Below, in pieces: positions 1-64,000 of a DNA stretch of 64,000 bases. Source of the DNA: Candidatus Latescibacterota bacterium. Lineage in GTDB: Bacteria > Latescibacterota > UBA2968 > UBA8231. The first letter of the stretch is position 1; every line of letters starts with the position of its first letter. Location: NCBI GenBank assembly GCA_965206595.1, contig OZ242214.1:3712001-3776000 (forward strand). Reading direction: 5' to 3'. The position numbers and the translations under genes were made by a program. Below the pieces are notes generated by a model. The model saw nothing but the letters and a program-made list of their open reading frames with translations. It was not told the origin of the DNA and did no database searches.

Positions 1-726
1 GAGGTTGAGAAAACGCCGCGTGCCATCGTCGACCGGCAGACCGGCACTGGCGGCAGCGGGAGATACGGCGGCCCGAGGGAGGGTGTGCCGGGCGGCCTTC
101 CTCGCCGCGAACGCACACAGGACGGCAACGATGTACAGGCCCAGGGCGCACGTCAGGGTGCTCTGAACCCCGAACTCGCCCAGCAGGTAATACCCCGCCA
201 CGAAACAGCCCACGGCAGCACCCAGAGTGTTCGTGCTGTACAGGTAGCCTGTCCGTGCTGTTCGCTGCAATGACGAATCGGGTGCGACCCCGGAGATCAT
301 CGCCGGAAAGGTCGAACCCATCAGAAATGCGGGTAGCAGAAGCGCCGCAAGGCTGACCACGCTGCGGGCGACGGTCAGGATGGCCCGATCGTCGAAGCTC
401 TCCGCCAATGAGGTGAAGAGCTGTGCCAGGAGATCGAACAGCGACGGCGACAGAAAAACATAGGCGCCGATACCGATCTCCAGCAGGATGTAGGGAACGA
501 GGGAAGGGCGGCGCTTGCTGAAGTATTCCCCTCCGACATAGCTGCCCAGCCCAAGTCCGCCCATGAACGCGGCCAGGATCATGGCGGTCGCGCTCATCGA
601 GTTGCCGACCACTGTGATCAGCATCCGATTCCATGTGACCTCGGCGATCAGACTGCCGGCGCCGGACGCGAAGAAAGCGCCGTACACGGTGAGCAGGAAA
701 ACGAGGGAACGGAGGTCAATGGTCAC
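1..726 (-). CDS. Membrane (MFS-like)/spermidine synthase-like fusion protein, N-terminal part, runs off the window edge
   Basis: Not in the ORF track; hand-translated from GTG at 726 (GGAAGG upstream): VTIDLRSLVFLLTVYGAFFASGAGSLIAEVTWNRML...MGGLGLGSY...LMGSTFP...YLYSTNTLGAAVGC. The same motifs occur in the neighbouring 865-aa protein. Confidence 0.85.
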   Translation of the reverse strand, partial: MTIDLRSLVFLLTVYGAFFASGAGSLIAEVTWNRMLITVVGNSMSATAMILAAFMGGLGLGSYVGGEYFSKRRPSLVPYILLEIGIGAYVFLSPSLFDLLAQLFTSLAESFDDRAILTVARSVVSLAALLLPAFLMGSTFPAMISGVAPDSSLQRTARTGYLYSTNTLGAAVGCFVAGYYLLGEFGVQSTLTCALGLYIVAVLCAFAARKAARHTLPRAAVSPAAASAGLPVDDGTRRFLNL

Positions 727-784
727 GTATCAACCTTCCTGCCGATCGCCAACAGGCATTGGGGATATTCGGGCAAAGAGCAAG

Positions 785-3382
785 TTATGTCTTTGAGAAT
801 AGGGATTTTAGAAACGGATGGCGTTCGATGGTCCTGATCAAGTTCGGATTGTCAATTTTCAGCGTAAAGCGTGGTGCACCAGGGCCTTTCGCTTTTTCTA
901 TGAATACAGTCTGTATCAGACGCAGATAAAGATCGAGGTCCCCGAACTCCGGGATGGGATTTCCATTTTCATAGCAGTTGCGGCACCATGATCTGGCTCT
1001 CGCGGGATTCATCAAGTCCATTGCAGGGGTTGGATCATGAAAAAAAATCATGCCGTATTCCATGATCGGAAAATCGTCGGTAACCGGCGCATGATCTTTG
1101 ACTGCACTCAACAGAGTCTGATAATCCGCTACGAACATACCGGCGATGTCGGTAAGGGAATTGATCCGAATCTTGACAAGGTCTTCCTGCAACTCGGGGC
1201 TTTGAACCAATTTTCTCTCTGTTGAAACTGGATCGAGGATTATTTCTGCGTCTTTCCGCCCGACCAGAATACACTCGGTTTTGACACCCGAAAGCATGAT
1301 GGTATTGGGAAACACATCGATGAAAGAACGGATCATCGATTTAACGATTGGCGCAGGCTGTTGCGTCAGCGGTAGCCACTGGGTCAAGAAGCCCCCGGAT
1401 TTGAGGCGTCTTCTGACCAGCTCATAGAAGTCACGGGAATACAATGAGGCAATACCTGCCTGCTTGATTGGCGGGGGCTCCAGAGTTACGAGGTCGTAGC
1501 GGTTGTGTTCTTGCATCCTTAAATGCTGTCGCCCGTCGTTTACAAAAACCGAAACGCCAGGATCGTTCAGGATATCTTGATTGGATTCCTTGAAATATCC
1601 CGCGTGCTCGAGAATATGCTTCGATAGATCTACCACCTCGATATTTCTCACCGAGGAATGCAGTGCTGCCGCATGTGCGGTGTTTCCAACGCCAAAACAG
1701 ATGACCAAGACGTCTGTGGGATCACGCAGGTGAAGCAGGGGAATGTGTGAAAAGGCCCTCATGTAACGCTGGGCCTGCCAGTAGGTGCTGGACATTCGGT
1801 GTCCATTGGTTATCAATGCTTTTTCATTTTCGGGAAGATCCAGTATGACGATCGTTTCGAGGATTCCTTCGCTGGTTTTTACGACGTTGGAACCCTCGAA
1901 ATATAATTTGCCTTCCCTGGTCCAAGAGCCTTCGTGCAGAAGCGCGTTTGGGGGAAGCAGAAACCATTGTGTCAGACCGGCGATTAGCATCAGAGAAACA
2001 ATGACGAAGGCCGGTTTGTGAAGTCTGCCTCCAATCTCTGTTGTCCTTGCCTGGGATTTGGAGAGCAGGAGAAGTGGAATTGTGACCAGAAGGGCGACTG
2101 TCAGGAGTGTCACGATGCTCCATTTCAGCCCCAATAGAGGCAACAGAACAAAACCCGACAACATGCTTCCTCCCAGAGCACCAAGGGTATTAGCCAGATA
2201 GAGGATTCCGGCTCTTCTGCCGACGTTGTGCTCCCTTGTTTGAACAATAGCATTCGCGAGAGGAAACGCGAATCCCATAAAAACCGATGGAACGAATATC
2301 AATACCAGCGTCGGATGCAATATCACCCAAATATTGACTAGTGTGCCTGAAAAGGCACTTAGCTGCACAGGGTCGGGGGGTTCATCGAACGTGTACAGGC
2401 CATGCTCATTGAAAATCAAAAAGGCAGTCAAACAGGTCGATGTAAACAGTAGCTGTGAGAGGATATACAGATCTGCGGGCCGCCTGAAGAATCGTGCAAA
2501 ATACCCTCCTCCCACTGACCCGATCCATATTCCGACTAGTATGACCATTAGCAGAATTGAATACACGGAGCGGAGGTGTCCGACAGCGCTGGTCAGGAAG
2601 CGGATCCAGACGATTTCCATTCCCATTGCCGCAAAGCCGGACAGGACAATGGCCAGAATGACAAAACTGAACGACCGATTTTGAAAATCCCGGGTTGTGT
2701 GTTTGTCTTGAACAACGGGGGTTGGATCCAGGCGGGGTCTACGTACTTCGATGTTCAATATCCAAAAGGCACCAACAGCCGCGAGCAGATTGAGCAGAAC
2801 GGCCATAACCTGAGCCTGAAACAGGCCCAGGTTGGGAATGGCAAAGAAATCAACCAGAATACAGCCCAGGGCTGCACCAGCCGTATTTAATCCATAAAGC
2901 AGACCGATGTGCCATCCGGCGCTGGAAAGATTTGTCCTCACCAGGTAGCGGATCAGAAGGGTTAAGGTTCCTCCCATAAGGAAGGTAATCGGAAAAATGG
3001 TGAAAATTGCGATGACATACCTGACCAGGTAGGACGAGAAAGTGATATAGTGCCAACCGTATTCCCCGGTACGATAGGAAGTGATTGTGCTCGATATGCC
3101 TTCCAGGTGAACCAGTAAAAGGGCTATGCCCAAGCCCAGAGCTGCTATCAAGACCTCTGAAACGGCGTAAAGCTTCAATGCTGTTGTGGGATTCTTTCGG
3201 TATTTGTTGTCGGAAAAGGAGCCGATGACATAGCTCCCAAGCCCGAGGCCCAGCATGAAAACGCCGATTACGATTGAGGACGAGTAGATGGTATTTCCAA
3301 AAACGAGCCCAAACTGGCGGATCCATATGACTTGATAAACAAGACCGCTGATACCGGAGATGAAAAAAATCAGATATACCAT
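785..3382 (-). CDS. Fused multi-pass membrane domain / spermidine synthase-like class I SAM-binding domain protein
   Basis: Two hydrophobic repeat halves (SGISGLVYQVIW, LYGLNTAGAALG, SGFAAMGMEIVW) followed by VLVICFGVGNTA, VEVVDLS, DGRQHL, YDLVTLEPP and TDDFPIMEY. Confidence 0.88.
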   Translation of the reverse strand: MVYLIFFISGISGLVYQVIWIRQFGLVFGNTIYSSSIVIGVFMLGLGLGSYVIGSFSDNKYRKNPTTALKLYAVSEVLIAALGLGIALLLVHLEGISSTITSYRTGEYGWHYITFSSYLVRYVIAIFTIFPITFLMGGTLTLLIRYLVRTNLSSAGWHIGLLYGLNTAGAALGCILVDFFAIPNLGLFQAQVMAVLLNLLAAVGAFWILNIEVRRPRLDPTPVVQDKHTTRDFQNRSFSFVILAIVLSGFAAMGMEIVWIRFLTSAVGHLRSVYSILLMVILVGIWIGSVGGGYFARFFRRPADLYILSQLLFTSTCLTAFLIFNEHGLYTFDEPPDPVQLSAFSGTLVNIWVILHPTLVLIFVPSVFMGFAFPLANAIVQTREHNVGRRAGILYLANTLGALGGSMLSGFVLLPLLGLKWSIVTLLTVALLVTIPLLLLSKSQARTTEIGGRLHKPAFVIVSLMLIAGLTQWFLLPPNALLHEGSWTREGKLYFEGSNVVKTSEGILETIVILDLPENEKALITNGHRMSSTYWQAQRYMRAFSHIPLLHLRDPTDVLVICFGVGNTAHAAALHSSVRNIEVVDLSKHILEHAGYFKESNQDILNDPGVSVFVNDGRQHLRMQEHNRYDLVTLEPPPIKQAGIASLYSRDFYELVRRRLKSGGFLTQWLPLTQQPAPIVKSMIRSFIDVFPNTIMLSGVKTECILVGRKDAEIILDPVSTERKLVQSPELQEDLVKIRINSLTDIAGMFVADYQTLLSAVKDHAPVTDDFPIMEYGMIFFHDPTPAMDLMNPARARSWCRNCYENGNPIPEFGDLDLYLRLIQTVFIEKAKGPGAPRFTLKIDNPNLIRTIERHPFLKSLFSKT

Positions 3383-3412
3383 GTATGCCGCAAATATCTG
3401 CGCCGTGAGGTA

Positions 3413-5089
3413 CTAGTTTCGCTGCAGGACGTGGACCCGATCGATATCGAGGGGTCCGAATTCCGTCGTTGTGCCGTCCTCCCAGTACACCGTGACCTTG
3501 TCCACCGTGGTCGCGGATCCCAACCCGCAGTGGACGCGAGGGTCGTTGCTCCCGCAGTAGCTGTACGCCCGCTGCACGCGCCGCCAGCGCGACACCCCCC
3601 CGGCGTCGATGCGCACGCGGGCGTGCAGGGCGTAACGCGCCTCGCTGTCGCGGATGGCGAGCTGCACCCAATGGCCCAGTGAACCGACCGTGTTGCGCAA
3701 AACCGTGGCCTTCGCATCGCGGTTGCCGACGACGATGTCGACGGCGCCGTCGTTGTCGAGGTCTCCGAAGGCTGCGGCGCGGCTTGTCTCGACGATCGGG
3801 CTCGCGGTACCTCCCCGGGGCGCGACTTCCTCGAACTTCAGCGCGCCGACACCGCGGAAGAGTTGATTCGATTCCGCGTAGATGTCCTCCGGGTCATTGA
3901 CCGGATCCCAGTAGTTTATACGGCCGTTGGCCACGTAGATGTCGAGGAGGCCGTCGTGGTCGAAGTCGATGATGCCGAGCCCGAACCCGGTGAACTCATA
4001 GCTCGTTGAGCCCAGCCCGGTTCGATTCGTGATGTCCTCGAAAAAGCGGTCCGTATCCCGGAGATAGAACGTGTTCGTTTCTTCCCTGAGGTGTGAGACG
4101 AACAGGTCGAGATCCCCATCGCTGTCGACGTCCGTGGCGGCGATACCCATACCGGCCTCCGCCTCTCCGACGGCGTTGAAAGCCGTCCCCGAGGAAAGTC
4201 CCTCATCGACGAACTTCAGACCGCCCCGGTTGATCCACAGTTGGTTGGCCATACCGTCGTTGGCGACGTATAGATCGATGCGGTCGTCGCCACCGAAATC
4301 GCCGGCGACGACACCGAGTCCGTTGCCGCGCGCCTGGTGGATTCCAGCCTCGACGCTGATGTCGGTGAAGCGCCCGTTGCCGTCGTTGCGGTAGAGTACA
4401 TCCGGCTGCGACGCCTGGAAGTTGTTCGGGTTGCAGTAGACGCGCCGCCCGGATCCGGAGAAACACTCGACGTCGGTAGCGATCGACCAGCGTAGATAGT
4501 CCGCTACGTAGAGATCCAGATCTCCATCGCGGTCGGCGTCGAAAAAGACGCTGCTCGTGCTCCAGTTCACATCGCCGACTCCGGCGTCGGCGGTGACGTC
4601 CGTGAACTGGCCGTTGCCTTCGTTTCGGTAGAGGACGTTCGCCCCCAGATTGGTGACGTAGATATCGATGTCTCCGTCGCCGTCGTAGTCCGCAACGGAG
4701 CCCCCCATTCCATAGCCCCTGTCTCCGACTCCGGCGCTCTCCGTCACATCCTGGAAGCGAAAGTCCCCGAGGTTCCGGTACAGACGATTCCCGGGTGGAT
4801 CTCCTCCCTCAGCGGCGATCTCACCGCCCTGCACCAGATAGACGTCTAGGAGCCCGTCCCCGTCGTAATCGAGGAGGAGAACGCCGCCGGCGAAAATCTC
4901 CGGATACCAGAATCGCTTCTTTCCTGACTTGTGGAGGAAGTCGATACCCGAACCCGCGGTTCGGTCCTCGAACCACGGGGATCCGCCGGGCTCGGCGGTC
5001 CCGTTCGTGTTCGTGGTGGTCGGCGTTCGCTCACAGCCGAGGCTCGCGACGAACAGAAGGGCGGCGGCGGACACTCTCCGCGCCCGCAT
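3413..5089 (-). CDS. CRTAC1-family FG-GAP repeat lipoprotein with C-terminal ASPIC/UnbV domain
   Basis: Repeated DxDxDGxxD motifs (DYDGDGLLD, DADRDGDLD, DFDHDGLLD), C-terminal SYCGSNDPRVHCGLG, lipobox-like SLGC. Start placed at ATG 5089, which overlaps the upstream stop (TGATG), rather than 5524. Confidence 0.88.
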   Translation of the reverse strand: MRARRVSAAALLFVASLGCERTPTTTNTNGTAEPGGSPWFEDRTAGSGIDFLHKSGKKRFWYPEIFAGGVLLLDYDGDGLLDVYLVQGGEIAAEGGDPPGNRLYRNLGDFRFQDVTESAGVGDRGYGMGGSVADYDGDGDIDIYVTNLGANVLYRNEGNGQFTDVTADAGVGDVNWSTSSVFFDADRDGDLDLYVADYLRWSIATDVECFSGSGRRVYCNPNNFQASQPDVLYRNDGNGRFTDISVEAGIHQARGNGLGVVAGDFGGDDRIDLYVANDGMANQLWINRGGLKFVDEGLSSGTAFNAVGEAEAGMGIAATDVDSDGDLDLFVSHLREETNTFYLRDTDRFFEDITNRTGLGSTSYEFTGFGLGIIDFDHDGLLDIYVANGRINYWDPVNDPEDIYAESNQLFRGVGALKFEEVAPRGGTASPIVETSRAAAFGDLDNDGAVDIVVGNRDAKATVLRNTVGSLGHWVQLAIRDSEARYALHARVRIDAGGVSRWRRVQRAYSYCGSNDPRVHCGLGSATTVDKVTVYWEDGTTTEFGPLDIDRVHVLQRN

Positions 5090-6492
5090 CACGGTTTCCG
5101 CTGCTCGTAGTACTGCTCGAGTTGCTTCACGGCTCTGTGATTCGGCTTGAGTCTGCGCGCGGCCTCGAGGGCTCGCTTCGCGCACGTCCAGTCCTCGAGA
5201 TCTACGCAGAGGGTCCCGAGGCTGACGTGGATGGGGAGGGTGTAATTTTGCGGAGTGAGCCGGAGAAGATCTTCTAGTGCAGCTCGCGCCCCGGTTCGGT
5301 CTTCGAGCCGGAGGCACGCCTGGGCGAGGAACTGATGGAAACCGGGGCGGCTGTTGTCGAGACCGATGGCGGTTTCCAGAGACTCGCGCGCCGGGGCGAA
5401 CTCTCCCATGAACAGGAGCGCCTTGCCACGCTCGAAGTGAGCTTGCGCGATCTGGGGCGCTCTGTCGATGGCGGCGTCCGCGGCTGCGAGCGCCTGCGGA
5501 TACAGCTTCAGCGAGCTGAGGCAATCCGCCTTGTTGATGTATATCCCGAACGCGCCCGGGTGAAACTCAAGGCCCGCATCGAGGATGGCGAGGGCCTCTC
5601 GAGGGCGTTTCACCCGGCGATACGCCACCGCGAGGTTGTTCATGACCATCAAGTCCTGCGGCCGCTCCTGGTACATTCTCTCCAGGACGACGATGGCCTC
5701 TGCGGGTTTGCCGGCGCGGAGGAGTCCCACCGCGTGATCGAGCCGTGTGCTGTAGCCGCGGGAATAGCGCTCCAGGTCGCTGCTCGTGCGGTCGGGTATG
5801 TAGGACTTCTCGGCATCCTCGCCTCGAGCCTGGGCGCGATCCGCATCCTCGGTGCGACCCATGCGCCGGTAAGCGCGCCCGACGAGAAACGCCGCCATTT
5901 TGTGGCCTGGTTGGAGGGAGAGGGCGTGCTCCAGAGCAGTGATGGCAGCGGCATAGTCGCGACGCTCGAGAGCGACACGGCCGAGACCGACATGACCCTC
6001 CGGGGACTTCCCGTGCAGCGCTACGGCGCGCCGGAACGCTGCATCCGCCCCATCGATGTCGCCAGACTCGATCAGCAGGTCCCCGAGATGGTGCTGGGCG
6101 GGAGCAAAGCCTGGGAATCTCTTCACCACCGCATGCATGGCGGCTACGGCGCCGTCGAAATCGCCCAGATTCTGCGTGGCGCGGGCGGCATGGTAAGCCC
6201 AGACGGATTCCCGGGGGGCGAGCAACGCCGCCGCTTCGAAACACTGACGGGCCTGTTGCCAGAGCACGTTTGCCTCGAAAACCAGGCCGAGCTGGCCCAA
6301 CTTCTCCGCATCCGATGGGTCTTCGCGTACCCTCTCGAGGTGATCATCCACCAGGGAACGGATCTCGGCATCGAGATTCCGGGGAATCGCGAGGTCCGGA
6401 AGCGTTGGCTGAGGCCCGCAGCTGCAGCACGCCAGGACCCAGCAGAGCGCCCAGCGCGCCACCAGCGGGCTCGTGACACGTTGCTCGTCCAT
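5089..6492 (-). CDS. Tetratricopeptide-repeat lipoprotein
   Basis: Many TPR-like units (AQHHLGDLL...GDIDGADAAFRRAVALH; AHFERGKALL...) and a hydrophobic N-terminus with LACCSC. ATG 6492 has GGAGA upstream. Confidence 0.85.
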   Translation of the reverse strand: MDEQRVTSPLVARWALCWVLACCSCGPQPTLPDLAIPRNLDAEIRSLVDDHLERVREDPSDAEKLGQLGLVFEANVLWQQARQCFEAAALLAPRESVWAYHAARATQNLGDFDGAVAAMHAVVKRFPGFAPAQHHLGDLLIESGDIDGADAAFRRAVALHGKSPEGHVGLGRVALERRDYAAAITALEHALSLQPGHKMAAFLVGRAYRRMGRTEDADRAQARGEDAEKSYIPDRTSSDLERYSRGYSTRLDHAVGLLRAGKPAEAIVVLERMYQERPQDLMVMNNLAVAYRRVKRPREALAILDAGLEFHPGAFGIYINKADCLSSLKLYPQALAAADAAIDRAPQIAQAHFERGKALLFMGEFAPARESLETAIGLDNSRPGFHQFLAQACLRLEDRTGARAALEDLLRLTPQNYTLPIHVSLGTLCVDLEDWTCAKRALEAARRLKPNHRAVKQLEQYYEQRKP

Positions 6493-7034
6493 TTCTCCGG
6501 CGTTCATTCTCAATGTCTGAAGGATCGGACAACCTCGCAGGCTGGAGAAATAGTACACAGATATGACAGCCCGACCAACAGCACCTGATGGACAGAGTGC
6601 AGCCGCCAGCGTATTGCACCTGCCGGCCGACGACTGTGTAAAGTCACCTCAAACCTGGACTTGCGGCCGCAAGTGTTCGTCAGCGTGGTGGCGGCCTTTA
6701 GGAAGCCGACGGCTGCACAGGGGACCGACATGAAAAAATGGGCTACTTTCGTCAGCGTCCTTCCCGCATGGTTTGCGCGCAAAATGGCATAGTCCAAGGC
6801 GCTGGTCCCGTGGTTCTGAGGAGTCTGTCAGACTATAAAGGCTACTAAAGTGGTAACACGAGGCTACGCCCATAACAGCCCCTTGAAAAAGCCCATCCGG
6901 GCTGCGGCCGGCTTTGGCGTTCGAATACGGCGTTGCGCCTTGTCTTCGACCGCCATGACTCGGCCTCGCCTGCAGAGCAACTTCATCAGCGGGCTTATAT
7001 GCAGCGACGGAGGTCAGGGGGGAGACCACTGAGT

Positions 7035-9002
7035 TTGTCAAGGGGAACAGAGAAGCGGTCGACGCCGGGGGTGACGCCGCGCTCGTTGGTCATCGGAGCA
7101 GGACTCAGTCTGTTGATCGGTGTGGGCGAACCCTACGGTGCGCGTGTCATAGTGGGCAGCCATTTGAGCTCATTGAATGGCCCCGCCGCTTTCTTTCTGT
7201 TCTTCCTGTGGGTGGGTGTTGTCCAGGTACTGTTGGGGGTCATTCACCGGAGGCTGGTCCTGGGCAAGGGGGAGTTGTTGACCATTTACATCATGATGGT
7301 CATCGCTACGGCTTTCTCGGGGGGAGAGCGCAACGGATTCTGCTTCATGCTGTTGGGGTCCGCTGCCGGGGTATTTTACCTGGCCACGCCGGAGAACGGG
7401 TGGGCGGAGCGGGTTCATCCCTACGTGGCGGAATGGATGGTCCCTCGCGATGAGACGGGGATCCGGTGGTTCTTCGAAGGCTTGCCGGTTGGCGAGTCCA
7501 TTCCCTGGGGCATGTGGTTGCCGCCGCTGTTCTGGTGGTTCGTGTTCATGGTGGCGTTGTGGATGACAAGCATCTGCACGATGGTGATTCTCCGTCGCCA
7601 GTGGGTGGAACACGAACATCTGATCTACCCGATCACCAAAGTCCCCCTGGCGATGGTAGAGCCACCATCCGGCGGTTCGTTGGTGGCGCCTTTTTTCAAG
7701 AGCCCCCTGATGTGGGTGGGACTGCTGCTGACGTTTGGCCGCGAAAGCCTCAATGCCTTGAACCATTACTACCCCTTCGTTCCCGTGATTCCGAGACACC
7801 TGGGAACCGTGACACTGTTACGGGGCGTCGCGAGTGTAGGCTTCTCGCTGAATCTGATGATCCTGGGGTTTGCGTATTTCCTCAAACCGGACGTGACGTT
7901 CGGGATGTGGGTATTCACTCTGCTGCGGCGCCTGGAGGAGGGTGTGCTCATCTTCACGGGACAGGGCATTGGGGAATCTCTTTCCAACTATGGCGGCGGC
8001 GGCGGCGTAACGGGATTGCTGGCGCATCAGAGCATAGGTGCCATGACCGCGCTGGTGCTCTTCGGGCTCTGGATTGCCCGGGAGCACCTGCGGAAGGTGT
8101 TCCGCAAGGCGTTCAGGGGGGACCCGTCGGTGGACGATTCCGACGAGATCATTTCCTACCGCACCGCCGTCTGGGGGGTGATCCTCGGAGTGGTCGGGAT
8201 GAGCGTGTGGCTGTGGCGTGCGGGCTTGCCCTTGTGGGTAGGGCCGCTGTTTCTGTTCGGAGCGCTGGTAACCTTCATCAGCCTGACGCGCATCATCGCC
8301 GAGGCGGGCTTGCCGATGGTGTTTCCGCGCAATATCCCCCTGGACTTCGTGATCTCGGGGATCGGGGCGCGGTATATAGGGCCTGCCGGGATAGCGGCGT
8401 TGGGTCCGACGGTGATCTGGACGGAATCCCTGGCGAGCACGATGATGGCGCATAGCGCCACGGGATTGAAGTTGACCGGGGAGATCGGGCATCGCAAGCG
8501 CTGGTTGTTGCTTGCGATTGCGATCGCTATTGGGGTTTCTGCGGTCAGTACGTTCTGGATGTCGATGTCGATAGCCTATCGGGAGGGGAGCATCAATGTA
8601 GATGGTCCCGTGCGCTATCTGCCCCAGTATACCTGGGAGTATGTGGGGAGCAGGATCGACGAGAATGCGGGACCGAACGGGCTGGGCTGGCTCATCCGGC
8701 TGATGGGAGGCGGAGTGATGGCTGGTCTGCTGATCTTGCAACGTCGCTTTCTGTGGTGGCCGTTACATCCCCTGGGCTTCGTGGTCAGCATGGACAGGGT
8801 GATGGACACGGCCTGGTTTCCGGTCTTTGTGGCCTGGTTGATCAAGTCGGTCCTCCTGAAGTATGGTGGCCTCAAAGTTTATCGCTCGCTCATCCCTCTT
8901 TTCTACGGGTTGATCCTGGGTCAGTTCGTGTCCGGGGGATTCTGGCTTATCGTGGATTATTTCACCGGGATGAAGGGTAATCAAATAGCGATGGACTTCT
9001 AG
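7035..9002 (+). CDS. DUF6785/DUF6784-like polytopic membrane protein (putative transporter), copy A
   Basis: Highly hydrophobic; motifs RRQWVEHEHLIYPI, RIIAEAGLP, WWPLHPLGF, YGLILGQF. TTG start at 7035 after GGAG gives 655 aa, the same length as the paralog at 19578-21545. Confidence 0.8.
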   Translation: MSRGTEKRSTPGVTPRSLVIGAGLSLLIGVGEPYGARVIVGSHLSSLNGPAAFFLFFLWVGVVQVLLGVIHRRLVLGKGELLTIYIMMVIATAFSGGERNGFCFMLLGSAAGVFYLATPENGWAERVHPYVAEWMVPRDETGIRWFFEGLPVGESIPWGMWLPPLFWWFVFMVALWMTSICTMVILRRQWVEHEHLIYPITKVPLAMVEPPSGGSLVAPFFKSPLMWVGLLLTFGRESLNALNHYYPFVPVIPRHLGTVTLLRGVASVGFSLNLMILGFAYFLKPDVTFGMWVFTLLRRLEEGVLIFTGQGIGESLSNYGGGGGVTGLLAHQSIGAMTALVLFGLWIAREHLRKVFRKAFRGDPSVDDSDEIISYRTAVWGVILGVVGMSVWLWRAGLPLWVGPLFLFGALVTFISLTRIIAEAGLPMVFPRNIPLDFVISGIGARYIGPAGIAALGPTVIWTESLASTMMAHSATGLKLTGEIGHRKRWLLLAIAIAIGVSAVSTFWMSMSIAYREGSINVDGPVRYLPQYTWEYVGSRIDENAGPNGLGWLIRLMGGGVMAGLLILQRRFLWWPLHPLGFVVSMDRVMDTAWFPVFVAWLIKSVLLKYGGLKVYRSLIPLFYGLILGQFVSGGFWLIVDYFTGMKGNQIAMDF

Positions 9003-9101
9003 GGGCTCGAGCAAGCCAGGTGAGGAAAGTCACTTCAACGTCCACATAGCATGCGCATCGACTGCAATTGACCATAATGTGCCTGTGAGGAGACACCCCC
9101 C

Positions 9102-10272
9102 ATGAAAATCGAATCGATCGACTTCCAGATCCTCGAAAGCGATCCCGTTGAACCGGAGTGGCGTCCACTGCGGACGATGCGGGAGTATCCGGGGTCAACC
9201 AAGGTGCGGTTCGGGCATCGGCTGTTCAGCGGGGACGGGATCCGCTTGGAGCCCAGGCCGGCTTACACGTGTCTGCTCCGGATCCGAACCGATGCGAATC
9301 TCGAGACCATCGGATCCTTCTCCTCGGGCTGGGGGAAAGAGGATCTGGAGTGGAAGGCGCGTACGTTCAAGGTCCAGTGGGAGTCGGAGCTCGTCGGGCA
9401 GGATGCACTGAATCGCGAGTACATGTGGCACAAAATGTGGATGGCCCGCCGGTACTTTCATATGACATCGACAGATCCTCTCGCTTTGATCGACACCCTT
9501 TTGTGGGATCTGGCGGGGCTCCACGCCAGGTTGCCTGTCCACAAGCTGCTCGGTGGATTTCGCGACCGTGTCCCGGCCTATCTCACCGAAACGGGCCATC
9601 CCCTACGAAGACACGCTGAAGTCGGCTCAACGGGCAGTGGACGAGGGTTACAAGGGGTTCAAGGACCACTCGATGCTGGGCGTCGAAACAAACCTCGCCC
9701 TCGCCAGGGACATCCGCAGTCTGGTCGGCAACGAGATGGCATTAATGCACGATCCCGTCCAGCAATACACCGTTGAAGATGCCATCAAAGTGTCGCGCGG
9801 GTTGGAAGAGCTGGGGTACATATGGATCGAAGAGCCCCTGCAGGAGTTCGACATCAACGGGCTGAAACGTCTTTCCGACGCGGTTGATCTACCGGTGATG
9901 GCGCTCGAATCGATACATGGAAATCCCTACCTGGCGACGCCCTATCTTGTGGCGGGAGCGATCGATATCGTGCGGAATACCGGGCTCGGGATCACCGGCA
10001 AGATGAAGCTCGCGAATCTTGCAGAGATGTTCGGACTGAATGTCCACGGTGGAGGGGCGCAGGTTGTGGCCGCGACTCGAAACGACGACTGGTGGGAAGT
10101 GGGGGCGTGGCTGCCGACGGTTGCTGACCGGTCGATTTCTGCGGCATTTGCTGGCCTGATACGGGAAACTACGGAGGTCAGGGACGGCTATATGTATGTG
10201 CCGCAGACGCCTGGTTTGGGGCGGGAGATAGACTGGGCGCAGATTGAGGCGAGGACCATCATGAAGGTTTGA
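9102..10272 (+). pseudogene. Mandelate racemase/muconate-lactonizing enzyme (enolase superfamily) split by a +1 frameshift near 9597 (pseudogene or sequencing indel)
   Basis: The capping domain (IDTLLWDLAG...PVHKLLGGFRDRVPAY) is in frame 9102; the barrel (GYKGFKDH, MHDP, WIEEP, PQTPGLG) is in frame 9553. The join is at acgggccatcccctac. Confidence 0.85.
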
Positions 10273-10356
10273 AGGTAGGGAATCAGCAGATCGTTTCTGA
10301 TGGGTCCATGGCTGTAGTTCGGGCCTGCTGCCCATCAAGTCATATGAGAGCCGTCA

Positions 10357-11361
10357 ATGAACCAAAATGGCTTAAGGATCGGAATTGTCGGTGCCGGCAA
10401 CATGGGACGTGCGCATGGGCGAGCCGTTGCTGCTTATGGAGCGCAGGTCGTCGCGGTTCACAGCACTCGCCTGGATGCCGCACAACAGCTGGCGACGGCA
10501 AGCGGTGCAGAGATCGCCACTGATGAACTCGACCCGTTTTTCGAGCACGAAATCGATGGCGTAGTTATCACTGCGCCTCCTCCGGTACGCCTTCAACCGG
10601 TGCGAATGGCTTGTGAACGGGGTATCCATCTGATGATCGAAAAGCCCCCTGCGCTGAACATGGACGAGGGACGGGACTGTCTGGAGCAAATCGAAAAAGC
10701 CGGGGTAATTGCCGCCGTTGGTTTTCAATTGCGTTACGCCCCGCTCTACGAGAGGCTGAAACATCTGCTGGCCAATGAGACAGTCCATCTGATGCAGACC
10801 GTCTGTACAGTTAATTACTACCTGAGCTTTAACATGGCGCCCTGGTTCCTGCAACAGCAGATCAGCGGTGGGCCTGTTGCCGAGCAGGCCATCCACCTGC
10901 TCGATTGTGGACGTTTCGTCCTGGGCAATCCCAAACCGGTTCAGGCACATGCGCTGGCAGTCAAAAACATGGCACACGACCGCTCCGAATTCGACGCCGA
11001 GAATGCCATCCAGATGACTTACGCGCTTGACAACGGTGTCTTGGGCACACATACCAATCACTGTGGCACTGAAGGGTTCAGCTTTGATCTCGAGGTTATC
11101 GGCCCTCACCTGCGTCTTCGCGCAAACGTGACCCAAAACCGGATTACTGGGTACCTCAATGGACAGGAGTTGGACAAATCGGTGCCTGAAGAGAACAGCC
11201 TGGGCATGGATAAGACCGGTGCCTGGTTGCGCGCTATAGAAACAGGCGAACGGTCGCTGGTCCGCTCGGAATATGCCGATGCGATCCACACTCTGGCGCT
11301 GGTGGAGGCGGCCGTCAGAAGTCGTGGCACGGGCAGATTTGTAGGAGTTGAGGAGCTGTAG
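10357..11361 (+). CDS. Gfo/Idh/MocA family NAD(P)-dependent oxidoreductase
   Basis: IGIVGAGNMG Rossmann motif, IEKPP, VGFQLRY, GGPVAEQAIHLLD. Confidence 0.9.
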   Translation: MNQNGLRIGIVGAGNMGRAHGRAVAAYGAQVVAVHSTRLDAAQQLATASGAEIATDELDPFFEHEIDGVVITAPPPVRLQPVRMACERGIHLMIEKPPALNMDEGRDCLEQIEKAGVIAAVGFQLRYAPLYERLKHLLANETVHLMQTVCTVNYYLSFNMAPWFLQQQISGGPVAEQAIHLLDCGRFVLGNPKPVQAHALAVKNMAHDRSEFDAENAIQMTYALDNGVLGTHTNHCGTEGFSFDLEVIGPHLRLRANVTQNRITGYLNGQELDKSVPEENSLGMDKTGAWLRAIETGERSLVRSEYADAIHTLALVEAAVRSRGTGRFVGVEEL

Positions 11362-11389
11362 ATGGCAACTTCGGGCTCACTGATTCTGA

Positions 11390-12469
11390 TCACGCTGACG
11401 CAACCGTGAGCGCGGCCATTTTATCATCGTCGAGCTCGATCCCCAGACCGGGGCCATCTGGAACGGTGAGGCAGGATCCTTCGGCGTGGATGCGTTCCAC
11501 AGCCGGAGACGCAGTGTAGAGCATCGGACCCATGGGGTCGCACGGGAGGCTGAGGTTGGGCATGGAGGCGCCCAGATGGAGTTGACCTGCGGTGCCGAGG
11601 GTGGATTCCTGGTCGGTGCCGATGGTGCAGTAGATGCCTGCGGATTCGGCCAGGGCATAGAGGCGACGGATGTAGGTTGGGCCGCAGAAGACATTGCACA
11701 GGTTGAAGGCGGTACAGGCGCCGCGCTCGATCGATTCCAGACCGCGTTCGAGGGTGGCGGTATGGAGACTGACGGGGAGGTCCATACGCCTGGTGAATTC
11801 TGCGCAGACCCGGAGGTCCCAGGATGGCTGCTCGAAATGAACCGGGTTGTGGTGACGGAGGACGTCGGCGTAGCGGAGAGCGGTCTGCCAATCCGAGAAT
11901 CGGCCTGAGAAATCGATCTGCTTGAGCCGGATCTTGTCCCCGAATCGGCAGAACATGTCGGTGAGAAAGCGGTTATCGAATTCGGCGTCGTCCCCCGAGA
12001 TGTAAAAGCGGAAGAGATGATGGCCGTGGTCGACGAGACGCTGAAGGTAACCCGCAGTGGCCTCGTAGTCCTCTTTGACGAGGACGCCCCAGGTCGGAAA
12101 ACAGCAGTAGATCTTGTCGCGGAACTTGCCGCCGAGGAGACGGTAGGCGGGAACCCCTAGCGCCTTTCCGTTGAGGTCGTAGAGGGCGAGGTCGATGGCG
12201 GAGACGAGATGATGGTTCGAGACGGTGCTCTCGAAATTGTGCGTGCGCAGGAATTCGTTGGTTTCGGTGATGCGGGTGGGGTCACGACCGACAAGGAGTT
12301 CGTTGTACTGGCGGACTACAGCGGCAACGTCGCTGCACTTGCTGTCAGAGGCTTCGCCCAGGCCGATGGGACCGTCGTCGACGTGGACTTTGACGATGAG
12401 GTGACCGGAGATGTGTCCGGTGACGCGCGGTGTTTCGATCTGATGGGCTTCAATCTTCGTGATTTTCAT
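11390..12469 (-). CDS. Mandelate racemase/muconate-lactonizing enzyme family protein
   Basis: MKITKIE start, GLGEA, SAIDLALYDLNGKALGVPAYRLLGGK, FEQP, VPDGPGLGIE. Confidence 0.9.
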   Translation of the reverse strand: MKITKIEAHQIETPRVTGHISGHLIVKVHVDDGPIGLGEASDSKCSDVAAVVRQYNELLVGRDPTRITETNEFLRTHNFESTVSNHHLVSAIDLALYDLNGKALGVPAYRLLGGKFRDKIYCCFPTWGVLVKEDYEATAGYLQRLVDHGHHLFRFYISGDDAEFDNRFLTDMFCRFGDKIRLKQIDFSGRFSDWQTALRYADVLRHHNPVHFEQPSWDLRVCAEFTRRMDLPVSLHTATLERGLESIERGACTAFNLCNVFCGPTYIRRLYALAESAGIYCTIGTDQESTLGTAGQLHLGASMPNLSLPCDPMGPMLYTASPAVERIHAEGSCLTVPDGPGLGIELDDDKMAALTVASA

Positions 12470-12593
12470 GGGACCTCCAATGGAGTCAGCGGTCAGCCGA
12501 TTCGGACAAATCCCGAAAATCCGGATTTTATCAGTATGTCAGCGAGGAACTCGAGGAGCCGTTGCCGCCCGGATGCCCATGGTGAACCGGATC

Positions 12594-14765
12594 TCAGCGC
12601 GGCAGTCGCTCTATACTGTCCTGGCCCTCCGTGATGAGGATCGACTGATCCACCGCCACATCGCGGAAGGTCTGTAACCGATCGCTCGTCGGCCAGTACA
12701 CCTCCAGCACCTCCACCTGCGTCGCCTTTCCGAGCCCGATCATCTGCATGAACGGGTTGCCCCCGAAGCTGCTGCCGCTGTTCACGTGCCGGTAGACTGA
12801 GCGACGCTTCCCGCCCTCCCGGATCTCGCAGCGGATACGCGCCCCGATCCCGGGCCGATTTGACTGTACGCCCCGCAGCCTGACCCTGATCCAGTGGTTG
12901 TCGAAGCCTGGATTCTCGAACAACGCGTTGCCGTACATGTCGCCGGGATAGGCGCCCCCCAATTGCATGTAGACGTCCTGGTCACCGTCGTAGTCGAGGT
13001 CTGCGAAGGCCACCCCATGGCCCTTCTGCAGGTGGCCGAACCCGCCCGCCATCGTCACGTCCGCAAAGCCCCTCCCGCCGAGGTTGCGGTACATCACATT
13101 CGGCATCAGGGCCTCGTATCCCGGGTAGCCCGTGCCCTGGTAGAAGTCCAGGTACCCGTCGTTGTCCAGATCGCCGAAGTTGCAGCCCATCGTCAGCGTC
13201 AGCAAGGTCAGGCCCTGCTCGGCCGCAACCTCCCGAAAGCCCCCCTTGCCGTCACCGCGGTAAAGGCACGCCAGCTCCCCTCCGTGCTCCAACCCGAGGT
13301 AGCTGGCCGCGAGGAAGTCCAGGGACTCTGCGTAGGTCGCGACCCAAAGATCCAGGGCGCCGTCGTTGTCGAAGTCCCAGAACCAGGGCATGAAGCTGGT
13401 GTGGCGTGCCAAGACGTTCAGCTTCCCGGCGACGTCCGTGAAGGTCCCATCGCCGTTGTTGTGATAGAGCCTGTTCACTCCGAACATGTTTGAGACGTAA
13501 AGATCCGGGAAGCGATCGCCATCGTAATCGCCCCAGATCACGCCCTTGGTGTAGCGCTCGTTCAGCACGCCCGCTTCTCTGGCCACGTCGACGAACGTTC
13601 CATCGCCTTCGTTGCGGAAGAGCTGGCACGGAGCGGAGAAATCCGGGTCGGTCTCGTTGCCCACGTACAGATCCAGGTCGCCATCGTTGTCGTAATCGGC
13701 CCACGACGCGGTCTGGGTGGGATAGTTGACCGCGGCCAGACCGGCGTCGAAGGTCACGTCGGTGAAAGTGCCGTCGCCGTTGTTCCTCAACAGGGAGTTG
13801 GGTGTCGCGCCCGCCCTGCCCAGCCAGGCTCCGCGCAGAACCAGGATGTCCGGGAACCCGTCGTTGTTGTAATCGGTGTGGTTCAGGTTGAGACCGCCGA
13901 ACAGACCCACCAGGCCGGCTTCTTGCGTGCGCTCGGTGAACGTCTTGTCCGGGTTGCCTTCGAAGTAGCGCATCTGTCCGGAAGGATCAGAGGTCGAGCA
14001 CACGATGTCGAGCCAGCCGTCGCCATTGAAGTCGTCGACGGCGCTGCCTCCGGCGAGGTCGAATGCGTTCAACCCGAGCCCGGGCGCGATGTCCGTGAAG
14101 CGTGGAAAAGGCTCATCGGAGGCAAAGGTATCGGGCGAAATCAGAAACTGCTCGGGAACCCCGTCGGGGTACTCCCCGATCGTCATGTTGGCAATGTTTA
14201 GCAGCCAGCGAGCCCCGTGCGCCCCCGGGAACCTCCCGAGATACTCCTCCAGGAGCTCGATCGCCTTGCGGGAGCTTTCCTGGTTTTGGTACACCCCCTT
14301 CCCGCGGATGGGAAGGATGCAGCTGTCGCTCGTATGCATACCCACGCAGTTCTGGGTCTCCCCCAGGCGCAGGTAGACGATGGCGAGCTCCAGGATGTTC
14401 AGGTAGAGCGCCTTGTTCTTGATACTACGGGCGCGGATCAACTCGAGAGCCTCGCTATAGAGCCTTATCGCCGCATCGATATTCCCGAGCCGTGACTCCT
14501 CGCTGGCCAGGCCCCGCAACACCGGCCAGCGAAGACGCGGCTCCGCGCCAGCCAGGCGAGCGAGCTGACGGCGCAACGCCGGCGCCTGGAACTGTCCAAC
14601 CCTGTTGTCGAGCAGCGACCTCCTGTCGGCCTCCCTGGCCAGGAGCGCAATCATCTTCTCATGCCCGGCGACTCCGGATTTCTCGCACGACACCACCAGC
14701 GTGGCGCAGGCGAGAATCAGCAGAGCACCGGCAAGATTTGGGAGCTGTTGAAGAAGAGCGATCAT
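12594..14765 (-). CDS. CRTAC1-family FG-GAP/ASPIC-UnbV protein with N-terminal TPR-like region (probable lipoprotein)
   Basis: LVVSC lipobox-like signal, NCVGMHTSDSCILPI, many DxDxDG repeats, GFGHLQKGHGVAFAD, SGSSFGGNP. The start is estimated at ATG 14765; the ORF-track extension to 15056 looks non-coding. Confidence 0.85.
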   Translation of the reverse strand: MIALLQQLPNLAGALLILACATLVVSCEKSGVAGHEKMIALLAREADRRSLLDNRVGQFQAPALRRQLARLAGAEPRLRWPVLRGLASEESRLGNIDAAIRLYSEALELIRARSIKNKALYLNILELAIVYLRLGETQNCVGMHTSDSCILPIRGKGVYQNQESSRKAIELLEEYLGRFPGAHGARWLLNIANMTIGEYPDGVPEQFLISPDTFASDEPFPRFTDIAPGLGLNAFDLAGGSAVDDFNGDGWLDIVCSTSDPSGQMRYFEGNPDKTFTERTQEAGLVGLFGGLNLNHTDYNNDGFPDILVLRGAWLGRAGATPNSLLRNNGDGTFTDVTFDAGLAAVNYPTQTASWADYDNDGDLDLYVGNETDPDFSAPCQLFRNEGDGTFVDVAREAGVLNERYTKGVIWGDYDGDRFPDLYVSNMFGVNRLYHNNGDGTFTDVAGKLNVLARHTSFMPWFWDFDNDGALDLWVATYAESLDFLAASYLGLEHGGELACLYRGDGKGGFREVAAEQGLTLLTLTMGCNFGDLDNDGYLDFYQGTGYPGYEALMPNVMYRNLGGRGFADVTMAGGFGHLQKGHGVAFADLDYDGDQDVYMQLGGAYPGDMYGNALFENPGFDNHWIRVRLRGVQSNRPGIGARIRCEIREGGKRRSVYRHVNSGSSFGGNPFMQMIGLGKATQVEVLEVYWPTSDRLQTFRDVAVDQSILITEGQDSIERLPR

Positions 14766-15039
14766 GTCAAGGGCTATCCAATCGCCGCCCGACGACGTTC
14801 CTCGACGACGAACTACGAGCTCCGGAGAGTCATGGGAAACGCGGACGTGAACGACGTCCTCACCCCGAAAAGTTAGAGTGCGAGTAATTACGCGAACAGC
14901 TCTATGGAGGCACAGTACACCCGGGATGGTTGTGCACGAGGCGTTGGGGAAGCGACACCGTTCGATCTCTACCCGTCGAAGATGCGCCAGTTGGGCAGTC
15001 TTGCCGAGATGCTCTACCAATCTCTCGACGCTGCAACAG

Positions 15040-16698
15040 TCATTGCTGATTGCCACTGATTGTCACCCTGCCCGTGAACCCACTTGCCACCAGTTTATCG
15101 GCGAAAGCCCGAGCTGACGAATCGGTCAGCCCTCCGCTGCCGTGGATGGACAAGTCGCCGCCGATGTGGGTGAGATTCTCAAGGCCTGCCAAGCTGGCCA
15201 GGGCGGTGTTGCCGGTACGGCGATCGCCGATAGATAGACTACCGCCGATGTCTGTGAGACTTTCGAGCCCTGCCAGGCTGATCAGTGCATCATTGCCGCC
15301 AATCGACAGGTCTGCGCCAATGTTGGTGAGGTTCCCGAGCCCTTCCAGGCTCGTCAGATCGGTGTACCAGATGGACAGACCCCCGCCGATGCTGGTGACG
15401 CTCTCGAACCCTGCCAGGTTGGTCAGCAAGTAATTTCCGCTGATTTTCAAATCGCCGGCGACTCGGGCGACATTCCCGAGCGGTGCCAAGCTGGCCAGCG
15501 CATTGTTGTGCAATATCTGCAGCAACCCGTCGATGCGGGTGATATTGTCGAGTCCTGTCAGACTGCTCAGGGCGGAGTTGTTGGCGAGAGACAGGAATCC
15601 GCCGACGCTGGTGAGGGTCTCGAGCCCTGCCAGGCTGGTCAGCGCGGGATTGCCGGTAAGCCAGACTCCACCGATGCCGGCGACGTTCTCGAGCCCTGAA
15701 AGGCTGGTCAGCGCGGCGCTGCTGAATACAGACAGGAATCCGCCGATGCGGGTTAGATTCTCGAGCCCTGACAGGCTGGCCAATGCGGGGTTGTGGGAGA
15801 TGGTCAAACTCCCGCCGACGTCAGTGAGATTCCCGAGCCCTGACAGGCTGGTCAACGCAGTGTTGCCGTCACGCACCTTGCCGATGCACAAGTCCCCGCC
15901 GATGCGGGTGAGATTTTCGAACCCCGCCAAGTTGGCAAGTGCATCATTGTCCAGGATCGAAACGCCTGGACCCGTCCGGGATGCTCGGTCAAACGCGTCC
16001 CCGTCGATGCTCGTGATCTTTTCGAGCCCTGACAGGCTGGTCAGCGCGGGGTTGTAGTGGATTATCAGGTCGCCCCCGAAGCCGGTGAGGTTCTTGAGCC
16101 CTGTCAGGCTGGTCAGGGAATCATTGCCGACGATGGACAGGAATCCGCCGATGCGGGTCAGATTGTCGAGCCCCGCCAGGCTGGTCAGGGCATCATTGTT
16201 GACGGCGTTAACAGCCCCGCCGATGCTGGAGGCATTTTCGAGCCCTGACAGGCTGGTCAGGGAGGTGTTCCTGATGAACAAACCCCCGCCGATGCTGGTG
16301 ACACCCTCGAGCCCTGACAGGCTGGTCAAAGCGGCGTTGCCGAATACGGACAGGTACCCGCCGATGCGGGTGAGATTCTGGAGACCAGCCAGACTGGTCA
16401 GCTCCGCGTTGCCGGCACCGAAGCTGCCTATGGACAGGTTCCCGCCGATGCGGGTGAGATTCTCGAGGGCTTCAAGTGTGGTGAAGGGAGAATCCTCGAC
16501 CGAGAGATCGCCGGTGATGCGGAACGAACCCCCTCCGAGGGCCACGGGGAGGTCCAGATCCTCCTGGGAACGGAGGGAAAAATCTCCCTCCAGGACCGTG
16601 GAGTCAGAGCCGGATTGAGTTGGGCTTTTGTTGTCACAGCCGGCCAACCCCAACACCGACAACACCACACAGGGCAAGAGCCGTTTCGGACATTTCAT
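15040..16698 (-). CDS. Leucine-rich-repeat / receptor L-domain-like lipoprotein
   Basis: Lipobox GLAGC, then over a dozen units of consensus NxALTSLSGLENLTRIGGxLSI, also visible as DNA repeats. Confidence 0.88.
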   Translation of the reverse strand: MKCPKRLLPCVVLSVLGLAGCDNKSPTQSGSDSTVLEGDFSLRSQEDLDLPVALGGGSFRITGDLSVEDSPFTTLEALENLTRIGGNLSIGSFGAGNAELTSLAGLQNLTRIGGYLSVFGNAALTSLSGLEGVTSIGGGLFIRNTSLTSLSGLENASSIGGAVNAVNNDALTSLAGLDNLTRIGGFLSIVGNDSLTSLTGLKNLTGFGGDLIIHYNPALTSLSGLEKITSIDGDAFDRASRTGPGVSILDNDALANLAGFENLTRIGGDLCIGKVRDGNTALTSLSGLGNLTDVGGSLTISHNPALASLSGLENLTRIGGFLSVFSSAALTSLSGLENVAGIGGVWLTGNPALTSLAGLETLTSVGGFLSLANNSALSSLTGLDNITRIDGLLQILHNNALASLAPLGNVARVAGDLKISGNYLLTNLAGFESVTSIGGGLSIWYTDLTSLEGLGNLTNIGADLSIGGNDALISLAGLESLTDIGGSLSIGDRRTGNTALASLAGLENLTHIGGDLSIHGSGGLTDSSARAFADKLVASGFTGRVTISGNQQ

Positions 16699-16815
16699 GG
16701 CTCAGCACCTCATCGCGAGATAAATCCGGGTTTGCTGGCCGGTGAAGCAATCATGCTAACCAGCGCATCGCCGTCACACACTCGAAGGCCGAACTCCGCG
16801 GCAAGCTGTCAATGC

Positions 16816-16849
16816 CGATAGTGTCGTGTCCCTGAGAACGACACTATCG
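16816..16849. terminator. Perfect 12-bp inverted repeat hairpin (possible terminator or processing stem)
   Basis: cgatagtgtcgt-(10 nt)-acgacactatcg, 17 nt downstream of the DUF3179 copy 1 stop on the minus strand. There is no clear U-tract. Confidence 0.55.
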
Positions 16850-16866
16850 CGCTGTTCAGTAGCGCA

Positions 16867-17559
16867 CTACGGGATCGTGAGAACCTTTGAATCCGGAAAC
16901 TCCGCTTTCCAAAGGTTCCAGCGGGTGAGGACGGAGTGGAGTTCCGTCAGCTTCCGGTCGGCGTAGGTGCCGCTGATACAGGTCAGGCCGTCCTCGCCGG
17001 GCAGGTGGTACCACAGGCTTTCGGTCTCGTAGTCGTACAGCACGAACGTGGATCGATAGGTCCATCCACTGGCGCTCAGGGTCAGGATCTCTCCGTCGAT
17101 TTCTCGGCTGTACACGGCAGCCAGGTTGACCAGCGGTCAGTAGGCCACGGCCACGTGCGCCTCCCCGAATTGCTCGTTGGCGACTTCGAACCGGCTCAGG
17201 ATTTCGATGGGGTACGCGCGGGTGAAACCGTTCAGGCTCGTCCCGATCACGAGAATACCCTGGCTGTCGAGCGGGTAATTCAGGTCGCCGGGGGACAGCA
17301 TCCTGGCGTTGATTATCGGTTTGATGGCAAAAGGCCCCAGACCGTTCCCGAACATGGATGGCTCCATGCCGTATTTCCGCGCAGCGTGGGTCACGTCCCA
17401 GGACTTGCCGGTTACGTCGTGGATGAAAACCTCACCTTCCTCCCCCTGCCCCTGGTCGACCGAAGAAGGCGGCGGGGAGGTGTGGACCACATCGCTGCCG
17501 CAACCACTCGAAAGCAGGGCCCAGAACCCGAAAAGAACGGCTGTGATCGCAAGTCTCAT
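16867..17559 (-). CDS. DUF3179-domain lipoprotein, probable selenoprotein (UGA at 17139-17137 read as Sec), 230 aa
   Basis: ORFs 17137-17586 and 16867-17115 are in the same frame, separated only by TGA: ...RAYPIEIL...AHVAVAY-TGA-PLVNLAAVYSREIDGE...SGWTY...LYDYETESLW. The TGA aligns with the Cys of the family's (T/A)YCPL motif. Lipobox SSGC. Confidence 0.85.
17106..17122 (-). promoter_or_regulatory. Candidate bacterial SECIS hairpin, copy 1
   Basis: GGCUG-CCGUGUA-CAGCC begins 15 nt after the UGA and is identical in copy 2 (19001-19017). Confidence 0.6.
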
Positions 17560-17679
17560 CACGCAAATCTCTTCACATTGTCCCAAGGTGAAACAGTCAG
17601 AACGCTTACTGGTCTCACTGGTTCGGTTCTGCGCATGAACCTGGTGTCCGCAGTGCTGTCCTCTTGCCGTGGCAGGGCG

Positions 17680-18594
17680 CTAAGAGCGCACCAAGACGAA
17701 ACCCAGAGCGAACGTGGTGCCGCTGAGCGTGTTCTTGCCCGCAAGGACATGAAAGACATCCGCCTGCAATAGCAGGCCCGGCTTCAAAGAGTAGATGAGG
17801 GCCGGATTGACCTTGGCGATATGCTGGTCGCCGACGACGAGAGAAGGCAACACTCCGCCACCGCCGGGCAGAGGGGTCACCACGGTCCGGCCGTAAATAT
17901 CCGGCGGAGCGCTCCTGTTCTCTACCCCGTCGAGCCCCACCTTGAAAAGGAGCCGGTCGGCTGTGTACCCCGCTTCGACCGCGTAGAGGATCTCGTCGTG
18001 CAGTCGCCCGCCGCGACCACGGTATCCCAGAGCGGCGGAGAGATAGAGCGGCAAGGGGTAGAGGCTTTTTCCAGCCAGTACGTGGAGTTCGCCATCCACT
18101 TCGCCAGTGCCCAGGGGAGGGCCGTCGTTCGACGGCGAATTGTCGTAACCCAGGGGCATCTTAGTGCCGCCCTGCAGGGAGAGAGCCAGAGGAGAAACGA
18201 GCAGTGCATAACGCAGGGACAGGCTCAGATCGGCAAAACCGTTGGTGTGAACGATTTCTCTGAATCGCACAACGCCGCCGCCGATGAGCCCGGTGCGTGA
18301 CGAGCGCAGGGCTTTGTACTGCAGGTTGGATACGACGGTGACGCGGTCGCCCAAGCCGTATTCCAGATAGGTGGTCAGATTTAAGTCGAGGAAAGAGCCG
18401 TCGGTGAAACCCGCGTGCTCCTCGAACAGGTCCATGCGCACGCCGCGGTAGTTGAATTCCCTGGTGGTGGACAGGTAACTGGACGAGAGCTTGAGGTAGT
18501 ATGCTCTTTTACTCTGCACCCAGGCGCCGGACCGCACACTGTCGCTGCTGCCTATGAGAATCAGGAGAACGACAGAGGCTCTTGCCCTGAGCAT
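17680..18594 (-). CDS. Exported protein, probable outer-membrane beta-barrel
   Basis: Signal peptide then GAWVQ, YLEYGL, GFADLSLSLRY, GTGEVDGE; alternating beta-strand pattern up to the C-terminus. Confidence 0.7.
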   Translation of the reverse strand: MLRARASVVLLILIGSSDSVRSGAWVQSKRAYYLKLSSSYLSTTREFNYRGVRMDLFEEHAGFTDGSFLDLNLTTYLEYGLGDRVTVVSNLQYKALRSSRTGLIGGGVVRFREIVHTNGFADLSLSLRYALLVSPLALSLQGGTKMPLGYDNSPSNDGPPLGTGEVDGELHVLAGKSLYPLPLYLSAALGYRGRGGRLHDEILYAVEAGYTADRLLFKVGLDGVENRSAPPDIYGRTVVTPLPGGGGVLPSLVVGDQHIAKVNPALIYSLKPGLLLQADVFHVLAGKNTLSGTTFALGFVLVRS

Positions 18595-18600
18595 TACGGA

Positions 18601-18768
18601 CTAGTGTCCCTTCGCAGAGATGGATTGACAAAATCGGGACGCCGAGGCGCCCGGCTCACAAGGCGCCTGAGCGAGTCGTACCGAGGGTGTACGGCGAGCG
18701 AAGGCAACGCCGTGAGCCGGGATGGATCGGCGTTCCGATGGCGACATATTTCTGCGACGGGACACTAG
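18601..18768. mobile_element. 168-bp MITE-like non-autonomous element
   Basis: Terminal inverted repeats ctagtgtcccttcgcaga / tctgcgacgggacactag (17 of 18 match, both ending in CTAG), with an internal IR cccggctcac (18650-18659) / gtgagccggg (18712-18721). Confidence 0.75.
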
Positions 18769-19443
18769 AGCTCGAGGATCTTTGAAGCCGGAAAGTCCGC
18801 CTTCCAGCGGTTCCAGCGCGTAAGGGTGCTCCCGAATTGTGGCAGCCTCCGGTCGGCGTAGGTACCGCTGATGCAGGTCAGCCCGTCACTGCCCTGCAGA
18901 TGGTACCACATGCTTTCGGTCTCGAAGTCGTAGAGCACGAAGGTGTTGCGATAGGTCCACCCGCTGGCGCCCAGGGTCAGGATCTCTTCGTCGATTTCTC
19001 GGCTGTACACGGCAGCCAGGTTGGCCAGCGGTCAGTAGGCCACAGCCACGTGCGCGTCCCCGAATTGCTCGTTGGCCACTTCCTTCCAGCGCATGATGTA
19101 GATGGGGTAGGCGCGGGTGAAACCGTTGAGGTTGACCCCTATCACGAGAAAATCGTCGTCGTCGGACGGGTAGCCCTCATCGCCGGGCGAAAGCATCCGT
19201 GGGTTCAGGATGGGCCTGATGAAATGTATCCCCAAACCGTGTGCAAAACGCTCGGGAACCATGCCGTATTTCTACGCGTGGGTCACGTCCCAGGTCTTGG
19301 CCTCGAAGTCCGGTGATGGAGGCCTTTGGAAACTCGGTCCCGTCTCCATCCTGATCGTTCGAAGAAACCGGCTCGGTGGTTGGGTTGTACACGACATCGT
19401 CGCCTCAACCGGTTGAGAACAAGGTCCATAGCCCGAAAAGCAT
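18765..19443 (-). pseudogene. Second DUF3179 (seleno)lipoprotein, disrupted in its 5' part
   Basis: The same AY-TGA-PLANLAAVYSRE join (TGA 19034-19032). Upstream there is a TAG at 19274-19272, a frameshift near 19312 and a TGA at 19407-19405 replacing the lipobox Cys. The 5' end is approximate. Confidence 0.75.
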
Positions 19444-19577
19444 TGTCTTCAGAGAGAATTCACCCTCATCAGTGGCGGACGCGAAAGAGACTAGGCGCGT
19501 AATGCTTTGAAGTATGAATATATGGACCGCAAGTAAAAATCCAGCCCCATGGTGAAGAATACACCTCACCGCCTCGC

Positions 19578-21545
19578 TTAATACATCATGCTCAATCCGT
19601 TGCCCATCATCCCGGTGAAATAGTCGACGATCAACCAGAATCCCCCAGCGACGAACTGACCCAGGATCAACCCGTAGAAAACGGGGATGAGCGCCTGATA
19701 CGCTTTGAGGCCGCCGTACTTCAAGATGACCGTCTTGAGCAACCAGGCCAGGAAGACCGGAAACCAGGCCGTGTCCATCACCCGGTCCATGCTGACCACA
19801 AATCCCAGTGGGTGCAAGGGCCACCACAGGAATCGGCGCTGCATGAGAAGCAGACCAGTCATCACCCCTCCCCCTATCAACCGGATGAGCCAACCCAGCC
19901 CGTTCGGTCCCGCGTCCTCCTCGACCCGGCTCCCCACGTACGCCCAGGTGAAGTCGGGCAGGTACCCAACGGAACGCGCTACGTTGATGCCTCCCTCGCG
20001 ATAGGCTATCGACAGCGACATCCAGAAGGTGCTGACTACAGAAATCAGGATGGCTATCGCCAGCGCCAGCAGCAGCCAGCGCTTGCGATAGGCGATTTCA
20101 CCGGTCAGCTTCAACCCGGTGGCGGTGTGCGCCATCATCGTGCTCGCCAGGGACTCCGTCCATATCACCGTCGGACCCAGCGCCGCCATCCCCGCCGGCC
20201 CTATGTAGCGCACCCCGATTCCGGAGACCACGAAGTCCAGGGGGATGTTGCGGGGAAACACCATGGGCAGTCCCGCCTCGGCGATGATGCGCGTCAGGCT
20301 GACGAAAGTCACCAGCGCCCCGAACAGAAACAGCAGACCCGCCCACAGGGGCAAACCTGCCCGCCACAACCACAGGTTCATAACGATCACGCCGAGAATC
20401 ACCCCCCATACGGCGCTGCGGTAGGACATGATCTCGTCGGAATCGTCCACGGACGCGTCGCCTCTGAAGGCCTTGCGGAACACCGCACGCAGATGCCCCC
20501 GGGCTATCCACAGTCCAAAGAGGACCAGCGCCACCATCGCACCGATGCTCTGATGGGCCAGCAAGCCCCTCACACCGCCGCCACCGCCATAGTTGGACAG
20601 AGCTTCCCCGATGCCCGCTCCCGTCAGGTGCAGGACACCCTCCTCCAGGCGCCTCAGGAAATAGAACACCCACATCCCGAACATGACGTCTGCCTTGAGG
20701 AAATACGCGAACCCCAGGATCATCAGGTTCACCGAGAATCCGACATTCGCGAATCGCGGTATCAGCGTGAGTTGCCCGAAGTGGGTCGGAATCACGGGAA
20801 CGATGGGGAAGTAGTGGTGCAAGGCGTTGAGGCTCTCGCGACCGAACGACAGCGACATACCCACCCACATCAGACCGCTCTTGAAGAAAGGAGCCACCAG
20901 CGAACCGCCCGACGGCGGCTGCACTATGGCAAGCGGCACTTTGGTGATTGGATAGATGAGATGCTCGTGCTCCACCCACTGGCGGCGAAGGATGACCATG
21001 GCGCAGATGCTCGCCATCCACAACGCCACCATGAACACCAACCACCACAACAGCGGCGGCAACCACATGCCCCAGGGGATGGACTCGCCCTCCGGTATGC
21101 CCTCGAAAAACCACCGGATCCCCAGCTCGTCCTGCGGGACCATCCACTCCGCCACGTAGGGATGGACCCGCTCTGCCCAGTTGTTTTCCGGAGTGGCCAG
21201 GTAGTACACCCCGGCCGCGGATCCCAGCAGCATCATGCAGAACCCGTTGCGTTCGCCACCCGAGAAGGCCGTGGATACGACCATCATGATGTAGATGGTC
21301 AGCAGCTCTCCCTTGTCCAGGACCAGCCTCCGGTGGATGAGTGCCAACACAACCTGGACGACACCCACCCACAGGAAGAACAGGAAGAACGCGGCGGGAC
21401 CATTCAACCCGCTCATGCGGGTGCCCATGATGACGAAGGCACCGAAGGGCTCTCCCACGCCGATCGCCAGACTGAGTGCGGCGCCGATGACGAGCGCGCG
21501 CAGCGAAACCCCAGAGGCTGACCGGTCCTCTATACTCCCTGACAA
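19578..21545 (-). CDS. DUF6785/DUF6784-like polytopic membrane protein, copy B
   Basis: 655 aa, colinear and highly similar to copy A (shared LATPEN.WAERVHPYVAEWMVP, TESLASTMMAH). TTG start. Confidence 0.82.
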   Translation of the reverse strand: MSGSIEDRSASGVSLRALVIGAALSLAIGVGEPFGAFVIMGTRMSGLNGPAAFFLFFLWVGVVQVVLALIHRRLVLDKGELLTIYIMMVVSTAFSGGERNGFCMMLLGSAAGVYYLATPENNWAERVHPYVAEWMVPQDELGIRWFFEGIPEGESIPWGMWLPPLLWWLVFMVALWMASICAMVILRRQWVEHEHLIYPITKVPLAIVQPPSGGSLVAPFFKSGLMWVGMSLSFGRESLNALHHYFPIVPVIPTHFGQLTLIPRFANVGFSVNLMILGFAYFLKADVMFGMWVFYFLRRLEEGVLHLTGAGIGEALSNYGGGGGVRGLLAHQSIGAMVALVLFGLWIARGHLRAVFRKAFRGDASVDDSDEIMSYRSAVWGVILGVIVMNLWLWRAGLPLWAGLLFLFGALVTFVSLTRIIAEAGLPMVFPRNIPLDFVVSGIGVRYIGPAGMAALGPTVIWTESLASTMMAHTATGLKLTGEIAYRKRWLLLALAIAILISVVSTFWMSLSIAYREGGINVARSVGYLPDFTWAYVGSRVEEDAGPNGLGWLIRLIGGGVMTGLLLMQRRFLWWPLHPLGFVVSMDRVMDTAWFPVFLAWLLKTVILKYGGLKAYQALIPVFYGLILGQFVAGGFWLIVDYFTGMMGNGLSMMY

Positions 21546-21683
21546 ACCGGGCAGTCCTTCCCTTGAGTGTCGCCGGGAAACCTCGACGACCTACTCAATT
21601 CCAACTGTCGACAAGAATGAAACGGTAGCGGAGGGATGGAGAGATGGAGATGGGGGGATGGTGATGGGCGAAGAGGAGTACTG

Positions 21684-22940
21684 CTACTCTATCTCCTCGA
21701 AAGTGAACGGATACACCACCACTACATCGGTCAACGGGGGACGTCGCTGAGGTCTTGAGGGTTCCTCCCGGCGCGATTCAGCCCCCGATCCTGGCTCGCC
21801 AGCCCGCGCGGTGCTCTGTTGAGAGGGCCCGGCCTGCTGTGCGTACTGTCCGGCGGGTTGGAACTGCCAGCGCTGCACTTCTGCCACAATACAGACGCCC
21901 ACCTGCGCATTCATTACCGTGGACTTGGTCACGCTCACCGCCTCGACCACGCCGTTCACACGAATCGTGAATTGAACCTCCACCACGCCCTCGACTGCCT
22001 CTCCCTGGTCAAACGCCTCGGAAAAACATCGCCGCAGATCCGCGAGGTTGTGATCGACGATCGAATTGATCGCGCCCGTGTTCCGGGCAAGATCCCCCTG
22101 CTGGTTGCCGCGGATCTGGCGGGGGCCCCGGATAACCACCCGCGTCGTCTCCGTGGGCACTCGCTCTTCCAACTCCTCCTCCGCGATCACTTCCTTGCTG
22201 ACCATACGGCTGAAGTCAAACGGGAGGTCTATGGTCTCGATCGGGTGCCCCGACGCGTCGAACTTGAGCGCGAATTCCTTGAGAATCAGACGCACGTTGC
22301 GCACCTTGGGATGGAGGGGATCGAACACGACAAGCCCGCTGTAGTTCTCCCCTTTGAAAATCACCTCGTCTTCTCCATAGGCGGTCGCGCGCACGATCCC
22401 TATCCGTTTGGAAAAGCGATAGTGCTCGTTCCCGCTGATGCCGCGCAAGCCCCGGTAGTACCCCTCCAAGCTTTTGCGATCAGCCACCGGGGCGATCGTG
22501 TACGATTCCAGATAGCCTCCCCGGTCCGTCAACAGGATGACCTTCAGTGGATCCAACTGCATCTTGGCGTAGGTGTAGTTGTACACCGCGATGTTGAACA
22601 CGGTGAATCGATTCCGCACATACCCCACGTTCGGATCCATCCAATCCCCGTAGGTGTAGGGGTTGGTCGAAAGCTCTCCTCCTTTCGAATCGTCGGGAAA
22701 CATCTCGTTCAGCGCCGGATCGGTCATGTACTGCACATCTATCCGGGAGCCTTCCAGGTGGTAGGAGACTACTCCGTCATCCCCTATCGAATATTCCTCC
22801 CGCTCCGACTCCTTCGGGTCGAGGACGGAACGGTACTCGACTCGCGGCACCGAAAGGCACGCGGCCAGAAAAATCGGGGCCATCAGCATTGCGAAACGCA
22901 GGACACGGTTATTTAGCATCAGTTCCAACTCCTCCAGCAA
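21684..22940 (-). CDS. Lipoprotein with C-terminal AgmX/PglI (TonB C-terminal-like) domain
   Basis: FLAAC lipobox; C-terminal LRRCFSEA...EGVVEVQFTIRVNGVVEAV...CIVAEVQRWQF...VVYPFTF. The true start may be a few codons downstream. Confidence 0.8.
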   Translation of the reverse strand: MLEELELMLNNRVLRFAMLMAPIFLAACLSVPRVEYRSVLDPKESEREEYSIGDDGVVSYHLEGSRIDVQYMTDPALNEMFPDDSKGGELSTNPYTYGDWMDPNVGYVRNRFTVFNIAVYNYTYAKMQLDPLKVILLTDRGGYLESYTIAPVADRKSLEGYYRGLRGISGNEHYRFSKRIGIVRATAYGEDEVIFKGENYSGLVVFDPLHPKVRNVRLILKEFALKFDASGHPIETIDLPFDFSRMVSKEVIAEEELEERVPTETTRVVIRGPRQIRGNQQGDLARNTGAINSIVDHNLADLRRCFSEAFDQGEAVEGVVEVQFTIRVNGVVEAVSVTKSTVMNAQVGVCIVAEVQRWQFQPAGQYAQQAGPSQQSTARAGEPGSGAESRREEPSRPQRRPPLTDVVVVYPFTFEEIE

Positions 22941-22997
22941 TCGACTCGCGCCGCCGCATTCCCCGTATACGCGCAGCGTGGAGAGCTATGATCAGGA

Positions 22998-24767
22998 CTA
23001 CCGAAGTCGCAGTCGGCGCCCCCCAGGGCCCCAACCTTCGGTGAAAGGCCCTACCGGGACCTCCTCTTCGGGATACGGACGACCGAAGTAGTCGAGACTC
23101 AACAGTTCGTCACGGATCACCTTGGGGGCCGCATCGCACGGTGACGACCAGGCCAGGTGTTGTTCCTCGGTGTCGATCACCATGTCGAGCTCTACCATGC
23201 GGCTGTGGGCATCCAGACCGGTAGCCTGCCAGTCATCCAGACTGAAGTCCTCGTCCATCCCAGCGAGTACGTTGTAGTCCGATACGTTGTCCATGACCAC
23301 GTATTCGAACCCTTTCGGGCATCCCACGATGACGTTGTTGACGATGCGGTTGTCTTTGCACACGCCTACCCGGTCGCGGGTCGGACACTTCCGCATATGG
23401 ACTCCGGCATAGTCGCAATTCAGCACCAGGTTGTGGGCGATCAGAAGCTGGTCACAATCCTGCTGATAGACGCCGCTGCCCGCTTCCACGTTGCAGATGA
23501 CATTGTGGTCGATCAGGTTCGGGACATTCGATGCCTCGAAGAAGATCCCCCCGGTTGTCGCCGCGATGTCGTGCAGCAGGTTTCGCGTCACCCGTGAATT
23601 CTTGTTGGCGAAATCGATCCAGATTCCGGGGGCTGCATGACAATGGTGGATGTGGTTGCACTGGACAACGGTATCGCTGAGGATGAGGATCTTGATGCCA
23701 GCCGTCTCCCAGTAGCGCTCTACTTCCTGCCAGCCGCAGTCGTGGATGTGGTTGTCGGCCACCAGGCTCCGCGGGACGACGGTTCCCTGAATGCCGCCGG
23801 TGCCGCAGTCGTAGACGTGATTGCCGAGTACCAGATGGCCGCCCGTCGTCTCTTCCAGTTCGTTGCGGTTTTCATCCTCCAGACTCTCGTCGGTGAAGCC
23901 GCCGATCTCGATGCCCACGGAATTGATGTGACGAACGGTGTTCTCCTCGATGATCCAGTGGTGCCCGCCCCAGGTCGTTACGGCACCGTTTCCCGAACGG
24001 ATGAAACCGTTGCCGGCGTGCTCGAATGCCAAACCTTTGATGCGGATATACCCCAGCCCCCTCACCTGCGGATTAAACAGGAACTGCAGAGTGGTGGCCT
24101 CGATTTCGCAAGTGTTGGGATTGCTGCGATCGAAGGGATGCACGACCAGAGTGCGGTTCTCCGCATCGATCCAGAACGCCCCGGGAACCCGGGGCAGGTC
24201 GTCGCGCGTTCCGAGCTGGGTCAGGCGGCGGCCCCCCTGAAAAACCATGGCCCGGGGAAAGGTGTGTGGAGCCCGTCCGCGCTCGGCGTGGGCCCAGTGC
24301 ATGAGCTCGAAGTCCGCTTCGGTGGTATTGACGACGGAGAAGGGATGGTCCTCTTCGAAGAATGCTTCGGGCAGCTCCGCCGTCCACACGCTCAACGATC
24401 GCGCCAAACCGGTGTGTGACCACGTGGCGTCGATCACCTGGGAACCGCGGATGACGACCTCGGCACCAGGCGCCGCCTCATAGCTGATCATCGAATCCGG
24501 GCCGGTGCCGCCGCGCCGGGGCTGGACGAGCTCGCGGTAGACACCCGACTTGATCAAAACCTTCCCGCCCGGCTCGACGAGTTCAGCGGCGCGCTGAATC
24601 GTTAGAAAGGGCGCCTCTTCCGTGCCCGGATTGTTGTCGGCCGCCCCAGGGTGCTGCTGATCCACGTAGTAGATATGCCCGTAGGCAGTGCCATCCCGCC
24701 AGAACTGGAACGCCGTCCCGTCCGGCAGGGGGATCGGTGGACCTTGACCGTTGGATCGTGCCATCAT
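22998..24767 (-). CDS. Right-handed parallel beta-helix protein (pectin-lyase-like fold, DUF1565-type N-terminus)
   Basis: YYVDQQHPGAADNNPGTEEAPFLTIQRAA, GVYRELV, repeated N-x-I-H/GI-x-I beta-helix turns (GIWIDFAN, GIFFEAS). Confidence 0.85.
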   Translation of the reverse strand: MMARSNGQGPPIPLPDGTAFQFWRDGTAYGHIYYVDQQHPGAADNNPGTEEAPFLTIQRAAELVEPGGKVLIKSGVYRELVQPRRGGTGPDSMISYEAAPGAEVVIRGSQVIDATWSHTGLARSLSVWTAELPEAFFEEDHPFSVVNTTEADFELMHWAHAERGRAPHTFPRAMVFQGGRRLTQLGTRDDLPRVPGAFWIDAENRTLVVHPFDRSNPNTCEIEATTLQFLFNPQVRGLGYIRIKGLAFEHAGNGFIRSGNGAVTTWGGHHWIIEENTVRHINSVGIEIGGFTDESLEDENRNELEETTGGHLVLGNHVYDCGTGGIQGTVVPRSLVADNHIHDCGWQEVERYWETAGIKILILSDTVVQCNHIHHCHAAPGIWIDFANKNSRVTRNLLHDIAATTGGIFFEASNVPNLIDHNVICNVEAGSGVYQQDCDQLLIAHNLVLNCDYAGVHMRKCPTRDRVGVCKDNRIVNNVIVGCPKGFEYVVMDNVSDYNVLAGMDEDFSLDDWQATGLDAHSRMVELDMVIDTEEQHLAWSSPCDAAPKVIRDELLSLDYFGRPYPEEEVPVGPFTEGWGPGGRRLRLR

Positions 24768-24777
24768 TTCCTGCACG

Positions 24778-25971
24778 CTATTTCTGGCTGTAGAAATCGA
24801 TCTGCTGCTGCGCAATCGAGCCCTGTTGCGTCAGGGCGAATACCACCAGGTTCAACCCCATCTTCAACTGCGGTTCATTCGAAAACTCTCTCTCCCAGAT
24901 GCTCCCGTACGCCTTGTCCGAATAAACCGCCACCAGCCGTCCTTCCAGGAAAATCCCCTCCAGATGCGGCGCCGGAACCTTACTGCCCCCTGTTGCGCTC
25001 AAGATCTCTCCACCGGGTGGCGGTCCATCGTTGAAGTCAAAAAAGCTGTGATGGATGGGGTGGTCGTACGAGAGCATTATGAACCGCGCATCCTTCTTGA
25101 GCACATCCTTGAACATCTTCCGCAACGAGGCTTCAGCCGGGCCGTATTCCAGGGATGGGACCCCGTTCTCCGCGAACACGAACCCCCCCACCCTCATATA
25201 CTCCCCCAAGTTGCGGACCTCCTGGGCGGTGAGATTGAATCCCTTGTTCGCCGTGATATACACGAAGGGCGCCTTGAACAGATCCCGCGAATCCAGCTTC
25301 AGGCGATCCTCTACTTTGGCGTTTATCATGGTATACTTGTTGACAGCCCTCGCCAGTTGCGGAATCGCCCTGGGCGTTGGCGGATCCAACTCTTCTCCCA
25401 CCGCAAGTGCCAGATACACGAACCCCTGGATGTCCTGCTTGTTTGTCGGATCCTGGATCACGAGCCCTTTGTACTTCCCCGTATCCAACGCGTCCAGATC
25501 GAGAAACTCCTCCTGCATGCTGAGCCGTTTCTCGGGCTCCTTGGTGCTGGCCAATCGCGCGAAAGCCGCGATCTCCGGGACGACTGCCTGCCCGCCCACA
25601 GTCGCCCCGCTCTCGATCGCATAATTGAACGTGGTCACGGTTCCGAATACGTCCGGACGATTTATGCGCTCGCTGATGGCGATCTCGGGAACGATCTCTG
25701 CCTGGACCCGCCTGCGCGTCATCTTTCGCTGCACCCGCTTCTTCTTCAACTCGAAGGGTTTGGTAAGCCTCGGGGTCCGCATCACAAACTCGAGCGTGGG
25801 CGGTTGAGCTTCCCGGATCTCCGACTTGGAGATCACCAGATAGGAGAACAGGCCCGCGTGTACCAACAAGGCGATGACCAGGCCCGCGACCGCATGCCGC
25901 CGGGTGTCGGCCAGCAGCCGGTTCAGCTTCAGGGCATCGGCAGGTGTTTCGAATCGTCCGTGCTGCGCCAT
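24778..25971 (-). CDS. DUF4159-domain protein with N-terminal TonB-like transmembrane anchor
   Basis: TM segment AVAGLVIALLVHAGLFSYL, a basic extended linker, then APFVYIT, GEYMRVGGFVFAEN, DHPIHHSFFDF, LEGIFLEGRLVAVYS, KMGLNLVVFALT. Confidence 0.82.
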   Translation of the reverse strand: MAQHGRFETPADALKLNRLLADTRRHAVAGLVIALLVHAGLFSYLVISKSEIREAQPPTLEFVMRTPRLTKPFELKKKRVQRKMTRRRVQAEIVPEIAISERINRPDVFGTVTTFNYAIESGATVGGQAVVPEIAAFARLASTKEPEKRLSMQEEFLDLDALDTGKYKGLVIQDPTNKQDIQGFVYLALAVGEELDPPTPRAIPQLARAVNKYTMINAKVEDRLKLDSRDLFKAPFVYITANKGFNLTAQEVRNLGEYMRVGGFVFAENGVPSLEYGPAEASLRKMFKDVLKKDARFIMLSYDHPIHHSFFDFNDGPPPGGEILSATGGSKVPAPHLEGIFLEGRLVAVYSDKAYGSIWEREFSNEPQLKMGLNLVVFALTQQGSIAQQQIDFYSQK

Positions 25972-25993
25972 CGCTCTTTCCCCCAAGTGCTTC

Positions 25994-26443
25994 TTACTGG
26001 AACACAAACACTGTATCCAGACGGGCAGCGGGCCCTCGGAACAGGGAGTCGTCCACCGCGCTGACCAGGAAGAAAAACCAGGTCGAATCAGCAAACCCGT
26101 CCTCTGATAAACTGGACTCTTCGATGCTGTAGGCAGTCTCCTTCACGAGCGCCTCCCTCCGGAGTCCCAAGGTATCGGACAACGAGACGACAAACCCCGC
26201 CACGTTCGTGTCGTCGGCCATCCTCCACGTCAGGACGACCCGCTGCCCGTCTTCGACCTGCGCCTGCAGGTCGCTGGGAGAACCCAGCAAGGTTTCGTGG
26301 AACGCAACGGGAGCGTCGTGCTGTTTGCTGCAGAAGACCAGGCCTGCCGAAAGAATACCGAACCAAAGGATGTGCCATACGTTCAAATGACCGATCCTCC
26401 GATGCGTAGACCCCGCCGTCGCTATCTCTTTATTCCGTAACAC
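25994..26443 (-). CDS. Small fibronectin type III-like exported protein or lipoprotein
   Basis: Hydrophobic segment ending LVFC; PSDLQAQV...VVLTW...VAGFVV...FLVSAVD fits an FN3 pattern. Confidence 0.65.
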   Translation of the reverse strand: MLRNKEIATAGSTHRRIGHLNVWHILWFGILSAGLVFCSKQHDAPVAFHETLLGSPSDLQAQVEDGQRVVLTWRMADDTNVAGFVVSLSDTLGLRREALVKETAYSIEESSLSEDGFADSTWFFFLVSAVDDSLFRGPAARLDTVFVFQ

Positions 26444-26474
26444 GATCCTCCTCCATCCTCCGCTGGTCAGCCAT

Positions 26475-27026
26475 TCAGAACCCCTTCGATATCACGATCC
26501 CCGTCGTGCCACCTACGGGACCTACTGACACCCGCGGCCGGCGGTCGACCTCTTGGGAAGCGGTCGCATCCCCCGATTGCCAGAACAGGATATCTACCAG
26601 ATTCAAGGCGTAGATCGCCGCCGCTGCATACCCGAAGATCTGCCGGCGACTATGCAGGTTGTCCAGGTCATCGTTCAGATCCACCAGACGCCGCCACTTG
26701 GCCTCCGCCTCCTGGTGGTTGCCGCCCACACGCAGAGCTTCGTACTCGCTCCGGGAGGTCGCGTATACATCCCGACGTGTGCTGTAGGACTCGTGCCCGT
26801 CTACCGCCACGATCAATGAGACCAGCTCGCCCAGAAAGAGCGCCCCGCCCTTCTGCTTCTGCCCGGAAGCCATCTGTCCCAGACCGGGAAACAGCACGGA
26901 CAGAACCACTGCCGTATTCCGCGACACCCGGACCTCTTCGGCAAACATCTCTTCCTCGCCTTCGGCCTCCCGCGCCGTCCCGCAGACAAACGCCGCACAC
27001 AACAGAACGCAGATCACGTGTTTCAC
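26475..27026 (-). CDS. DUF5683-like membrane protein
   Basis: Signal peptide, AVVLSVLFPGLGQ motif, AAIYALNLVD. Confidence 0.7.
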   Translation of the reverse strand: MKHVICVLLCAAFVCGTAREAEGEEEMFAEEVRVSRNTAVVLSVLFPGLGQMASGQKQKGGALFLGELVSLIVAVDGHESYSTRRDVYATSRSEYEALRVGGNHQEAEAKWRRLVDLNDDLDNLHSRRQIFGYAAAAIYALNLVDILFWQSGDATASQEVDRRPRVSVGPVGGTTGIVISKGF

Positions 27027-27047
27027 GAGCTCTCCTCCCAGGGCTTT

Positions 27048-30000
27048 CTACAGCCGATTGGCGACGATCCAATCCCTGTGCTGCTTGGCGAACTGATACG
27101 CATCAGGAGTGCCTGTCCCCTCTTCATGCCGGGCTATCACACGGTCATACACACCCACCGCCTCATTCCACTCATTGAGGGACTCGTAGGTGATACCCAT
27201 GTTGTTCAGAACGCCGAGCTCTGTTTCCGTGCCCGGATACTCCTCGACGAGTTCCCCCATGTGGGAGAGGATACGCCGAAACGACTCCTCATCCTCGTTG
27301 GCCATGGCCTGGCGGAAGTCCACGGCGATCTTCTGATACCTGGTGAAAGCCACCGCCTCTCTCAAATCCTCGATCAACTTCGGCACCTCGGCCACGAGCT
27401 TATCGTCCGGATGATCGTTTACGAGCCCGACGTAGGCTTCCAGGGCCTCCTCGTACTGCCCTTCGTTGTAGCGGTAATCCCCGACGGTGAATTTGGCGCT
27501 GGCAGCCAGTTCACTGTCGGGGAACTCCGCGATCAGCCGGCCCAGACTCGCCATCGCTTCTTCTCCGCGCCCCAGTTCCATATAAACCCATGCGCCGCTG
27601 TACAAGGCGTCATCCTGCTCCGCTCCGGGCCAGTCGTCGGCGACCGTTCTGTACGCGTTCAGCGCCTCCTCGTACTTCCCCAGGTTGAAATAACTCTCCC
27701 CTATCCTGAACCAGGCATCGCCCGCGGCCTCGTGTTCGGGGAACTCTGCGACCAGCCGCTCGAACGCAACTATGGCGAGCCCGAATTCCCTCTGGCCCGA
27801 CCGGATGTGCCCCAGGTAGTAAAGCGCATTCGAGGTGTTCGCATCCCCCTCATGGCGCTCGAGGAATCGATCGAACTCGGACGCCGCCTCTTGCGGCCGC
27901 CCCATTTGCATGTAACCCAGCCCCAACGCGAAGGTCATATCCGGGGCGTATATGGAGTCCGGGTAGCGCCGCAGGGCTTCCCTGTAGGTTTCTATGACCG
28001 AGGCATAATCCTCCAGGCGATTGCAGGCGTCCCCCAGGAGGAAGAGAGCCTTCTCTTCGATCGAATCGCCTCCCCCCGGTTTCCCGCCCGAAACCTCCAC
28101 GATCTCGCGAGAGATGCGCACTACCTGATCGTAGCTCTTCAGCCCGTGATACAGCTCGGCCAGAAGAAGCAGGTATTCGGCCTTCTCCTGCAAATCCGTG
28201 GCCTGGGCAGCCAGGGCCTCGTAGTTCCTGCTTGCCTCCAGCTCCCGACCCTGCTGGATCAGGGACAAACCCAGCATCCGGCGGCCGGCACGCTGAAGCA
28301 CCGGATCATCCGCCTCCTCCACCACACGCTCGAAGTCCCTGTCGGCTTCCCCATGCCGCCCCAGGCTCAACAGGGCGGTTCCCCTGGCATAGAGCGAACT
28401 CACCAGCAACCGGGGCCGGTCCCGGGCGCCGTCGATAACCCCCGTGAAATCCTTTGCAGCCTCCTCGTGCGACTTTTCCCCGGTGTGGGCTTTGGCCTTG
28501 ATGTACAGATAGCGTGTCCGCACCTCGGAGGTCACCGTAAAGGCCAGCGCTTCATCCATGATGTCCAGGGTCCGGGAATAGGCCTCCTTGCGGATCAGAA
28601 TCTCCCCTGCCGCCACCCGTGCATCGGCAAACAGGGGCGACTCAGCCTGCACAATCAGGAAGGCCTCGACGGCCTCATCCTCCTGCCCCTGGTCGCGATG
28701 ACAGACCCCCCGTTCGAAATGCGCCATCGACGCCTGTGGCGAATCGGGGAAGCGGCGGAGCAGTTCTCCATAAGTCTTCAGGGCTTCGGCATACGCCTGC
28801 TGGTCGTAGAAGATGCGGGCGACCTGGAACAGCGAGCTTTCGACGAGCGGGTCGTCCGGGAAATCCGAGATAATGCCCCGGAACCCCTCCAGGGCCCGGG
28901 CCGTTGAGGATTCATCGCCCATGAACTGCCGGCAGAGGGCGATATTGAACTGCAGGCCCACCTGCAGGCGCGTGTCGGGCCAGGCGTTCAGCGTACTCTC
29001 ATACCGGGCTACGGCCTCACGGAAAAGGGATACGGCCACTGGCCGTTGACTCGCGGCCAGCGCCTGCTGTCCCTTGTCGTAGTATGCCCGGCCGATGTTG
29101 TATTCCGCCTCGTCCACGGGAAAGCCCGCACGAGCCGCCACATCGTCATATCCCTTGATGTAGACTTCATATTCCTCGATGGCTTCATCGAAACGTCCGC
29201 TTTCCGAATAACGGCGGGCAATCTGGGCCTGCATGCGCGCCTGAAAGTACCTGTCGCGCACCCGGTCGATGGCATCCTTGTACGTCTGGATGGACTGCTC
29301 GATTTTCCCCTTTTCGTAGTACATATCCGCCAGACGGCGATAACCCTCTTCGACAAAGCCCCTTTCCGTCGAAAACAGGGTGATCACCCGCTCGAACGCC
29401 TCCGCCGCCCTGTCGAGCTTCCCCAGCCTCGAATACCCGTCCCCGATCTTCAGCTGGGCCTTGGCGGCCAGCTCAAGGGCCGTCTCGTCCACCAGCCCGG
29501 CCAGCTTTTCCCGCCGCATCCTCATCAGATCCCGCTCTGTCAGGCCGTACACGTTTGCCCGGGCAACGAGCTGTTCGTAGTAGCCGATGGCCTTCTCATA
29601 GTCGCCCTGGAGGTAGTAGCATTCCGCGATCTGAAACAGCGCCCGGTCCGCCCGGAAGCCCGTTTGGGAATGCCGGATCAGCGCCTCGAACGCCCGGATG
29701 CTGGACTCGTAATCGCCTTGCTCGAAGTGCGACCAGGCGATGTCGTACATCGCGTTTTCCACGAACTTGCTTTCGGGGTACTTCGATATGAGCGTTTGCG
29801 CTTCAACTATGGTCTGTTCGTAGTCCTTCGCTTCGTACCACGTCGTCACCAGACGGCTCTGCGCCAGCACTCCCAATCCTTGAGCCGTCGCCTCGGATTC
29901 CACTCGCTCGAAGAATTCCACCGCCCGCTCCAGGAACGTCTGTGCCTCGCGTTCGGCTTTTTCCCGGTCCGTCGCGCTCTCCCCCCATCCCGCTATTCGC

Positions 30001-30290
30001 AGCGCCTCCAGAGCCATCTTGAAGTAGGCGTTGCCCGACTGGTAAAGCGCCGCTTCGGTGACCGGTGCCGTGATATCTCCTACAGTCACCGTGACCTCTT
30101 CGACGTGGAGAAGGGCACTGTTCACCTGGCCGACCTTCTCGTACTGTTCGACCGCCTGGTCGTATGCTTCGGCCCCGTAGAAGCGCTGCGCCTCTTGAAA
30201 AGAGGCCAGCAAATCCTCCGCGGTGGGCACATACCGGGTCCAGGCTGTAACCCCCAGGCCCAAGGTCACCATGATCCACGCAAGAGGCAT
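27048..30290 (-). CDS. Large periplasmic TPR protein (BamD/YbgF-like repeats, about 1080 aa)
   Basis: N-terminal hydrophobic segment, then many TPR units ending YPxS/FPxS (KYPESKF, RFPDSPQA, EFPDSELA). GGAG lies upstream of 30290. Confidence 0.88.
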   Translation of the reverse strand: MPLAWIMVTLGLGVTAWTRYVPTAEDLLASFQEAQRFYGAEAYDQAVEQYEKVGQVNSALLHVEEVTVTVGDITAPVTEAALYQSGNAYFKMALEALRIAGWGESATDREKAEREAQTFLERAVEFFERVESEATAQGLGVLAQSRLVTTWYEAKDYEQTIVEAQTLISKYPESKFVENAMYDIAWSHFEQGDYESSIRAFEALIRHSQTGFRADRALFQIAECYYLQGDYEKAIGYYEQLVARANVYGLTERDLMRMRREKLAGLVDETALELAAKAQLKIGDGYSRLGKLDRAAEAFERVITLFSTERGFVEEGYRRLADMYYEKGKIEQSIQTYKDAIDRVRDRYFQARMQAQIARRYSESGRFDEAIEEYEVYIKGYDDVAARAGFPVDEAEYNIGRAYYDKGQQALAASQRPVAVSLFREAVARYESTLNAWPDTRLQVGLQFNIALCRQFMGDESSTARALEGFRGIISDFPDDPLVESSLFQVARIFYDQQAYAEALKTYGELLRRFPDSPQASMAHFERGVCHRDQGQEDEAVEAFLIVQAESPLFADARVAAGEILIRKEAYSRTLDIMDEALAFTVTSEVRTRYLYIKAKAHTGEKSHEEAAKDFTGVIDGARDRPRLLVSSLYARGTALLSLGRHGEADRDFERVVEEADDPVLQRAGRRMLGLSLIQQGRELEASRNYEALAAQATDLQEKAEYLLLLAELYHGLKSYDQVVRISREIVEVSGGKPGGGDSIEEKALFLLGDACNRLEDYASVIETYREALRRYPDSIYAPDMTFALGLGYMQMGRPQEAASEFDRFLERHEGDANTSNALYYLGHIRSGQREFGLAIVAFERLVAEFPEHEAAGDAWFRIGESYFNLGKYEEALNAYRTVADDWPGAEQDDALYSGAWVYMELGRGEEAMASLGRLIAEFPDSELAASAKFTVGDYRYNEGQYEEALEAYVGLVNDHPDDKLVAEVPKLIEDLREAVAFTRYQKIAVDFRQAMANEDEESFRRILSHMGELVEEYPGTETELGVLNNMGITYESLNEWNEAVGVYDRVIARHEEGTGTPDAYQFAKQHRDWIVANRL

Positions 30291-30372
30291 CACAGACTCC
30301 TGTCCATAACAGGCCGCACAGACCCGCGCCCCGTCACCGGCTGCAAATCCCGGACATGATCGGGCGGGGCGG

Positions 30373-31701
30373 TCACGTAAGCCATCTCGGCCAGACCGCC
30401 TCTGCCAGGAAGAGCTGGGACTGCTTCTTCTCCCCGGCGCAATACGCAATCCACCGGTCATCCGGCGAAAAAACGGGGTGCGGATGCGGCCCCCCCGCCC
30501 ACGTGGTGTTGTGCCGGACCAACGGGCGCACCTCGAGATAGGAGCCGCGTTTGCGGAACACCCCTATCCACTCATGAGCGGGAAAGCCCGGTGCGCTGGC
30601 CTCGGGCCAGTAGTGCAGCCAGTAGTCGAAATCCACCGAGTCATCTCGACGGTAGCCGCTGCCGTTCACACCGCGGCCTTCCAGCCACAGGAAACCGGGG
30701 TCCGCCCGGTCGCCGGCCCACATGTCGTCGGCGTTGTTGCACTTGAAGTGGGTGGGTGCCAGTCCCGGGAACACCCACCGGCTGGTCGTGCGCCGCGCCA
30801 AGTCGACATCGAGCAGCATCGCCAGCTTTTGCTCCTGAGCGATGGGGATTCCGTCCCGGTCGTAGGCCGTATGGCGGTAGTGGAACGACTCGACGTGGGC
30901 GTCTGGCGCTGAATAGTAGTGGTTCACGTAGTCGTACGGCTGCTGGTCGAATAGCGGCATCGGGTCGTGTATCGGTCTGAGACGCTCGAGATCGACTTTC
31001 ATGAACCAGGCGGTCTTGACGCCCGTTGGCTGCAACCTCGAGTAGCTGCCGAACCACACGTAGGACGGGTCGCCGCGACTGATGAAGAGGTGGCTGTCGG
31101 GGGCTGCCCGGTTGTCCGCGCTCGGTCCGTGATAGACCACTTCCTGCCGCTTGTCCTGTACGTCGACCAGGAGCACCATCGCTTCTCTGCCGTAGCGGTA
31201 GGCATAACTGGTGCGCCTGGACTCCGGGCCGCAGCCGAGGACGAGATAGCGCCCGCACGACGACAGGTCCGGACCGTGCAGGGCTCCGCAGCCCTCAGGC
31301 GACTCGGCGACCGCCTCTTCGCGCAGCGTCTCCACATCCAGGGCGAGGAACTGCCTGTCGCGTCCGAAGTAGACGATGCCGCGCTGGGGATCGACGGTGA
31401 AGCCGCCCGACGGCGCATCGTCCGTGAGTTGCACGATCTTGCCAGAAGCCACCTCCACCGTGTAGAGCTGTTGCGTGCCGGTGCGGTTGGACGTGAATAC
31501 GAATCGCTCTGAACCACCGATGAACTGCTCCTGATTGTAATAGGCGTTCGTGTTGGCACACGGCTGGTCCGTCAGTTGGAGCACTCGCACATCCGTCGCC
31601 GGGTCTGAGAATTCCCGCTTCTCAGAAGGATATGTGTCACCCTTTGCCACGCCTACACGCTCCCAGTCTTCGTCATGAATGCTCGCAACCATTTCCTGCA
31701 A
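30373..31701 (-). CDS. Oligogalacturonate lyase (Ogl)-like beta-propeller protein
   Basis: DPATDVRVLQLTD, FVFTSNRTG, GKIVQLTD and C-terminal HPHPVFSPDDRWI. No signal peptide. Confidence 0.75.
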   Translation of the reverse strand: MQEMVASIHDEDWERVGVAKGDTYPSEKREFSDPATDVRVLQLTDQPCANTNAYYNQEQFIGGSERFVFTSNRTGTQQLYTVEVASGKIVQLTDDAPSGGFTVDPQRGIVYFGRDRQFLALDVETLREEAVAESPEGCGALHGPDLSSCGRYLVLGCGPESRRTSYAYRYGREAMVLLVDVQDKRQEVVYHGPSADNRAAPDSHLFISRGDPSYVWFGSYSRLQPTGVKTAWFMKVDLERLRPIHDPMPLFDQQPYDYVNHYYSAPDAHVESFHYRHTAYDRDGIPIAQEQKLAMLLDVDLARRTTSRWVFPGLAPTHFKCNNADDMWAGDRADPGFLWLEGRGVNGSGYRRDDSVDFDYWLHYWPEASAPGFPAHEWIGVFRKRGSYLEVRPLVRHNTTWAGGPHPHPVFSPDDRWIAYCAGEKKQSQLFLAEAVWPRWLT

Positions 31702-34700
31702 TCAATACAGCACGTTCTGCCCATACCCCATGAACAGGCGCACGAAGATCTCCGTCGTGTCGAAGCTCTCGAGGAAGCGGAATTCGTCTGCGTACTCCAG
31801 CCTGTCCTGCTTGACCCCCAGATTGGTGGAAATCCTGTACCCCGAGTAATCAGAGATGTTGGAGAGGAAAACCATCGTCGTCCGCCGTTTGAAGCTGTTG
31901 CGCGGCTCGGCCAGGTGGGTTTCCTCGAACCACCAGCCCGGGAGCCCCTGGAGACCCGCCTTCACCTCCGTCGCCGGAGACAGTTCATAGCGAGCCTTGA
32001 AGAGAGGGACGACCGTGTGGGTGTGGTCCAACGCCCGCTTTCCCAGCTGCCGGGTCCGCTTCAACCAGAGTCCTTTCAGGGCCGGCTGCAGCGTCAGATT
32101 CCCCCAGCGCCACGTGTAGTCGGCCTGCTGCACCCACGCGAGGGAACGGATCCGGTCCCTGACTTGCTCCGAACCGTCCCCTAGCCGACCCCCGTACTGC
32201 CGGTTGTGTTCCAGTTTCATCCGGGTGACGATCCGCCAGCCGGGAAGCCACCTCAGGGTGCCCGATATGTACAACCGGTTCGCCAGGCTGTTGCGATAGT
32301 GCAACGGATCGAAGGTGAACGTCGGAAAATACGCGAATCGCCCCTCATCGTTCCTGAGGAATCTCTGGTCTACGTTCGCGGCCGCCGCCGTCCAGCTGAA
32401 CACGTCATTCGGAACATCGTCCCACACCCGCTTCAGCTCGTTCTCGATCAGCCATTCCCCCACCTCGGGACGCTCGCCGCTGTAGTGCAGCCGGAGGTAG
32501 CCCTGGTCGTTGCGGCCTCCGCCGGCAATCTGATGAGATTTCAGCCAGCCCGCCGTCGCCTCTGCGCCTGTCCATGGCTTCCAGCGGACATAACCATGCC
32601 CCCCCCGCAGATCCCGGTCATACGGAAAGTCTTCCTTGCGGTCGTCCTCGCGCTCGTCCACGACATCGTTGTTGTTGAAATCCAGACCGTACACGTATTC
32701 ATCCGGATCCACCTGGTAGAGCAGGAAAGGCTCCAGATAATCCGGCAGCCCGTTCAGGTTGCGGTTGGTATCCGGGATACCGTCGTTGTCCGCATCCTGT
32801 CCGGGGAACACGGCCAGATCACGGGGGGCCGCGCCGCGGACCTTGAGCTCCGGGTTGGCGTCCCCATCATCGTTGTCCTCGACAAGAGAGAAGAAGGTCG
32901 TCCTGTTCCTCACGTAGGGCTGGCCTCCTCCAAGCCCCCCGACATCACCAGGCCGCTTCATCATTCGCTCGTTGAACCTGGGCCCGATGGAAAACAGCTC
33001 TGCCCCGAAACCGTAGCGCGCCCTCTCCCGCTCGAGTTGAACGTACGCGGCCCGATCCCGAGCGTCGTGGCGCTCGCCGTTGCCCTCGTAGAGGGGAGGG
33101 TCCGGGTCGGTGCTCCCCGGGATGGAAGGCAGCTCCTGCCCGGGCACCCCGTCCCGGTAGCGGCTGTATCTGATGCTCTCGGCAAACTCCCCACGCATCC
33201 GCAGACCTGCGAGGTCCAGGGCCATGTTCGCGCCCCACACCGATTGCCCGGTCTCATTGCCGATCGAAATCCGTATCCGCTCGACATTCGACAGATCCTG
33301 CACATTCCCCTCTGCACGACGCACCGTCTTGTAGAACGGCGCCTCGTAGCGATCATCATGCGGAGTGCCTTCCCTCGCATTCACCACACCGATGTCGGCG
33401 ACCTCGATCCGGTAGTCATTACCCAGGGACGCCTCCACCTCCACCGAGCGCACGTGGGTCAACCCCTCCAGATTGAAGTAGTACACCAGGGCTTCGGTCC
33501 CGTCCGCGCGCTGAACCTGCCTCGGGTCTTCCCAGCCTATGAACCTCACCAGCCGATCTACGTCGGCGGACTCGGCCACCTCATCATCATTATCCGGGTC
33601 GTCGTCCGCAAGATTCTCCGCGTGATCCTTCCGAAACAGGTAGTCGGCATACAGCGGTTTTTCCATCTCGAAATAGGGATTGTTCGGGTTGCTCCCTGCG
33701 GTGGGATCGTAGTAGAAGCTGGGCCGGAAAGTCCCCTGGAGCGTCGTCGTCCCGACCACCGTGAACCTGTTATCCAGGTCCCGACGTATCACGTCCGGCG
33801 CTAGGTCCGGGCGCGGTTGACCATTGACCACCAACTGCACCCCGTACACGACGGGACCACCTCGTCCATCGCTCGGCGAATCGTCCGAGATCCGCACCGC
33901 AATGAGGGCCGGGATCGGCTGCGTGGCGTGCAGATCTCCCTTCAAGGCGGTCATCGGCGTGCGTACATCGAAGAAGTGCAGGTTGGCAAAGGTGGCGCCC
34001 AACCGCAACGGCCCCGTCTCGCGATCATAGTGTCCGGCCAGGATAATCGCCGAATCGTCGCCACCTCCATGTAATCCTCTTCCGTCCGAATAGCCCAAAT
34101 ACTGATAGGAGGCTACCAGGCTCAGGGCATCGCCGAAGGGGGTCAGAATGTCTCCCCGGGCGCCCTGTAGCGACACTCGATTCAGCGTCAGCGGCGTGAA
34201 CCGCGTGATGATCCCATGGGTCCAGAACCCACGAGTACCAGCCTGGGAAAAGATCAGATTGCTCGCCCATCCCGAGTAAGTCTGCCCGCCCATGGACAAG
34301 ACCCCGTGAAAGTTGGCGAGATTGGATTGAATACGACTGCTTCCACTGCGGATGTCGCCCGTCCTGGATTGTTCCGCGTTCCAGGTGGCCACTTGCCGAC
34401 CGCTGATCAGGAAGTTGCCGAGCGGATCGTAGATGTTGGACCACGGCGGCACACCCGACAGCGATTCGTAGTTGCGATACCCCGTGAAGGCGTAGTTCCG
34501 ATACACCTCCCCCGGGTCCCCCAGGAACATCCGATCCGGCACGACCGAGGGCACTTTCGGCGTCTCCTTCCACCGACGCTCCACCGTCCACAGCTCCTCC
34601 TCCTGGGCCTCAACCCACCTCGCTTCCCCCCCTATGGCAACCGTCATCGCCACCAGATAGAGGGCGGCAGAAACACGCCTTCTTCGATAGCCGTACCGGC

Positions 34701-34737
34701 TCCCTGCCTCCTCCGTTCTTTTGCCTTTACGCACCAT
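31702..34737 (-). CDS. Large exported hypothetical protein with Ca-binding Asp-rich block and beta-strand-rich C-terminus (paralog 4)
   Basis: Signal peptide; shared family motifs YRNYA, YDPLGN, TRFTPLT, GNVQDLSN, LVEDNDD..FPGQDADNDGIPDTN..PDYLEPFL, YSGY. Confidence 0.8.
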   Translation of the reverse strand: MVRKGKRTEEAGSRYGYRRRRVSAALYLVAMTVAIGGEARWVEAQEEELWTVERRWKETPKVPSVVPDRMFLGDPGEVYRNYAFTGYRNYESLSGVPPWSNIYDPLGNFLISGRQVATWNAEQSRTGDIRSGSSRIQSNLANFHGVLSMGGQTYSGWASNLIFSQAGTRGFWTHGIITRFTPLTLNRVSLQGARGDILTPFGDALSLVASYQYLGYSDGRGLHGGGDDSAIILAGHYDRETGPLRLGATFANLHFFDVRTPMTALKGDLHATQPIPALIAVRISDDSPSDGRGGPVVYGVQLVVNGQPRPDLAPDVIRRDLDNRFTVVGTTTLQGTFRPSFYYDPTAGSNPNNPYFEMEKPLYADYLFRKDHAENLADDDPDNDDEVAESADVDRLVRFIGWEDPRQVQRADGTEALVYYFNLEGLTHVRSVEVEASLGNDYRIEVADIGVVNAREGTPHDDRYEAPFYKTVRRAEGNVQDLSNVERIRISIGNETGQSVWGANMALDLAGLRMRGEFAESIRYSRYRDGVPGQELPSIPGSTDPDPPLYEGNGERHDARDRAAYVQLERERARYGFGAELFSIGPRFNERMMKRPGDVGGLGGGQPYVRNRTTFFSLVEDNDDGDANPELKVRGAAPRDLAVFPGQDADNDGIPDTNRNLNGLPDYLEPFLLYQVDPDEYVYGLDFNNNDVVDEREDDRKEDFPYDRDLRGGHGYVRWKPWTGAEATAGWLKSHQIAGGGRNDQGYLRLHYSGERPEVGEWLIENELKRVWDDVPNDVFSWTAAAANVDQRFLRNDEGRFAYFPTFTFDPLHYRNSLANRLYISGTLRWLPGWRIVTRMKLEHNRQYGGRLGDGSEQVRDRIRSLAWVQQADYTWRWGNLTLQPALKGLWLKRTRQLGKRALDHTHTVVPLFKARYELSPATEVKAGLQGLPGWWFEETHLAEPRNSFKRRTTMVFLSNISDYSGYRISTNLGVKQDRLEYADEFRFLESFDTTEIFVRLFMGYGQNVLY

Positions 34738-34752
34738 GCAGTGTATCCCGGC

Positions 34753-37638
34753 CTATAGAGATCGCGACACCGCGGTCTTCCGCCCTTCCGAGGCCCTCAG
34801 CCCTACAACCATGCGGACGAAGAAGTGTGAGTAGTCTATGTCCTCGATCCCGCGACTGCGATCGTCCATCCGGCGCCGCTTGAGCTGATAGCCGGCGTTG
34901 AAGCTCATTTCGTATCCGCTGTACGACGAGGTGTTGGTCACCATCGCCAGATAGTCCTGCGATTCGTAGTCAGCCGAATCGTTCAAAATGTCCCGATAGC
35001 GACCCGGCGCCTGCACCCCGAGCTTCACCACCGTATTGGGACTCAGCCTGAAGTCCAGCCGCAGAATGGGATAGTAGTGCACCTCGTGAGCCGGCAGCAC
35101 CACCGCTTTCCGATCCGTCGTCCTCCGGGCCATGTACTTCAGCTGGGGCCGGACCGTCCAGTTCCCCCGGGTCCACACGTAATCCGCCGCGATCACCGAG
35201 GTCCAGTCCTGGATCCGGTTGGCCTTCTGGACCGACGTTTGCCGCTGGAAATTCAGATTCAGTTTCGCATTCGCGCGCACGCTGAATCCCGGAAACCACT
35301 TCAGGCGGCCCTCCACAAACGTCGTATTCACCACGCTGTTGCGCATGCGCAGGGGCCGGTCCTGATACCACGTGATACCGATGCCGATCAGATCATCGGG
35401 GTTCACCCCGCGAGTGCCCACCGGAGTGATCGGTCCCAACGGCCCGAAGGTGTCGTCATGGGAAAATCGATACAGTTCGTCGGGGATGGTGTCCTTGACC
35501 CTCTTCAGAAAGTTGACCGCCTGGATCCTGCCCAACGACGGCTCGTCCCTGGTGTACTCCGCCTTGCCATACCTCATCCAGTTGCGCCCCCCGCCCAGGA
35601 CCTGACGCAGGTCGAGCATGCCCAGCCTCAACTGCAGCCCGTTGTCCCAACGCCCCCCGCTGAACAGGTGAAAACCTTCCGAATCCCTGTCGTAGGGGTA
35701 GTCGGGCTTGTCGTCGTCCTCGCGGCGGTCGATCACCCCGTTGTTGTTCATGTCGTCCCCGTAAACGAAATCGTCGGGATCGACATAGTAGAGCAGAAAG
35801 GGCTCCAGATAGTCCGGCAGACTGTTGTTGTTCTGGTTGATGTCCGGACGGCCGTCCAGATCTCCATCCAGTCCGGGAAATACGCCGTCGCGGTCGGCGA
35901 ACGCCGGCAGGAAGTGGTTCTCCGGGAAGACATCGCGATCGTCGTTGTCGTCCACCAGATCCAATTCCATGGTGTTGTTGCGCGTCTCGTCGACCGTCCC
36001 GCCCAGATCGGTGAAAAAGGGCACGCCGCCGTAAAGCGCCAGACTCCCATCTTGAATGGAGAGCGTCGTCGTGTAGTGCGGGGAGATACTGAACAGCTCT
36101 CCTCCCAGAAAACCCGGCCCTACGTCCTTTTTCACGTTGACGTAATACGCTTCCGCCCGGCGCTGGTGGTAGCGCCCCCCCAGGTCGGAATACTGTCTGA
36201 AGTCCCAGTTCAGGTCATACTCGGCGCTCAACTGAAAACCCAGCACCGCCGTCGAAAGGGTTACCCCACCGACGGTGACCCCCGTCTGCCGACCGTAGTC
36301 GAACCCCACCCAACCCAGATTGCTCAGGTCCGTCACGCGCCCTTGGGATCCGGCAACCCGGTAGAAATACGTCGCCCGGTTTCGATCCTGAGGCCGGTTC
36401 GACTCCTTGCTCACGAGACCAGCCACAAACACCTCCGACACGCTGATCTCGTAGTCGTTGGCCACCAGCGCCTCGAAACGAACCTCCCGCGCCCCCGCCT
36501 CGGGCATGGCGAACCAATACAACAAATACTCCGTGCCGCTGGCCTCCAGCCCATCCGCCCCCGCCGTCTCCGTGGGCAGAAAAGGCTCCGGCGCTGCCGC
36601 GCTCTTGATGAACTCCACATACGGAGGAATCGTACGGCCGCGCGGGAAGAGCCGGTCGTTGTTGGCGTTGGCCCCCAGGTTGCTCTGCTCGAGCACCTCC
36701 GTATCGTGACGCGTGATCACAGGACGAAGGTCGTCCCTCGCTGCGCCGTTGATAAACAGGCGCACATCGAACACACGCGCCCCTTGCCCATCCCGCTCCG
36801 TCTCATCCGCTATCTTGACCACCAGGTATTCGATGAACGACGGCCGCCGCGCTACCCCGATCCCTCCCGGATCGTGAACCGGAAGGGTGCCCTTCAAGCT
36901 GTTCTGGGCCAGCCCAACCTGGGTGTCCACCCGAAACTGATTCAGATACGAAACCCCCACATCGAACATCCCTACACGGGTCTGGCCGTGGCCACCCAGC
37001 AGAAACGCCGCCAACAAGCTTCGGGACAGACCCCGAACCTCCTCCACCCTCTGATCGTAACCGACGTTGTCTTCGTACGAAAAGATGGCCTCCAGCTCGT
37101 AGATGGGCCGGTCCAGACGCGAGGTCACCAGGGTTAAGCCGTGGCGCCCGAAATCCCAATCCCAGCGAATCCCGTTCAAAGCTGCCATGTCCATCGCCAA
37201 TGAAGAAAAACGCGTGCGAATCCGATCCCCTATGATGAGCCGCTGGTTGGCGCCGACGTAGGTGTCCTTGGCCAGAACCAGTCGGGCCAGGAATTCGTGA
37301 TAAAGCAGACTCTTTTTGAGTCGGCTGCCCGGATCACGGGCTTCCGTCGTCGGATCGTCGAACACCGGATGAGACTCGGACAGCCGGTAGAGCTCCACCC
37401 CGTCCATGAGCAGGTTGCCGAAATCATCGAAAACCAGCGTCGTCGTGCGATCGAACTCCTGGCGCCCCGTCCTGCGATAGCCCTGTAGCCCGTAATTCTC
37501 ATACTCCGGCACCGGTCGGGACAGAAGAGAGCGGCGCGATACCAGCTGAGCCCCACCCTCACTCGGCCACAGGAGGACCACGCTCAGCACCAGAGACACA
37601 GGGTCTGGTCTTTTTCCTTTAAGCACGATACAGCGCAT
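34753..37638 (-). CDS. Large exported hypothetical protein (paralog 3, tandem duplicate)
   Basis: 961 aa with the same family motifs; nearly identical to 37660-40563. Confidence 0.8.
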   Translation of the reverse strand: MRCIVLKGKRPDPVSLVLSVVLLWPSEGGAQLVSRRSLLSRPVPEYENYGLQGYRRTGRQEFDRTTTLVFDDFGNLLMDGVELYRLSESHPVFDDPTTEARDPGSRLKKSLLYHEFLARLVLAKDTYVGANQRLIIGDRIRTRFSSLAMDMAALNGIRWDWDFGRHGLTLVTSRLDRPIYELEAIFSYEDNVGYDQRVEEVRGLSRSLLAAFLLGGHGQTRVGMFDVGVSYLNQFRVDTQVGLAQNSLKGTLPVHDPGGIGVARRPSFIEYLVVKIADETERDGQGARVFDVRLFINGAARDDLRPVITRHDTEVLEQSNLGANANNDRLFPRGRTIPPYVEFIKSAAAPEPFLPTETAGADGLEASGTEYLLYWFAMPEAGAREVRFEALVANDYEISVSEVFVAGLVSKESNRPQDRNRATYFYRVAGSQGRVTDLSNLGWVGFDYGRQTGVTVGGVTLSTAVLGFQLSAEYDLNWDFRQYSDLGGRYHQRRAEAYYVNVKKDVGPGFLGGELFSISPHYTTTLSIQDGSLALYGGVPFFTDLGGTVDETRNNTMELDLVDDNDDRDVFPENHFLPAFADRDGVFPGLDGDLDGRPDINQNNNSLPDYLEPFLLYYVDPDDFVYGDDMNNNGVIDRREDDDKPDYPYDRDSEGFHLFSGGRWDNGLQLRLGMLDLRQVLGGGRNWMRYGKAEYTRDEPSLGRIQAVNFLKRVKDTIPDELYRFSHDDTFGPLGPITPVGTRGVNPDDLIGIGITWYQDRPLRMRNSVVNTTFVEGRLKWFPGFSVRANAKLNLNFQRQTSVQKANRIQDWTSVIAADYVWTRGNWTVRPQLKYMARRTTDRKAVVLPAHEVHYYPILRLDFRLSPNTVVKLGVQAPGRYRDILNDSADYESQDYLAMVTNTSSYSGYEMSFNAGYQLKRRRMDDRSRGIEDIDYSHFFVRMVVGLRASEGRKTAVSRSL

Positions 37639-40502
37639 CCTGAATCGTCATCACCTGGGTCACGTCCCTGCGTTCCGTGCAACCGCGGTCTTCCGCCCTT
37701 CCGAGGCCCTCAGCCCTACAACCATGCGGACGAAGAAGTGTGAGTAGTCTATGTCCTCGATCCCGCGACTGCGATCGTCCATCCGGCGCCGCTTGAGCTG
37801 ATAGCCGGCGTTGAAGCTCATTTCGTATCCGCTGTACGACGAGGTGTTGGTCACCATCGCCAGATAGTCCTGCGATTCGTAGTCAGCCGAATCGTTCAAA
37901 ATGTCCCGATAGCGACCCGGCGCCTGCACCCCGAGCTTCACCACCGTATTGGGACTCAGCCTGAAGTCCAGCCGCAGAATGGGATAGTAGTGCACCTCGT
38001 GAGCCGGCAGCACCACCGCTTTCCGATCCGTCGTCCTCCGGGCCATGTACTTCAGCTGGGGCCGGACCGTCCAGTTCCCCCGGGTCCACACGTAATCCGC
38101 CGCGATCACCGAGGTCCAGTCCTGGATCCGGTTGGCCTTCTGGACCGACGTTTGCCGCTGGAAATTCAGATTCAGTTTCGCATTCGCGCGCACGCTGAAT
38201 CCCGGAAACCACTTCAGGCGGCCCTCCACAAACGTCGTATTCACCACGCTGTTGCGCATGCGCAGGGGCCGGTCCTGATACCACGTGATACCGATGCCGA
38301 TCAGATCATCGGGGTTCACCCCGCGAGTGCCCACCGGAGTGATCGGTCCCAACGGCCCGAAGGTGTCGTCATGGGAAAATCGATACAGTTCGTCGGGGAT
38401 GGTGTCCTTGACCCTCTTCAGAAAGTTGACCGCCTGGATCCTGCCCAACGACGGCTCGTCCCTGGTGTACTCCGCCTTGCCATACCTCATCCAGTTGCGC
38501 CCCCCGCCCAGGACCTGACGCAGGTCGAGCATGCCCAGCCTCAACTGCAGCCCGTTGTCCCAACGCCCCCCGCTGAACAGGTGAAAACCTTCCGAATCCC
38601 TGTCGTAGGGGTAGTCGGGCTTGTCGTCGTCCTCGCGGCGGTCGATCACCCCGTTGTTGTTCATGTCGTCCCCGTAAACGAAATCGTCGGGATCGACATA
38701 GTAGAGCAGAAAGGGCTCCAGATAGTCCGGCAGACTGTTGTTGTTCTGGTTGATGTCCGGACGGCCGTCCAGATCTCCATCCAGTCCGGGAAATACGCCG
38801 TCGCGGTCGGCGAACGCCGGCAGGAAGTGGTTCTCCGGGAAGACATCGCGATCGTCGTTGTCGTCCACCAGATCCAATTCCATGGTGTTGTTGCGCGTCT
38901 CGTCGACCGTCCCGCCCAGATCGGTGAAAAAGGGCACGCCGCCGTAAAGCGCCAGACTCCCATCTTGAATGGAGAGCGTCGTCGTGTAGTGCGGGGAGAT
39001 ACTGAACAGCTCTCCTCCCAGAAAACCCGGCCCTACGTCCTTTTTCACGTTGACGTAATACGCTTCCGCCCGGCGCTGGTGGTAGCGCCCCCCCAGGTCG
39101 GAATACTGTCTGAAGTCCCAGTTCAGGTCATACTCGGCGCTCAACTGAAAACCCAGCACCGCCGTCGAAAGGGTTACCCCACCGACGGTGACCCCCGTCT
39201 GCCGACCGTAGTCGAACCCCACCCAACCCAGATTGCTCAGGTCCGTCACGCGCCCTTGGGATCCGGCAACCCGGTAGAAATACGTCGCCCGGTTTCGATC
39301 CTGAGGCCGGTTCGACTCCTTGCTCACGAGACCAGCCACAAACACCTCCGACACGCTGATCTCGTAGTCGTTGGCCACCAGCGCCTCGAAACGAACCTCC
39401 CGCGCCCCCGCCTCGGGCATGGCGAACCAATACAACAAATACTCCGTGCCGCTGGCCTCCAGCCCATCCGCCCCCGCCGTCTCCGTGGGCAGAAAAGGCT
39501 CCGGCGCTGCCGCGCTCTTGATGAACTCCACATACGGAGGAATCGTACGGCCGCGCGGGAAGAGCCGGTCGTTGTTGGCGTTGGCCCCCAGGTTGCTCTG
39601 CTCGAGCACCTCCGTATCGTGACGCGTGATCACAGGACGAAGGTCGTCCCTCGCTGCGCCGTTGATAAACAGGCGCACATCGAACACACGCGCCCCTTGC
39701 CCATCCCGCTCCGTCTCATCCGCTATCTTGACCACCAGGTATTCGATGAACGACGGCCGCCGCGCTACCCCGATCCCTCCCGGATCGTGAACCGGAAGGG
39801 TGCCCTTCAAGCTGTTCTGGGCCAGCCCAACCTGGGTGTCCACCCGAAACTGATTCAGATACGAAACCCCCACATCGAACATCCCTACACGGGTCTGGCC
39901 GTGGCCACCCAGCAGAAACGCCGCCAACAAGCTTCGGGACAGACCCCGAACCTCCTCCACCCTTGAATCGTAATGGACGTTGTCTTCGTACGAAAAGATG
40001 GCCTCCAGCTCGTAGATGGGCCGGTCCAGACGCGAGGTCACCAGGGTTAAGCCGTGGCGCCCGAAATCCCAATCCCAGCGAATCCCGTTCAAAGCTGCCA
40101 TGTCCATCGCCAATGAAGAAAAACGCGTGCGAATCCGATCCCCTATGATGAGCCGCTGGTTGGCGCCGACGTAGGTGTCCTTGGCCAGAACCAGTCGGGC
40201 CAGGAATTCGTGATAAAGCAGACTCTTTTTGAGTCGGCTGCCCGGATCACGGGCTTCCGTCGTCGGATCGTCGAACACCGGATGAGACTCGGACAGCCGG
40301 TAGAGCTCCACCCCGTCCATGAGCAGGTTGCCGAAATCATCGAAAACCAGCGTCGTCGTGCGATCGAACTCCTGGCGCCCCGTCCTGCGATAGCCCTGTA
40401 GCCCGTAATTCTCATACTCCGGCACCGGTCGGGACAGAAGAGAGCGGCGCGATACCAGCTGAGCCCCACCCTCACTCGGCCACAGGAGGACCACGCTCAG
40501 CA
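34769..40502. repeat. Tandem direct duplication: 34769-37589 and 37682-40502 (2821 bp each, offset 2913)
   Basis: Boundaries read base by base. ORFs in all frames repeat at offset 2913. The only differences I found are at 37051-37053 and 37061-37062. Confidence 0.95.
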
Positions 40503-40563
40503 ACCACACACTGAACAATAACCCCCTGCGTATAGACACATTCCTATGCGTCACTGCCCACAA
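37660..40563 (-). CDS. Large exported hypothetical protein (paralog 2, tandem duplicate)
   Basis: 967 aa; unique signal-peptide start and C-terminal tail, otherwise a copy of paralog 3. Confidence 0.8.
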   Translation of the reverse strand: MWAVTHRNVSIRRGLLFSVWLLSVVLLWPSEGGAQLVSRRSLLSRPVPEYENYGLQGYRRTGRQEFDRTTTLVFDDFGNLLMDGVELYRLSESHPVFDDPTTEARDPGSRLKKSLLYHEFLARLVLAKDTYVGANQRLIIGDRIRTRFSSLAMDMAALNGIRWDWDFGRHGLTLVTSRLDRPIYELEAIFSYEDNVHYDSRVEEVRGLSRSLLAAFLLGGHGQTRVGMFDVGVSYLNQFRVDTQVGLAQNSLKGTLPVHDPGGIGVARRPSFIEYLVVKIADETERDGQGARVFDVRLFINGAARDDLRPVITRHDTEVLEQSNLGANANNDRLFPRGRTIPPYVEFIKSAAAPEPFLPTETAGADGLEASGTEYLLYWFAMPEAGAREVRFEALVANDYEISVSEVFVAGLVSKESNRPQDRNRATYFYRVAGSQGRVTDLSNLGWVGFDYGRQTGVTVGGVTLSTAVLGFQLSAEYDLNWDFRQYSDLGGRYHQRRAEAYYVNVKKDVGPGFLGGELFSISPHYTTTLSIQDGSLALYGGVPFFTDLGGTVDETRNNTMELDLVDDNDDRDVFPENHFLPAFADRDGVFPGLDGDLDGRPDINQNNNSLPDYLEPFLLYYVDPDDFVYGDDMNNNGVIDRREDDDKPDYPYDRDSEGFHLFSGGRWDNGLQLRLGMLDLRQVLGGGRNWMRYGKAEYTRDEPSLGRIQAVNFLKRVKDTIPDELYRFSHDDTFGPLGPITPVGTRGVNPDDLIGIGITWYQDRPLRMRNSVVNTTFVEGRLKWFPGFSVRANAKLNLNFQRQTSVQKANRIQDWTSVIAADYVWTRGNWTVRPQLKYMARRTTDRKAVVLPAHEVHYYPILRLDFRLSPNTVVKLGVQAPGRYRDILNDSADYESQDYLAMVTNTSSYSGYEMSFNAGYQLKRRRMDDRSRGIEDIDYSHFFVRMVVGLRASEGRKTAVARNAGT

Positions 40564-40606
40564 CTCCCATGGTGCCGTTTGCGCCCAGGCATAAACGGCA
40601 CAGCCA

Positions 40607-43339
40607 CTATTCGAAGTACAGCTGCAGGAACACTTCTTTCGATGACGCGGATCGACGGCTGAGAGCGCTCCGGGCGTCTATGCTTTGGCGACGGAACCCG
40701 AGGTTGAGACGCACGTCATATCCGGAGTAATTCCCGCGATTCTGAAACAAGAACACCTGACTCATCGCATCGTGCTCGACGAAGGGCCAGGCGACATTCC
40801 GAAACCGCTCCTTCAGCATCGGAAAGCCCTGGATTCCCACTCGCAATACATTGCCCCAGGTCACTGCGTAATCCATCCGGAGGATGGGTATCACATGGCG
40901 CGTGTGCAGGAGTGGATGCCGTCCCGAAGACGGTACCTTTCTGTGCTCGGTCAGAAACTTGAACATGGGCATGACCGTGAGCTGCCCGAGCTTCCACTCG
41001 TAGTCAGCTCGCGCTACAAACGCTCGCCAACGATCCCGACTCTTCTCCTGAACCGACCCGTCGTCGAACTCCGTGCGCCGACGGTCATTGACTTCATAAC
41101 GCAGCTTGGACGACACATTCAGATGGGGGATACCCGTGAACCTCGTCTCCACGAACACCAGGTTGACCAGGCTGTTGCGCATGGGCAGCGTATCCGGCTG
41201 GATTGCGCCCTCCGCGTCGAAGCCAGCAAACTGCAGGTCCCCTCCCCGGATGTCCGCCGGTATGTCGTCGTTCACCCGTTTGACCCTGTAATACACATCG
41301 ATCCTACCCATCCCCTCGCGTCCAACCCCATAGTGCAGCTTCGAATACAGCACCCTGTTGCGCCCCCCACCCGTGGTGCTCCTGAGGCGATACCAGCCGA
41401 CCGAATTCTGTAGCGTGGGAGTCAGGTCGAGCCGGGCGAACAGATGCCGTCCGCGCCGATCCAGATCGTACGGGTAGTCGGGACGGTTGTCGTCCTGTCG
41501 GACATCCACTGTCCCGTTGTTGTCGAAGTCGTCGCCGTACGTGTATCCATCCGGATCCACATAGTACATCAGGAACGGCTCCCGGTAGTCCGGAATCTGG
41601 TTGTCGTTGACGTTCGTATCGATAATTCCATCGCCATCCTCGTCCAGCCCGGGAAAAATCCCGTCCCCGTCGCGCGGATCCCGGCTGTTCGGCCATTCGT
41701 CATCGTCCGGCCATTCATCCTGGTCATCGTTGTCCTCGACCAGATGGTAGAGCTTCGCGACCGCGTTGGGCGATCCCGGATCCACAGCCTCCAACGAGGT
41801 CCTGTAGGTCGAAGGGAGATCGAACAGCTCAGCACCTACATGGGCCCGAAAGAAACGGCGTGAAGCGTTGACGAAGTAGGCTTGCGTGCTCTGCTTGTGC
41901 CACGCCCCCGAGATGCCGGGATAGGTATAGTACCCCACGTTGTTCACGACCTCCCCACGAATCACGGCGCCGAGAATATCGAGTTCAGCGTCTGTCCCAT
42001 ACGTCGCCAGGCCCGTGGGAAACCCGTAATCGAAGGATACCCAGCCCAGATTGGAACGGTCGCGCACGTTGCCCACCGCACGTCGGACATTGTGCCAATC
42101 CGCCCAGTACCCCACGCGCGTAGCCACATCGATCGAGTAGTCGTTTGCTACCAGAGCCCGGAATTGAACCGAACGTGCCTGCGGGGGTATCTGATATTTG
42201 AACAGGATTACATCGGTGCCGCTGGCCTCCAGGGGCTGTCCCCCGGTCAGCGCTACCGGCTGGGGAGGGGGGCCGTGGCGTGGATTCCCCGTCCTGTCGT
42301 CGGCCCCCCTCTGTCTCAGAATCGCTTCCAGACGCGAAAGAGGACCTATGTCAGTGTTGTGGCTGAGCGCCTCAGGCAGCCATGGCCCGTCGGCACGCAC
42401 GTAGGACAGTAATTGAGTCCGAAGCGGCAATTTTTCTATGACGAGCGGACTCGCCTTGGTATACGAATGGATTTGTGGTATCAACACCGCCTCGGGCTGG
42501 AGGTTCGCGCGCACCCCGTCGATGTAAACCTCCAATGCGTGGACTTGTGCACCAGACCCATCCCCCGGACTGTCATCACTGAAGATCACATACAGCTCCT
42601 CTAACGGACCTCCCCCACCCAAATCAACAGGAACCACCCCGCGCTGAATACGCCCCCCCTTGCGCCGAGTAGCATCACTGCGGAAGGTGGTCACGTAAGA
42701 AAGCCCCATCGTCAGGAGATCTCCGACGGTGTTTTCCCACCGACCCCCGAACAGATAGGTCGAATGCCGATCCGCACCCACATCCTCGGTACGTGGGGCG
42801 GGGTTGGAGATCCTGGACCCCAGAACGGTGAAGCGGTTGCGCCGGGTGGCCCCATCCCACCGAATCCCGCTGAACCGCGCCCGGCTGAACGTCAGCGAGG
42901 TGAACTTGGTGCGTATCGCATGCCCGATGAGGACGCGATTGGACCACCCGCCGAAGTCATCCCTGGCGATCATCAAGTTCTGGAAAATGCTGTTTGACAG
43001 ATCGCTCTCGAAGAGAAGACTCCCCCGGCTCGGCGCGATGCCGCGGAACTCCTGCAGGCGAAACAGGTCCAGGCCATCCGCAAGGTAATTGCCGAACGGA
43101 TCGTACTGTCTACGCTCCAGCTCCAGCGTAAAGCCATCGACTGGAGCGGTGTCCCTGGTCCCGCCGCCTCCCGTTCCCAGAATCGGCTGCAGCGCATCCC
43201 GATACCCGATCGATCCGTAGTTCTCGTACGCCTCCCCCCACAGGGGGTAGTAGTCCCTGGAGATGAACTGCCCCGAAGCCCCCGAGGCGAGGACGAACAG
43301 GACCCATGGCACCATGATGGAGAGCCTTCGAAAACGCAC
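40607..43339 (-). CDS. Large exported hypothetical protein (paralog 1)
   Basis: GTG 43339 with GGAG upstream; signal peptide ending ASGASG-Q; YENYG, YDPFGN, IRTKFTSL, GIRWD, ALVANDY, Asp-rich block; ends EVFLQLYFE. Confidence 0.8.
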   Translation of the reverse strand: MRFRRLSIMVPWVLFVLASGASGQFISRDYYPLWGEAYENYGSIGYRDALQPILGTGGGGTRDTAPVDGFTLELERRQYDPFGNYLADGLDLFRLQEFRGIAPSRGSLLFESDLSNSIFQNLMIARDDFGGWSNRVLIGHAIRTKFTSLTFSRARFSGIRWDGATRRNRFTVLGSRISNPAPRTEDVGADRHSTYLFGGRWENTVGDLLTMGLSYVTTFRSDATRRKGGRIQRGVVPVDLGGGGPLEELYVIFSDDSPGDGSGAQVHALEVYIDGVRANLQPEAVLIPQIHSYTKASPLVIEKLPLRTQLLSYVRADGPWLPEALSHNTDIGPLSRLEAILRQRGADDRTGNPRHGPPPQPVALTGGQPLEASGTDVILFKYQIPPQARSVQFRALVANDYSIDVATRVGYWADWHNVRRAVGNVRDRSNLGWVSFDYGFPTGLATYGTDAELDILGAVIRGEVVNNVGYYTYPGISGAWHKQSTQAYFVNASRRFFRAHVGAELFDLPSTYRTSLEAVDPGSPNAVAKLYHLVEDNDDQDEWPDDDEWPNSRDPRDGDGIFPGLDEDGDGIIDTNVNDNQIPDYREPFLMYYVDPDGYTYGDDFDNNGTVDVRQDDNRPDYPYDLDRRGRHLFARLDLTPTLQNSVGWYRLRSTTGGGRNRVLYSKLHYGVGREGMGRIDVYYRVKRVNDDIPADIRGGDLQFAGFDAEGAIQPDTLPMRNSLVNLVFVETRFTGIPHLNVSSKLRYEVNDRRRTEFDDGSVQEKSRDRWRAFVARADYEWKLGQLTVMPMFKFLTEHRKVPSSGRHPLLHTRHVIPILRMDYAVTWGNVLRVGIQGFPMLKERFRNVAWPFVEHDAMSQVFLFQNRGNYSGYDVRLNLGFRRQSIDARSALSRRSASSKEVFLQLYFE

Positions 43340-43629
43340 GGATGCTCCCTGGGTCAGAGGTCCACAAGAATGAATTGAGGAGCGAAATACCATACGGCCC
43401 TTGAGGAATTCGCGGTCACTCCTGACTCCCCGGTGAGGGCGCCTGGGGAGCGAACAGTCAACTGCAGGGGACGAATGCTGTCCGGGGCAAATGAGTTTCC
43501 ATGGCAAGAGGGTCGATGAGCCGGGATGGATCGGCGCTCGTGCAGAAACGGGAATTAAGCCAGGCAGCACTTGATCCATCCCTCGAGATTACGTGCAAAG
43601 CGCGGGCCGCCCCCACGGCCGGAAGAAGC

Positions 43630-45699
43630 TTAGTACACGAGGCCTACGGTGCCGACGCGTCGCTCATCCCCTTCATCCGCTTCCACCAGCAACTCATACA
43701 GATAAATCCCCGGAGGCACGACGTTTCCGTGGGAATCTGTTCCATCCCAGCGACCCGGCGGGGACTGCGAACCGCCGTCATACCGTCGCGCAGACAGTGG
43801 ACCGGCGTGCAACTCCCGGACAAGCGATCCGTCCAAAGAGAAAACCCGAACCGATACGGGGGCACCTTCCGCCTTGGCCAGCGTGAAAACGATGGTAGCC
43901 TGGTCGTTCCTGCCATCCCCGTTCGGCGTGAAAATGGCGGGCTGTGCCTGCGCGTCTATTAACACTTGACCCAACACTTGAGGGGCGGAAACCAACCATC
44001 CTCCCTCCTGCACATCTTCGACCACGTTCTGCGGATTTTCCGAATCCAGCGCGAGCAGCTGGGCGCTCCAGGAGTGAGCAATCGTGTAAATCGCGGCCCT
44101 CATATGAATCGACAACTGCACATCCTCGTTCAATGGAGGATCGAAAGGGATCTCCAACCCCCTGTCGGTCATTCCGGCGCCAACCACCTCACTGCCAGTG
44201 CCTTCCAGCCCGTCGACGGGTGAAACGGGGTCGAGCGTCACCGGTCCCGGAACCGCGATGATCAGCCGCTCAACACCACTGTTCTGCCCGGAAATCTCCA
44301 AATCAAGATCGTACGTGAAGGTCGTATCCCTCCCCATCTCCACACTCAGCGGCGAAATCCGCCCCGAGGCTGATCCGGCGGGCACGTCATCCACAGAGGA
44401 TTCCACCGTGATACTCCGAAACCGGGGGGTCACGCCCTCCACGCTCGTCGACAGTCGTACCCGGTATTGGAACTGGCCCGCGGGCTCGGGCGCCTCGACG
44501 AAGGTATTGCTGTCCTCGTACGCGTATTCCCTCGTCCACGCACTCCACTCGCCGTCTACCATCGTCCTGAATTGGAGAGCTATCGAGGTACCGACGGGCA
44601 CGTCCGCCTCCCAGGTGATCCTGCCGATGTTCTTCGCCCCCTGTTCGCCGAGATCCAGGGGCTCGGATTGGAACGTCCCGACGGCACTGTAGGCCTCACC
44701 ATACACCTCGATCTCGGCCACATCCGGCGAACTGACCCCGTCAATCTCGGCGACTACAATCCGTATGTATCGTGCCAGGGCGGGCTCGAAACGGACCGAG
44801 GTCTCCTCGTACTCGGTGATCCCGTGCAGAACCGCGACTTCCGACCAGCGAAACTGGTCTTCGCTCACCTGAACCGAATACCCCTTCAGGGAATTGATGA
44901 AATAGCTACCCGACCTGCCTGAGGGTGCCTTGGTTATCACCCGGACCCCGCTCACCCTGCGAACCTCCCGCAGGTCCATGCTCACATGCTTGTTCAGGGC
45001 ATTCGCACCGGGTGTCCACGAACTGGTCAGCACCCCATCGTTGGCTTCCAGGACGCTGGAGGGCTGCCCCAAAGCCAGATTCCGACCATCAATCGAGCTC
45101 AGCGCAATCCCCCCTTCCGCAGTTCCGATGTCCACGTCTCCAGGATAACCCGCCACAGGCACAACCGATGGATTCGTACGCCCCGCTATCTGCGTCGGAT
45201 CCAGGGTGCCGGACTGAACCAGCGGGGCCTTGCTCCAGTCCACCTCAGCCAGGTCCGGATCCTCGCTGGACCATCGCCATGCCCCCTCCCGTTCCTCCCG
45301 ATTCCCCAACTTCGTGCCCGTGTGCTGCACACCGGTCTCCAGCTCCACCAGCAGCCCGCTCCCGTTCCCATTCCCCTCACTGGTCACTCGCACTAGTATT
45401 TCATTGGTGCCCCGGTCGACCGATATCTGATAGGTCTCCATCGTCGTCCAGTCGTCGTCGGACCCGATAGTCGTACCATTGAGCCACAGCTCGTACCGAT
45501 CCACCGCGGTCAGCCGTATCGCCCCATCACCCGCTACATCGGCTTCGAACTCGCTATAGTACCATGCCGTATTGTCCCAGGAGGCCTCCCGGCACACCCC
45601 CGAATCGCACTCCATCTCCGACGCGACATGCGCCGGTACGGTGAGAAGGAAAACCGATAGACTCAGGTTCCTGAGCTGCTCGTGGCTGCGCTTCATCAT
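43630..45699 (-). CDS. Exported discoidin (F5/8 type C/CBM32-like) domain protein with C-terminal FlgD Ig-like domain
   Basis: NLALGQP..ANDG..SW..MDL..YSVQVSED..W..ARYIRI..VAEIEVYG; C-terminal IFTPNGDGRND..WDGTDSHGNVVPPGIYLY. Confidence 0.85.
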   Translation of the reverse strand: MMKRSHEQLRNLSLSVFLLTVPAHVASEMECDSGVCREASWDNTAWYYSEFEADVAGDGAIRLTAVDRYELWLNGTTIGSDDDWTTMETYQISVDRGTNEILVRVTSEGNGNGSGLLVELETGVQHTGTKLGNREEREGAWRWSSEDPDLAEVDWSKAPLVQSGTLDPTQIAGRTNPSVVPVAGYPGDVDIGTAEGGIALSSIDGRNLALGQPSSVLEANDGVLTSSWTPGANALNKHVSMDLREVRRVSGVRVITKAPSGRSGSYFINSLKGYSVQVSEDQFRWSEVAVLHGITEYEETSVRFEPALARYIRIVVAEIDGVSSPDVAEIEVYGEAYSAVGTFQSEPLDLGEQGAKNIGRITWEADVPVGTSIALQFRTMVDGEWSAWTREYAYEDSNTFVEAPEPAGQFQYRVRLSTSVEGVTPRFRSITVESSVDDVPAGSASGRISPLSVEMGRDTTFTYDLDLEISGQNSGVERLIIAVPGPVTLDPVSPVDGLEGTGSEVVGAGMTDRGLEIPFDPPLNEDVQLSIHMRAAIYTIAHSWSAQLLALDSENPQNVVEDVQEGGWLVSAPQVLGQVLIDAQAQPAIFTPNGDGRNDQATIVFTLAKAEGAPVSVRVFSLDGSLVRELHAGPLSARRYDGGSQSPPGRWDGTDSHGNVVPPGIYLYELLVEADEGDERRVGTVGLVY

Positions 45700-45736
45700 T
45701 CGGACCGCCTCGAAATCACCCAAAAAATCCCCTTGG

Positions 45737-45779
45737 AAAAAAGAGGAGGTGGAGGAAGGACATGGCCCTCCTCCACCTC
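45737..45779 (-). terminator. Rho-independent terminator after the FlgD/T9SS-CTD gene
   Basis: 11-bp stem gaggtggagga (45746-45756) / tcctccacctc (45769-45779), followed on the minus strand by CTC and a T run. Confidence 0.75.
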
Positions 45780-45802
45780 GGTTACACGATCGGCGACTCT
45801 CT

Positions 45803-47803
45803 TTACTTGAGCAGGGTCATCTTCTTGGCCTGCTCGTGGTCCCCGACCTTCAAACGGTAGAAATAGATGCCGCCGCCAACGGCCTTTCCGCCGTCGTCGT
45901 TCCCGTTCCAACTGGTGCGATAGGACCCCGCCGACATGAACTGGTTAACCAGCGTGGACACTATCTGGCCCTGGCTGTTGAGTATCATCAACTTGGCATG
46001 GCCATCGGTGGGAATGGCGAACTCGATCGTCGTCTGCGCATTGAATGGGTTGGGGTACGCATCGCCCAGGTCAACCGCGTCCGGCGTTGCAGCGGACGTT
46101 TCCACGACCGCGGTCTCGACATCACCGATCAGAGCCTGCTCGATCCGGAAGGGCCAATGAGCGACCTGATAACCACCGAACTCGTCGTTCCAACCTGTCG
46201 CCCCTTCCTCCGCGGGCTTCTCGGCGGTCAGGATATAGAGTCCGTCCCAGTCAGACTGCTCGTGGATCATGTTCGTCCCCGAACCAGTCGCCTCGTGATT
46301 ACTGAGCGGAATATTGGGGCCCTGGGCGTGGAAGATCCCGGCGCCATCGGGGCCGTAGACCGCTCCGTAGGCCGGCTGGCGGGACATGTCTCCCTTCGAG
46401 CCCTCAGTCATGAAGACGAATCCCGGGATTGCCCCACCAGAGATGGAGACCGAATGGGACTCACCATCCGTCACAGGCTCAACACCCAGCGCCTGGGCTT
46501 CGCCAGCCCAGATGTTGTCATTGAAGCCGTCCCCAGTGTGGTTCTGGTAAATGAGGTCGCCGTCCCAGTCGACTTTGATCGGAACCCAAGGGATCGAACT
46601 TGGACCCCAACCGCCAGCGGACATGACGAACCCTTCATCGTCGATCGATATGCAGTTGATCATGCTCGCCGCGAGAGCCGTTTCGGTAACTTCCGGGTCG
46701 TGGCCGAATTGCTCCCACACCATGTAATCGGAGACGTCGATGATGTCGGTGACTTCGCCCGAGCTGGAATCCAGCTGGTAGATACCGGCGGACGGGGGAT
46801 CGTTGAACCACCCGTTGCCCATGTACAGGAAACCCTCGTAGTACTGCAGGGAGAAGAAGAAAGTGCCGTCATCGCCCTGGGCGATATTCTCCCCTGTTTG
46901 CCAGCTATTCGGTGGTTCCCCGAAGCCGGCCATGGGCTCGGAGGTCTGCGAATCCCAGTCTACGGTAACGCCGATGACGCCTACGCCGGCATAGCCGTAC
47001 ATCCAGTTCCTGGAGAAATCTTCAGGATCGATGGCCACGCCATGTGCCTGGCCACTCAGGATCTGTACCGGATCCCCGTCGTCGTTGGTCAAGCCGTAAT
47101 CCGGCAATTCGGTTGTGTATGCGGAGAGGATGTCGAAGGGATCGTCGGCATCCAGCCAGTTCCCCGGGGGGATCGGATACAGTGTGAAGCCGCCACCCAT
47201 ACCGCCGAGGAGGTGGCTTCTCGGCCCGCCCAGATCGTTATTGCAACATCCACCCAAACGGGCGGGGACCATGTGCATGTATCCCTGGCCCTGCATGACC
47301 TTCACCTCGGAGCTGCGCATCCGGAATCCGTAACCCGTGACGGCAACCCAGTTGGCGTCGGTGATGTTGTCGTAGCCCAGAACATAGAGGGTGTAGGTGC
47401 CAGGCTCGACGTCCTCTCCGGCCCAATCCGTGCCATCCCACAGGCAGGAATGCGATCCCACGTCAAACTGGCCGCACTCGACCACTTTCACCACGTTGGG
47501 GATCCCCTCCCTGCGAAGCAGCGCGTGGCCGCCATTCCATTCGGGTCTACCCGGGCCGCCGAAACCACCTGGAGTGGGCTGGTCCTTGGTGTAAATCGCC
47601 AGGTAGACCGTGGCTTGGGTACCCGACAGAGTAAAGGGAACCTCCGCGTTGCCGCTGAAATCGTAACTCACATTGCTCACTTCAATCCCGAGCATCGTGA
47701 GATCCTCGCTCCGCACGTACTCGTAGCCAGCGGTCCCCGCGTACGTCAGGGACGCACAGAGGGTGAGGATGACCACGGACATCAAAGTCAATTTGACTCT
47801 CAT
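45803..47803 (-). CDS. Exported protein with N-terminal FlgD-like Ig domain and C-terminal T9SS type A/FlgD-like domain
   Basis: Signal peptide; WDGTDWAGEDVEPGTY near the N-terminus; AYPNPFNAQTTIEF...GIYFYRLKVG...KKMTLLK at the C-terminus. AAGGAG RBS. Confidence 0.88.
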   Translation of the reverse strand: MRVKLTLMSVVILTLCASLTYAGTAGYEYVRSEDLTMLGIEVSNVSYDFSGNAEVPFTLSGTQATVYLAIYTKDQPTPGGFGGPGRPEWNGGHALLRREGIPNVVKVVECGQFDVGSHSCLWDGTDWAGEDVEPGTYTLYVLGYDNITDANWVAVTGYGFRMRSSEVKVMQGQGYMHMVPARLGGCCNNDLGGPRSHLLGGMGGGFTLYPIPPGNWLDADDPFDILSAYTTELPDYGLTNDDGDPVQILSGQAHGVAIDPEDFSRNWMYGYAGVGVIGVTVDWDSQTSEPMAGFGEPPNSWQTGENIAQGDDGTFFFSLQYYEGFLYMGNGWFNDPPSAGIYQLDSSSGEVTDIIDVSDYMVWEQFGHDPEVTETALAASMINCISIDDEGFVMSAGGWGPSSIPWVPIKVDWDGDLIYQNHTGDGFNDNIWAGEAQALGVEPVTDGESHSVSISGGAIPGFVFMTEGSKGDMSRQPAYGAVYGPDGAGIFHAQGPNIPLSNHEATGSGTNMIHEQSDWDGLYILTAEKPAEEGATGWNDEFGGYQVAHWPFRIEQALIGDVETAVVETSAATPDAVDLGDAYPNPFNAQTTIEFAIPTDGHAKLMILNSQGQIVSTLVNQFMSAGSYRTSWNGNDDGGKAVGGGIYFYRLKVGDHEQAKKMTLLK

Positions 47804-47975
47804 CTCATGCTCCTTGGTTCTACCAGATGAATAGTAACGCCTCCACCGAACTGTGAATCCGGCAAAGACCGCTTGCTGCCTCCTCTACTGACTGAAGATT
47901 ACTTACCGGATCTCCTCCTTTCTGCTTCTTCCGGTAACCAATCGGTTTAAGTGACATCGTACTCGCCTGCTTGCC

Positions 47976-48533
47976 CTACGACGTTCCGGGCACTATCACA
48001 AAATCATAGCCTTTGACGGTGACATTCTTCACCTGCGAACTGACCGTCAAGCGATGGTACTCCTCGAAGGGATACCACTTCTTGACCCCGGTTTCGGGTA
48101 CCAGGACCGCCGGCTCCTCCTCTGGCGGCTCGACTCCGATAATCCTGAAGGCCTCTGTCTCGTCGAAAGGGTCCATCTTTTGGAAACCGTAGTTCACGTA
48201 AGCGCACAAACTGTCCTTGATGATCGCGAAAACCTTCACCCCCTTCAGATCGTTCCATTTGGCATTCCCGTACGGCTGATTCCCCAACTGCGGGCGATAG
48301 GCGTCAGGTTCCCCGAAGCGAGCGACCAGTTCCTCCACGCTGCTGCCGAGCACGAAGTGGACATCGAGGTAGGTCTCGCCTTCGGCATCCCTCGCCGCCT
48401 TGAAGGCTGCAATTTTCGCACCTTCGTCCTGTGCGACTTCCTCGCTCTCGGAACAAGAAACGAGTTGAATTCCGCAACAGCTTAATGCGAAAACACCTCG
48501 AATTAATGCGAAAACACCTTGAGTTCCAAGCAC
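47976..48533 (-). CDS. Hypothetical lipoprotein
   Basis: LVSC lipobox-like motif and LVARFGEPD. The start is uncertain. Confidence 0.65.
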   Translation of the reverse strand: MLGTQGVFALIRGVFALSCCGIQLVSCSESEEVAQDEGAKIAAFKAARDAEGETYLDVHFVLGSSVEELVARFGEPDAYRPQLGNQPYGNAKWNDLKGVKVFAIIKDSLCAYVNYGFQKMDPFDETEAFRIIGVEPPEEEPAVLVPETGVKKWYPFEEYHRLTVSSQVKNVTVKGYDFVIVPGTS

Positions 48534-48558
48534 TAATTTTCCCGAATACCCCTGCGGA

Positions 48559-48987
48559 TCAAGACGTTCCCAGCAGGGCCTCCGCTTTCTTTTCGGTAGC
48601 GAGCACGATCTTCTCGATCCCGATCCGCTTCGCCGTTTCCATCAGATCAAGGACCAGTCCGTGCCGGGTATCCTTGTCGGTGCGAATGATCAACGTCACC
48701 ACCCTCACCCCCTCCTTCTCCCGCGCCAGCACGCCCTCCAGGCTTTCCAGCGTCACGGGATGGCGGTTCACTTCCATCACTCCGGCGCGATCGATCGTGG
48801 CCACCAGCTTTTTTTCCTCGATCATCGCCGCCTCTTCCGCCTCTGGGAGCAACACCTTCAGACGGTAGGGCTCTTGGAACACCGTGGTCACCATGAAGAA
48901 AATCAGCAGCAGGAACACGCAATCGATCAACGGAGTCAACTCCATCTCCCCCGACTCGACACCGCCCTCCCGACGTTCCGGTCCCAT
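48559..48987 (-). CDS. exbD: Biopolymer transporter ExbD/TolR
   Basis: LTPLIDCVFLLLIFFMVTT with the conserved Asp; IIRTDK..HGLVLDLMETAK. Confidence 0.93.
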   Translation of the reverse strand: MGPERREGGVESGEMELTPLIDCVFLLLIFFMVTTVFQEPYRLKVLLPEAEEAAMIEEKKLVATIDRAGVMEVNRHPVTLESLEGVLAREKEGVRVVTLIIRTDKDTRHGLVLDLMETAKRIGIEKIVLATEKKAEALLGTS

Positions 48988-48989
48988 CT

Positions 48990-49403
48990 TCAGGATCCCT
49001 GCAACTTGGCGAAGGCGATCCCCTTCACACCCACCCCCCTCGCCGCATCCACAACCTCCACCACTCGAGATTGGGCGGCATCCCGGTCTCCCTGGATGAT
49101 CACGTTGTCGTTCCGATTCTCCACCATCGCTCGCTCTATCCGGGCCCGCAGCTGGCCAGGGAGTACTTCCTCACCGCCGATTTCGACGCGGCCGTCCCGT
49201 TCGACGATGATGTTGATATCCTTCTTTTCCTGCTGCTCAGTGGCTTGGGACGCCCTCGGCAAGTCGACATCCAGCCCCCGTGCATGTATGAAAACCGTGG
49301 TCACCATGAAGAAAATCAACAACAGAAAAACACAGTCGATCAGGGGGGTCAGATCCACCGTTTCTTCGGTGATGAAGCTCTGTTTCGCTCGGTGACGGGC
49401 CAT
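48990..49403 (-). CDS. exbD: Biopolymer transporter ExbD/TolR
   Basis: LTPLIDCVFLLLIFFMVTT, VDLPRA, IIQGDRDA..VVEVVDAA. Confidence 0.93.
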   Translation of the reverse strand: MARHRAKQSFITEETVDLTPLIDCVFLLLIFFMVTTVFIHARGLDVDLPRASQATEQQEKKDINIIVERDGRVEIGGEEVLPGQLRARIERAMVENRNDNVIIQGDRDAAQSRVVEVVDAARGVGVKGIAFAKLQGS

Positions 49404-49622
49404 ACTCTCTTCGAGATCTCGACGATCTCACCCGTGTCGTGTCGACCTTGGGGGATGGTGGTTGTTTTTCGCATCCTCGCGGTGCCCGAGGTGGATCAGC
49501 AACGCGCCCGGAGCAAGGGGTCACTCCAATCGCCCGCTAATTCCACCATACGTACTGTACTCCATCCAATCTTGACATCCAAGGAAAAAAAACGGGGCAT
49601 CCATGGCGCCAAGCCGGCCGCA

Positions 49623-52600
49623 ATGAGTACTATCGCCTCGATGTCGTTCTCTGGATTTATACTCCGGCCGTTGCTGCGCTACTTGTCGCCGCTCCTGTAT
49701 GCCCTCGTGCTGGCGGTGCAGCCTGTCCACGCAAAGGTCGACTTTGCCTCGGTCCGGGACCTGGTTTCCGAGGAGCGCGTGACCGGGACTCTGGCGCACT
49801 TCGCCGGGCAGGAATCCCGTGTGGCGGGATATCCCGGTGCCGACGCGGCTGCCCGCTACATCCGGGAGACCTTCCGGGAGATCGGGCTGGCCGGAATCGA
49901 GGTCCACGAATACGACGTCTCCGTTCCGGTGGAGAAAACCCCCGGCAGCATCCGGGTCGCCGCAACGGGAGAGACCGCCCCGCTACACGGCCTGTGGCCC
50001 AACCTGGTCAAGACCTCCACCATGCCCGAGGGCGGGAGAATGGCGCGCCTTATCGACGGCCGCGACGGCTCCCATGCCCATCTCGACGGCAAGCAGGTCG
50101 AAGACGCGGTGGTGCTGATGGACTTCAACACCGGCGACGCCTGGCTCAAGTGCGCCTACCTGGGAGCCGCCGGAGTAATCTTCATCGAACCGGACTCCAC
50201 CGTGTACCTGGAGGGTGAGCGCAAGTTCCTGACGATGCCTCTCGACCTGCCGCGCTACTGGGTGCCCCGGGAAGAGGGATTCCTCCTGCGCGAGCGCATC
50301 GCCATGAGCCCCGCGGGCGAGGTCGAGGTGCACATCGAGTACCGCATGGAGTGGGAGCGGCGTCCGGCGTGGAACATCCTCGGGACCATCCCCGGGACCG
50401 GTTCGCAGCTCCGGGACGACGCCATCGTTCTCGAGTCGTACTACGACGCCATGTCCGTGGTGCCGGCGCTGGCGCCCGGCGCCGAACAGGCCGCCGGCAT
50501 AACTGCGCTGATTGAGCTGGCCCACTACTTCCGCCGGAACCCACCGAAGCGCACCCTGGTCTTCCTGGCGACCTCCGCCCATCATCTCGGCCTGCGCGGG
50601 ATCGACGATTTCATCCAGCGTTACCTGCGCCGCGAAGACCCGTTCGTCGACCGCATGCTGATCCGCCGCGTCGTAGAGGCGGCGCTGGCGCGGGACCTGA
50701 TCGAGCAGGACGGCGTAAAATACCGCCTCGGCAGCCGGGAATTTCTCGGCAAGGAGGGACTGGTGCGCCGCGTTTCCGATGGGGACTCCACCCTGGTCCG
50801 CGGCGTCGTTCTTGCCGCTATCGAGGAAGGGCTCATCGCCCGGACGCGCGGTCAGTTCGCCTATGACGGCCGCCGATTCCAAGGGGTGGACGCCCTGGTC
50901 GAAAAGCTGATGGACGACGGCGATCTGCTCCTAGCGCTCTACGGGGACTGGGTCGATCCCAAGGTCGGCTCGCTCTCCGTCAAGCTCTTCATCAGCCTCG
51001 ACCTGTCGACCCGGACCGACGAGCTGGGCGTCTGGAACAGCAACTCGGAGTTCTACTTCCAGCGCTACTTCGCCCCATTCGGCAAGAGGTTCATGGGATA
51101 CGCCCGCGAACTGGGCAGCGCCCTGGGGTACCGCCCCGAAGACGTGCTCGTTAACGGCATCAGCCCCGGAGGAGGGATGAGCTGGGATTCCTTCGTTCCC
51201 GGCGAGATCTCCGTAAATAGCGAGGTGGTTCTGGCCACCGGCACGCCGGCTCTGGCCTTCGTCACCGTCAACGATGCCCGCTTGGTCGTCGACACCCCCC
51301 TGGACCGCCTGCCGGGGGTCGACGTCGACAACCTCGCCCGGCAGATTCGCGCCCTGGCCGGAATGTTCCACATGGCCTTCGACGATGCGGACCTGTTCCC
51401 GGATTTCAGGATGCGGCTGAAGGATTCCCTGGGATCGCTCACGGCGCGGACCATGGTCTTCCCGAGGCACAGCCTCGTACCCGACCTGCCGCGCGCCGGG
51501 GCGGTCGGGGTAGTCCGCACCGGCAGGAAGAAATCGAGCAAGGGAGTGCGGGGCGAGTTCGTGGAGATCGTCGACGACGACGGCGCCTTCTACATCAACC
51601 GCGTCCGCATGGCGGAGCACGGGATCAGGCACCTGCAGATCGAGGGGTACTACACGGACCCGGCCACCGGACAGATCACCTACGCCCCGGACCGCGGCCA
51701 GCAGGGCGGCTCTTACTCCATGAGGGTCGCCATGGACTGGCGCGACAAGCACTGGCAGGTGGTGCTGTTCCCGTGCCGCGCCTACAACCTCTTCGACCTG
51801 GTCGATCCCCAGTACCTGACCAAGCTGTCCCGGATCGCCGTGTTCAGCGAGGCCAACACCGCACCCATGGAATACGGGTACACCCTCGGTGAAGGGCCGT
51901 CGGCCAGGGACGAGCCGGTGGGGGTGCTGTTCGCCCGCGACGGGGACCGCATCAAGCTCGGGCTGGGCGCCGACATCCTCGGGTTCCGCTACCTGCTGCT
52001 CAACTCGGCGGTCTCCGACGACACCGGCCTAGCGCTGGGCCGCGGCTACAGGATCGCCCCCGGAACCTCGTTCGCCCGCACTACCTATCTCGCGGCGCGC
52101 GACATGTGGAATCTCGACGAAGCGCGCATGCGCGAGCTCAGCGGTTTCGGCATCGAGAACCGCCGTCTCGGCAGCCTGCACCGGCAGGCGCGGGTCCACC
52201 TCGAAGCCGCCGGGCAAGCGATGGAGCAGCGCCGCTGGAGCGAGTTCGTGCGCCGCACCCGCGCCGCCATCGGGCTCGAGTCACGCGCCTATCCCGACGT
52301 CAAGGGGACGCAGAACGACGTGGTCCGCGGCATCGTCTTCTTCATGGCGCTGGTCATTCCGTGCGCCTTCTTCGCCGAGCGCCTGCTTATATCCGCGGCG
52401 ACGATCAGGAACCAGATCATCGGCTTCGCCGCGGTGTTCCTGGCGATCTGGGTCATCCTGTCCCTGGTCCACCCCGCGTTCCAACTCGGCAATCCCTTCG
52501 TCATCCTGTTGGCCTTCGTCATCCTGGCCCTGGCGGTGCTGGCCATCTCCATCATCAGCGGACGCTTCAACGAGCAGATGAAGAAGCTGCGCACCGAGGT

Positions 52601-54443
52601 TGCCGTCATTCACGATACCGACGTGAGCCGCTCGGGGGCCTCCCTGGCCGCCTTCCAGCTGGGAATCTCCAACATGAAGCGGCGTAAGCTGCGCACGGCG
52701 CTGACGTTCGTCACCCTGATGCTGTTGACCTTCACGGTGCTCTCGTTCACCTCGATCCAGACCTCTCTCGAGTTCTACGAGTTCCGGCGCGACAGCGAGG
52801 GCCTCTACCAGGGCATGCTGATCCGCAACAAGGCCTGGACCCCGCTGGAGGAGTCGGTCCTGGAGTACGCCGACAACGCCTTCGGCGGCATCGCCGCGGT
52901 GGCTCCGCGCAGCTGGTACGGCCACAAGGACAGGGTCCACATCAAGATGAAGCGCGGCGACAAATCGCATAACGCCCTCGGCGTCCTGGGCCTGACGCCT
53001 CAGGAAGCCGCGGTGAGCGGGCTGGACCGGGCGCTCGTCGCCGGCCGCTGGTTCCGCGAGGGGGATGAGGACGTCTGCATCCTTCCCGACGACATGATCG
53101 CCGCGGACAGGCTCGACGTCGACCTGGAGAAAGTGGCGGCGGGGACGGAATCCATCCGCGTTTTCGGCGAGATGTTGAAGGTGATCGGCGTGATCGACTC
53201 CAGGATGGTGGAGGATCTGAAGGACCTGGACGGCGAGATGCTGACCCCGGCGGACTTCGCCGGCACCAGCGGTCTGACGGTGATGGAGATGGCCGACGAG
53301 GAGCGGCGGGAGCGACAGGGCATGTCGGGGACCAACGTCTCCATCGAGCCGTTCTCCCATCTCGATGCAGCCAACGTGCTCTTCATCCCCTACCGCCTGC
53401 TGCGCAACGTCGGCAGCGGCAATCCGCTGCAGTCGGTGGCGGTACGCTTCGACGAGGGTGTGGACGAACGCGAGCATATCGAGAAACTGCTGTCGCGCCT
53501 GGCGTTGACGCTTTTCGCCGGCATCAGGGAGGAGGGGGACGAGCAGATCCAGGTGTCGGTCTACAGCTCGCTGGGCATGACCGGCTTGGCGGGGGTGGCC
53601 AACCTCTTCATCCCCATTCTCATCGCCTCGCTGATCGTGCTCAACACGATGATGGGCAGCGTCTACGAACGCTTCCGCGAGATCGGCATCTACTCTTCCG
53701 TAGGGCTGGCTCCCGGCCACATCGCCTGGCTGTTCATGGCCGAATCCTGCGTCCACTCCGTGCTCGGCGTGGTGGCGGGGTACCTCGCCGGCCAGACGAT
53801 CGCCGCACTGCTGGTGGCGTTCGACCTGCTGACCGGCTTCACGTTGAACTACTCGTCGCTGGCCGCGGTCTTCTCCTGCATTCTGGTTATGGCGGTGGTG
53901 CTGCTTTCCACCCTGTACCCGGCGCACAAGGCCTCGCAGATGGCGGTACCCGACGTCACCCGCAAGTGGCAGCTGCCGCCATCCGAGGGCGACAACTGGA
54001 ACTTCGAATTCCCCTTTACCGTAAGCGGCCACGAGGTTCTGGGGCTGTCGGTGTTTCTCGCCGGGTACTTCGACTCGTACAGCGAGGAATCGATCGGCAC
54101 GTTTTACACGGAAGGGGCCGCGCTGAACAGGATCGAGACGGAGCACGGCGAGGGCTACAGCATCTCCATGGTCATCGGGTTGGCACCCTTCGATCTCGGC
54201 GTGAGCCAGCACGTCGTGTTCCGGGCTGTGCCCGAGCCTGAGCACAACATCTACGCCATCACCCTCGCAATCCGCCGCATCAGCGGCGAGGACGCCTCCT
54301 GGCGCAGGGTCAACCAGCGCTTCATAAACGTCATCCGCAAACAGTTCCTCATCTGGCGCACCATAGATCTCGAGGCCAAGGCCGGCTACAGGGTGCAGGG
54401 CGAGGAGATCCTGTCCGGCACGCGGGCAGGGGCGAGGGCCTGA
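49623..54443 (+). CDS. Fusion of M28 peptidase-like/PA domain with FtsX/MacB-like permease (about 1600 aa)
   Basis: SRVAGYPG, NILGTIPG, PKRTLVFLA (M28 fold); GISNMKRRKLRTALT, GRWF, LNTMMGSVYERFREIGIYSSVGL (FtsX permease). Start at 49623 or 49641; the ORF extension to 49071 overlaps exbD. Confidence 0.87.
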   Translation: MSTIASMSFSGFILRPLLRYLSPLLYALVLAVQPVHAKVDFASVRDLVSEERVTGTLAHFAGQESRVAGYPGADAAARYIRETFREIGLAGIEVHEYDVSVPVEKTPGSIRVAATGETAPLHGLWPNLVKTSTMPEGGRMARLIDGRDGSHAHLDGKQVEDAVVLMDFNTGDAWLKCAYLGAAGVIFIEPDSTVYLEGERKFLTMPLDLPRYWVPREEGFLLRERIAMSPAGEVEVHIEYRMEWERRPAWNILGTIPGTGSQLRDDAIVLESYYDAMSVVPALAPGAEQAAGITALIELAHYFRRNPPKRTLVFLATSAHHLGLRGIDDFIQRYLRREDPFVDRMLIRRVVEAALARDLIEQDGVKYRLGSREFLGKEGLVRRVSDGDSTLVRGVVLAAIEEGLIARTRGQFAYDGRRFQGVDALVEKLMDDGDLLLALYGDWVDPKVGSLSVKLFISLDLSTRTDELGVWNSNSEFYFQRYFAPFGKRFMGYARELGSALGYRPEDVLVNGISPGGGMSWDSFVPGEISVNSEVVLATGTPALAFVTVNDARLVVDTPLDRLPGVDVDNLARQIRALAGMFHMAFDDADLFPDFRMRLKDSLGSLTARTMVFPRHSLVPDLPRAGAVGVVRTGRKKSSKGVRGEFVEIVDDDGAFYINRVRMAEHGIRHLQIEGYYTDPATGQITYAPDRGQQGGSYSMRVAMDWRDKHWQVVLFPCRAYNLFDLVDPQYLTKLSRIAVFSEANTAPMEYGYTLGEGPSARDEPVGVLFARDGDRIKLGLGADILGFRYLLLNSAVSDDTGLALGRGYRIAPGTSFARTTYLAARDMWNLDEARMRELSGFGIENRRLGSLHRQARVHLEAAGQAMEQRRWSEFVRRTRAAIGLESRAYPDVKGTQNDVVRGIVFFMALVIPCAFFAERLLISAATIRNQIIGFAAVFLAIWVILSLVHPAFQLGNPFVILLAFVILALAVLAISIISGRFNEQMKKLRTEVAVIHDTDVSRSGASLAAFQLGISNMKRRKLRTALTFVTLMLLTFTVLSFTSIQTSLEFYEFRRDSEGLYQGMLIRNKAWTPLEESVLEYADNAFGGIAAVAPRSWYGHKDRVHIKMKRGDKSHNALGVLGLTPQEAAVSGLDRALVAGRWFREGDEDVCILPDDMIAADRLDVDLEKVAAGTESIRVFGEMLKVIGVIDSRMVEDLKDLDGEMLTPADFAGTSGLTVMEMADEERRERQGMSGTNVSIEPFSHLDAANVLFIPYRLLRNVGSGNPLQSVAVRFDEGVDEREHIEKLLSRLALTLFAGIREEGDEQIQVSVYSSLGMTGLAGVANLFIPILIASLIVLNTMMGSVYERFREIGIYSSVGLAPGHIAWLFMAESCVHSVLGVVAGYLAGQTIAALLVAFDLLTGFTLNYSSLAAVFSCILVMAVVLLSTLYPAHKASQMAVPDVTRKWQLPPSEGDNWNFEFPFTVSGHEVLGLSVFLAGYFDSYSEESIGTFYTEGAALNRIETEHGEGYSISMVIGLAPFDLGVSQHVVFRAVPEPEHNIYAITLAIRRISGEDASWRRVNQRFINVIRKQFLIWRTIDLEAKAGYRVQGEEILSGTRAGARA

Positions 54444-54482
54444 CAGGATGCCCCCCGGTTCTCATATCATGGGATACCCCCA

Positions 54483-57317
54483 ATGAAGTCGATAAGGAGG
54501 ATCATGGCTGGCAGACGGGGCCGCTGGACGCTGGCCGCGGCGCTGCTGGGCGCCGTAACGGCGGCGCTCACGCTGGCCACGGTGTACACCAACTGGCTGT
54601 GGTTCCAGAGCCTCGGCCTGGAGTCCGTCTACTGGCGCACGATGCGCGCGCGCCTTTTCGCGGGCGCCTTCTTCGGTCTCGTGGCGGCGCTGCTCATCGC
54701 CCCCAACCTCGCCCTTGCCCGGCGGTTCACGCGCCGGCTTCTCAACACGGGCTCGCCCTGGGGCCCCGAGGGAGGGCCGCTCGACCCGCTGCTGCGCTCC
54801 CGCTCCGCTTACCTGGTTGCCGGGGCGATACTGGTCTTGCTGATGGCGCGGATCGGCTCGGGCCAGTGGCTGCTGTGGCTGCGCTTTTTTCACGACCAGC
54901 CCTTCGGCCTCGTCGACCCGATCTTCGCGCGGGACATCGGCTTCTACGTCTTCGAGCTCCCCTTTCTGCGCTTCGTTTCCGGCTTCCTGCTCGGGGGCCT
55001 CATCCTGTCGCTGGTCGCCGTCTGCGTCGTCTACCTCTCCGGGGGCGGCATCCGCTTTCAGGAGAAAATCACCGTGCTGCCGCTACCCGGGGCGCATCTG
55101 TCGGTCCTGGCAGGCCTGTTCCTCCTCGTCATGGCCTGGGTGTACCGGCTCAAGATCTTCGGGCTGTTGTACTCCGACGACTGGGTGGCGTTCGGGGCCG
55201 GTTACGTCGACGCCAATGTCCAGGTTTGGATCTACCGGCTGCTCGTGCCGCTGTACCTCGCCGCCGGAGTGATGCTTTTCGTCGGGGCGAAACCCGGGAG
55301 CGGGCGCCGGCCCCTGCTCGCCGCCGTCGCCCTGGTGGTTGCCGCCATGCTCCTGGGCATCGTCCCGTCGTCGCTGGTTCAGTCTTTCGTGGTCGAGCCC
55401 AACGAGCTGGCGCGGGAAGCTCCCTACATCCGCCACAACCTGGATGCCACGCGGCGCGCCTTCGGCCTTGACCGGATCGAGGAGCAGACCTTCGCCGGGT
55501 CGGATGAGCTCACCGCGGCGGACATCCTCGCCAACCCCCTTACCATTCGCAACGTCCGCATGTGGGATGAGCGGCCGCTGGTTCAGACCTTCCAGCAGGT
55601 CCAGGAAATCCGCCCGTACTACCTCTTTTCCGGGGTGGACGTCGACCGCTACACGGTGGACGGAGTCTACCGCCAGGTCATGCTGTCGGCGCGCGAGATG
55701 GCCGCGGACAGGCTGCCTCCCCAGGCGCGCAGCTGGGTCAACGAGCGGCTGCAGTACACCCATGGCTACGGCATCGCCATGAGCCCGGTGAACCACGTCA
55801 CGCCCGACGGCCTGCCCGAGCTGCTGGTTCGCGACATCCCGCCGGTGTCCGCGGCCGGCCTGGAGATCGACCGCCCGGAGATCTACTACGGCGAGCTTAC
55901 CCGGTCGTACGTGGTGATAAACACCGGCGCCCGCGAGTTCGACTACCCCAAGGGTGCCGAGAACGTGTTCTCGACCTACGCCGGCAAGGGCGGTGCGCCC
56001 ATCGGCGGACTGTTCGGCCGCGCCGCCTTTGCGCTGCGGTTCACGGACCTCAACATGCTGCTCAGCAACTACGTCACCGACGAGAGCCGGGTGATGTTCC
56101 GCCGCCAGATCGCCGCCCGGGTGCGCGCCGTCGCCCCCTTCCTCCAGTACGACACGGACCCGTACATGGTCATCTCCGAAGGACGGCTCTACTGGATGTT
56201 GGACGCCTACACGACCACGGACATGTACCCCTACTCTTCGCGCGGCGGGCGGTCGCCCATCAACTACATACGCAATTCCGTGAAAGTGGCGGTCGATGCC
56301 TACAACGGCTCGCTCGACTTCTACAGAGTGGACCGGGAGGATCCGCTCATGGCGGCCTACGCCGAGATCTTCCCGGGGCTGTTCCAGCCGCTGGAGGCGA
56401 TGCCGCCCGATCTGCGCCGGCACCTGCGCTACCCGCGCGACATGTTCAAGTACCAGGCGATGATCTACCGCAGCTATCACATGCAGGACGTGCGGGTTTT
56501 CTACAACCAGGAAGATCTGTGGGCCATCCCCAACGAGATCTACCGCGACCGCCCGCAGCTGATGGAGCCGTACTACATCGTCGTCAAGCTGCCCGGCGAG
56601 GAGCGCGAGGAATTCATGCTCATGGTGCCCTTCACGCCGGCGCGGAAGGACAACATGATCGGCTGGCTGGCGGCGCGTTGCGACGCGGACAACTACGGCG
56701 GGCTGCTCGTCTACCGGCTCCCCAAGGATCGCATGATCTTCGGACCGATGCAGCTCGAGGCGCGCATCGACCAGCAGCCCGAGATCTCGAGCAAGCTCAC
56801 CCTCTGGGGACAGAAGGGATCCGAGGTGATCCGCGGCAACATGCTGGCGATTCCCATCGAGCAGTCGTTTCTGTACGTCGAGCCGGTATACCTGCAGGCC
56901 ACCCAGCAGCCGCAGAGCTCCCGCATGCCGGAACCGGGGACCGTCGGGATGGGACGGCCGGAAGCACCTGGGCGGCCGAGCTATCGCAGCACCGCGATTC
57001 CCGAGCTGAAGCAGGTGATCGTCGCCTTCGGCGGACAGGTGATCATGCGCGGCTCGTTCGAGGAGGCGCTTGCCGAGATCTTCGGCATGGTTTCAGAACC
57101 GGACGCCCCCGTGGAAGCGGAGGCCCCGCCGGCGGGAGGCGTCGCGGCCGCGGCATCGCTGCACACCGCGGCGCAAATGGTCTCGGAGGCGGATGCCCAC
57201 TTTCACGGCGCCCGGACAGCGCTGCAGGAATGGGACTGGACCCGGGCAGGGGAGGAGCTGGAGGCACTCGAGGCCACGCTGAACGAGCTGCGCGGCGAGC
57301 TGGAACGTCAACCCTAG
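54483..57317 (+). CDS. UPF0182 family membrane protein
   Basis: WLWFQSLG, DPIFARDIGFYVFELP, VDVDRY, YTHGYG, NYIRNSVK, RYPRDMF, VIRGNML. Confidence 0.93.
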   Translation: MKSIRRIMAGRRGRWTLAAALLGAVTAALTLATVYTNWLWFQSLGLESVYWRTMRARLFAGAFFGLVAALLIAPNLALARRFTRRLLNTGSPWGPEGGPLDPLLRSRSAYLVAGAILVLLMARIGSGQWLLWLRFFHDQPFGLVDPIFARDIGFYVFELPFLRFVSGFLLGGLILSLVAVCVVYLSGGGIRFQEKITVLPLPGAHLSVLAGLFLLVMAWVYRLKIFGLLYSDDWVAFGAGYVDANVQVWIYRLLVPLYLAAGVMLFVGAKPGSGRRPLLAAVALVVAAMLLGIVPSSLVQSFVVEPNELAREAPYIRHNLDATRRAFGLDRIEEQTFAGSDELTAADILANPLTIRNVRMWDERPLVQTFQQVQEIRPYYLFSGVDVDRYTVDGVYRQVMLSAREMAADRLPPQARSWVNERLQYTHGYGIAMSPVNHVTPDGLPELLVRDIPPVSAAGLEIDRPEIYYGELTRSYVVINTGAREFDYPKGAENVFSTYAGKGGAPIGGLFGRAAFALRFTDLNMLLSNYVTDESRVMFRRQIAARVRAVAPFLQYDTDPYMVISEGRLYWMLDAYTTTDMYPYSSRGGRSPINYIRNSVKVAVDAYNGSLDFYRVDREDPLMAAYAEIFPGLFQPLEAMPPDLRRHLRYPRDMFKYQAMIYRSYHMQDVRVFYNQEDLWAIPNEIYRDRPQLMEPYYIVVKLPGEEREEFMLMVPFTPARKDNMIGWLAARCDADNYGGLLVYRLPKDRMIFGPMQLEARIDQQPEISSKLTLWGQKGSEVIRGNMLAIPIEQSFLYVEPVYLQATQQPQSSRMPEPGTVGMGRPEAPGRPSYRSTAIPELKQVIVAFGGQVIMRGSFEEALAEIFGMVSEPDAPVEAEAPPAGGVAAAASLHTAAQMVSEADAHFHGARTALQEWDWTRAGEELEALEATLNELRGELERQP

Positions 57318-57534
57318 TTGCCGGGCATTTCGTATGGGCGGTGGCCTGCCCTTGCGACCGGGCGCTGCGTTTCGCTTACTCGCCCTCGTCCATCCCAGTC
57401 AGCCCGTTGAATAGGCTCATCTCCATTCGGCGGCGGCCGCTGGAGAAACCTTCTTTTTCCACGGGCTGCCGCATTGCGAGCGGGGCGCCTCGGCGTCCCA
57501 ATTTTGTCAATCTATCTCTGCGGCGGGTCACTAG

Positions 57535-57563
57535 TTGCCCAGCATTCCGCAAGGGGGTATAAC
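57535..57563 (+). promoter_or_regulatory. Candidate sigma70 promoter
   Basis: TTGCCC-N17-TATAAC, 27 nt upstream of ATG 57591. Confidence 0.55.
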
Positions 57564-57590
57564 CGCAAACTCGAAAGGAATTGAAATCCC

Positions 57591-58382
57591 ATGCTCAAGA
57601 TTGGCTGCAACCACCTGAGTCTCAAGGACACCGACATCGAGGCATTCATCGAGACCGCTCGCGATCTGAGATTGGATTGCGTCGACTTCCATCAGCGATC
57701 CTTCGCTTCGACGGACCCTGACTACCTCCGCGGCATCAAGCTGCTCTGCCTCAGGTACGGACTGCCGATAGGGTACATCGGTGTCAGCGGTCTCCCCCTG
57801 GGGACGGATGAGGAACGGCGGGGATTCGTGGCCCAGTGCCGGAGCGCGACCGACCTGGCGGCCTTCCTCGGATCCCCGATCATCCGCGTGTTCTGCAAGG
57901 CCGAGCCGGAAAAGGGGGCCGATGGCGAAGATCCCTGGCCGGCGATGATCGGCGGCTACCAGGAGATCGCCGACTACGCCTCTGCCAAGGGAATAGCCGT
58001 GGGGCTGCAGAACCATCCATCGACGAGCGATGTCATGCTGCGCATCTGGCGCGAGACCGACCGCGGGAACTTCACCTTCATAATGGATACCGGCCAATGG
58101 ATCGGGTCGCCCGGCTCGTACCCGCGCGGGGAAGCTCCGAAGGTCGACTTCTATCGATTCATGGAGGAGATCGCACCGCATGCCATGTACGTGCGCACGA
58201 AGTTCTACAGGATCGAGACGGGTCGGGACGAGTGGCTCGACTACGAGCGCATCGTACCGATACTGAAAAAGGTCGACTACAACGGCTGCATATCCATCGT
58301 CTACGAAGGGGAAGCGGAAGACCGGGTCGAGCAGGTGCGCAAGGCCGCGGTCTGTCTGCGCGAACTCCTTGCGGGTTACTGA
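57591..58382 (+). CDS. Sugar phosphate isomerase/epimerase (xylose-isomerase-like TIM barrel)
   Basis: LGSPIIRVF, VGLQNH, MDTGQW, YNGCISIVYEG. Confidence 0.88.
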   Translation: MLKIGCNHLSLKDTDIEAFIETARDLRLDCVDFHQRSFASTDPDYLRGIKLLCLRYGLPIGYIGVSGLPLGTDEERRGFVAQCRSATDLAAFLGSPIIRVFCKAEPEKGADGEDPWPAMIGGYQEIADYASAKGIAVGLQNHPSTSDVMLRIWRETDRGNFTFIMDTGQWIGSPGSYPRGEAPKVDFYRFMEEIAPHAMYVRTKFYRIETGRDEWLDYERIVPILKKVDYNGCISIVYEGEAEDRVEQVRKAAVCLRELLAGY

Positions 58383-58448
58383 ACGGACACCCGTGAGTAA
58401 CGGGCGCAGTTTCCGTCTGAGGCTTTTGTCCGGAAAGGAGCACAGATC

Positions 58449-60023
58449 GTGAGGGTCAGGCCATGGGAGGTTCCCGTCGGCGAGCGCCAGCTCTTTCTCG
58501 ATCTCCAGGGCGTATCCAGCCACGAGAACCTCAACCACACGCTCCACCAGCCGCAGAAGAAGGGCCCCGTCATCGAACCCGAAGGGGCGGGCAGCGTGCA
58601 GACTCGATGCGCCCCGTCATGGGTCCCGGAAGACCGGTGCTACAAAATCTGGCTCGCCGAAAAAGACGGTATCTCCCTCGCCGAAAGTCAGGATGGCCTC
58701 AACTGGGTCAGGCCCGTCCTGCGATGCCGCGAATACGGCGGGTCCCTGGAAAACAGCCTGCTCTCCCCTCTGTGTGGAGAGCAGGTGATCTACGACCCGC
58801 ACGACCCCGACCCCTCCCGCCGCTACAAGAGCATGAAGCTGCGCGGTGTCAGTGAACGCATGGTGAGTCCCACCGGCGCGCACTGGCGTTTGACGGAGAA
58901 TCCGTGGCGACTCGCCTATCCGGACCGGCATGTATTGAACGACCCCTCGGAGTACCAGTTGAGCTGGGTGATCCAGGTCGAGGAGCATCCCGATGCCGAA
59001 CCAGAAGAGCGCTTTTCCGGCAGAGGGAGATTTCAGACCCACGACCTGACGGTCAGTGCGGACGGCATTCACTGGCGCAAGCTGGATTGCCGCAGCCTGC
59101 CTTCCGGCGATGAGGCAAACCTCAGTCACGACGGGATCACGGGGACCTACCTCGCTACGCTGAAGGAAGGCGAGATGGGTCCGTACGGACGCTCAGTCGC
59201 CCTGGCCACCAGCTCCGACTTCGAGCATTGGAATGGCCCCAGCCTCGTCTTCCACGCGGACCGGGAGGACCAGCAACTCGCCCGGCAGGTGATCGCCGAA
59301 CGCCTGGCCAACCCGAGGCTGCAACAGCCGCAGCACAACGTGCCTGCCGAATACATGGTGGATGTCTACAACATGGGGGTCAGTCGCTACGAGGGTCTCT
59401 ATGTCGGCATGGCCGCTTTCTTCTACCACACGGCAAACGTCAATGAGAACTCGGACGGTTTCCATCACGTCCAGCTCGTCTGCAGCCGGGATTTGCTCAG
59501 CTGGACACGGCTGGGCGATCGCAGTCCATTCATCGGTCCCTCGGAAGTGGGCTCGGGTGCCTGCGACCTGACCCAGATCATGCCGCCCTCGAGACCTGTC
59601 CTCATCGAGGGCGAGCTCTGGTTCTACTACATGGGAGCCAAGTATCGCAGCGCTCCTCCCGATGCAGATGAGAGGAGCGGCGCCATCCATCTGGCGACGA
59701 TGCGGCGAGACGGATTCATGTCGCTGGATGCCGGTGCCCGAGAGGGCGTCGTGACCACCGACCGCTTCGCTCTCGACAGTCCTTGGATCTGGGTCAATGT
59801 CGATGCCGGCCACGGCTCACTCATGGTCGAGGTCGTAGACGGCGGCTCGGTGGTGGCGCGGTCGAAGGAGGTGAGAGGAGACCAACTGCGTTTTCCCCTG
59901 CAATGGGAATCCGGCGACCTGCGGGCTCATGTGCATCGCTTCATACAGCTGCGGTTCAGGATGCACAATGCCGCACTCTATTCGTATTGGCTCGACTCGG
60001 CAGCAGAAGATCCTCCGCGGTGA
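58449..60023 (+). CDS. Glycoside-hydrolase-like beta-propeller protein (GH32/43/130-like fold)
   Basis: RQLFLD, repeated Asp-box motifs (SQDGLNW, SADGIHW, SSDFEHW, SRDLLSW), ELWFYY, RRDGFMSL, LYSYW. Confidence 0.75.
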   Translation: MRVRPWEVPVGERQLFLDLQGVSSHENLNHTLHQPQKKGPVIEPEGAGSVQTRCAPSWVPEDRCYKIWLAEKDGISLAESQDGLNWVRPVLRCREYGGSLENSLLSPLCGEQVIYDPHDPDPSRRYKSMKLRGVSERMVSPTGAHWRLTENPWRLAYPDRHVLNDPSEYQLSWVIQVEEHPDAEPEERFSGRGRFQTHDLTVSADGIHWRKLDCRSLPSGDEANLSHDGITGTYLATLKEGEMGPYGRSVALATSSDFEHWNGPSLVFHADREDQQLARQVIAERLANPRLQQPQHNVPAEYMVDVYNMGVSRYEGLYVGMAAFFYHTANVNENSDGFHHVQLVCSRDLLSWTRLGDRSPFIGPSEVGSGACDLTQIMPPSRPVLIEGELWFYYMGAKYRSAPPDADERSGAIHLATMRRDGFMSLDAGAREGVVTTDRFALDSPWIWVNVDAGHGSLMVEVVDGGSVVARSKEVRGDQLRFPLQWESGDLRAHVHRFIQLRFRMHNAALYSYWLDSAAEDPPR

Positions 60024-60075
60024 CGCCGCGCCGGAAGAAGAGTACAGGAGGTCTCGATGAGAGTTTGTGCAGCAT

Positions 60076-60325
60076 GAGGGACTGGAGTTGCACGGACCTG
60101 GAGCTGCTCGAGGTTCCGGCGGTCCGAATCTGCAGCAACATCTTCGCGCACAACTGCTGCTACAGCGCCGAAAGTCCTTTCAGGGATGTGCCCGAGTTCC
60201 AGCCGGGAATATCGCTCGATGGTATGCGGCGTGTGTTCGACTCCATGCGGGAGGATAATCGGATTCCGCCGTCGCAGCCTGAAGGCTGGGAGGACAGGAT
60301 CATGGAGCGAGTGGAATGCCGATGA
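60076..60325 (+). pseudogene. Possible C-terminal remnant of an NAD-dependent epimerase/dehydratase
   Basis: ICSNIFAHNCCYSAESPFRDVPEFQPGISLDGMRRVFDSMREDNRIP..WEDRIM resembles extended-SDR C-termini; there is no Rossmann N-terminus. Confidence 0.45.
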
Positions 60326-61770
60326 CCGGATCGAACGATTCAGAGCCTCTGGAGCTGGGATCTCGCAAGCAGTTGCTGTTCGATCCCCTGTTCCTGGCGG
60401 AATCCAAGGGGGTCGCCGTGGCCGTGGAGACACCCTTTCAGGACCCCACACCGGTCCTCACCGCGGACAGGCCCTGGGAAGACAGGGGCATCGGCTCCTT
60501 CAACACCGTGATGCTCGAAAACGGCGCCTTCCGCATGTGGTACGACGCCATGGCTGTCGGGGAGGACGGCAACAGCCACCGCGCCCTGTGCCACGCCGAA
60601 TCGGAGGATGGAATCCACTGGGACAAGCGGGAGACCGGCCTGATCGGGTTCCGCGGATCCAGAAGGAACAACATCGTCGCCCCTTCGCGCATGGCCGGGG
60701 CCACCGTCTTCCGGGACGACCAGGCCCCGACCGCCGAACGCTACAAGCTGTGGACCAAGTACTACGCGAGCGAAGAAGACGGGAAGCAGGGAATCCGCAC
60801 CGGCCTGTGGGGCATGGTCTCCCCTGACGGATTCCGGTGGAAGCGCGCCGACCAAGGTTATCCGTTGTGGAGGGGAAACGCCGCCGACACCCAGAGCTTC
60901 TGTTTCCGCGACGAAGACCTGGGGAAGTACGTCGGCTTCGTGCGCATCAAGAAACGCCCGGAGGGCAGACAGCGAACCTGCTCGGCGGGGATCATGTTTT
61001 CGGACGACTTCCGCACCTGGACGATGGCCAGGGAGATATTCAAGGCCGACGGGTGCGATGAGGCCAGCCCGGTGGCCGGCGGCACCCCGGGCTGGCGTCC
61101 GACCGTCGACTTCTACACTCCCGGCGGCATGAAGGTGCCCGGCGTCCCCAACGCCTACATCCTGCTGCCCACCGCCTACCACCACTGGCAGGAGGACGCC
61201 TTCCCCTCGACGATCGACGTGCGGCTGGCCACCAGCCGGGACGGGATCACCTGGTGGCAGCATCCCGACCGCGAACCCTTCCTCCGCCTCGGACCCGACG
61301 GATCCGCTTCCGCCGGCATGATCTTCGCCAACCCCTGGCCCATACCGGTCGCGGACGAGCTGTGGATCTACTATGGGGGAGTCGGCCGCGATCACAGGGA
61401 AGAGGTCCGCGACCCGTCGCTGTCAGGGGTCTTCCGGGCGCGGATACGGCGGGACGGGTTCGTGTCGGTCCGCGGCGGCTATGGCGGCGGGGAGTTCACC
61501 ACCCCTGCCGTGACCTTTTCCGGGGGGCGCCTGGAAGTCAACATGGACGGCAGCGCGGGCGGCTGGCTGCAGGTCGAGATACAGTCTGAAGATGGACGAC
61601 CGCTCCCGTCTCACCGACTCGACCGATGCGACACGATCCGCGGAAACTCGGTGGGGAAGGCGATCACCTGGAGCGGTTCGCCCGATCTCCCGGGGTTGAG
61701 GAACAGACCCGTGAGGCTGCGCTTCGTCATGCGCTCGATGAAGCTGTTTGCGTTTCAGTTTCCGCAATGA
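60316..61770 (+). CDS. Glycoside-hydrolase-like beta-propeller protein, paralog of 58449-60023
   Basis: KQLLFD, SEDGIHW, SPDGFRW, SDDFRTW, SRDGITW, ELWIYY, RRDGFVSV, LFAFQF. Confidence 0.75.
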   Translation: MPMTGSNDSEPLELGSRKQLLFDPLFLAESKGVAVAVETPFQDPTPVLTADRPWEDRGIGSFNTVMLENGAFRMWYDAMAVGEDGNSHRALCHAESEDGIHWDKRETGLIGFRGSRRNNIVAPSRMAGATVFRDDQAPTAERYKLWTKYYASEEDGKQGIRTGLWGMVSPDGFRWKRADQGYPLWRGNAADTQSFCFRDEDLGKYVGFVRIKKRPEGRQRTCSAGIMFSDDFRTWTMAREIFKADGCDEASPVAGGTPGWRPTVDFYTPGGMKVPGVPNAYILLPTAYHHWQEDAFPSTIDVRLATSRDGITWWQHPDREPFLRLGPDGSASAGMIFANPWPIPVADELWIYYGGVGRDHREEVRDPSLSGVFRARIRRDGFVSVRGGYGGGEFTTPAVTFSGGRLEVNMDGSAGGWLQVEIQSEDGRPLPSHRLDRCDTIRGNSVGKAITWSGSPDLPGLRNRPVRLRFVMRSMKLFAFQFPQ

Positions 61771-61899
61771 TCCGGGCTGAGGCCGCTCTCCGATGAGGTC
61801 TGATCGGGAACCGCAGCGACCGGGGAGGACGGCTTCAGGCCGGGTTGGCAACAGATGTCCCGTCAGCGCGTAACAACCTCATTTCGGATTCGCTTCGCT

Positions 61900-62792
61900 T
61901 CACTCGGCCAACGACGCCTTGATCCGGGCCCACGGGCTCGCTCTCACAACGCTTTCATCCTGGATTCCCACCAGCAGTCCGTCGACGAAAATATCCGCAT
62001 TCCAAAGTGACTCGACCAACCCCGGCTCCTCGAACGGCAGGGCGTAGTGCGCGTCTCCACTATTTCCGGCGGCATCCTGATCTATCACCGTCAAATGGAA
62101 TCCGAGAACTGCCCCGGGAACCAGTTCGAACGCGGCACTTGCCTGTTGGTCCTCGTAGTCGAAGGGTGCGAACGGAGTCAGGTAAAATTCCGTCACCCAG
62201 AAAAAAGGATTCTCGCCCTGCACACTCCCTCCCCGTCTCCAAACGGAGGACGAACCGGCCAACCGCGGCTGTAGATGGGAACTATTTCAAGGTTCCCGTT
62301 CCCGGACGCTTCGGGCAAGGCGGTGTACCATTGCACATTTGAAGCTTGAAGAACCCTCTCGGCATCAGCTCCCGGATCAGGGACCCAGGACCAGGGTCCA
62401 CCGCTGTGGTCGGCATCGATCCTGAGCCACAAACAATCTCCGTATCGCTCGTTTTCGTTAAAGTAGACATCATCTGCCACTATTGCGGCAACATAGATCC
62501 GACTGGGTGACGGCACCCAACCAAGCCAGATCCTGAAATCCAGGTCTGCCGGATCACGCTCAGTGATATCGGATGCGCCGGGGATCAGTCCGAAATCCAC
62601 CAAGGTCAACGAGGGTTCTAATTCCATCCACTCATCCACCGATCCGTCCCTGATATCGATCCGTTCGACCATCTCGTCGCTCAACTGGTAAATGGGATAG
62701 GCGCGATCCCCGACATGGCCCTGAGCCGGCTGCGGTGGGACGTGCACAACAAGAGCGAAGAGGACAAGGACTGTGAGCGATCCGGGTGCCAT
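61900..62792 (-). pseudogene. Exported CBM9/DOMON-like protein split by a 1-nt frameshift near 62231-62234
   Basis: Signal peptide, HVGDR, DGSVDEW, DLDFRIWLGW, IDADHSGG in one frame; GENPFFWVTEFYLTPF...WARIKASLAE in the next. One extra G in a G4 run restores PPFGDGGGSVQGENP. Confidence 0.8.
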
Positions 62793-62952
62793 GTTGAATC
62801 ACCTCCTGAAAGAACAGGTGAGCGGTAACTCGTCCCCTGCAACTTCGTCCCCTGTTGCATATGGCGGGCAAGGGGGCGAGTGTTCAAAGTTACCTCTGTC
62901 GTGGTCTCCCTCGATGGCAAGTGAACCGACCCCGAGATAGCGGTGCTGAATA

Positions 62953-64000
62953 ATGAACCCCGATCGGAAACTGCATTTGGAACGTTCCGAAGAAAAGCCA
63001 GCTCGGCTCCTTTCGAAAAAGGAGCTGGCGCGCCTGTTCCGCCGGCCCCCGCGCGAGTACGGCCCCATCGACTGCTGGTGGTGGGAAGCCGGCCGTCTCA
63101 ACAAGGAGAGGATGCGGTGGCAGCTCGAAGAGATGAACGAGAAAGGGATCGCGGGAACCTGGTTCTACCCCAGGTTCACCTTAGGGGAGCCGCTCGCGTC
63201 CGATCCCCCTTACTGGACGGAGGAATGGTGGGACTTCGTTCGGTTCTCCATGGAAGAGCACCGGCGGCTCGGAATGGTCGCCTGGCTCAACGACTGGACG
63301 GCGCGCCAGTTCTTCCAGGACCGGCTGCGCGCCGAACGCGCGGAGAATCCCTCCCTGGGCGGGCGCCGTCTCGCTCTACACGCAGTGGAATCGGCGGCTC
63401 ACGGCTGGATCGAGATCGTTGTTCCCCCCGGGGAAGAGGTGCTCGACGCGGCCGCATACAGGATGGCCGGCGGGAGGCTGGATTACGCCTCCCGGGAAAA
63501 CCTGGGTGATGCCATCGAGGACCACAGGCTCACGTGGAAGGCAGAGGAAGCGGGGTGGCTCCTGGCGGTGGTCACCGCGCAGCTCCACGATCTCGACTAT
63601 CTCCATCCCTTCGCGGCCGATCGCTGGCTGGAACTCCTCGCCGGTACTTGCGAGGAGAAGCTGGGGGAGTTCGTCGGCACGACCCTGAAGGCCTGCGGAA
63701 CCGACGAGATGTTCGTCCTCAACGGGAACCTGTTGTACGCCCCGTCCCTGTCCGATCGGTTCTTGGCGGAAAAGGGGTACGATCCCGCCCCCTTCCTGGT
63801 TGGACTGTTCCGCGATATCGGTAAGATGACGGACAAGATTCGCTGCGACTACCACGACGTCATGGCCGCCATGGTAGAGGAAAACCTGTATGCGCGTCTC
63901 TCCCGGGGGCTGAAGGAACGGGGAATGCTCTATGCCGAGTTCTGCCCGAACGGGAAGAGCGAGGACATGCTGGCCCAGACCTACCACTACGGCGACTTCT
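62953..64000 (+). CDS. Glycoside hydrolase family 106 (alpha-L-rhamnosidase-like) protein, runs off the window edge
   Basis: Not in the ORF track; hand-translated: FRRPPREYGPIDCWWW..QLEEMNEKGIAG..YWTEEWWDFVRFSMEEHRRLGMVAWLND..LDYLHP..TDE. Open to the end of the window. Confidence 0.75.
   Translation, partial: MNPDRKLHLERSEEKPARLLSKKELARLFRRPPREYGPIDCWWWEAGRLNKERMRWQLEEMNEKGIAGTWFYPRFTLGEPLASDPPYWTEEWWDFVRFSMEEHRRLGMVAWLNDWTARQFFQDRLRAERAENPSLGGRRLALHAVESAAHGWIEIVVPPGEEVLDAAAYRMAGGRLDYASRENLGDAIEDHRLTWKAEEAGWLLAVVTAQLHDLDYLHPFAADRWLELLAGTCEEKLGEFVGTTLKACGTDEMFVLNGNLLYAPSLSDRFLAEKGYDPAPFLVGLFRDIGKMTDKIRCDYHDVMAAMVEENLYARLSRGLKERGMLYAEFCPNGKSEDMLAQTYHYGDF

Follow-up and report, generated by a model that had tools for sequence, protein, structure and literature searches.

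The window analysed here, a stretch of 64,000 nucleotides from a Candidatus Latescibacterota genome, carries 16 co-oriented open reading frames between positions 21684 and 49403, all on the minus strand. A first-pass annotation had described them as mostly tightly spaced, and both its coordinates and this description hold: by our reading of the coordinates, the intergenic gaps are 0-172 nt after trimming of obvious over-long starts. When the protein labels were tested against Pfam and NCBIfam, 15 of the 16 were confirmed at least in part, the exception being an "FN3" label discussed below. The first two genes encode ExbD/TolR-type stator subunits, exbD1 (48990-49403; 137 aa, Pfam ExbD 100.1 bits) and exbD2 (48559-48987; 142 aa, 99.1 bits; cut-off 25.4 bits), with a gap of 2 nt between them. 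The transmembrane (TM) segment of exbD1 bears the motif TPLIDCVFLLLIFFM, containing an Asp whose role is presumably that known from E. coli ExbD. The window contains no exbB, upstream of exbD1 or elsewhere, an absence that the first-pass annotation did not mention; the genome's five MotA_ExbB matches all lie outside. Among 81 related loci, many of which end at contig boundaries, an exbD1-like gene recurs in 28 and an exbD2-like gene in 27; ExbB lies within the module in 34, in other genomes, and related modules usually also have ExbB-ExbD-ExbD, of which the window holds the two exbD genes. Since the window itself has no ExbB, the earlier term "ExbD-energised" hinges on a stator channel encoded elsewhere. 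The machine is distinct from the housekeeping Ton system, which has its own ExbB-ExbD-ExbD-TonB cluster elsewhere in the genome (TonB_C 60.9 bits).

Four large paralogs of 961-1011 aa form a new protein family, named PAR here, which has no relative in Pfam, in NCBIfam or, by profile search, among PDB sequences. The first, PAR-a (P1; 40607-43579; A2 profile 963 bits), probably starts about 60-90 codons inside its ORF and is 38%, 37% and 33% identical to P2, P3 and P4, respectively. PAR-b is present as copy 1 (P2; 37660-40563; A2 profile 975 bits) and copy 2 (P3; 34753-37638), which are 99.8% identical across 2826 nt; this identity and the tree mark copy 2 as a recent tandem duplicate. DNA contigs of run X1 cover copy 1 at about twice the depth (57-64 vs 33). 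PAR-c (P4) occupies 31702-34737. In the tree, PAR-a groups with sequences of loci B and C in a position-1 clade (support 99), and PAR-b and PAR-c fall in position-2 and position-3 clades (support 100 and 99). In the relatives L006 and L008 the number of PAR genes is three. Since P2 and P3 are such a recent duplicate, the conserved unit is a triplet of position-specific paralogs rather than a quartet.

The AlphaFold2 model of PAR-c (pLDDT 82.2, pTM 0.83) confidently predicts a giant plug-less outer-membrane beta-barrel, with about 24 strands by our count. Its best fold matches were MtrB (6r2q_B; Foldseek E 1.1e-8) and SlpA/SDBC (7zgx_A; Z 13.4, rmsd 5.3, 381 aligned); 9fy9_D gave Z 11.5 and rmsd 6.4 over 321 aligned residues. 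PAR has its fold class in common with these giant barrels and with the FimD usher, but sequence identity is 6-10%, TM-scores are low, and PAR lacks the SLH domain, coiled-coil stalk, usher plug and cytochrome partner. A variable extracellular insert forms a beta-sandwich that weakly resembles adhesin/pilin domains (best Z 5.0). We found neither a plug domain nor a recognisable TonB box in PAR, and Plug, TonB_dep_Rec and SusD gave zero Pfam matches among the locus proteins, as had been noted earlier; SusD is also without a match in the whole genome. The proposal that four paralogs replace the TonB-dependent receptor thus survives as far as plug-less barrels are concerned, with a triplet rather than four as the unit. 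It does not extend to a global replacement of such receptors, as 24 Plug-domain genes occur in the genome, all outside the locus.

Between the exbD pair and the PAR genes lie three genes for putative surface or envelope proteins. A 185-aa small lipoprotein (47976-48533) with a lipobox-like N-terminus matches no family in Pfam or NCBIfam, and its homologues stand ahead of surface-protein and PAR arrays in 7 of the 81 loci. CTD666 (45803-47803; 666 aa) is a T9SS cargo surface protein with a FlgD_ig domain (53.9 bits) and a type A sorting domain (TIGR04183, 32.1 bits vs a cut-off of 23); its atlas neighbours are Por_Secre_tail clusters, and homologues occur in 33 related loci. In two RNA libraries, contigs span 45797-48035; they represent a relative at 95-99% identity, indicate patchy presence only and possibly include DNA. 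CTD697 (43630-45723; 697 aa), also T9SS cargo, combines a discoidin (F5/8 type C) lectin-like domain (Pfam F5_F8_type_C, 40.3 bits) with a CHU_C-type C-terminal domain, which scored 25.6 bits, slightly below the cut-off of 27, and 29.3 bits, above it, in a genome-frame search. Its homologues were found in 59 of the 81 loci, and F5_F8_type_C domains recur on CHU_C-type surface proteins paired with PAR.

Downstream of the barrels, a 1137-aa ORF (27048-30461) encodes a giant TPR protein matching many TPR families as well as YbgF, BamD and PorW-like repeats; it probably starts at M58 (~30290), which is followed by a hydrophobic N-terminal segment, and has homologues in 54 related loci and three more in the genome. 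A small DUF5683 membrane protein (26475-27026; 32.7 bits) has paralogs in loci B and C and is present in 14 of the 81. The same two loci hold paralogs of the protein that had been labelled FN3 (25994-26443; 149-aa ORF; 12 of the 81), a small single-pass membrane protein with one hydrophobic segment (residues 20-38) and no Pfam or NCBIfam domain even at E 0.1. The following ORF (24778-26094; DUF4159, 107.1 bits; 37 of the 81) probably starts at 25971 and has one TM segment; an alignment of 29 sequences showed a conserved N-tail, a TM segment often with His, and the motif FxxRxPRxTKPFExxK. In locus D this gene comes after ExbB-ExbD. Which side of the membrane the DUF4159 domain faces is ambiguous, with a very K/R-rich stretch past the TM segment. 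The last gene (21684-22940; 418 aa; 40 of the 81) encodes the module lipoprotein, with a conserved N-domain of ~230 aa and an AgmX/PglI-type C-terminal domain (NF033768, 61.1 bits vs a cut-off of 40). Its lipobox Cys is invariant in 33/33 aligned sequences; the AgmX/TonB-C-like tail is found on two of the four genome paralogs and is missing from most relatives. The earlier label is right about the AgmX/PglI domain and the lipoprotein, but TonB_C is sub-threshold (18.3 bits, cut-off 24.6) and the protein is not a TonB-like transducer; the DUF4159 protein is the better candidate for a TonB/TolA analogue.

Two further genes encode enzyme-like proteins. The first is a 442-aa propeller (30373-31701) similar to PL22 oligogalacturonate lyases, whose Pectate_lyase22 match (33.9 bits) is confined to the N-terminal third; it matches the solved lyases 3c5m_A (E 4.8e-9, residues 19-132) and 3pe7_A, and we read no signal peptide in its sequence. 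The second is a beta-helix glycoside hydrolase-like protein (22998-24815; Beta_helix, 63 bits) related to the solved xylosidase 3vst_A (E 1.6e-34). The folds suggested earlier were thus confirmed, but a place for them in the machine was rejected: each gene was found in 2 of the 81 related loci, and both proteins are probably cytoplasmic catabolic cargo limited to near relatives. Other modules embed a sodium:solute symporter (L031) or a GFO/IDH/MocA gene (L026), and some carry FGE-sulfatase-fold or DUF4340 genes instead of catabolic ones. Beyond the 16 genes, 138 nt downstream and in the same direction, lies a gene for a DUF6785/DUF6784 polytopic membrane protein (19578-21545, minus strand; DUF6785 386.9 bits), a candidate inner-membrane permease with about 10-12 hydrophobic segments and 47 paralogs in the genome. 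Enolase-superfamily, GFO/IDH/MocA and GH106-like genes also lie near the cluster, and UxuA, enolase-type and aldo-keto reductase genes near locus B. On the other side, a giant membrane protein with Peptidase_M28 and FtsX matches (49659-54443, plus strand) is encoded divergently; it is a possible associate with one paralog at the end of locus C and none seen among the 81 related loci. For sponge-associated Latescibacteria, one study reports an enrichment in glycoside hydrolases (PMC8163846).

The gene families co-occur with great consistency within the genome, among the related loci and across the phylum, as the first-pass annotation had proposed to check. PAR genes number 32 in this genome and form 17 arrays. 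A CHU_C-type T9SS surface-protein gene lies no more than 5 kb from 16 of these arrays; 29 of 61 CHU_C-type genes lie that close to PAR, against a random expectation of 2.3 on average and 9 at most (300 placements). Three arrays have the full module, that is, the giant TPR, DUF5683, small membrane, DUF4159 and lipoprotein genes, and in the 81 related loci the parts stand in recurrent order. Around the 14 non-module arrays CAZymes are few (one GH20 among 67 scanned neighbours), and the neighbours are SurA-like PPIases, TPR, FG-GAP/ASPIC and spermine-synthase-like membrane proteins. Among 168 genomes of the phylum, PAR is present in 106 and the module lipoprotein in 104, with a common phyletic pattern, and T9SS SprA is near-universal (160). 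In four families (f2, f3, f4 and f14), PAR and the module lipoprotein are each found in 0 of 61 genomes and SprA in 60.

The cluster is not accounted for by any machine already described (Sus, Ton, Tol-Pal, Agl-Glt or the T9SS core), and HMM and fold searches assigned the set to none of T9SS core, Tol-Pal, Agl-Glt and Sus. Both outcomes that the first-pass annotation had named as refuting it, a lack of conserved co-occurrence and assignment to such a machine, thus failed to appear. From the observed gene content, barrel fold, neighbourhood conservation, position-specific paralogy and phyletic co-occurrence, we infer the physical contacts, a direction of transport, a substrate class and a role for the DUF4159 protein. 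Two T9SS-secreted proteins, one with discoidin-type lectin and CHU_C-type domains, would be displayed at the cell surface next to a hetero-oligomer of the plug-less barrels PAR-a, PAR-b (duplicated here) and PAR-c. A periplasmic TPR scaffold of ~1100 aa and the conserved lipoprotein would link these barrels with a proton motor of ExbB/ExbD type in the inner membrane, with the DUF4159 protein as the likely TonB/TolA-like force transducer. Glycan would be caught at the surface, oligosaccharides would cross the outer membrane using proton-motive force, and the DUF6785 protein may carry them over the inner membrane; the PL22-like and xylosidase-like enzymes, in the cytoplasm, and neighbouring sugar-acid enzymes would then break them down. 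We favour this PUL-like capture and import system at a little under even confidence, because of the two enzymes inside the operon and the polytopic membrane protein after it; import itself is what we infer. Against import stand the plug-less PAR without a TonB box, the missing exbB in the window, the confinement of the sole TonB-C-like domain to a lipoprotein that lacks it in most relatives, the ambiguous orientation of the DUF4159 domain, the modules with FGE-sulfatase-fold or DUF4340 genes, the patchy RNA-library contigs, and the neighbours of non-module arrays, which look more like envelope biology.

As in SusC/SusD PULs, a large barrel gene is nearly always beside a gene for a surface glycan-binding protein, a genome has many paralogous copies, and the operon sometimes includes catabolic and permease genes. 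Unlike in PULs, the barrel lacks Plug and TonB_dep_Rec, SusD is missing, the binding proteins are T9SS cargo rather than lipoproteins, the barrels come in position-specific pairs or triplets, and the modules have motor genes of their own. The Ton system likewise links barrels to ExbB/ExbD-type stator genes and has a single-pass protein gene after ExbD; here, however, that protein ends in DUF4159 instead of TonB_C, the barrel is plug-less, and the classical Ton cluster and Plug-domain genes are kept separately.

The near-universal pairing of PAR with CHU_C-type genes would also be expected if PAR were an outer-membrane partner that receives and anchors type B-like T9SS cargo without passage of solutes. 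In Bacteroidota, PorP/SprF-family barrels serve type B cargo, and there too a CHU_C-type cargo gene adjoins an outer-membrane barrel gene. A PorP_SprF search of the genome gave no match, with an equally silent control; the adhesin/pilin-like insert and the absence of catabolic genes from non-module arrays also fit. We nevertheless consider surface display alone unlikely: anchoring alone does not call for the ExbB/ExbD motor, the giant TPR protein or the DUF4159 protein, which most well-covered loci link to PAR; barrels of ~950 aa in conserved triplets, about three times larger than PorP/SprF, far exceed the size required; modules embed cytoplasmic oligosaccharide enzymes and permease-like genes; and PAR does not track SprA.

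A role in envelope integrity or outer-membrane biogenesis, with PAR trimers as major structural proteins of a Tol-Pal-like or SlpA-like tether on a Tol-like motor, is in our estimate distinctly improbable. The cluster does contain TolR-like ExbD genes, YbgF/BamD-like TPR repeats and a lipoprotein of outer-membrane type, SurA-like PPIases adjoin many PAR pairs, Deinococcus S-layer/outer-membrane protein SlpA is the best fold match, and locus D combines a PD40 TolB-like propeller with ExbB, ExbD, TPR, DUF4159 and lipoprotein genes, without PAR. However, every equivalog threshold was missed (tolR 68.6 vs 127.3 bits, TolB 29.7 vs 343), Pfam finds no OmpA/Pal-type domain in the 16 proteins, the TPR protein is ~4 times longer, and a system that one genome carries as 17 arrays, three of them full modules, and that is wholly absent from entire families of the phylum, is unlike a housekeeping one.

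Very unlikely, in our judgement, is a Glt-like apparatus for adhesion or gliding in which a TolQR-type motor drives adhesins through TPR proteins and barrels. Like Agl-Glt of Myxococcus, the cluster has two ExbD-like subunits, a large TPR protein, several outer-membrane barrels, surface proteins and the AgmX/PglI domain; the FGE-sulfatase-fold and DUF4340 families of some modules go with gliding genes in Bacteroidota. Yet only a 75-aa tail domain is in common, here on a lipoprotein and missing from most of its relatives; the partial matches to GltG (42 vs 650 bits) and GltJ (17.6 vs 450) are to this tail, other Glt models match none of the 16 proteins, the PAR barrels are unrelated in size, and many paralogous copies with embedded catabolic genes suit a motility organelle poorly. 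Motor-powered or motor-gated export of polymer or protein is the faintest prospect, since the secretion-barrel folds matched at Z ~11-12 (PgaA-type 4y25, PelBC 9h80_M, FimD ushers, SprA 8gl6_A) score no higher than generic porins in the same list and the modules show no conserved glycosyltransferase or polymerase genes, even if one TonB-dependent transporter reportedly secretes a protease (PMC6434023).

The cluster is best explained as one copy of a lineage-specific, modular, undescribed envelope machine of Latescibacterota. Its paralogy, with 32 PAR genes and three complete modules in a single genome, resembles that of substrate-specific loci.

The sixteen-gene cluster described by the first-pass annotation is real. 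The source genome is a single 7.05-Mb contig (92.9% complete), on which sixteen ORFs separated by short gaps lie between window positions 21684 and 49403, all on the minus strand, and Pfam and NCBIfam searches bore out most of the labels already given to them. The cluster encodes two ExbD proteins (Pfam ExbD, 100.1 and 99.1 bits; cut-off 25.4), a small lipoprotein that belongs to no Pfam or NCBIfam family, a 666-aa protein with FlgD_ig and T9SS type A sorting domains, a 697-aa protein that combines a discoidin (F5/8 type C) domain with a C-terminal domain of CHU_C type, four roughly 1000-aa paralogs without any family (named PAR; P1 to P4), a 442-aa propeller with a partial PL22 match, a 1137-aa protein with TPR matches, a DUF5683 protein, a 149-aa single-pass protein, a DUF4159 protein, a beta-helix protein and a lipoprotein with an AgmX/PglI C-terminal domain. 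One label, FN3 for the 149-aa protein, was lost, as this protein had no domain match even at E 0.1. The coding strand switches 5' of exbD1, where the next gene encodes a giant M28/FtsX-like protein, and the locus therefore has no exbB; none was found in the window, and the genome's five MotA_ExbB matches all lie elsewhere.

The absence of a SusC-type receptor and of SusD, both noted in the first reading, was upheld. None of the four PAR proteins matched Plug or TonB_dep_Rec in Pfam at E 0.01, against 24 Plug matches elsewhere in the genome, and SusD_RagB gave 0 matches genome-wide with a positive B. thetaiotaomicron control. NCBIfam likewise assigned 0 families to PAR, and PDB sequences compared with a profile of 73 PAR sequences yielded one chance match (E 0.027). 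A complete HMMER search through 1.84 billion cluster representatives found relatives in 402 clusters at E ≤0.001 and in 125 at ≤1e-30; none of the 402, defined at 50% identity, is annotated. An Atlas search yielded unnamed clusters only, from Latescibacterota and Gemmatimonadota, and the closest cluster with a name was DUF6029 (0.88), a lead only. Within the cluster, P1 is 38% identical to P2, 37% to P3 and 33% to P4. P2 (37660-40563) and P3 (34753-37638), by contrast, are 99.8% identical over 2826 nt, and in short-read contigs from DNA run X1 only one P2/P3 copy was covered, at about double depth, which fits a very recent tandem duplication. Two near relatives of the locus (L006 and L008) have three PAR genes each.

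The AlphaFold2 model of P4 (pLDDT 82.2, pTM 0.83) was nearly all beta, and its fold matches were outer-membrane barrels: MtrB (6r2q_B, Foldseek E 1.1e-8), Deinococcus SlpA/SDBC (7zgx_A, Z 13.4, rmsd 5.3, 381 residues aligned) and the FimD usher (9fy9_D, Z 11.5, rmsd 6.4, 321 aligned). No plug domain was present in the model. Counted from the DSSP string, coordinates aside, P4 would have 24 membrane strands, and on that count two long loops would be extracellular, namely an insert of 230 aa (258-485) and a segment rich in Asp that resembles a calcium site (585-709). The insert modelled alone (pLDDT 83.8) was a beta-sandwich with helices. Foldseek found nothing for it at E 0.001, and its fold was not assignable, the best wide VIA match being to Gram-positive pilin Ig-like domains with a Z of only 5.0. 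We also rejected a chaperone-usher identity: the likeness to FimD is at barrel level only, no Usher family match was obtained, and the P4 chain stops at the last strand. Across the 73 PAR sequences, residues N81, Y82, Y87, Y103, D104 and G107, aromatic ones among them, are nearly invariant; they lie in the N-terminal 35 residues before strand 1, a candidate periplasmic docking site.

In the genome, a family HMM gave 33 ORF matches, corresponding in our reading to 32 PAR genes, as one match of 233 aa overlaps another; the genes form 17 arrays of 1 to 4. Three arrays have a full accessory set and are referred to as modules: locus A (the window), locus B (C1:3814829-3834312) and locus C (C1:6490724-6515380). 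Common to all three are genes for proteins like the 666-aa and 697-aa ones, three PAR, the giant TPR protein, DUF5683, the small single-pass protein, DUF4159 and the lipoprotein. In a quick maximum-likelihood tree of the 32 proteins with SH-aLRT support, a module clade (11) separated from a second clade (21). Within the module clade the PAR genes of loci A, B and C clustered by their place in the array (first, second or third) rather than by locus (support 99-100), and the second clade was sorted by position too. This dates the PAR triplet as old, with members that cannot replace one another, and suggests that they may form a hetero-oligomer. A partial copy of the window locus (L114, C1:4964421-4972703) lies beside a DDE_3 transposase gene; it comprises a DUF6785 gene and close paralogs of P4 and of the 666-aa protein. 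The M28/FtsX-like giant (window 49659-54443, plus strand; L025:4371-9380) has about 1600 aa, with an M28-peptidase-like region, about eight hydrophobic segments and an FtsX-like C-terminus; it adjoins two of the three full modules, also closing locus C, and no ATPase partner was seen near it.

PAR arrays are closely paired with T9SS cargo. The genome encodes one SprA and has 61 CHU_C matches; 29 of these 61 CHU_C genes have a PAR gene within 5 kb, whereas 300 random placements gave 2.3 on average and never more than 9, and 16 of the 17 arrays have a CHU_C gene within that distance. In the window, the 666-aa protein matched TIGR04183 at 32.1 bits (cut-off 23), and the 697-aa protein matched CHU_C at 29.3 bits, above the cut-off, in the genome-frame search. 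At the other arrays we scanned 67 of 91 neighbouring ORFs, the 24 omitted being mostly the shortest and all under 200 aa. The recurrent order was a T9SS cargo protein with F5_F8_type_C, a second cargo protein, PAR and PAR, often followed by SurA-like double-PPIase, TPR, FG-GAP/ASPIC and spermine-synthase-like membrane giants; the only clear CAZyme among the 67 was a GH20. SurA-like proteins with two PPIC-type PPIase domains directly follow many non-module PAR pairs (L105, L108, L109, L113, L115). Large spermine/spermidine-synthase-like membrane proteins, some of which also have MFS or TPR regions, recur near PAR loci (window 785-3382, minus strand; L105:347-3382; L109:13886-16456; L092:3569-6610), as do FG-GAP/ASPIC-UnbV proteins (window 3413-5524 and 12594-15056, minus strand; L040, L076, L088).

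A pattern scan with one genome per species found 527 stretches with relatives. Among the best 80 of the 527, nearly all were Latescibacterota or Gemmatimonadota by title, with single records from Handelsmanbacteria, Zipacnadia, Myxococcales, Rhodothermales and Planctomycetota. The comparison set comprised 81 related loci (78 new plus L006-L008), many of which end at contig ends, so that homologue counts are lower bounds. Homologues of the 697-aa cargo protein were present in at least 59 of the 81, of the TPR protein in at least 54, of the lipoprotein in at least 40, of DUF4159 in at least 37 and of the 666-aa cargo protein in at least 33; exbD1 and exbD2 had homologues in at least 28 and at least 27, DUF5683 in at least 14, the small single-pass protein in at least 12, DUF6785 in at least 9, the small lipoprotein in at least 7, and the PL22-like and beta-helix proteins in at least 2 each. 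The commonest order was the 697-aa cargo homologue, one to three PAR, TPR, ExbB, exbD, exbD and lipoprotein, with DUF4159 close by. Among 168 genomes of the phylum, PAR was found in 106 and the lipoprotein in 104, with nearly identical tallies by family: both in 75/75 genomes of family f1, and both in 0/3, 0/22, 0/31 and 0/5 of f2, f3, f4 and f14. This agreement is inflated by relatedness, yet both are missing from four separate families. SprA, in contrast, occurs in 160 of the 168 genomes and in 60 of the 61 in those four families. Since SprA is kept where PAR is absent, PAR is probably not a core T9SS part. PAR matches no Pfam or NCBIfam model; a PorP_SprF search of the genome gave no match, but its controls were silent too, so that it is uninformative. 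SusD occurred in 31/168 genomes, with at most one weak match each; a distribution complementary to that of PAR was sought across the phylum and not found, SusD being rare everywhere. SCGC AAA252-E07, one of the single-cell genomes of a 2015 Latescibacteria analysis (PMC4454575), has PAR loci (L034, L038, L039, L069).

The cluster shares ExbD subunits with Ton systems, but exbB, missing from the window, is present in at least 34 of the 81 related loci, and TonB is not recognisable: TonB_C reached 18.3 bits (cut-off 24.6), on the AgmX-type lipoprotein. The lipobox Cys of this family, which has a conserved N-domain of about 230 aa, is invariant in 33/33 sequences, and the AgmX/PglI tail occurs in only two of the four paralogs in the genome (NF033768 matches in the genome, 2); the lipoprotein is therefore not a TonB-type transducer. 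A classical ExbB-ExbD-ExbD-TonB cluster at 5.09 Mb (TonB_C 60.9 bits) presumably serves the 24 Plug-domain receptors of the genome. The window ExbD proteins are nearer to the ExbD of locus D (E 2e-23) than to those of the 5.09 Mb cluster (E 4e-12 to 1e-9). Locus D (L021, C1:217110-228894), a Tol-like cluster without PAR, encodes a PD40 propeller, a CBM9-like protein, the module lipoprotein, an unknown protein of 311 aa, a giant TPR protein, ExbB, ExbD and DUF4159, and may be the source, in trans, of ExbB for modules without their own. Here and at several related loci the DUF4159 gene follows ExbB-ExbD, and at loci B and C it overlaps the lipoprotein gene by 4 nt. The 29 aligned DUF4159 proteins share a short N-tail that is conserved, a single TM segment in which a His is frequent, a juxtamembrane motif, also conserved, and the DUF4159 domain. 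We propose that this protein may be an analogue of TonB or TolA; how it is oriented is uncertain, given the K/R-rich stretch behind the TM segment. Complex predictions between its head (135-397) and the lipoprotein N-domain (29-260), with their own alignments, scored 0.00 and 0.00 and were uninformative either way. FGE-sulfatase-fold genes lie between the two exbD genes at two loci (L076:19705-21051 and L088:19887-21251), and in L028 the lipoprotein gene is followed by a gene with this domain. Compared with Tol-Pal, tolR scored 68.6 and 55.5 bits (cut-off 127.3) and propeller_TolB 29.7 (343.15), so that neither equivalog was reached; an OmpA-type domain is absent from the 16 proteins, and the tol_pal_ybgF score of 236.9 (90.1) is summed over five repeat stretches of a 1137-aa protein that matches at least 25 TPR models.

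Loci B and C have no counterpart of either the PL22-like or the beta-helix gene. The PL22-like protein exceeded its threshold (33.9 bits against 30), yet over profile positions 2-122 of 386 only, and its match to solved oligogalacturonate lyases was limited to residues 19-136 (about 115-120 residues). The beta-helix protein, which has one paralog in the genome (C1:3800794), matched a solved xylosidase at E 1.6e-34, which we take to belong to GH120. Neither protein has a signal peptide by reading of the sequence, and both would therefore act on imported oligosaccharides. The flanks contain three enolase-superfamily genes, one GFO/IDH/MocA gene, two FG-GAP/ASPIC genes, a xylose-isomerase-like TIM barrel (57591-58382), a gene like GH106 (alpha-L-rhamnosidase) that extends past the window end (62953-63999, plus strand), and a second DUF6785 gene. 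The DUF6785/DUF6784 protein encoded after the operon (19578-21545, minus strand) has about 10-12 hydrophobic segments; this polytopic family has 47 paralogs in the genome, two in the window (the other at 6933-9002, plus strand) and several beside PAR loci. Near locus B are UxuA, two enolase-type genes, an aldo-keto reductase and a BNR protein. Among 52 of 71 unassigned ORFs scanned at 21 related loci, a sodium:solute symporter (L031) and a GFO/IDH/MocA gene (L026) were embedded in the loci, and others were enolase-type, gluconolactonase-like, DHDPS-family and aldo-keto reductase genes; a DUF4340 gene occurs at L055. In two metatranscriptome runs of one study, labelled sponge metagenome, contigs 95-99% identical to the window spanned 45797-48035, the gene for the 666-aa protein almost end to end, with small pieces of other genes. 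These contigs are patchy, so uncovered parts are uninformative, depth cannot rank genes, and DNA carry-over is possible.

The system is conserved and multi-copy and matches no known machine. The reading that we favour, at slightly less than an even chance, is PMF-coupled capture and import of glycans. That the module serves surface display only is rather unlikely, and a structural role in the envelope is more doubtful still. A Glt-like role is improbable: the lipoprotein shares the AgmX/PglI C-terminal domain with Agl-Glt (NF033768, 61.1 bits against 40), but GltG scored 42 bits (cut-off 650) and GltJ 17.6 (450), over the C-terminal 75 residues only, and the outer-membrane proteins GltA, GltB, GltH and GltK and the TPR proteins GltD and GltE are absent from the NCBIfam matches of the 16 proteins, in a library that may not hold all Glt models. 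A role in export has the lowest standing of all. Beyond glycan import as such, the module could possibly, though we hold this to be on the unlikely side, represent a further class of ExbB/ExbD-driven machine in the envelope, in addition to Ton, Tol, Agl-Glt and GldLM/PorLM, and one not described before: an active glycan importer without a plug-domain receptor. In such a machine, 24-strand PAR barrels would form a hetero-trimer capped by T9SS-delivered lectin proteins held via their CHU_C-type domains, and a TonB analogue headed by DUF4159 would open PAR by force through the giant TPR scaffold.

Latescibacterota are widespread uncultured degraders of polysaccharides, including in sponges, and we know of no described route by which glycans cross their outer membrane. 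Literature searches on Latescibacter* with ExbD, TonB, T9SS, PUL or SusC found no description of the system, although supplementary files, outside their scope, might list genes; no mention of DUF6785 or DUF6784 was found, DUF4159 appeared in the Pfam database paper only, and mentions of DUF5683 were incidental. The 2015 Latescibacteria genome analysis assumes that sugars enter through non-specific porins and that TonB-dependent uptake is confined to B12 and iron (PMC4454575). The module is a testable candidate for the outer-membrane step of glycan entry, made of new giant barrels, T9SS lectins at the surface and a motor of Ton/Tol type. It bears on the partners of ExbB/ExbD-type motors, with the DUF4159 protein and the lipoprotein as candidates to replace TonB or TolA, and on the docking partner of T9SS type-B-like cargo domains outside Bacteroidota, and DUF4159, DUF5683 and DUF6785/6784 would gain a functional context. 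If the reading as a further class of plug-less importer is true, Latescibacterota would have evolved a functional equivalent of SusCD from wholly different parts.
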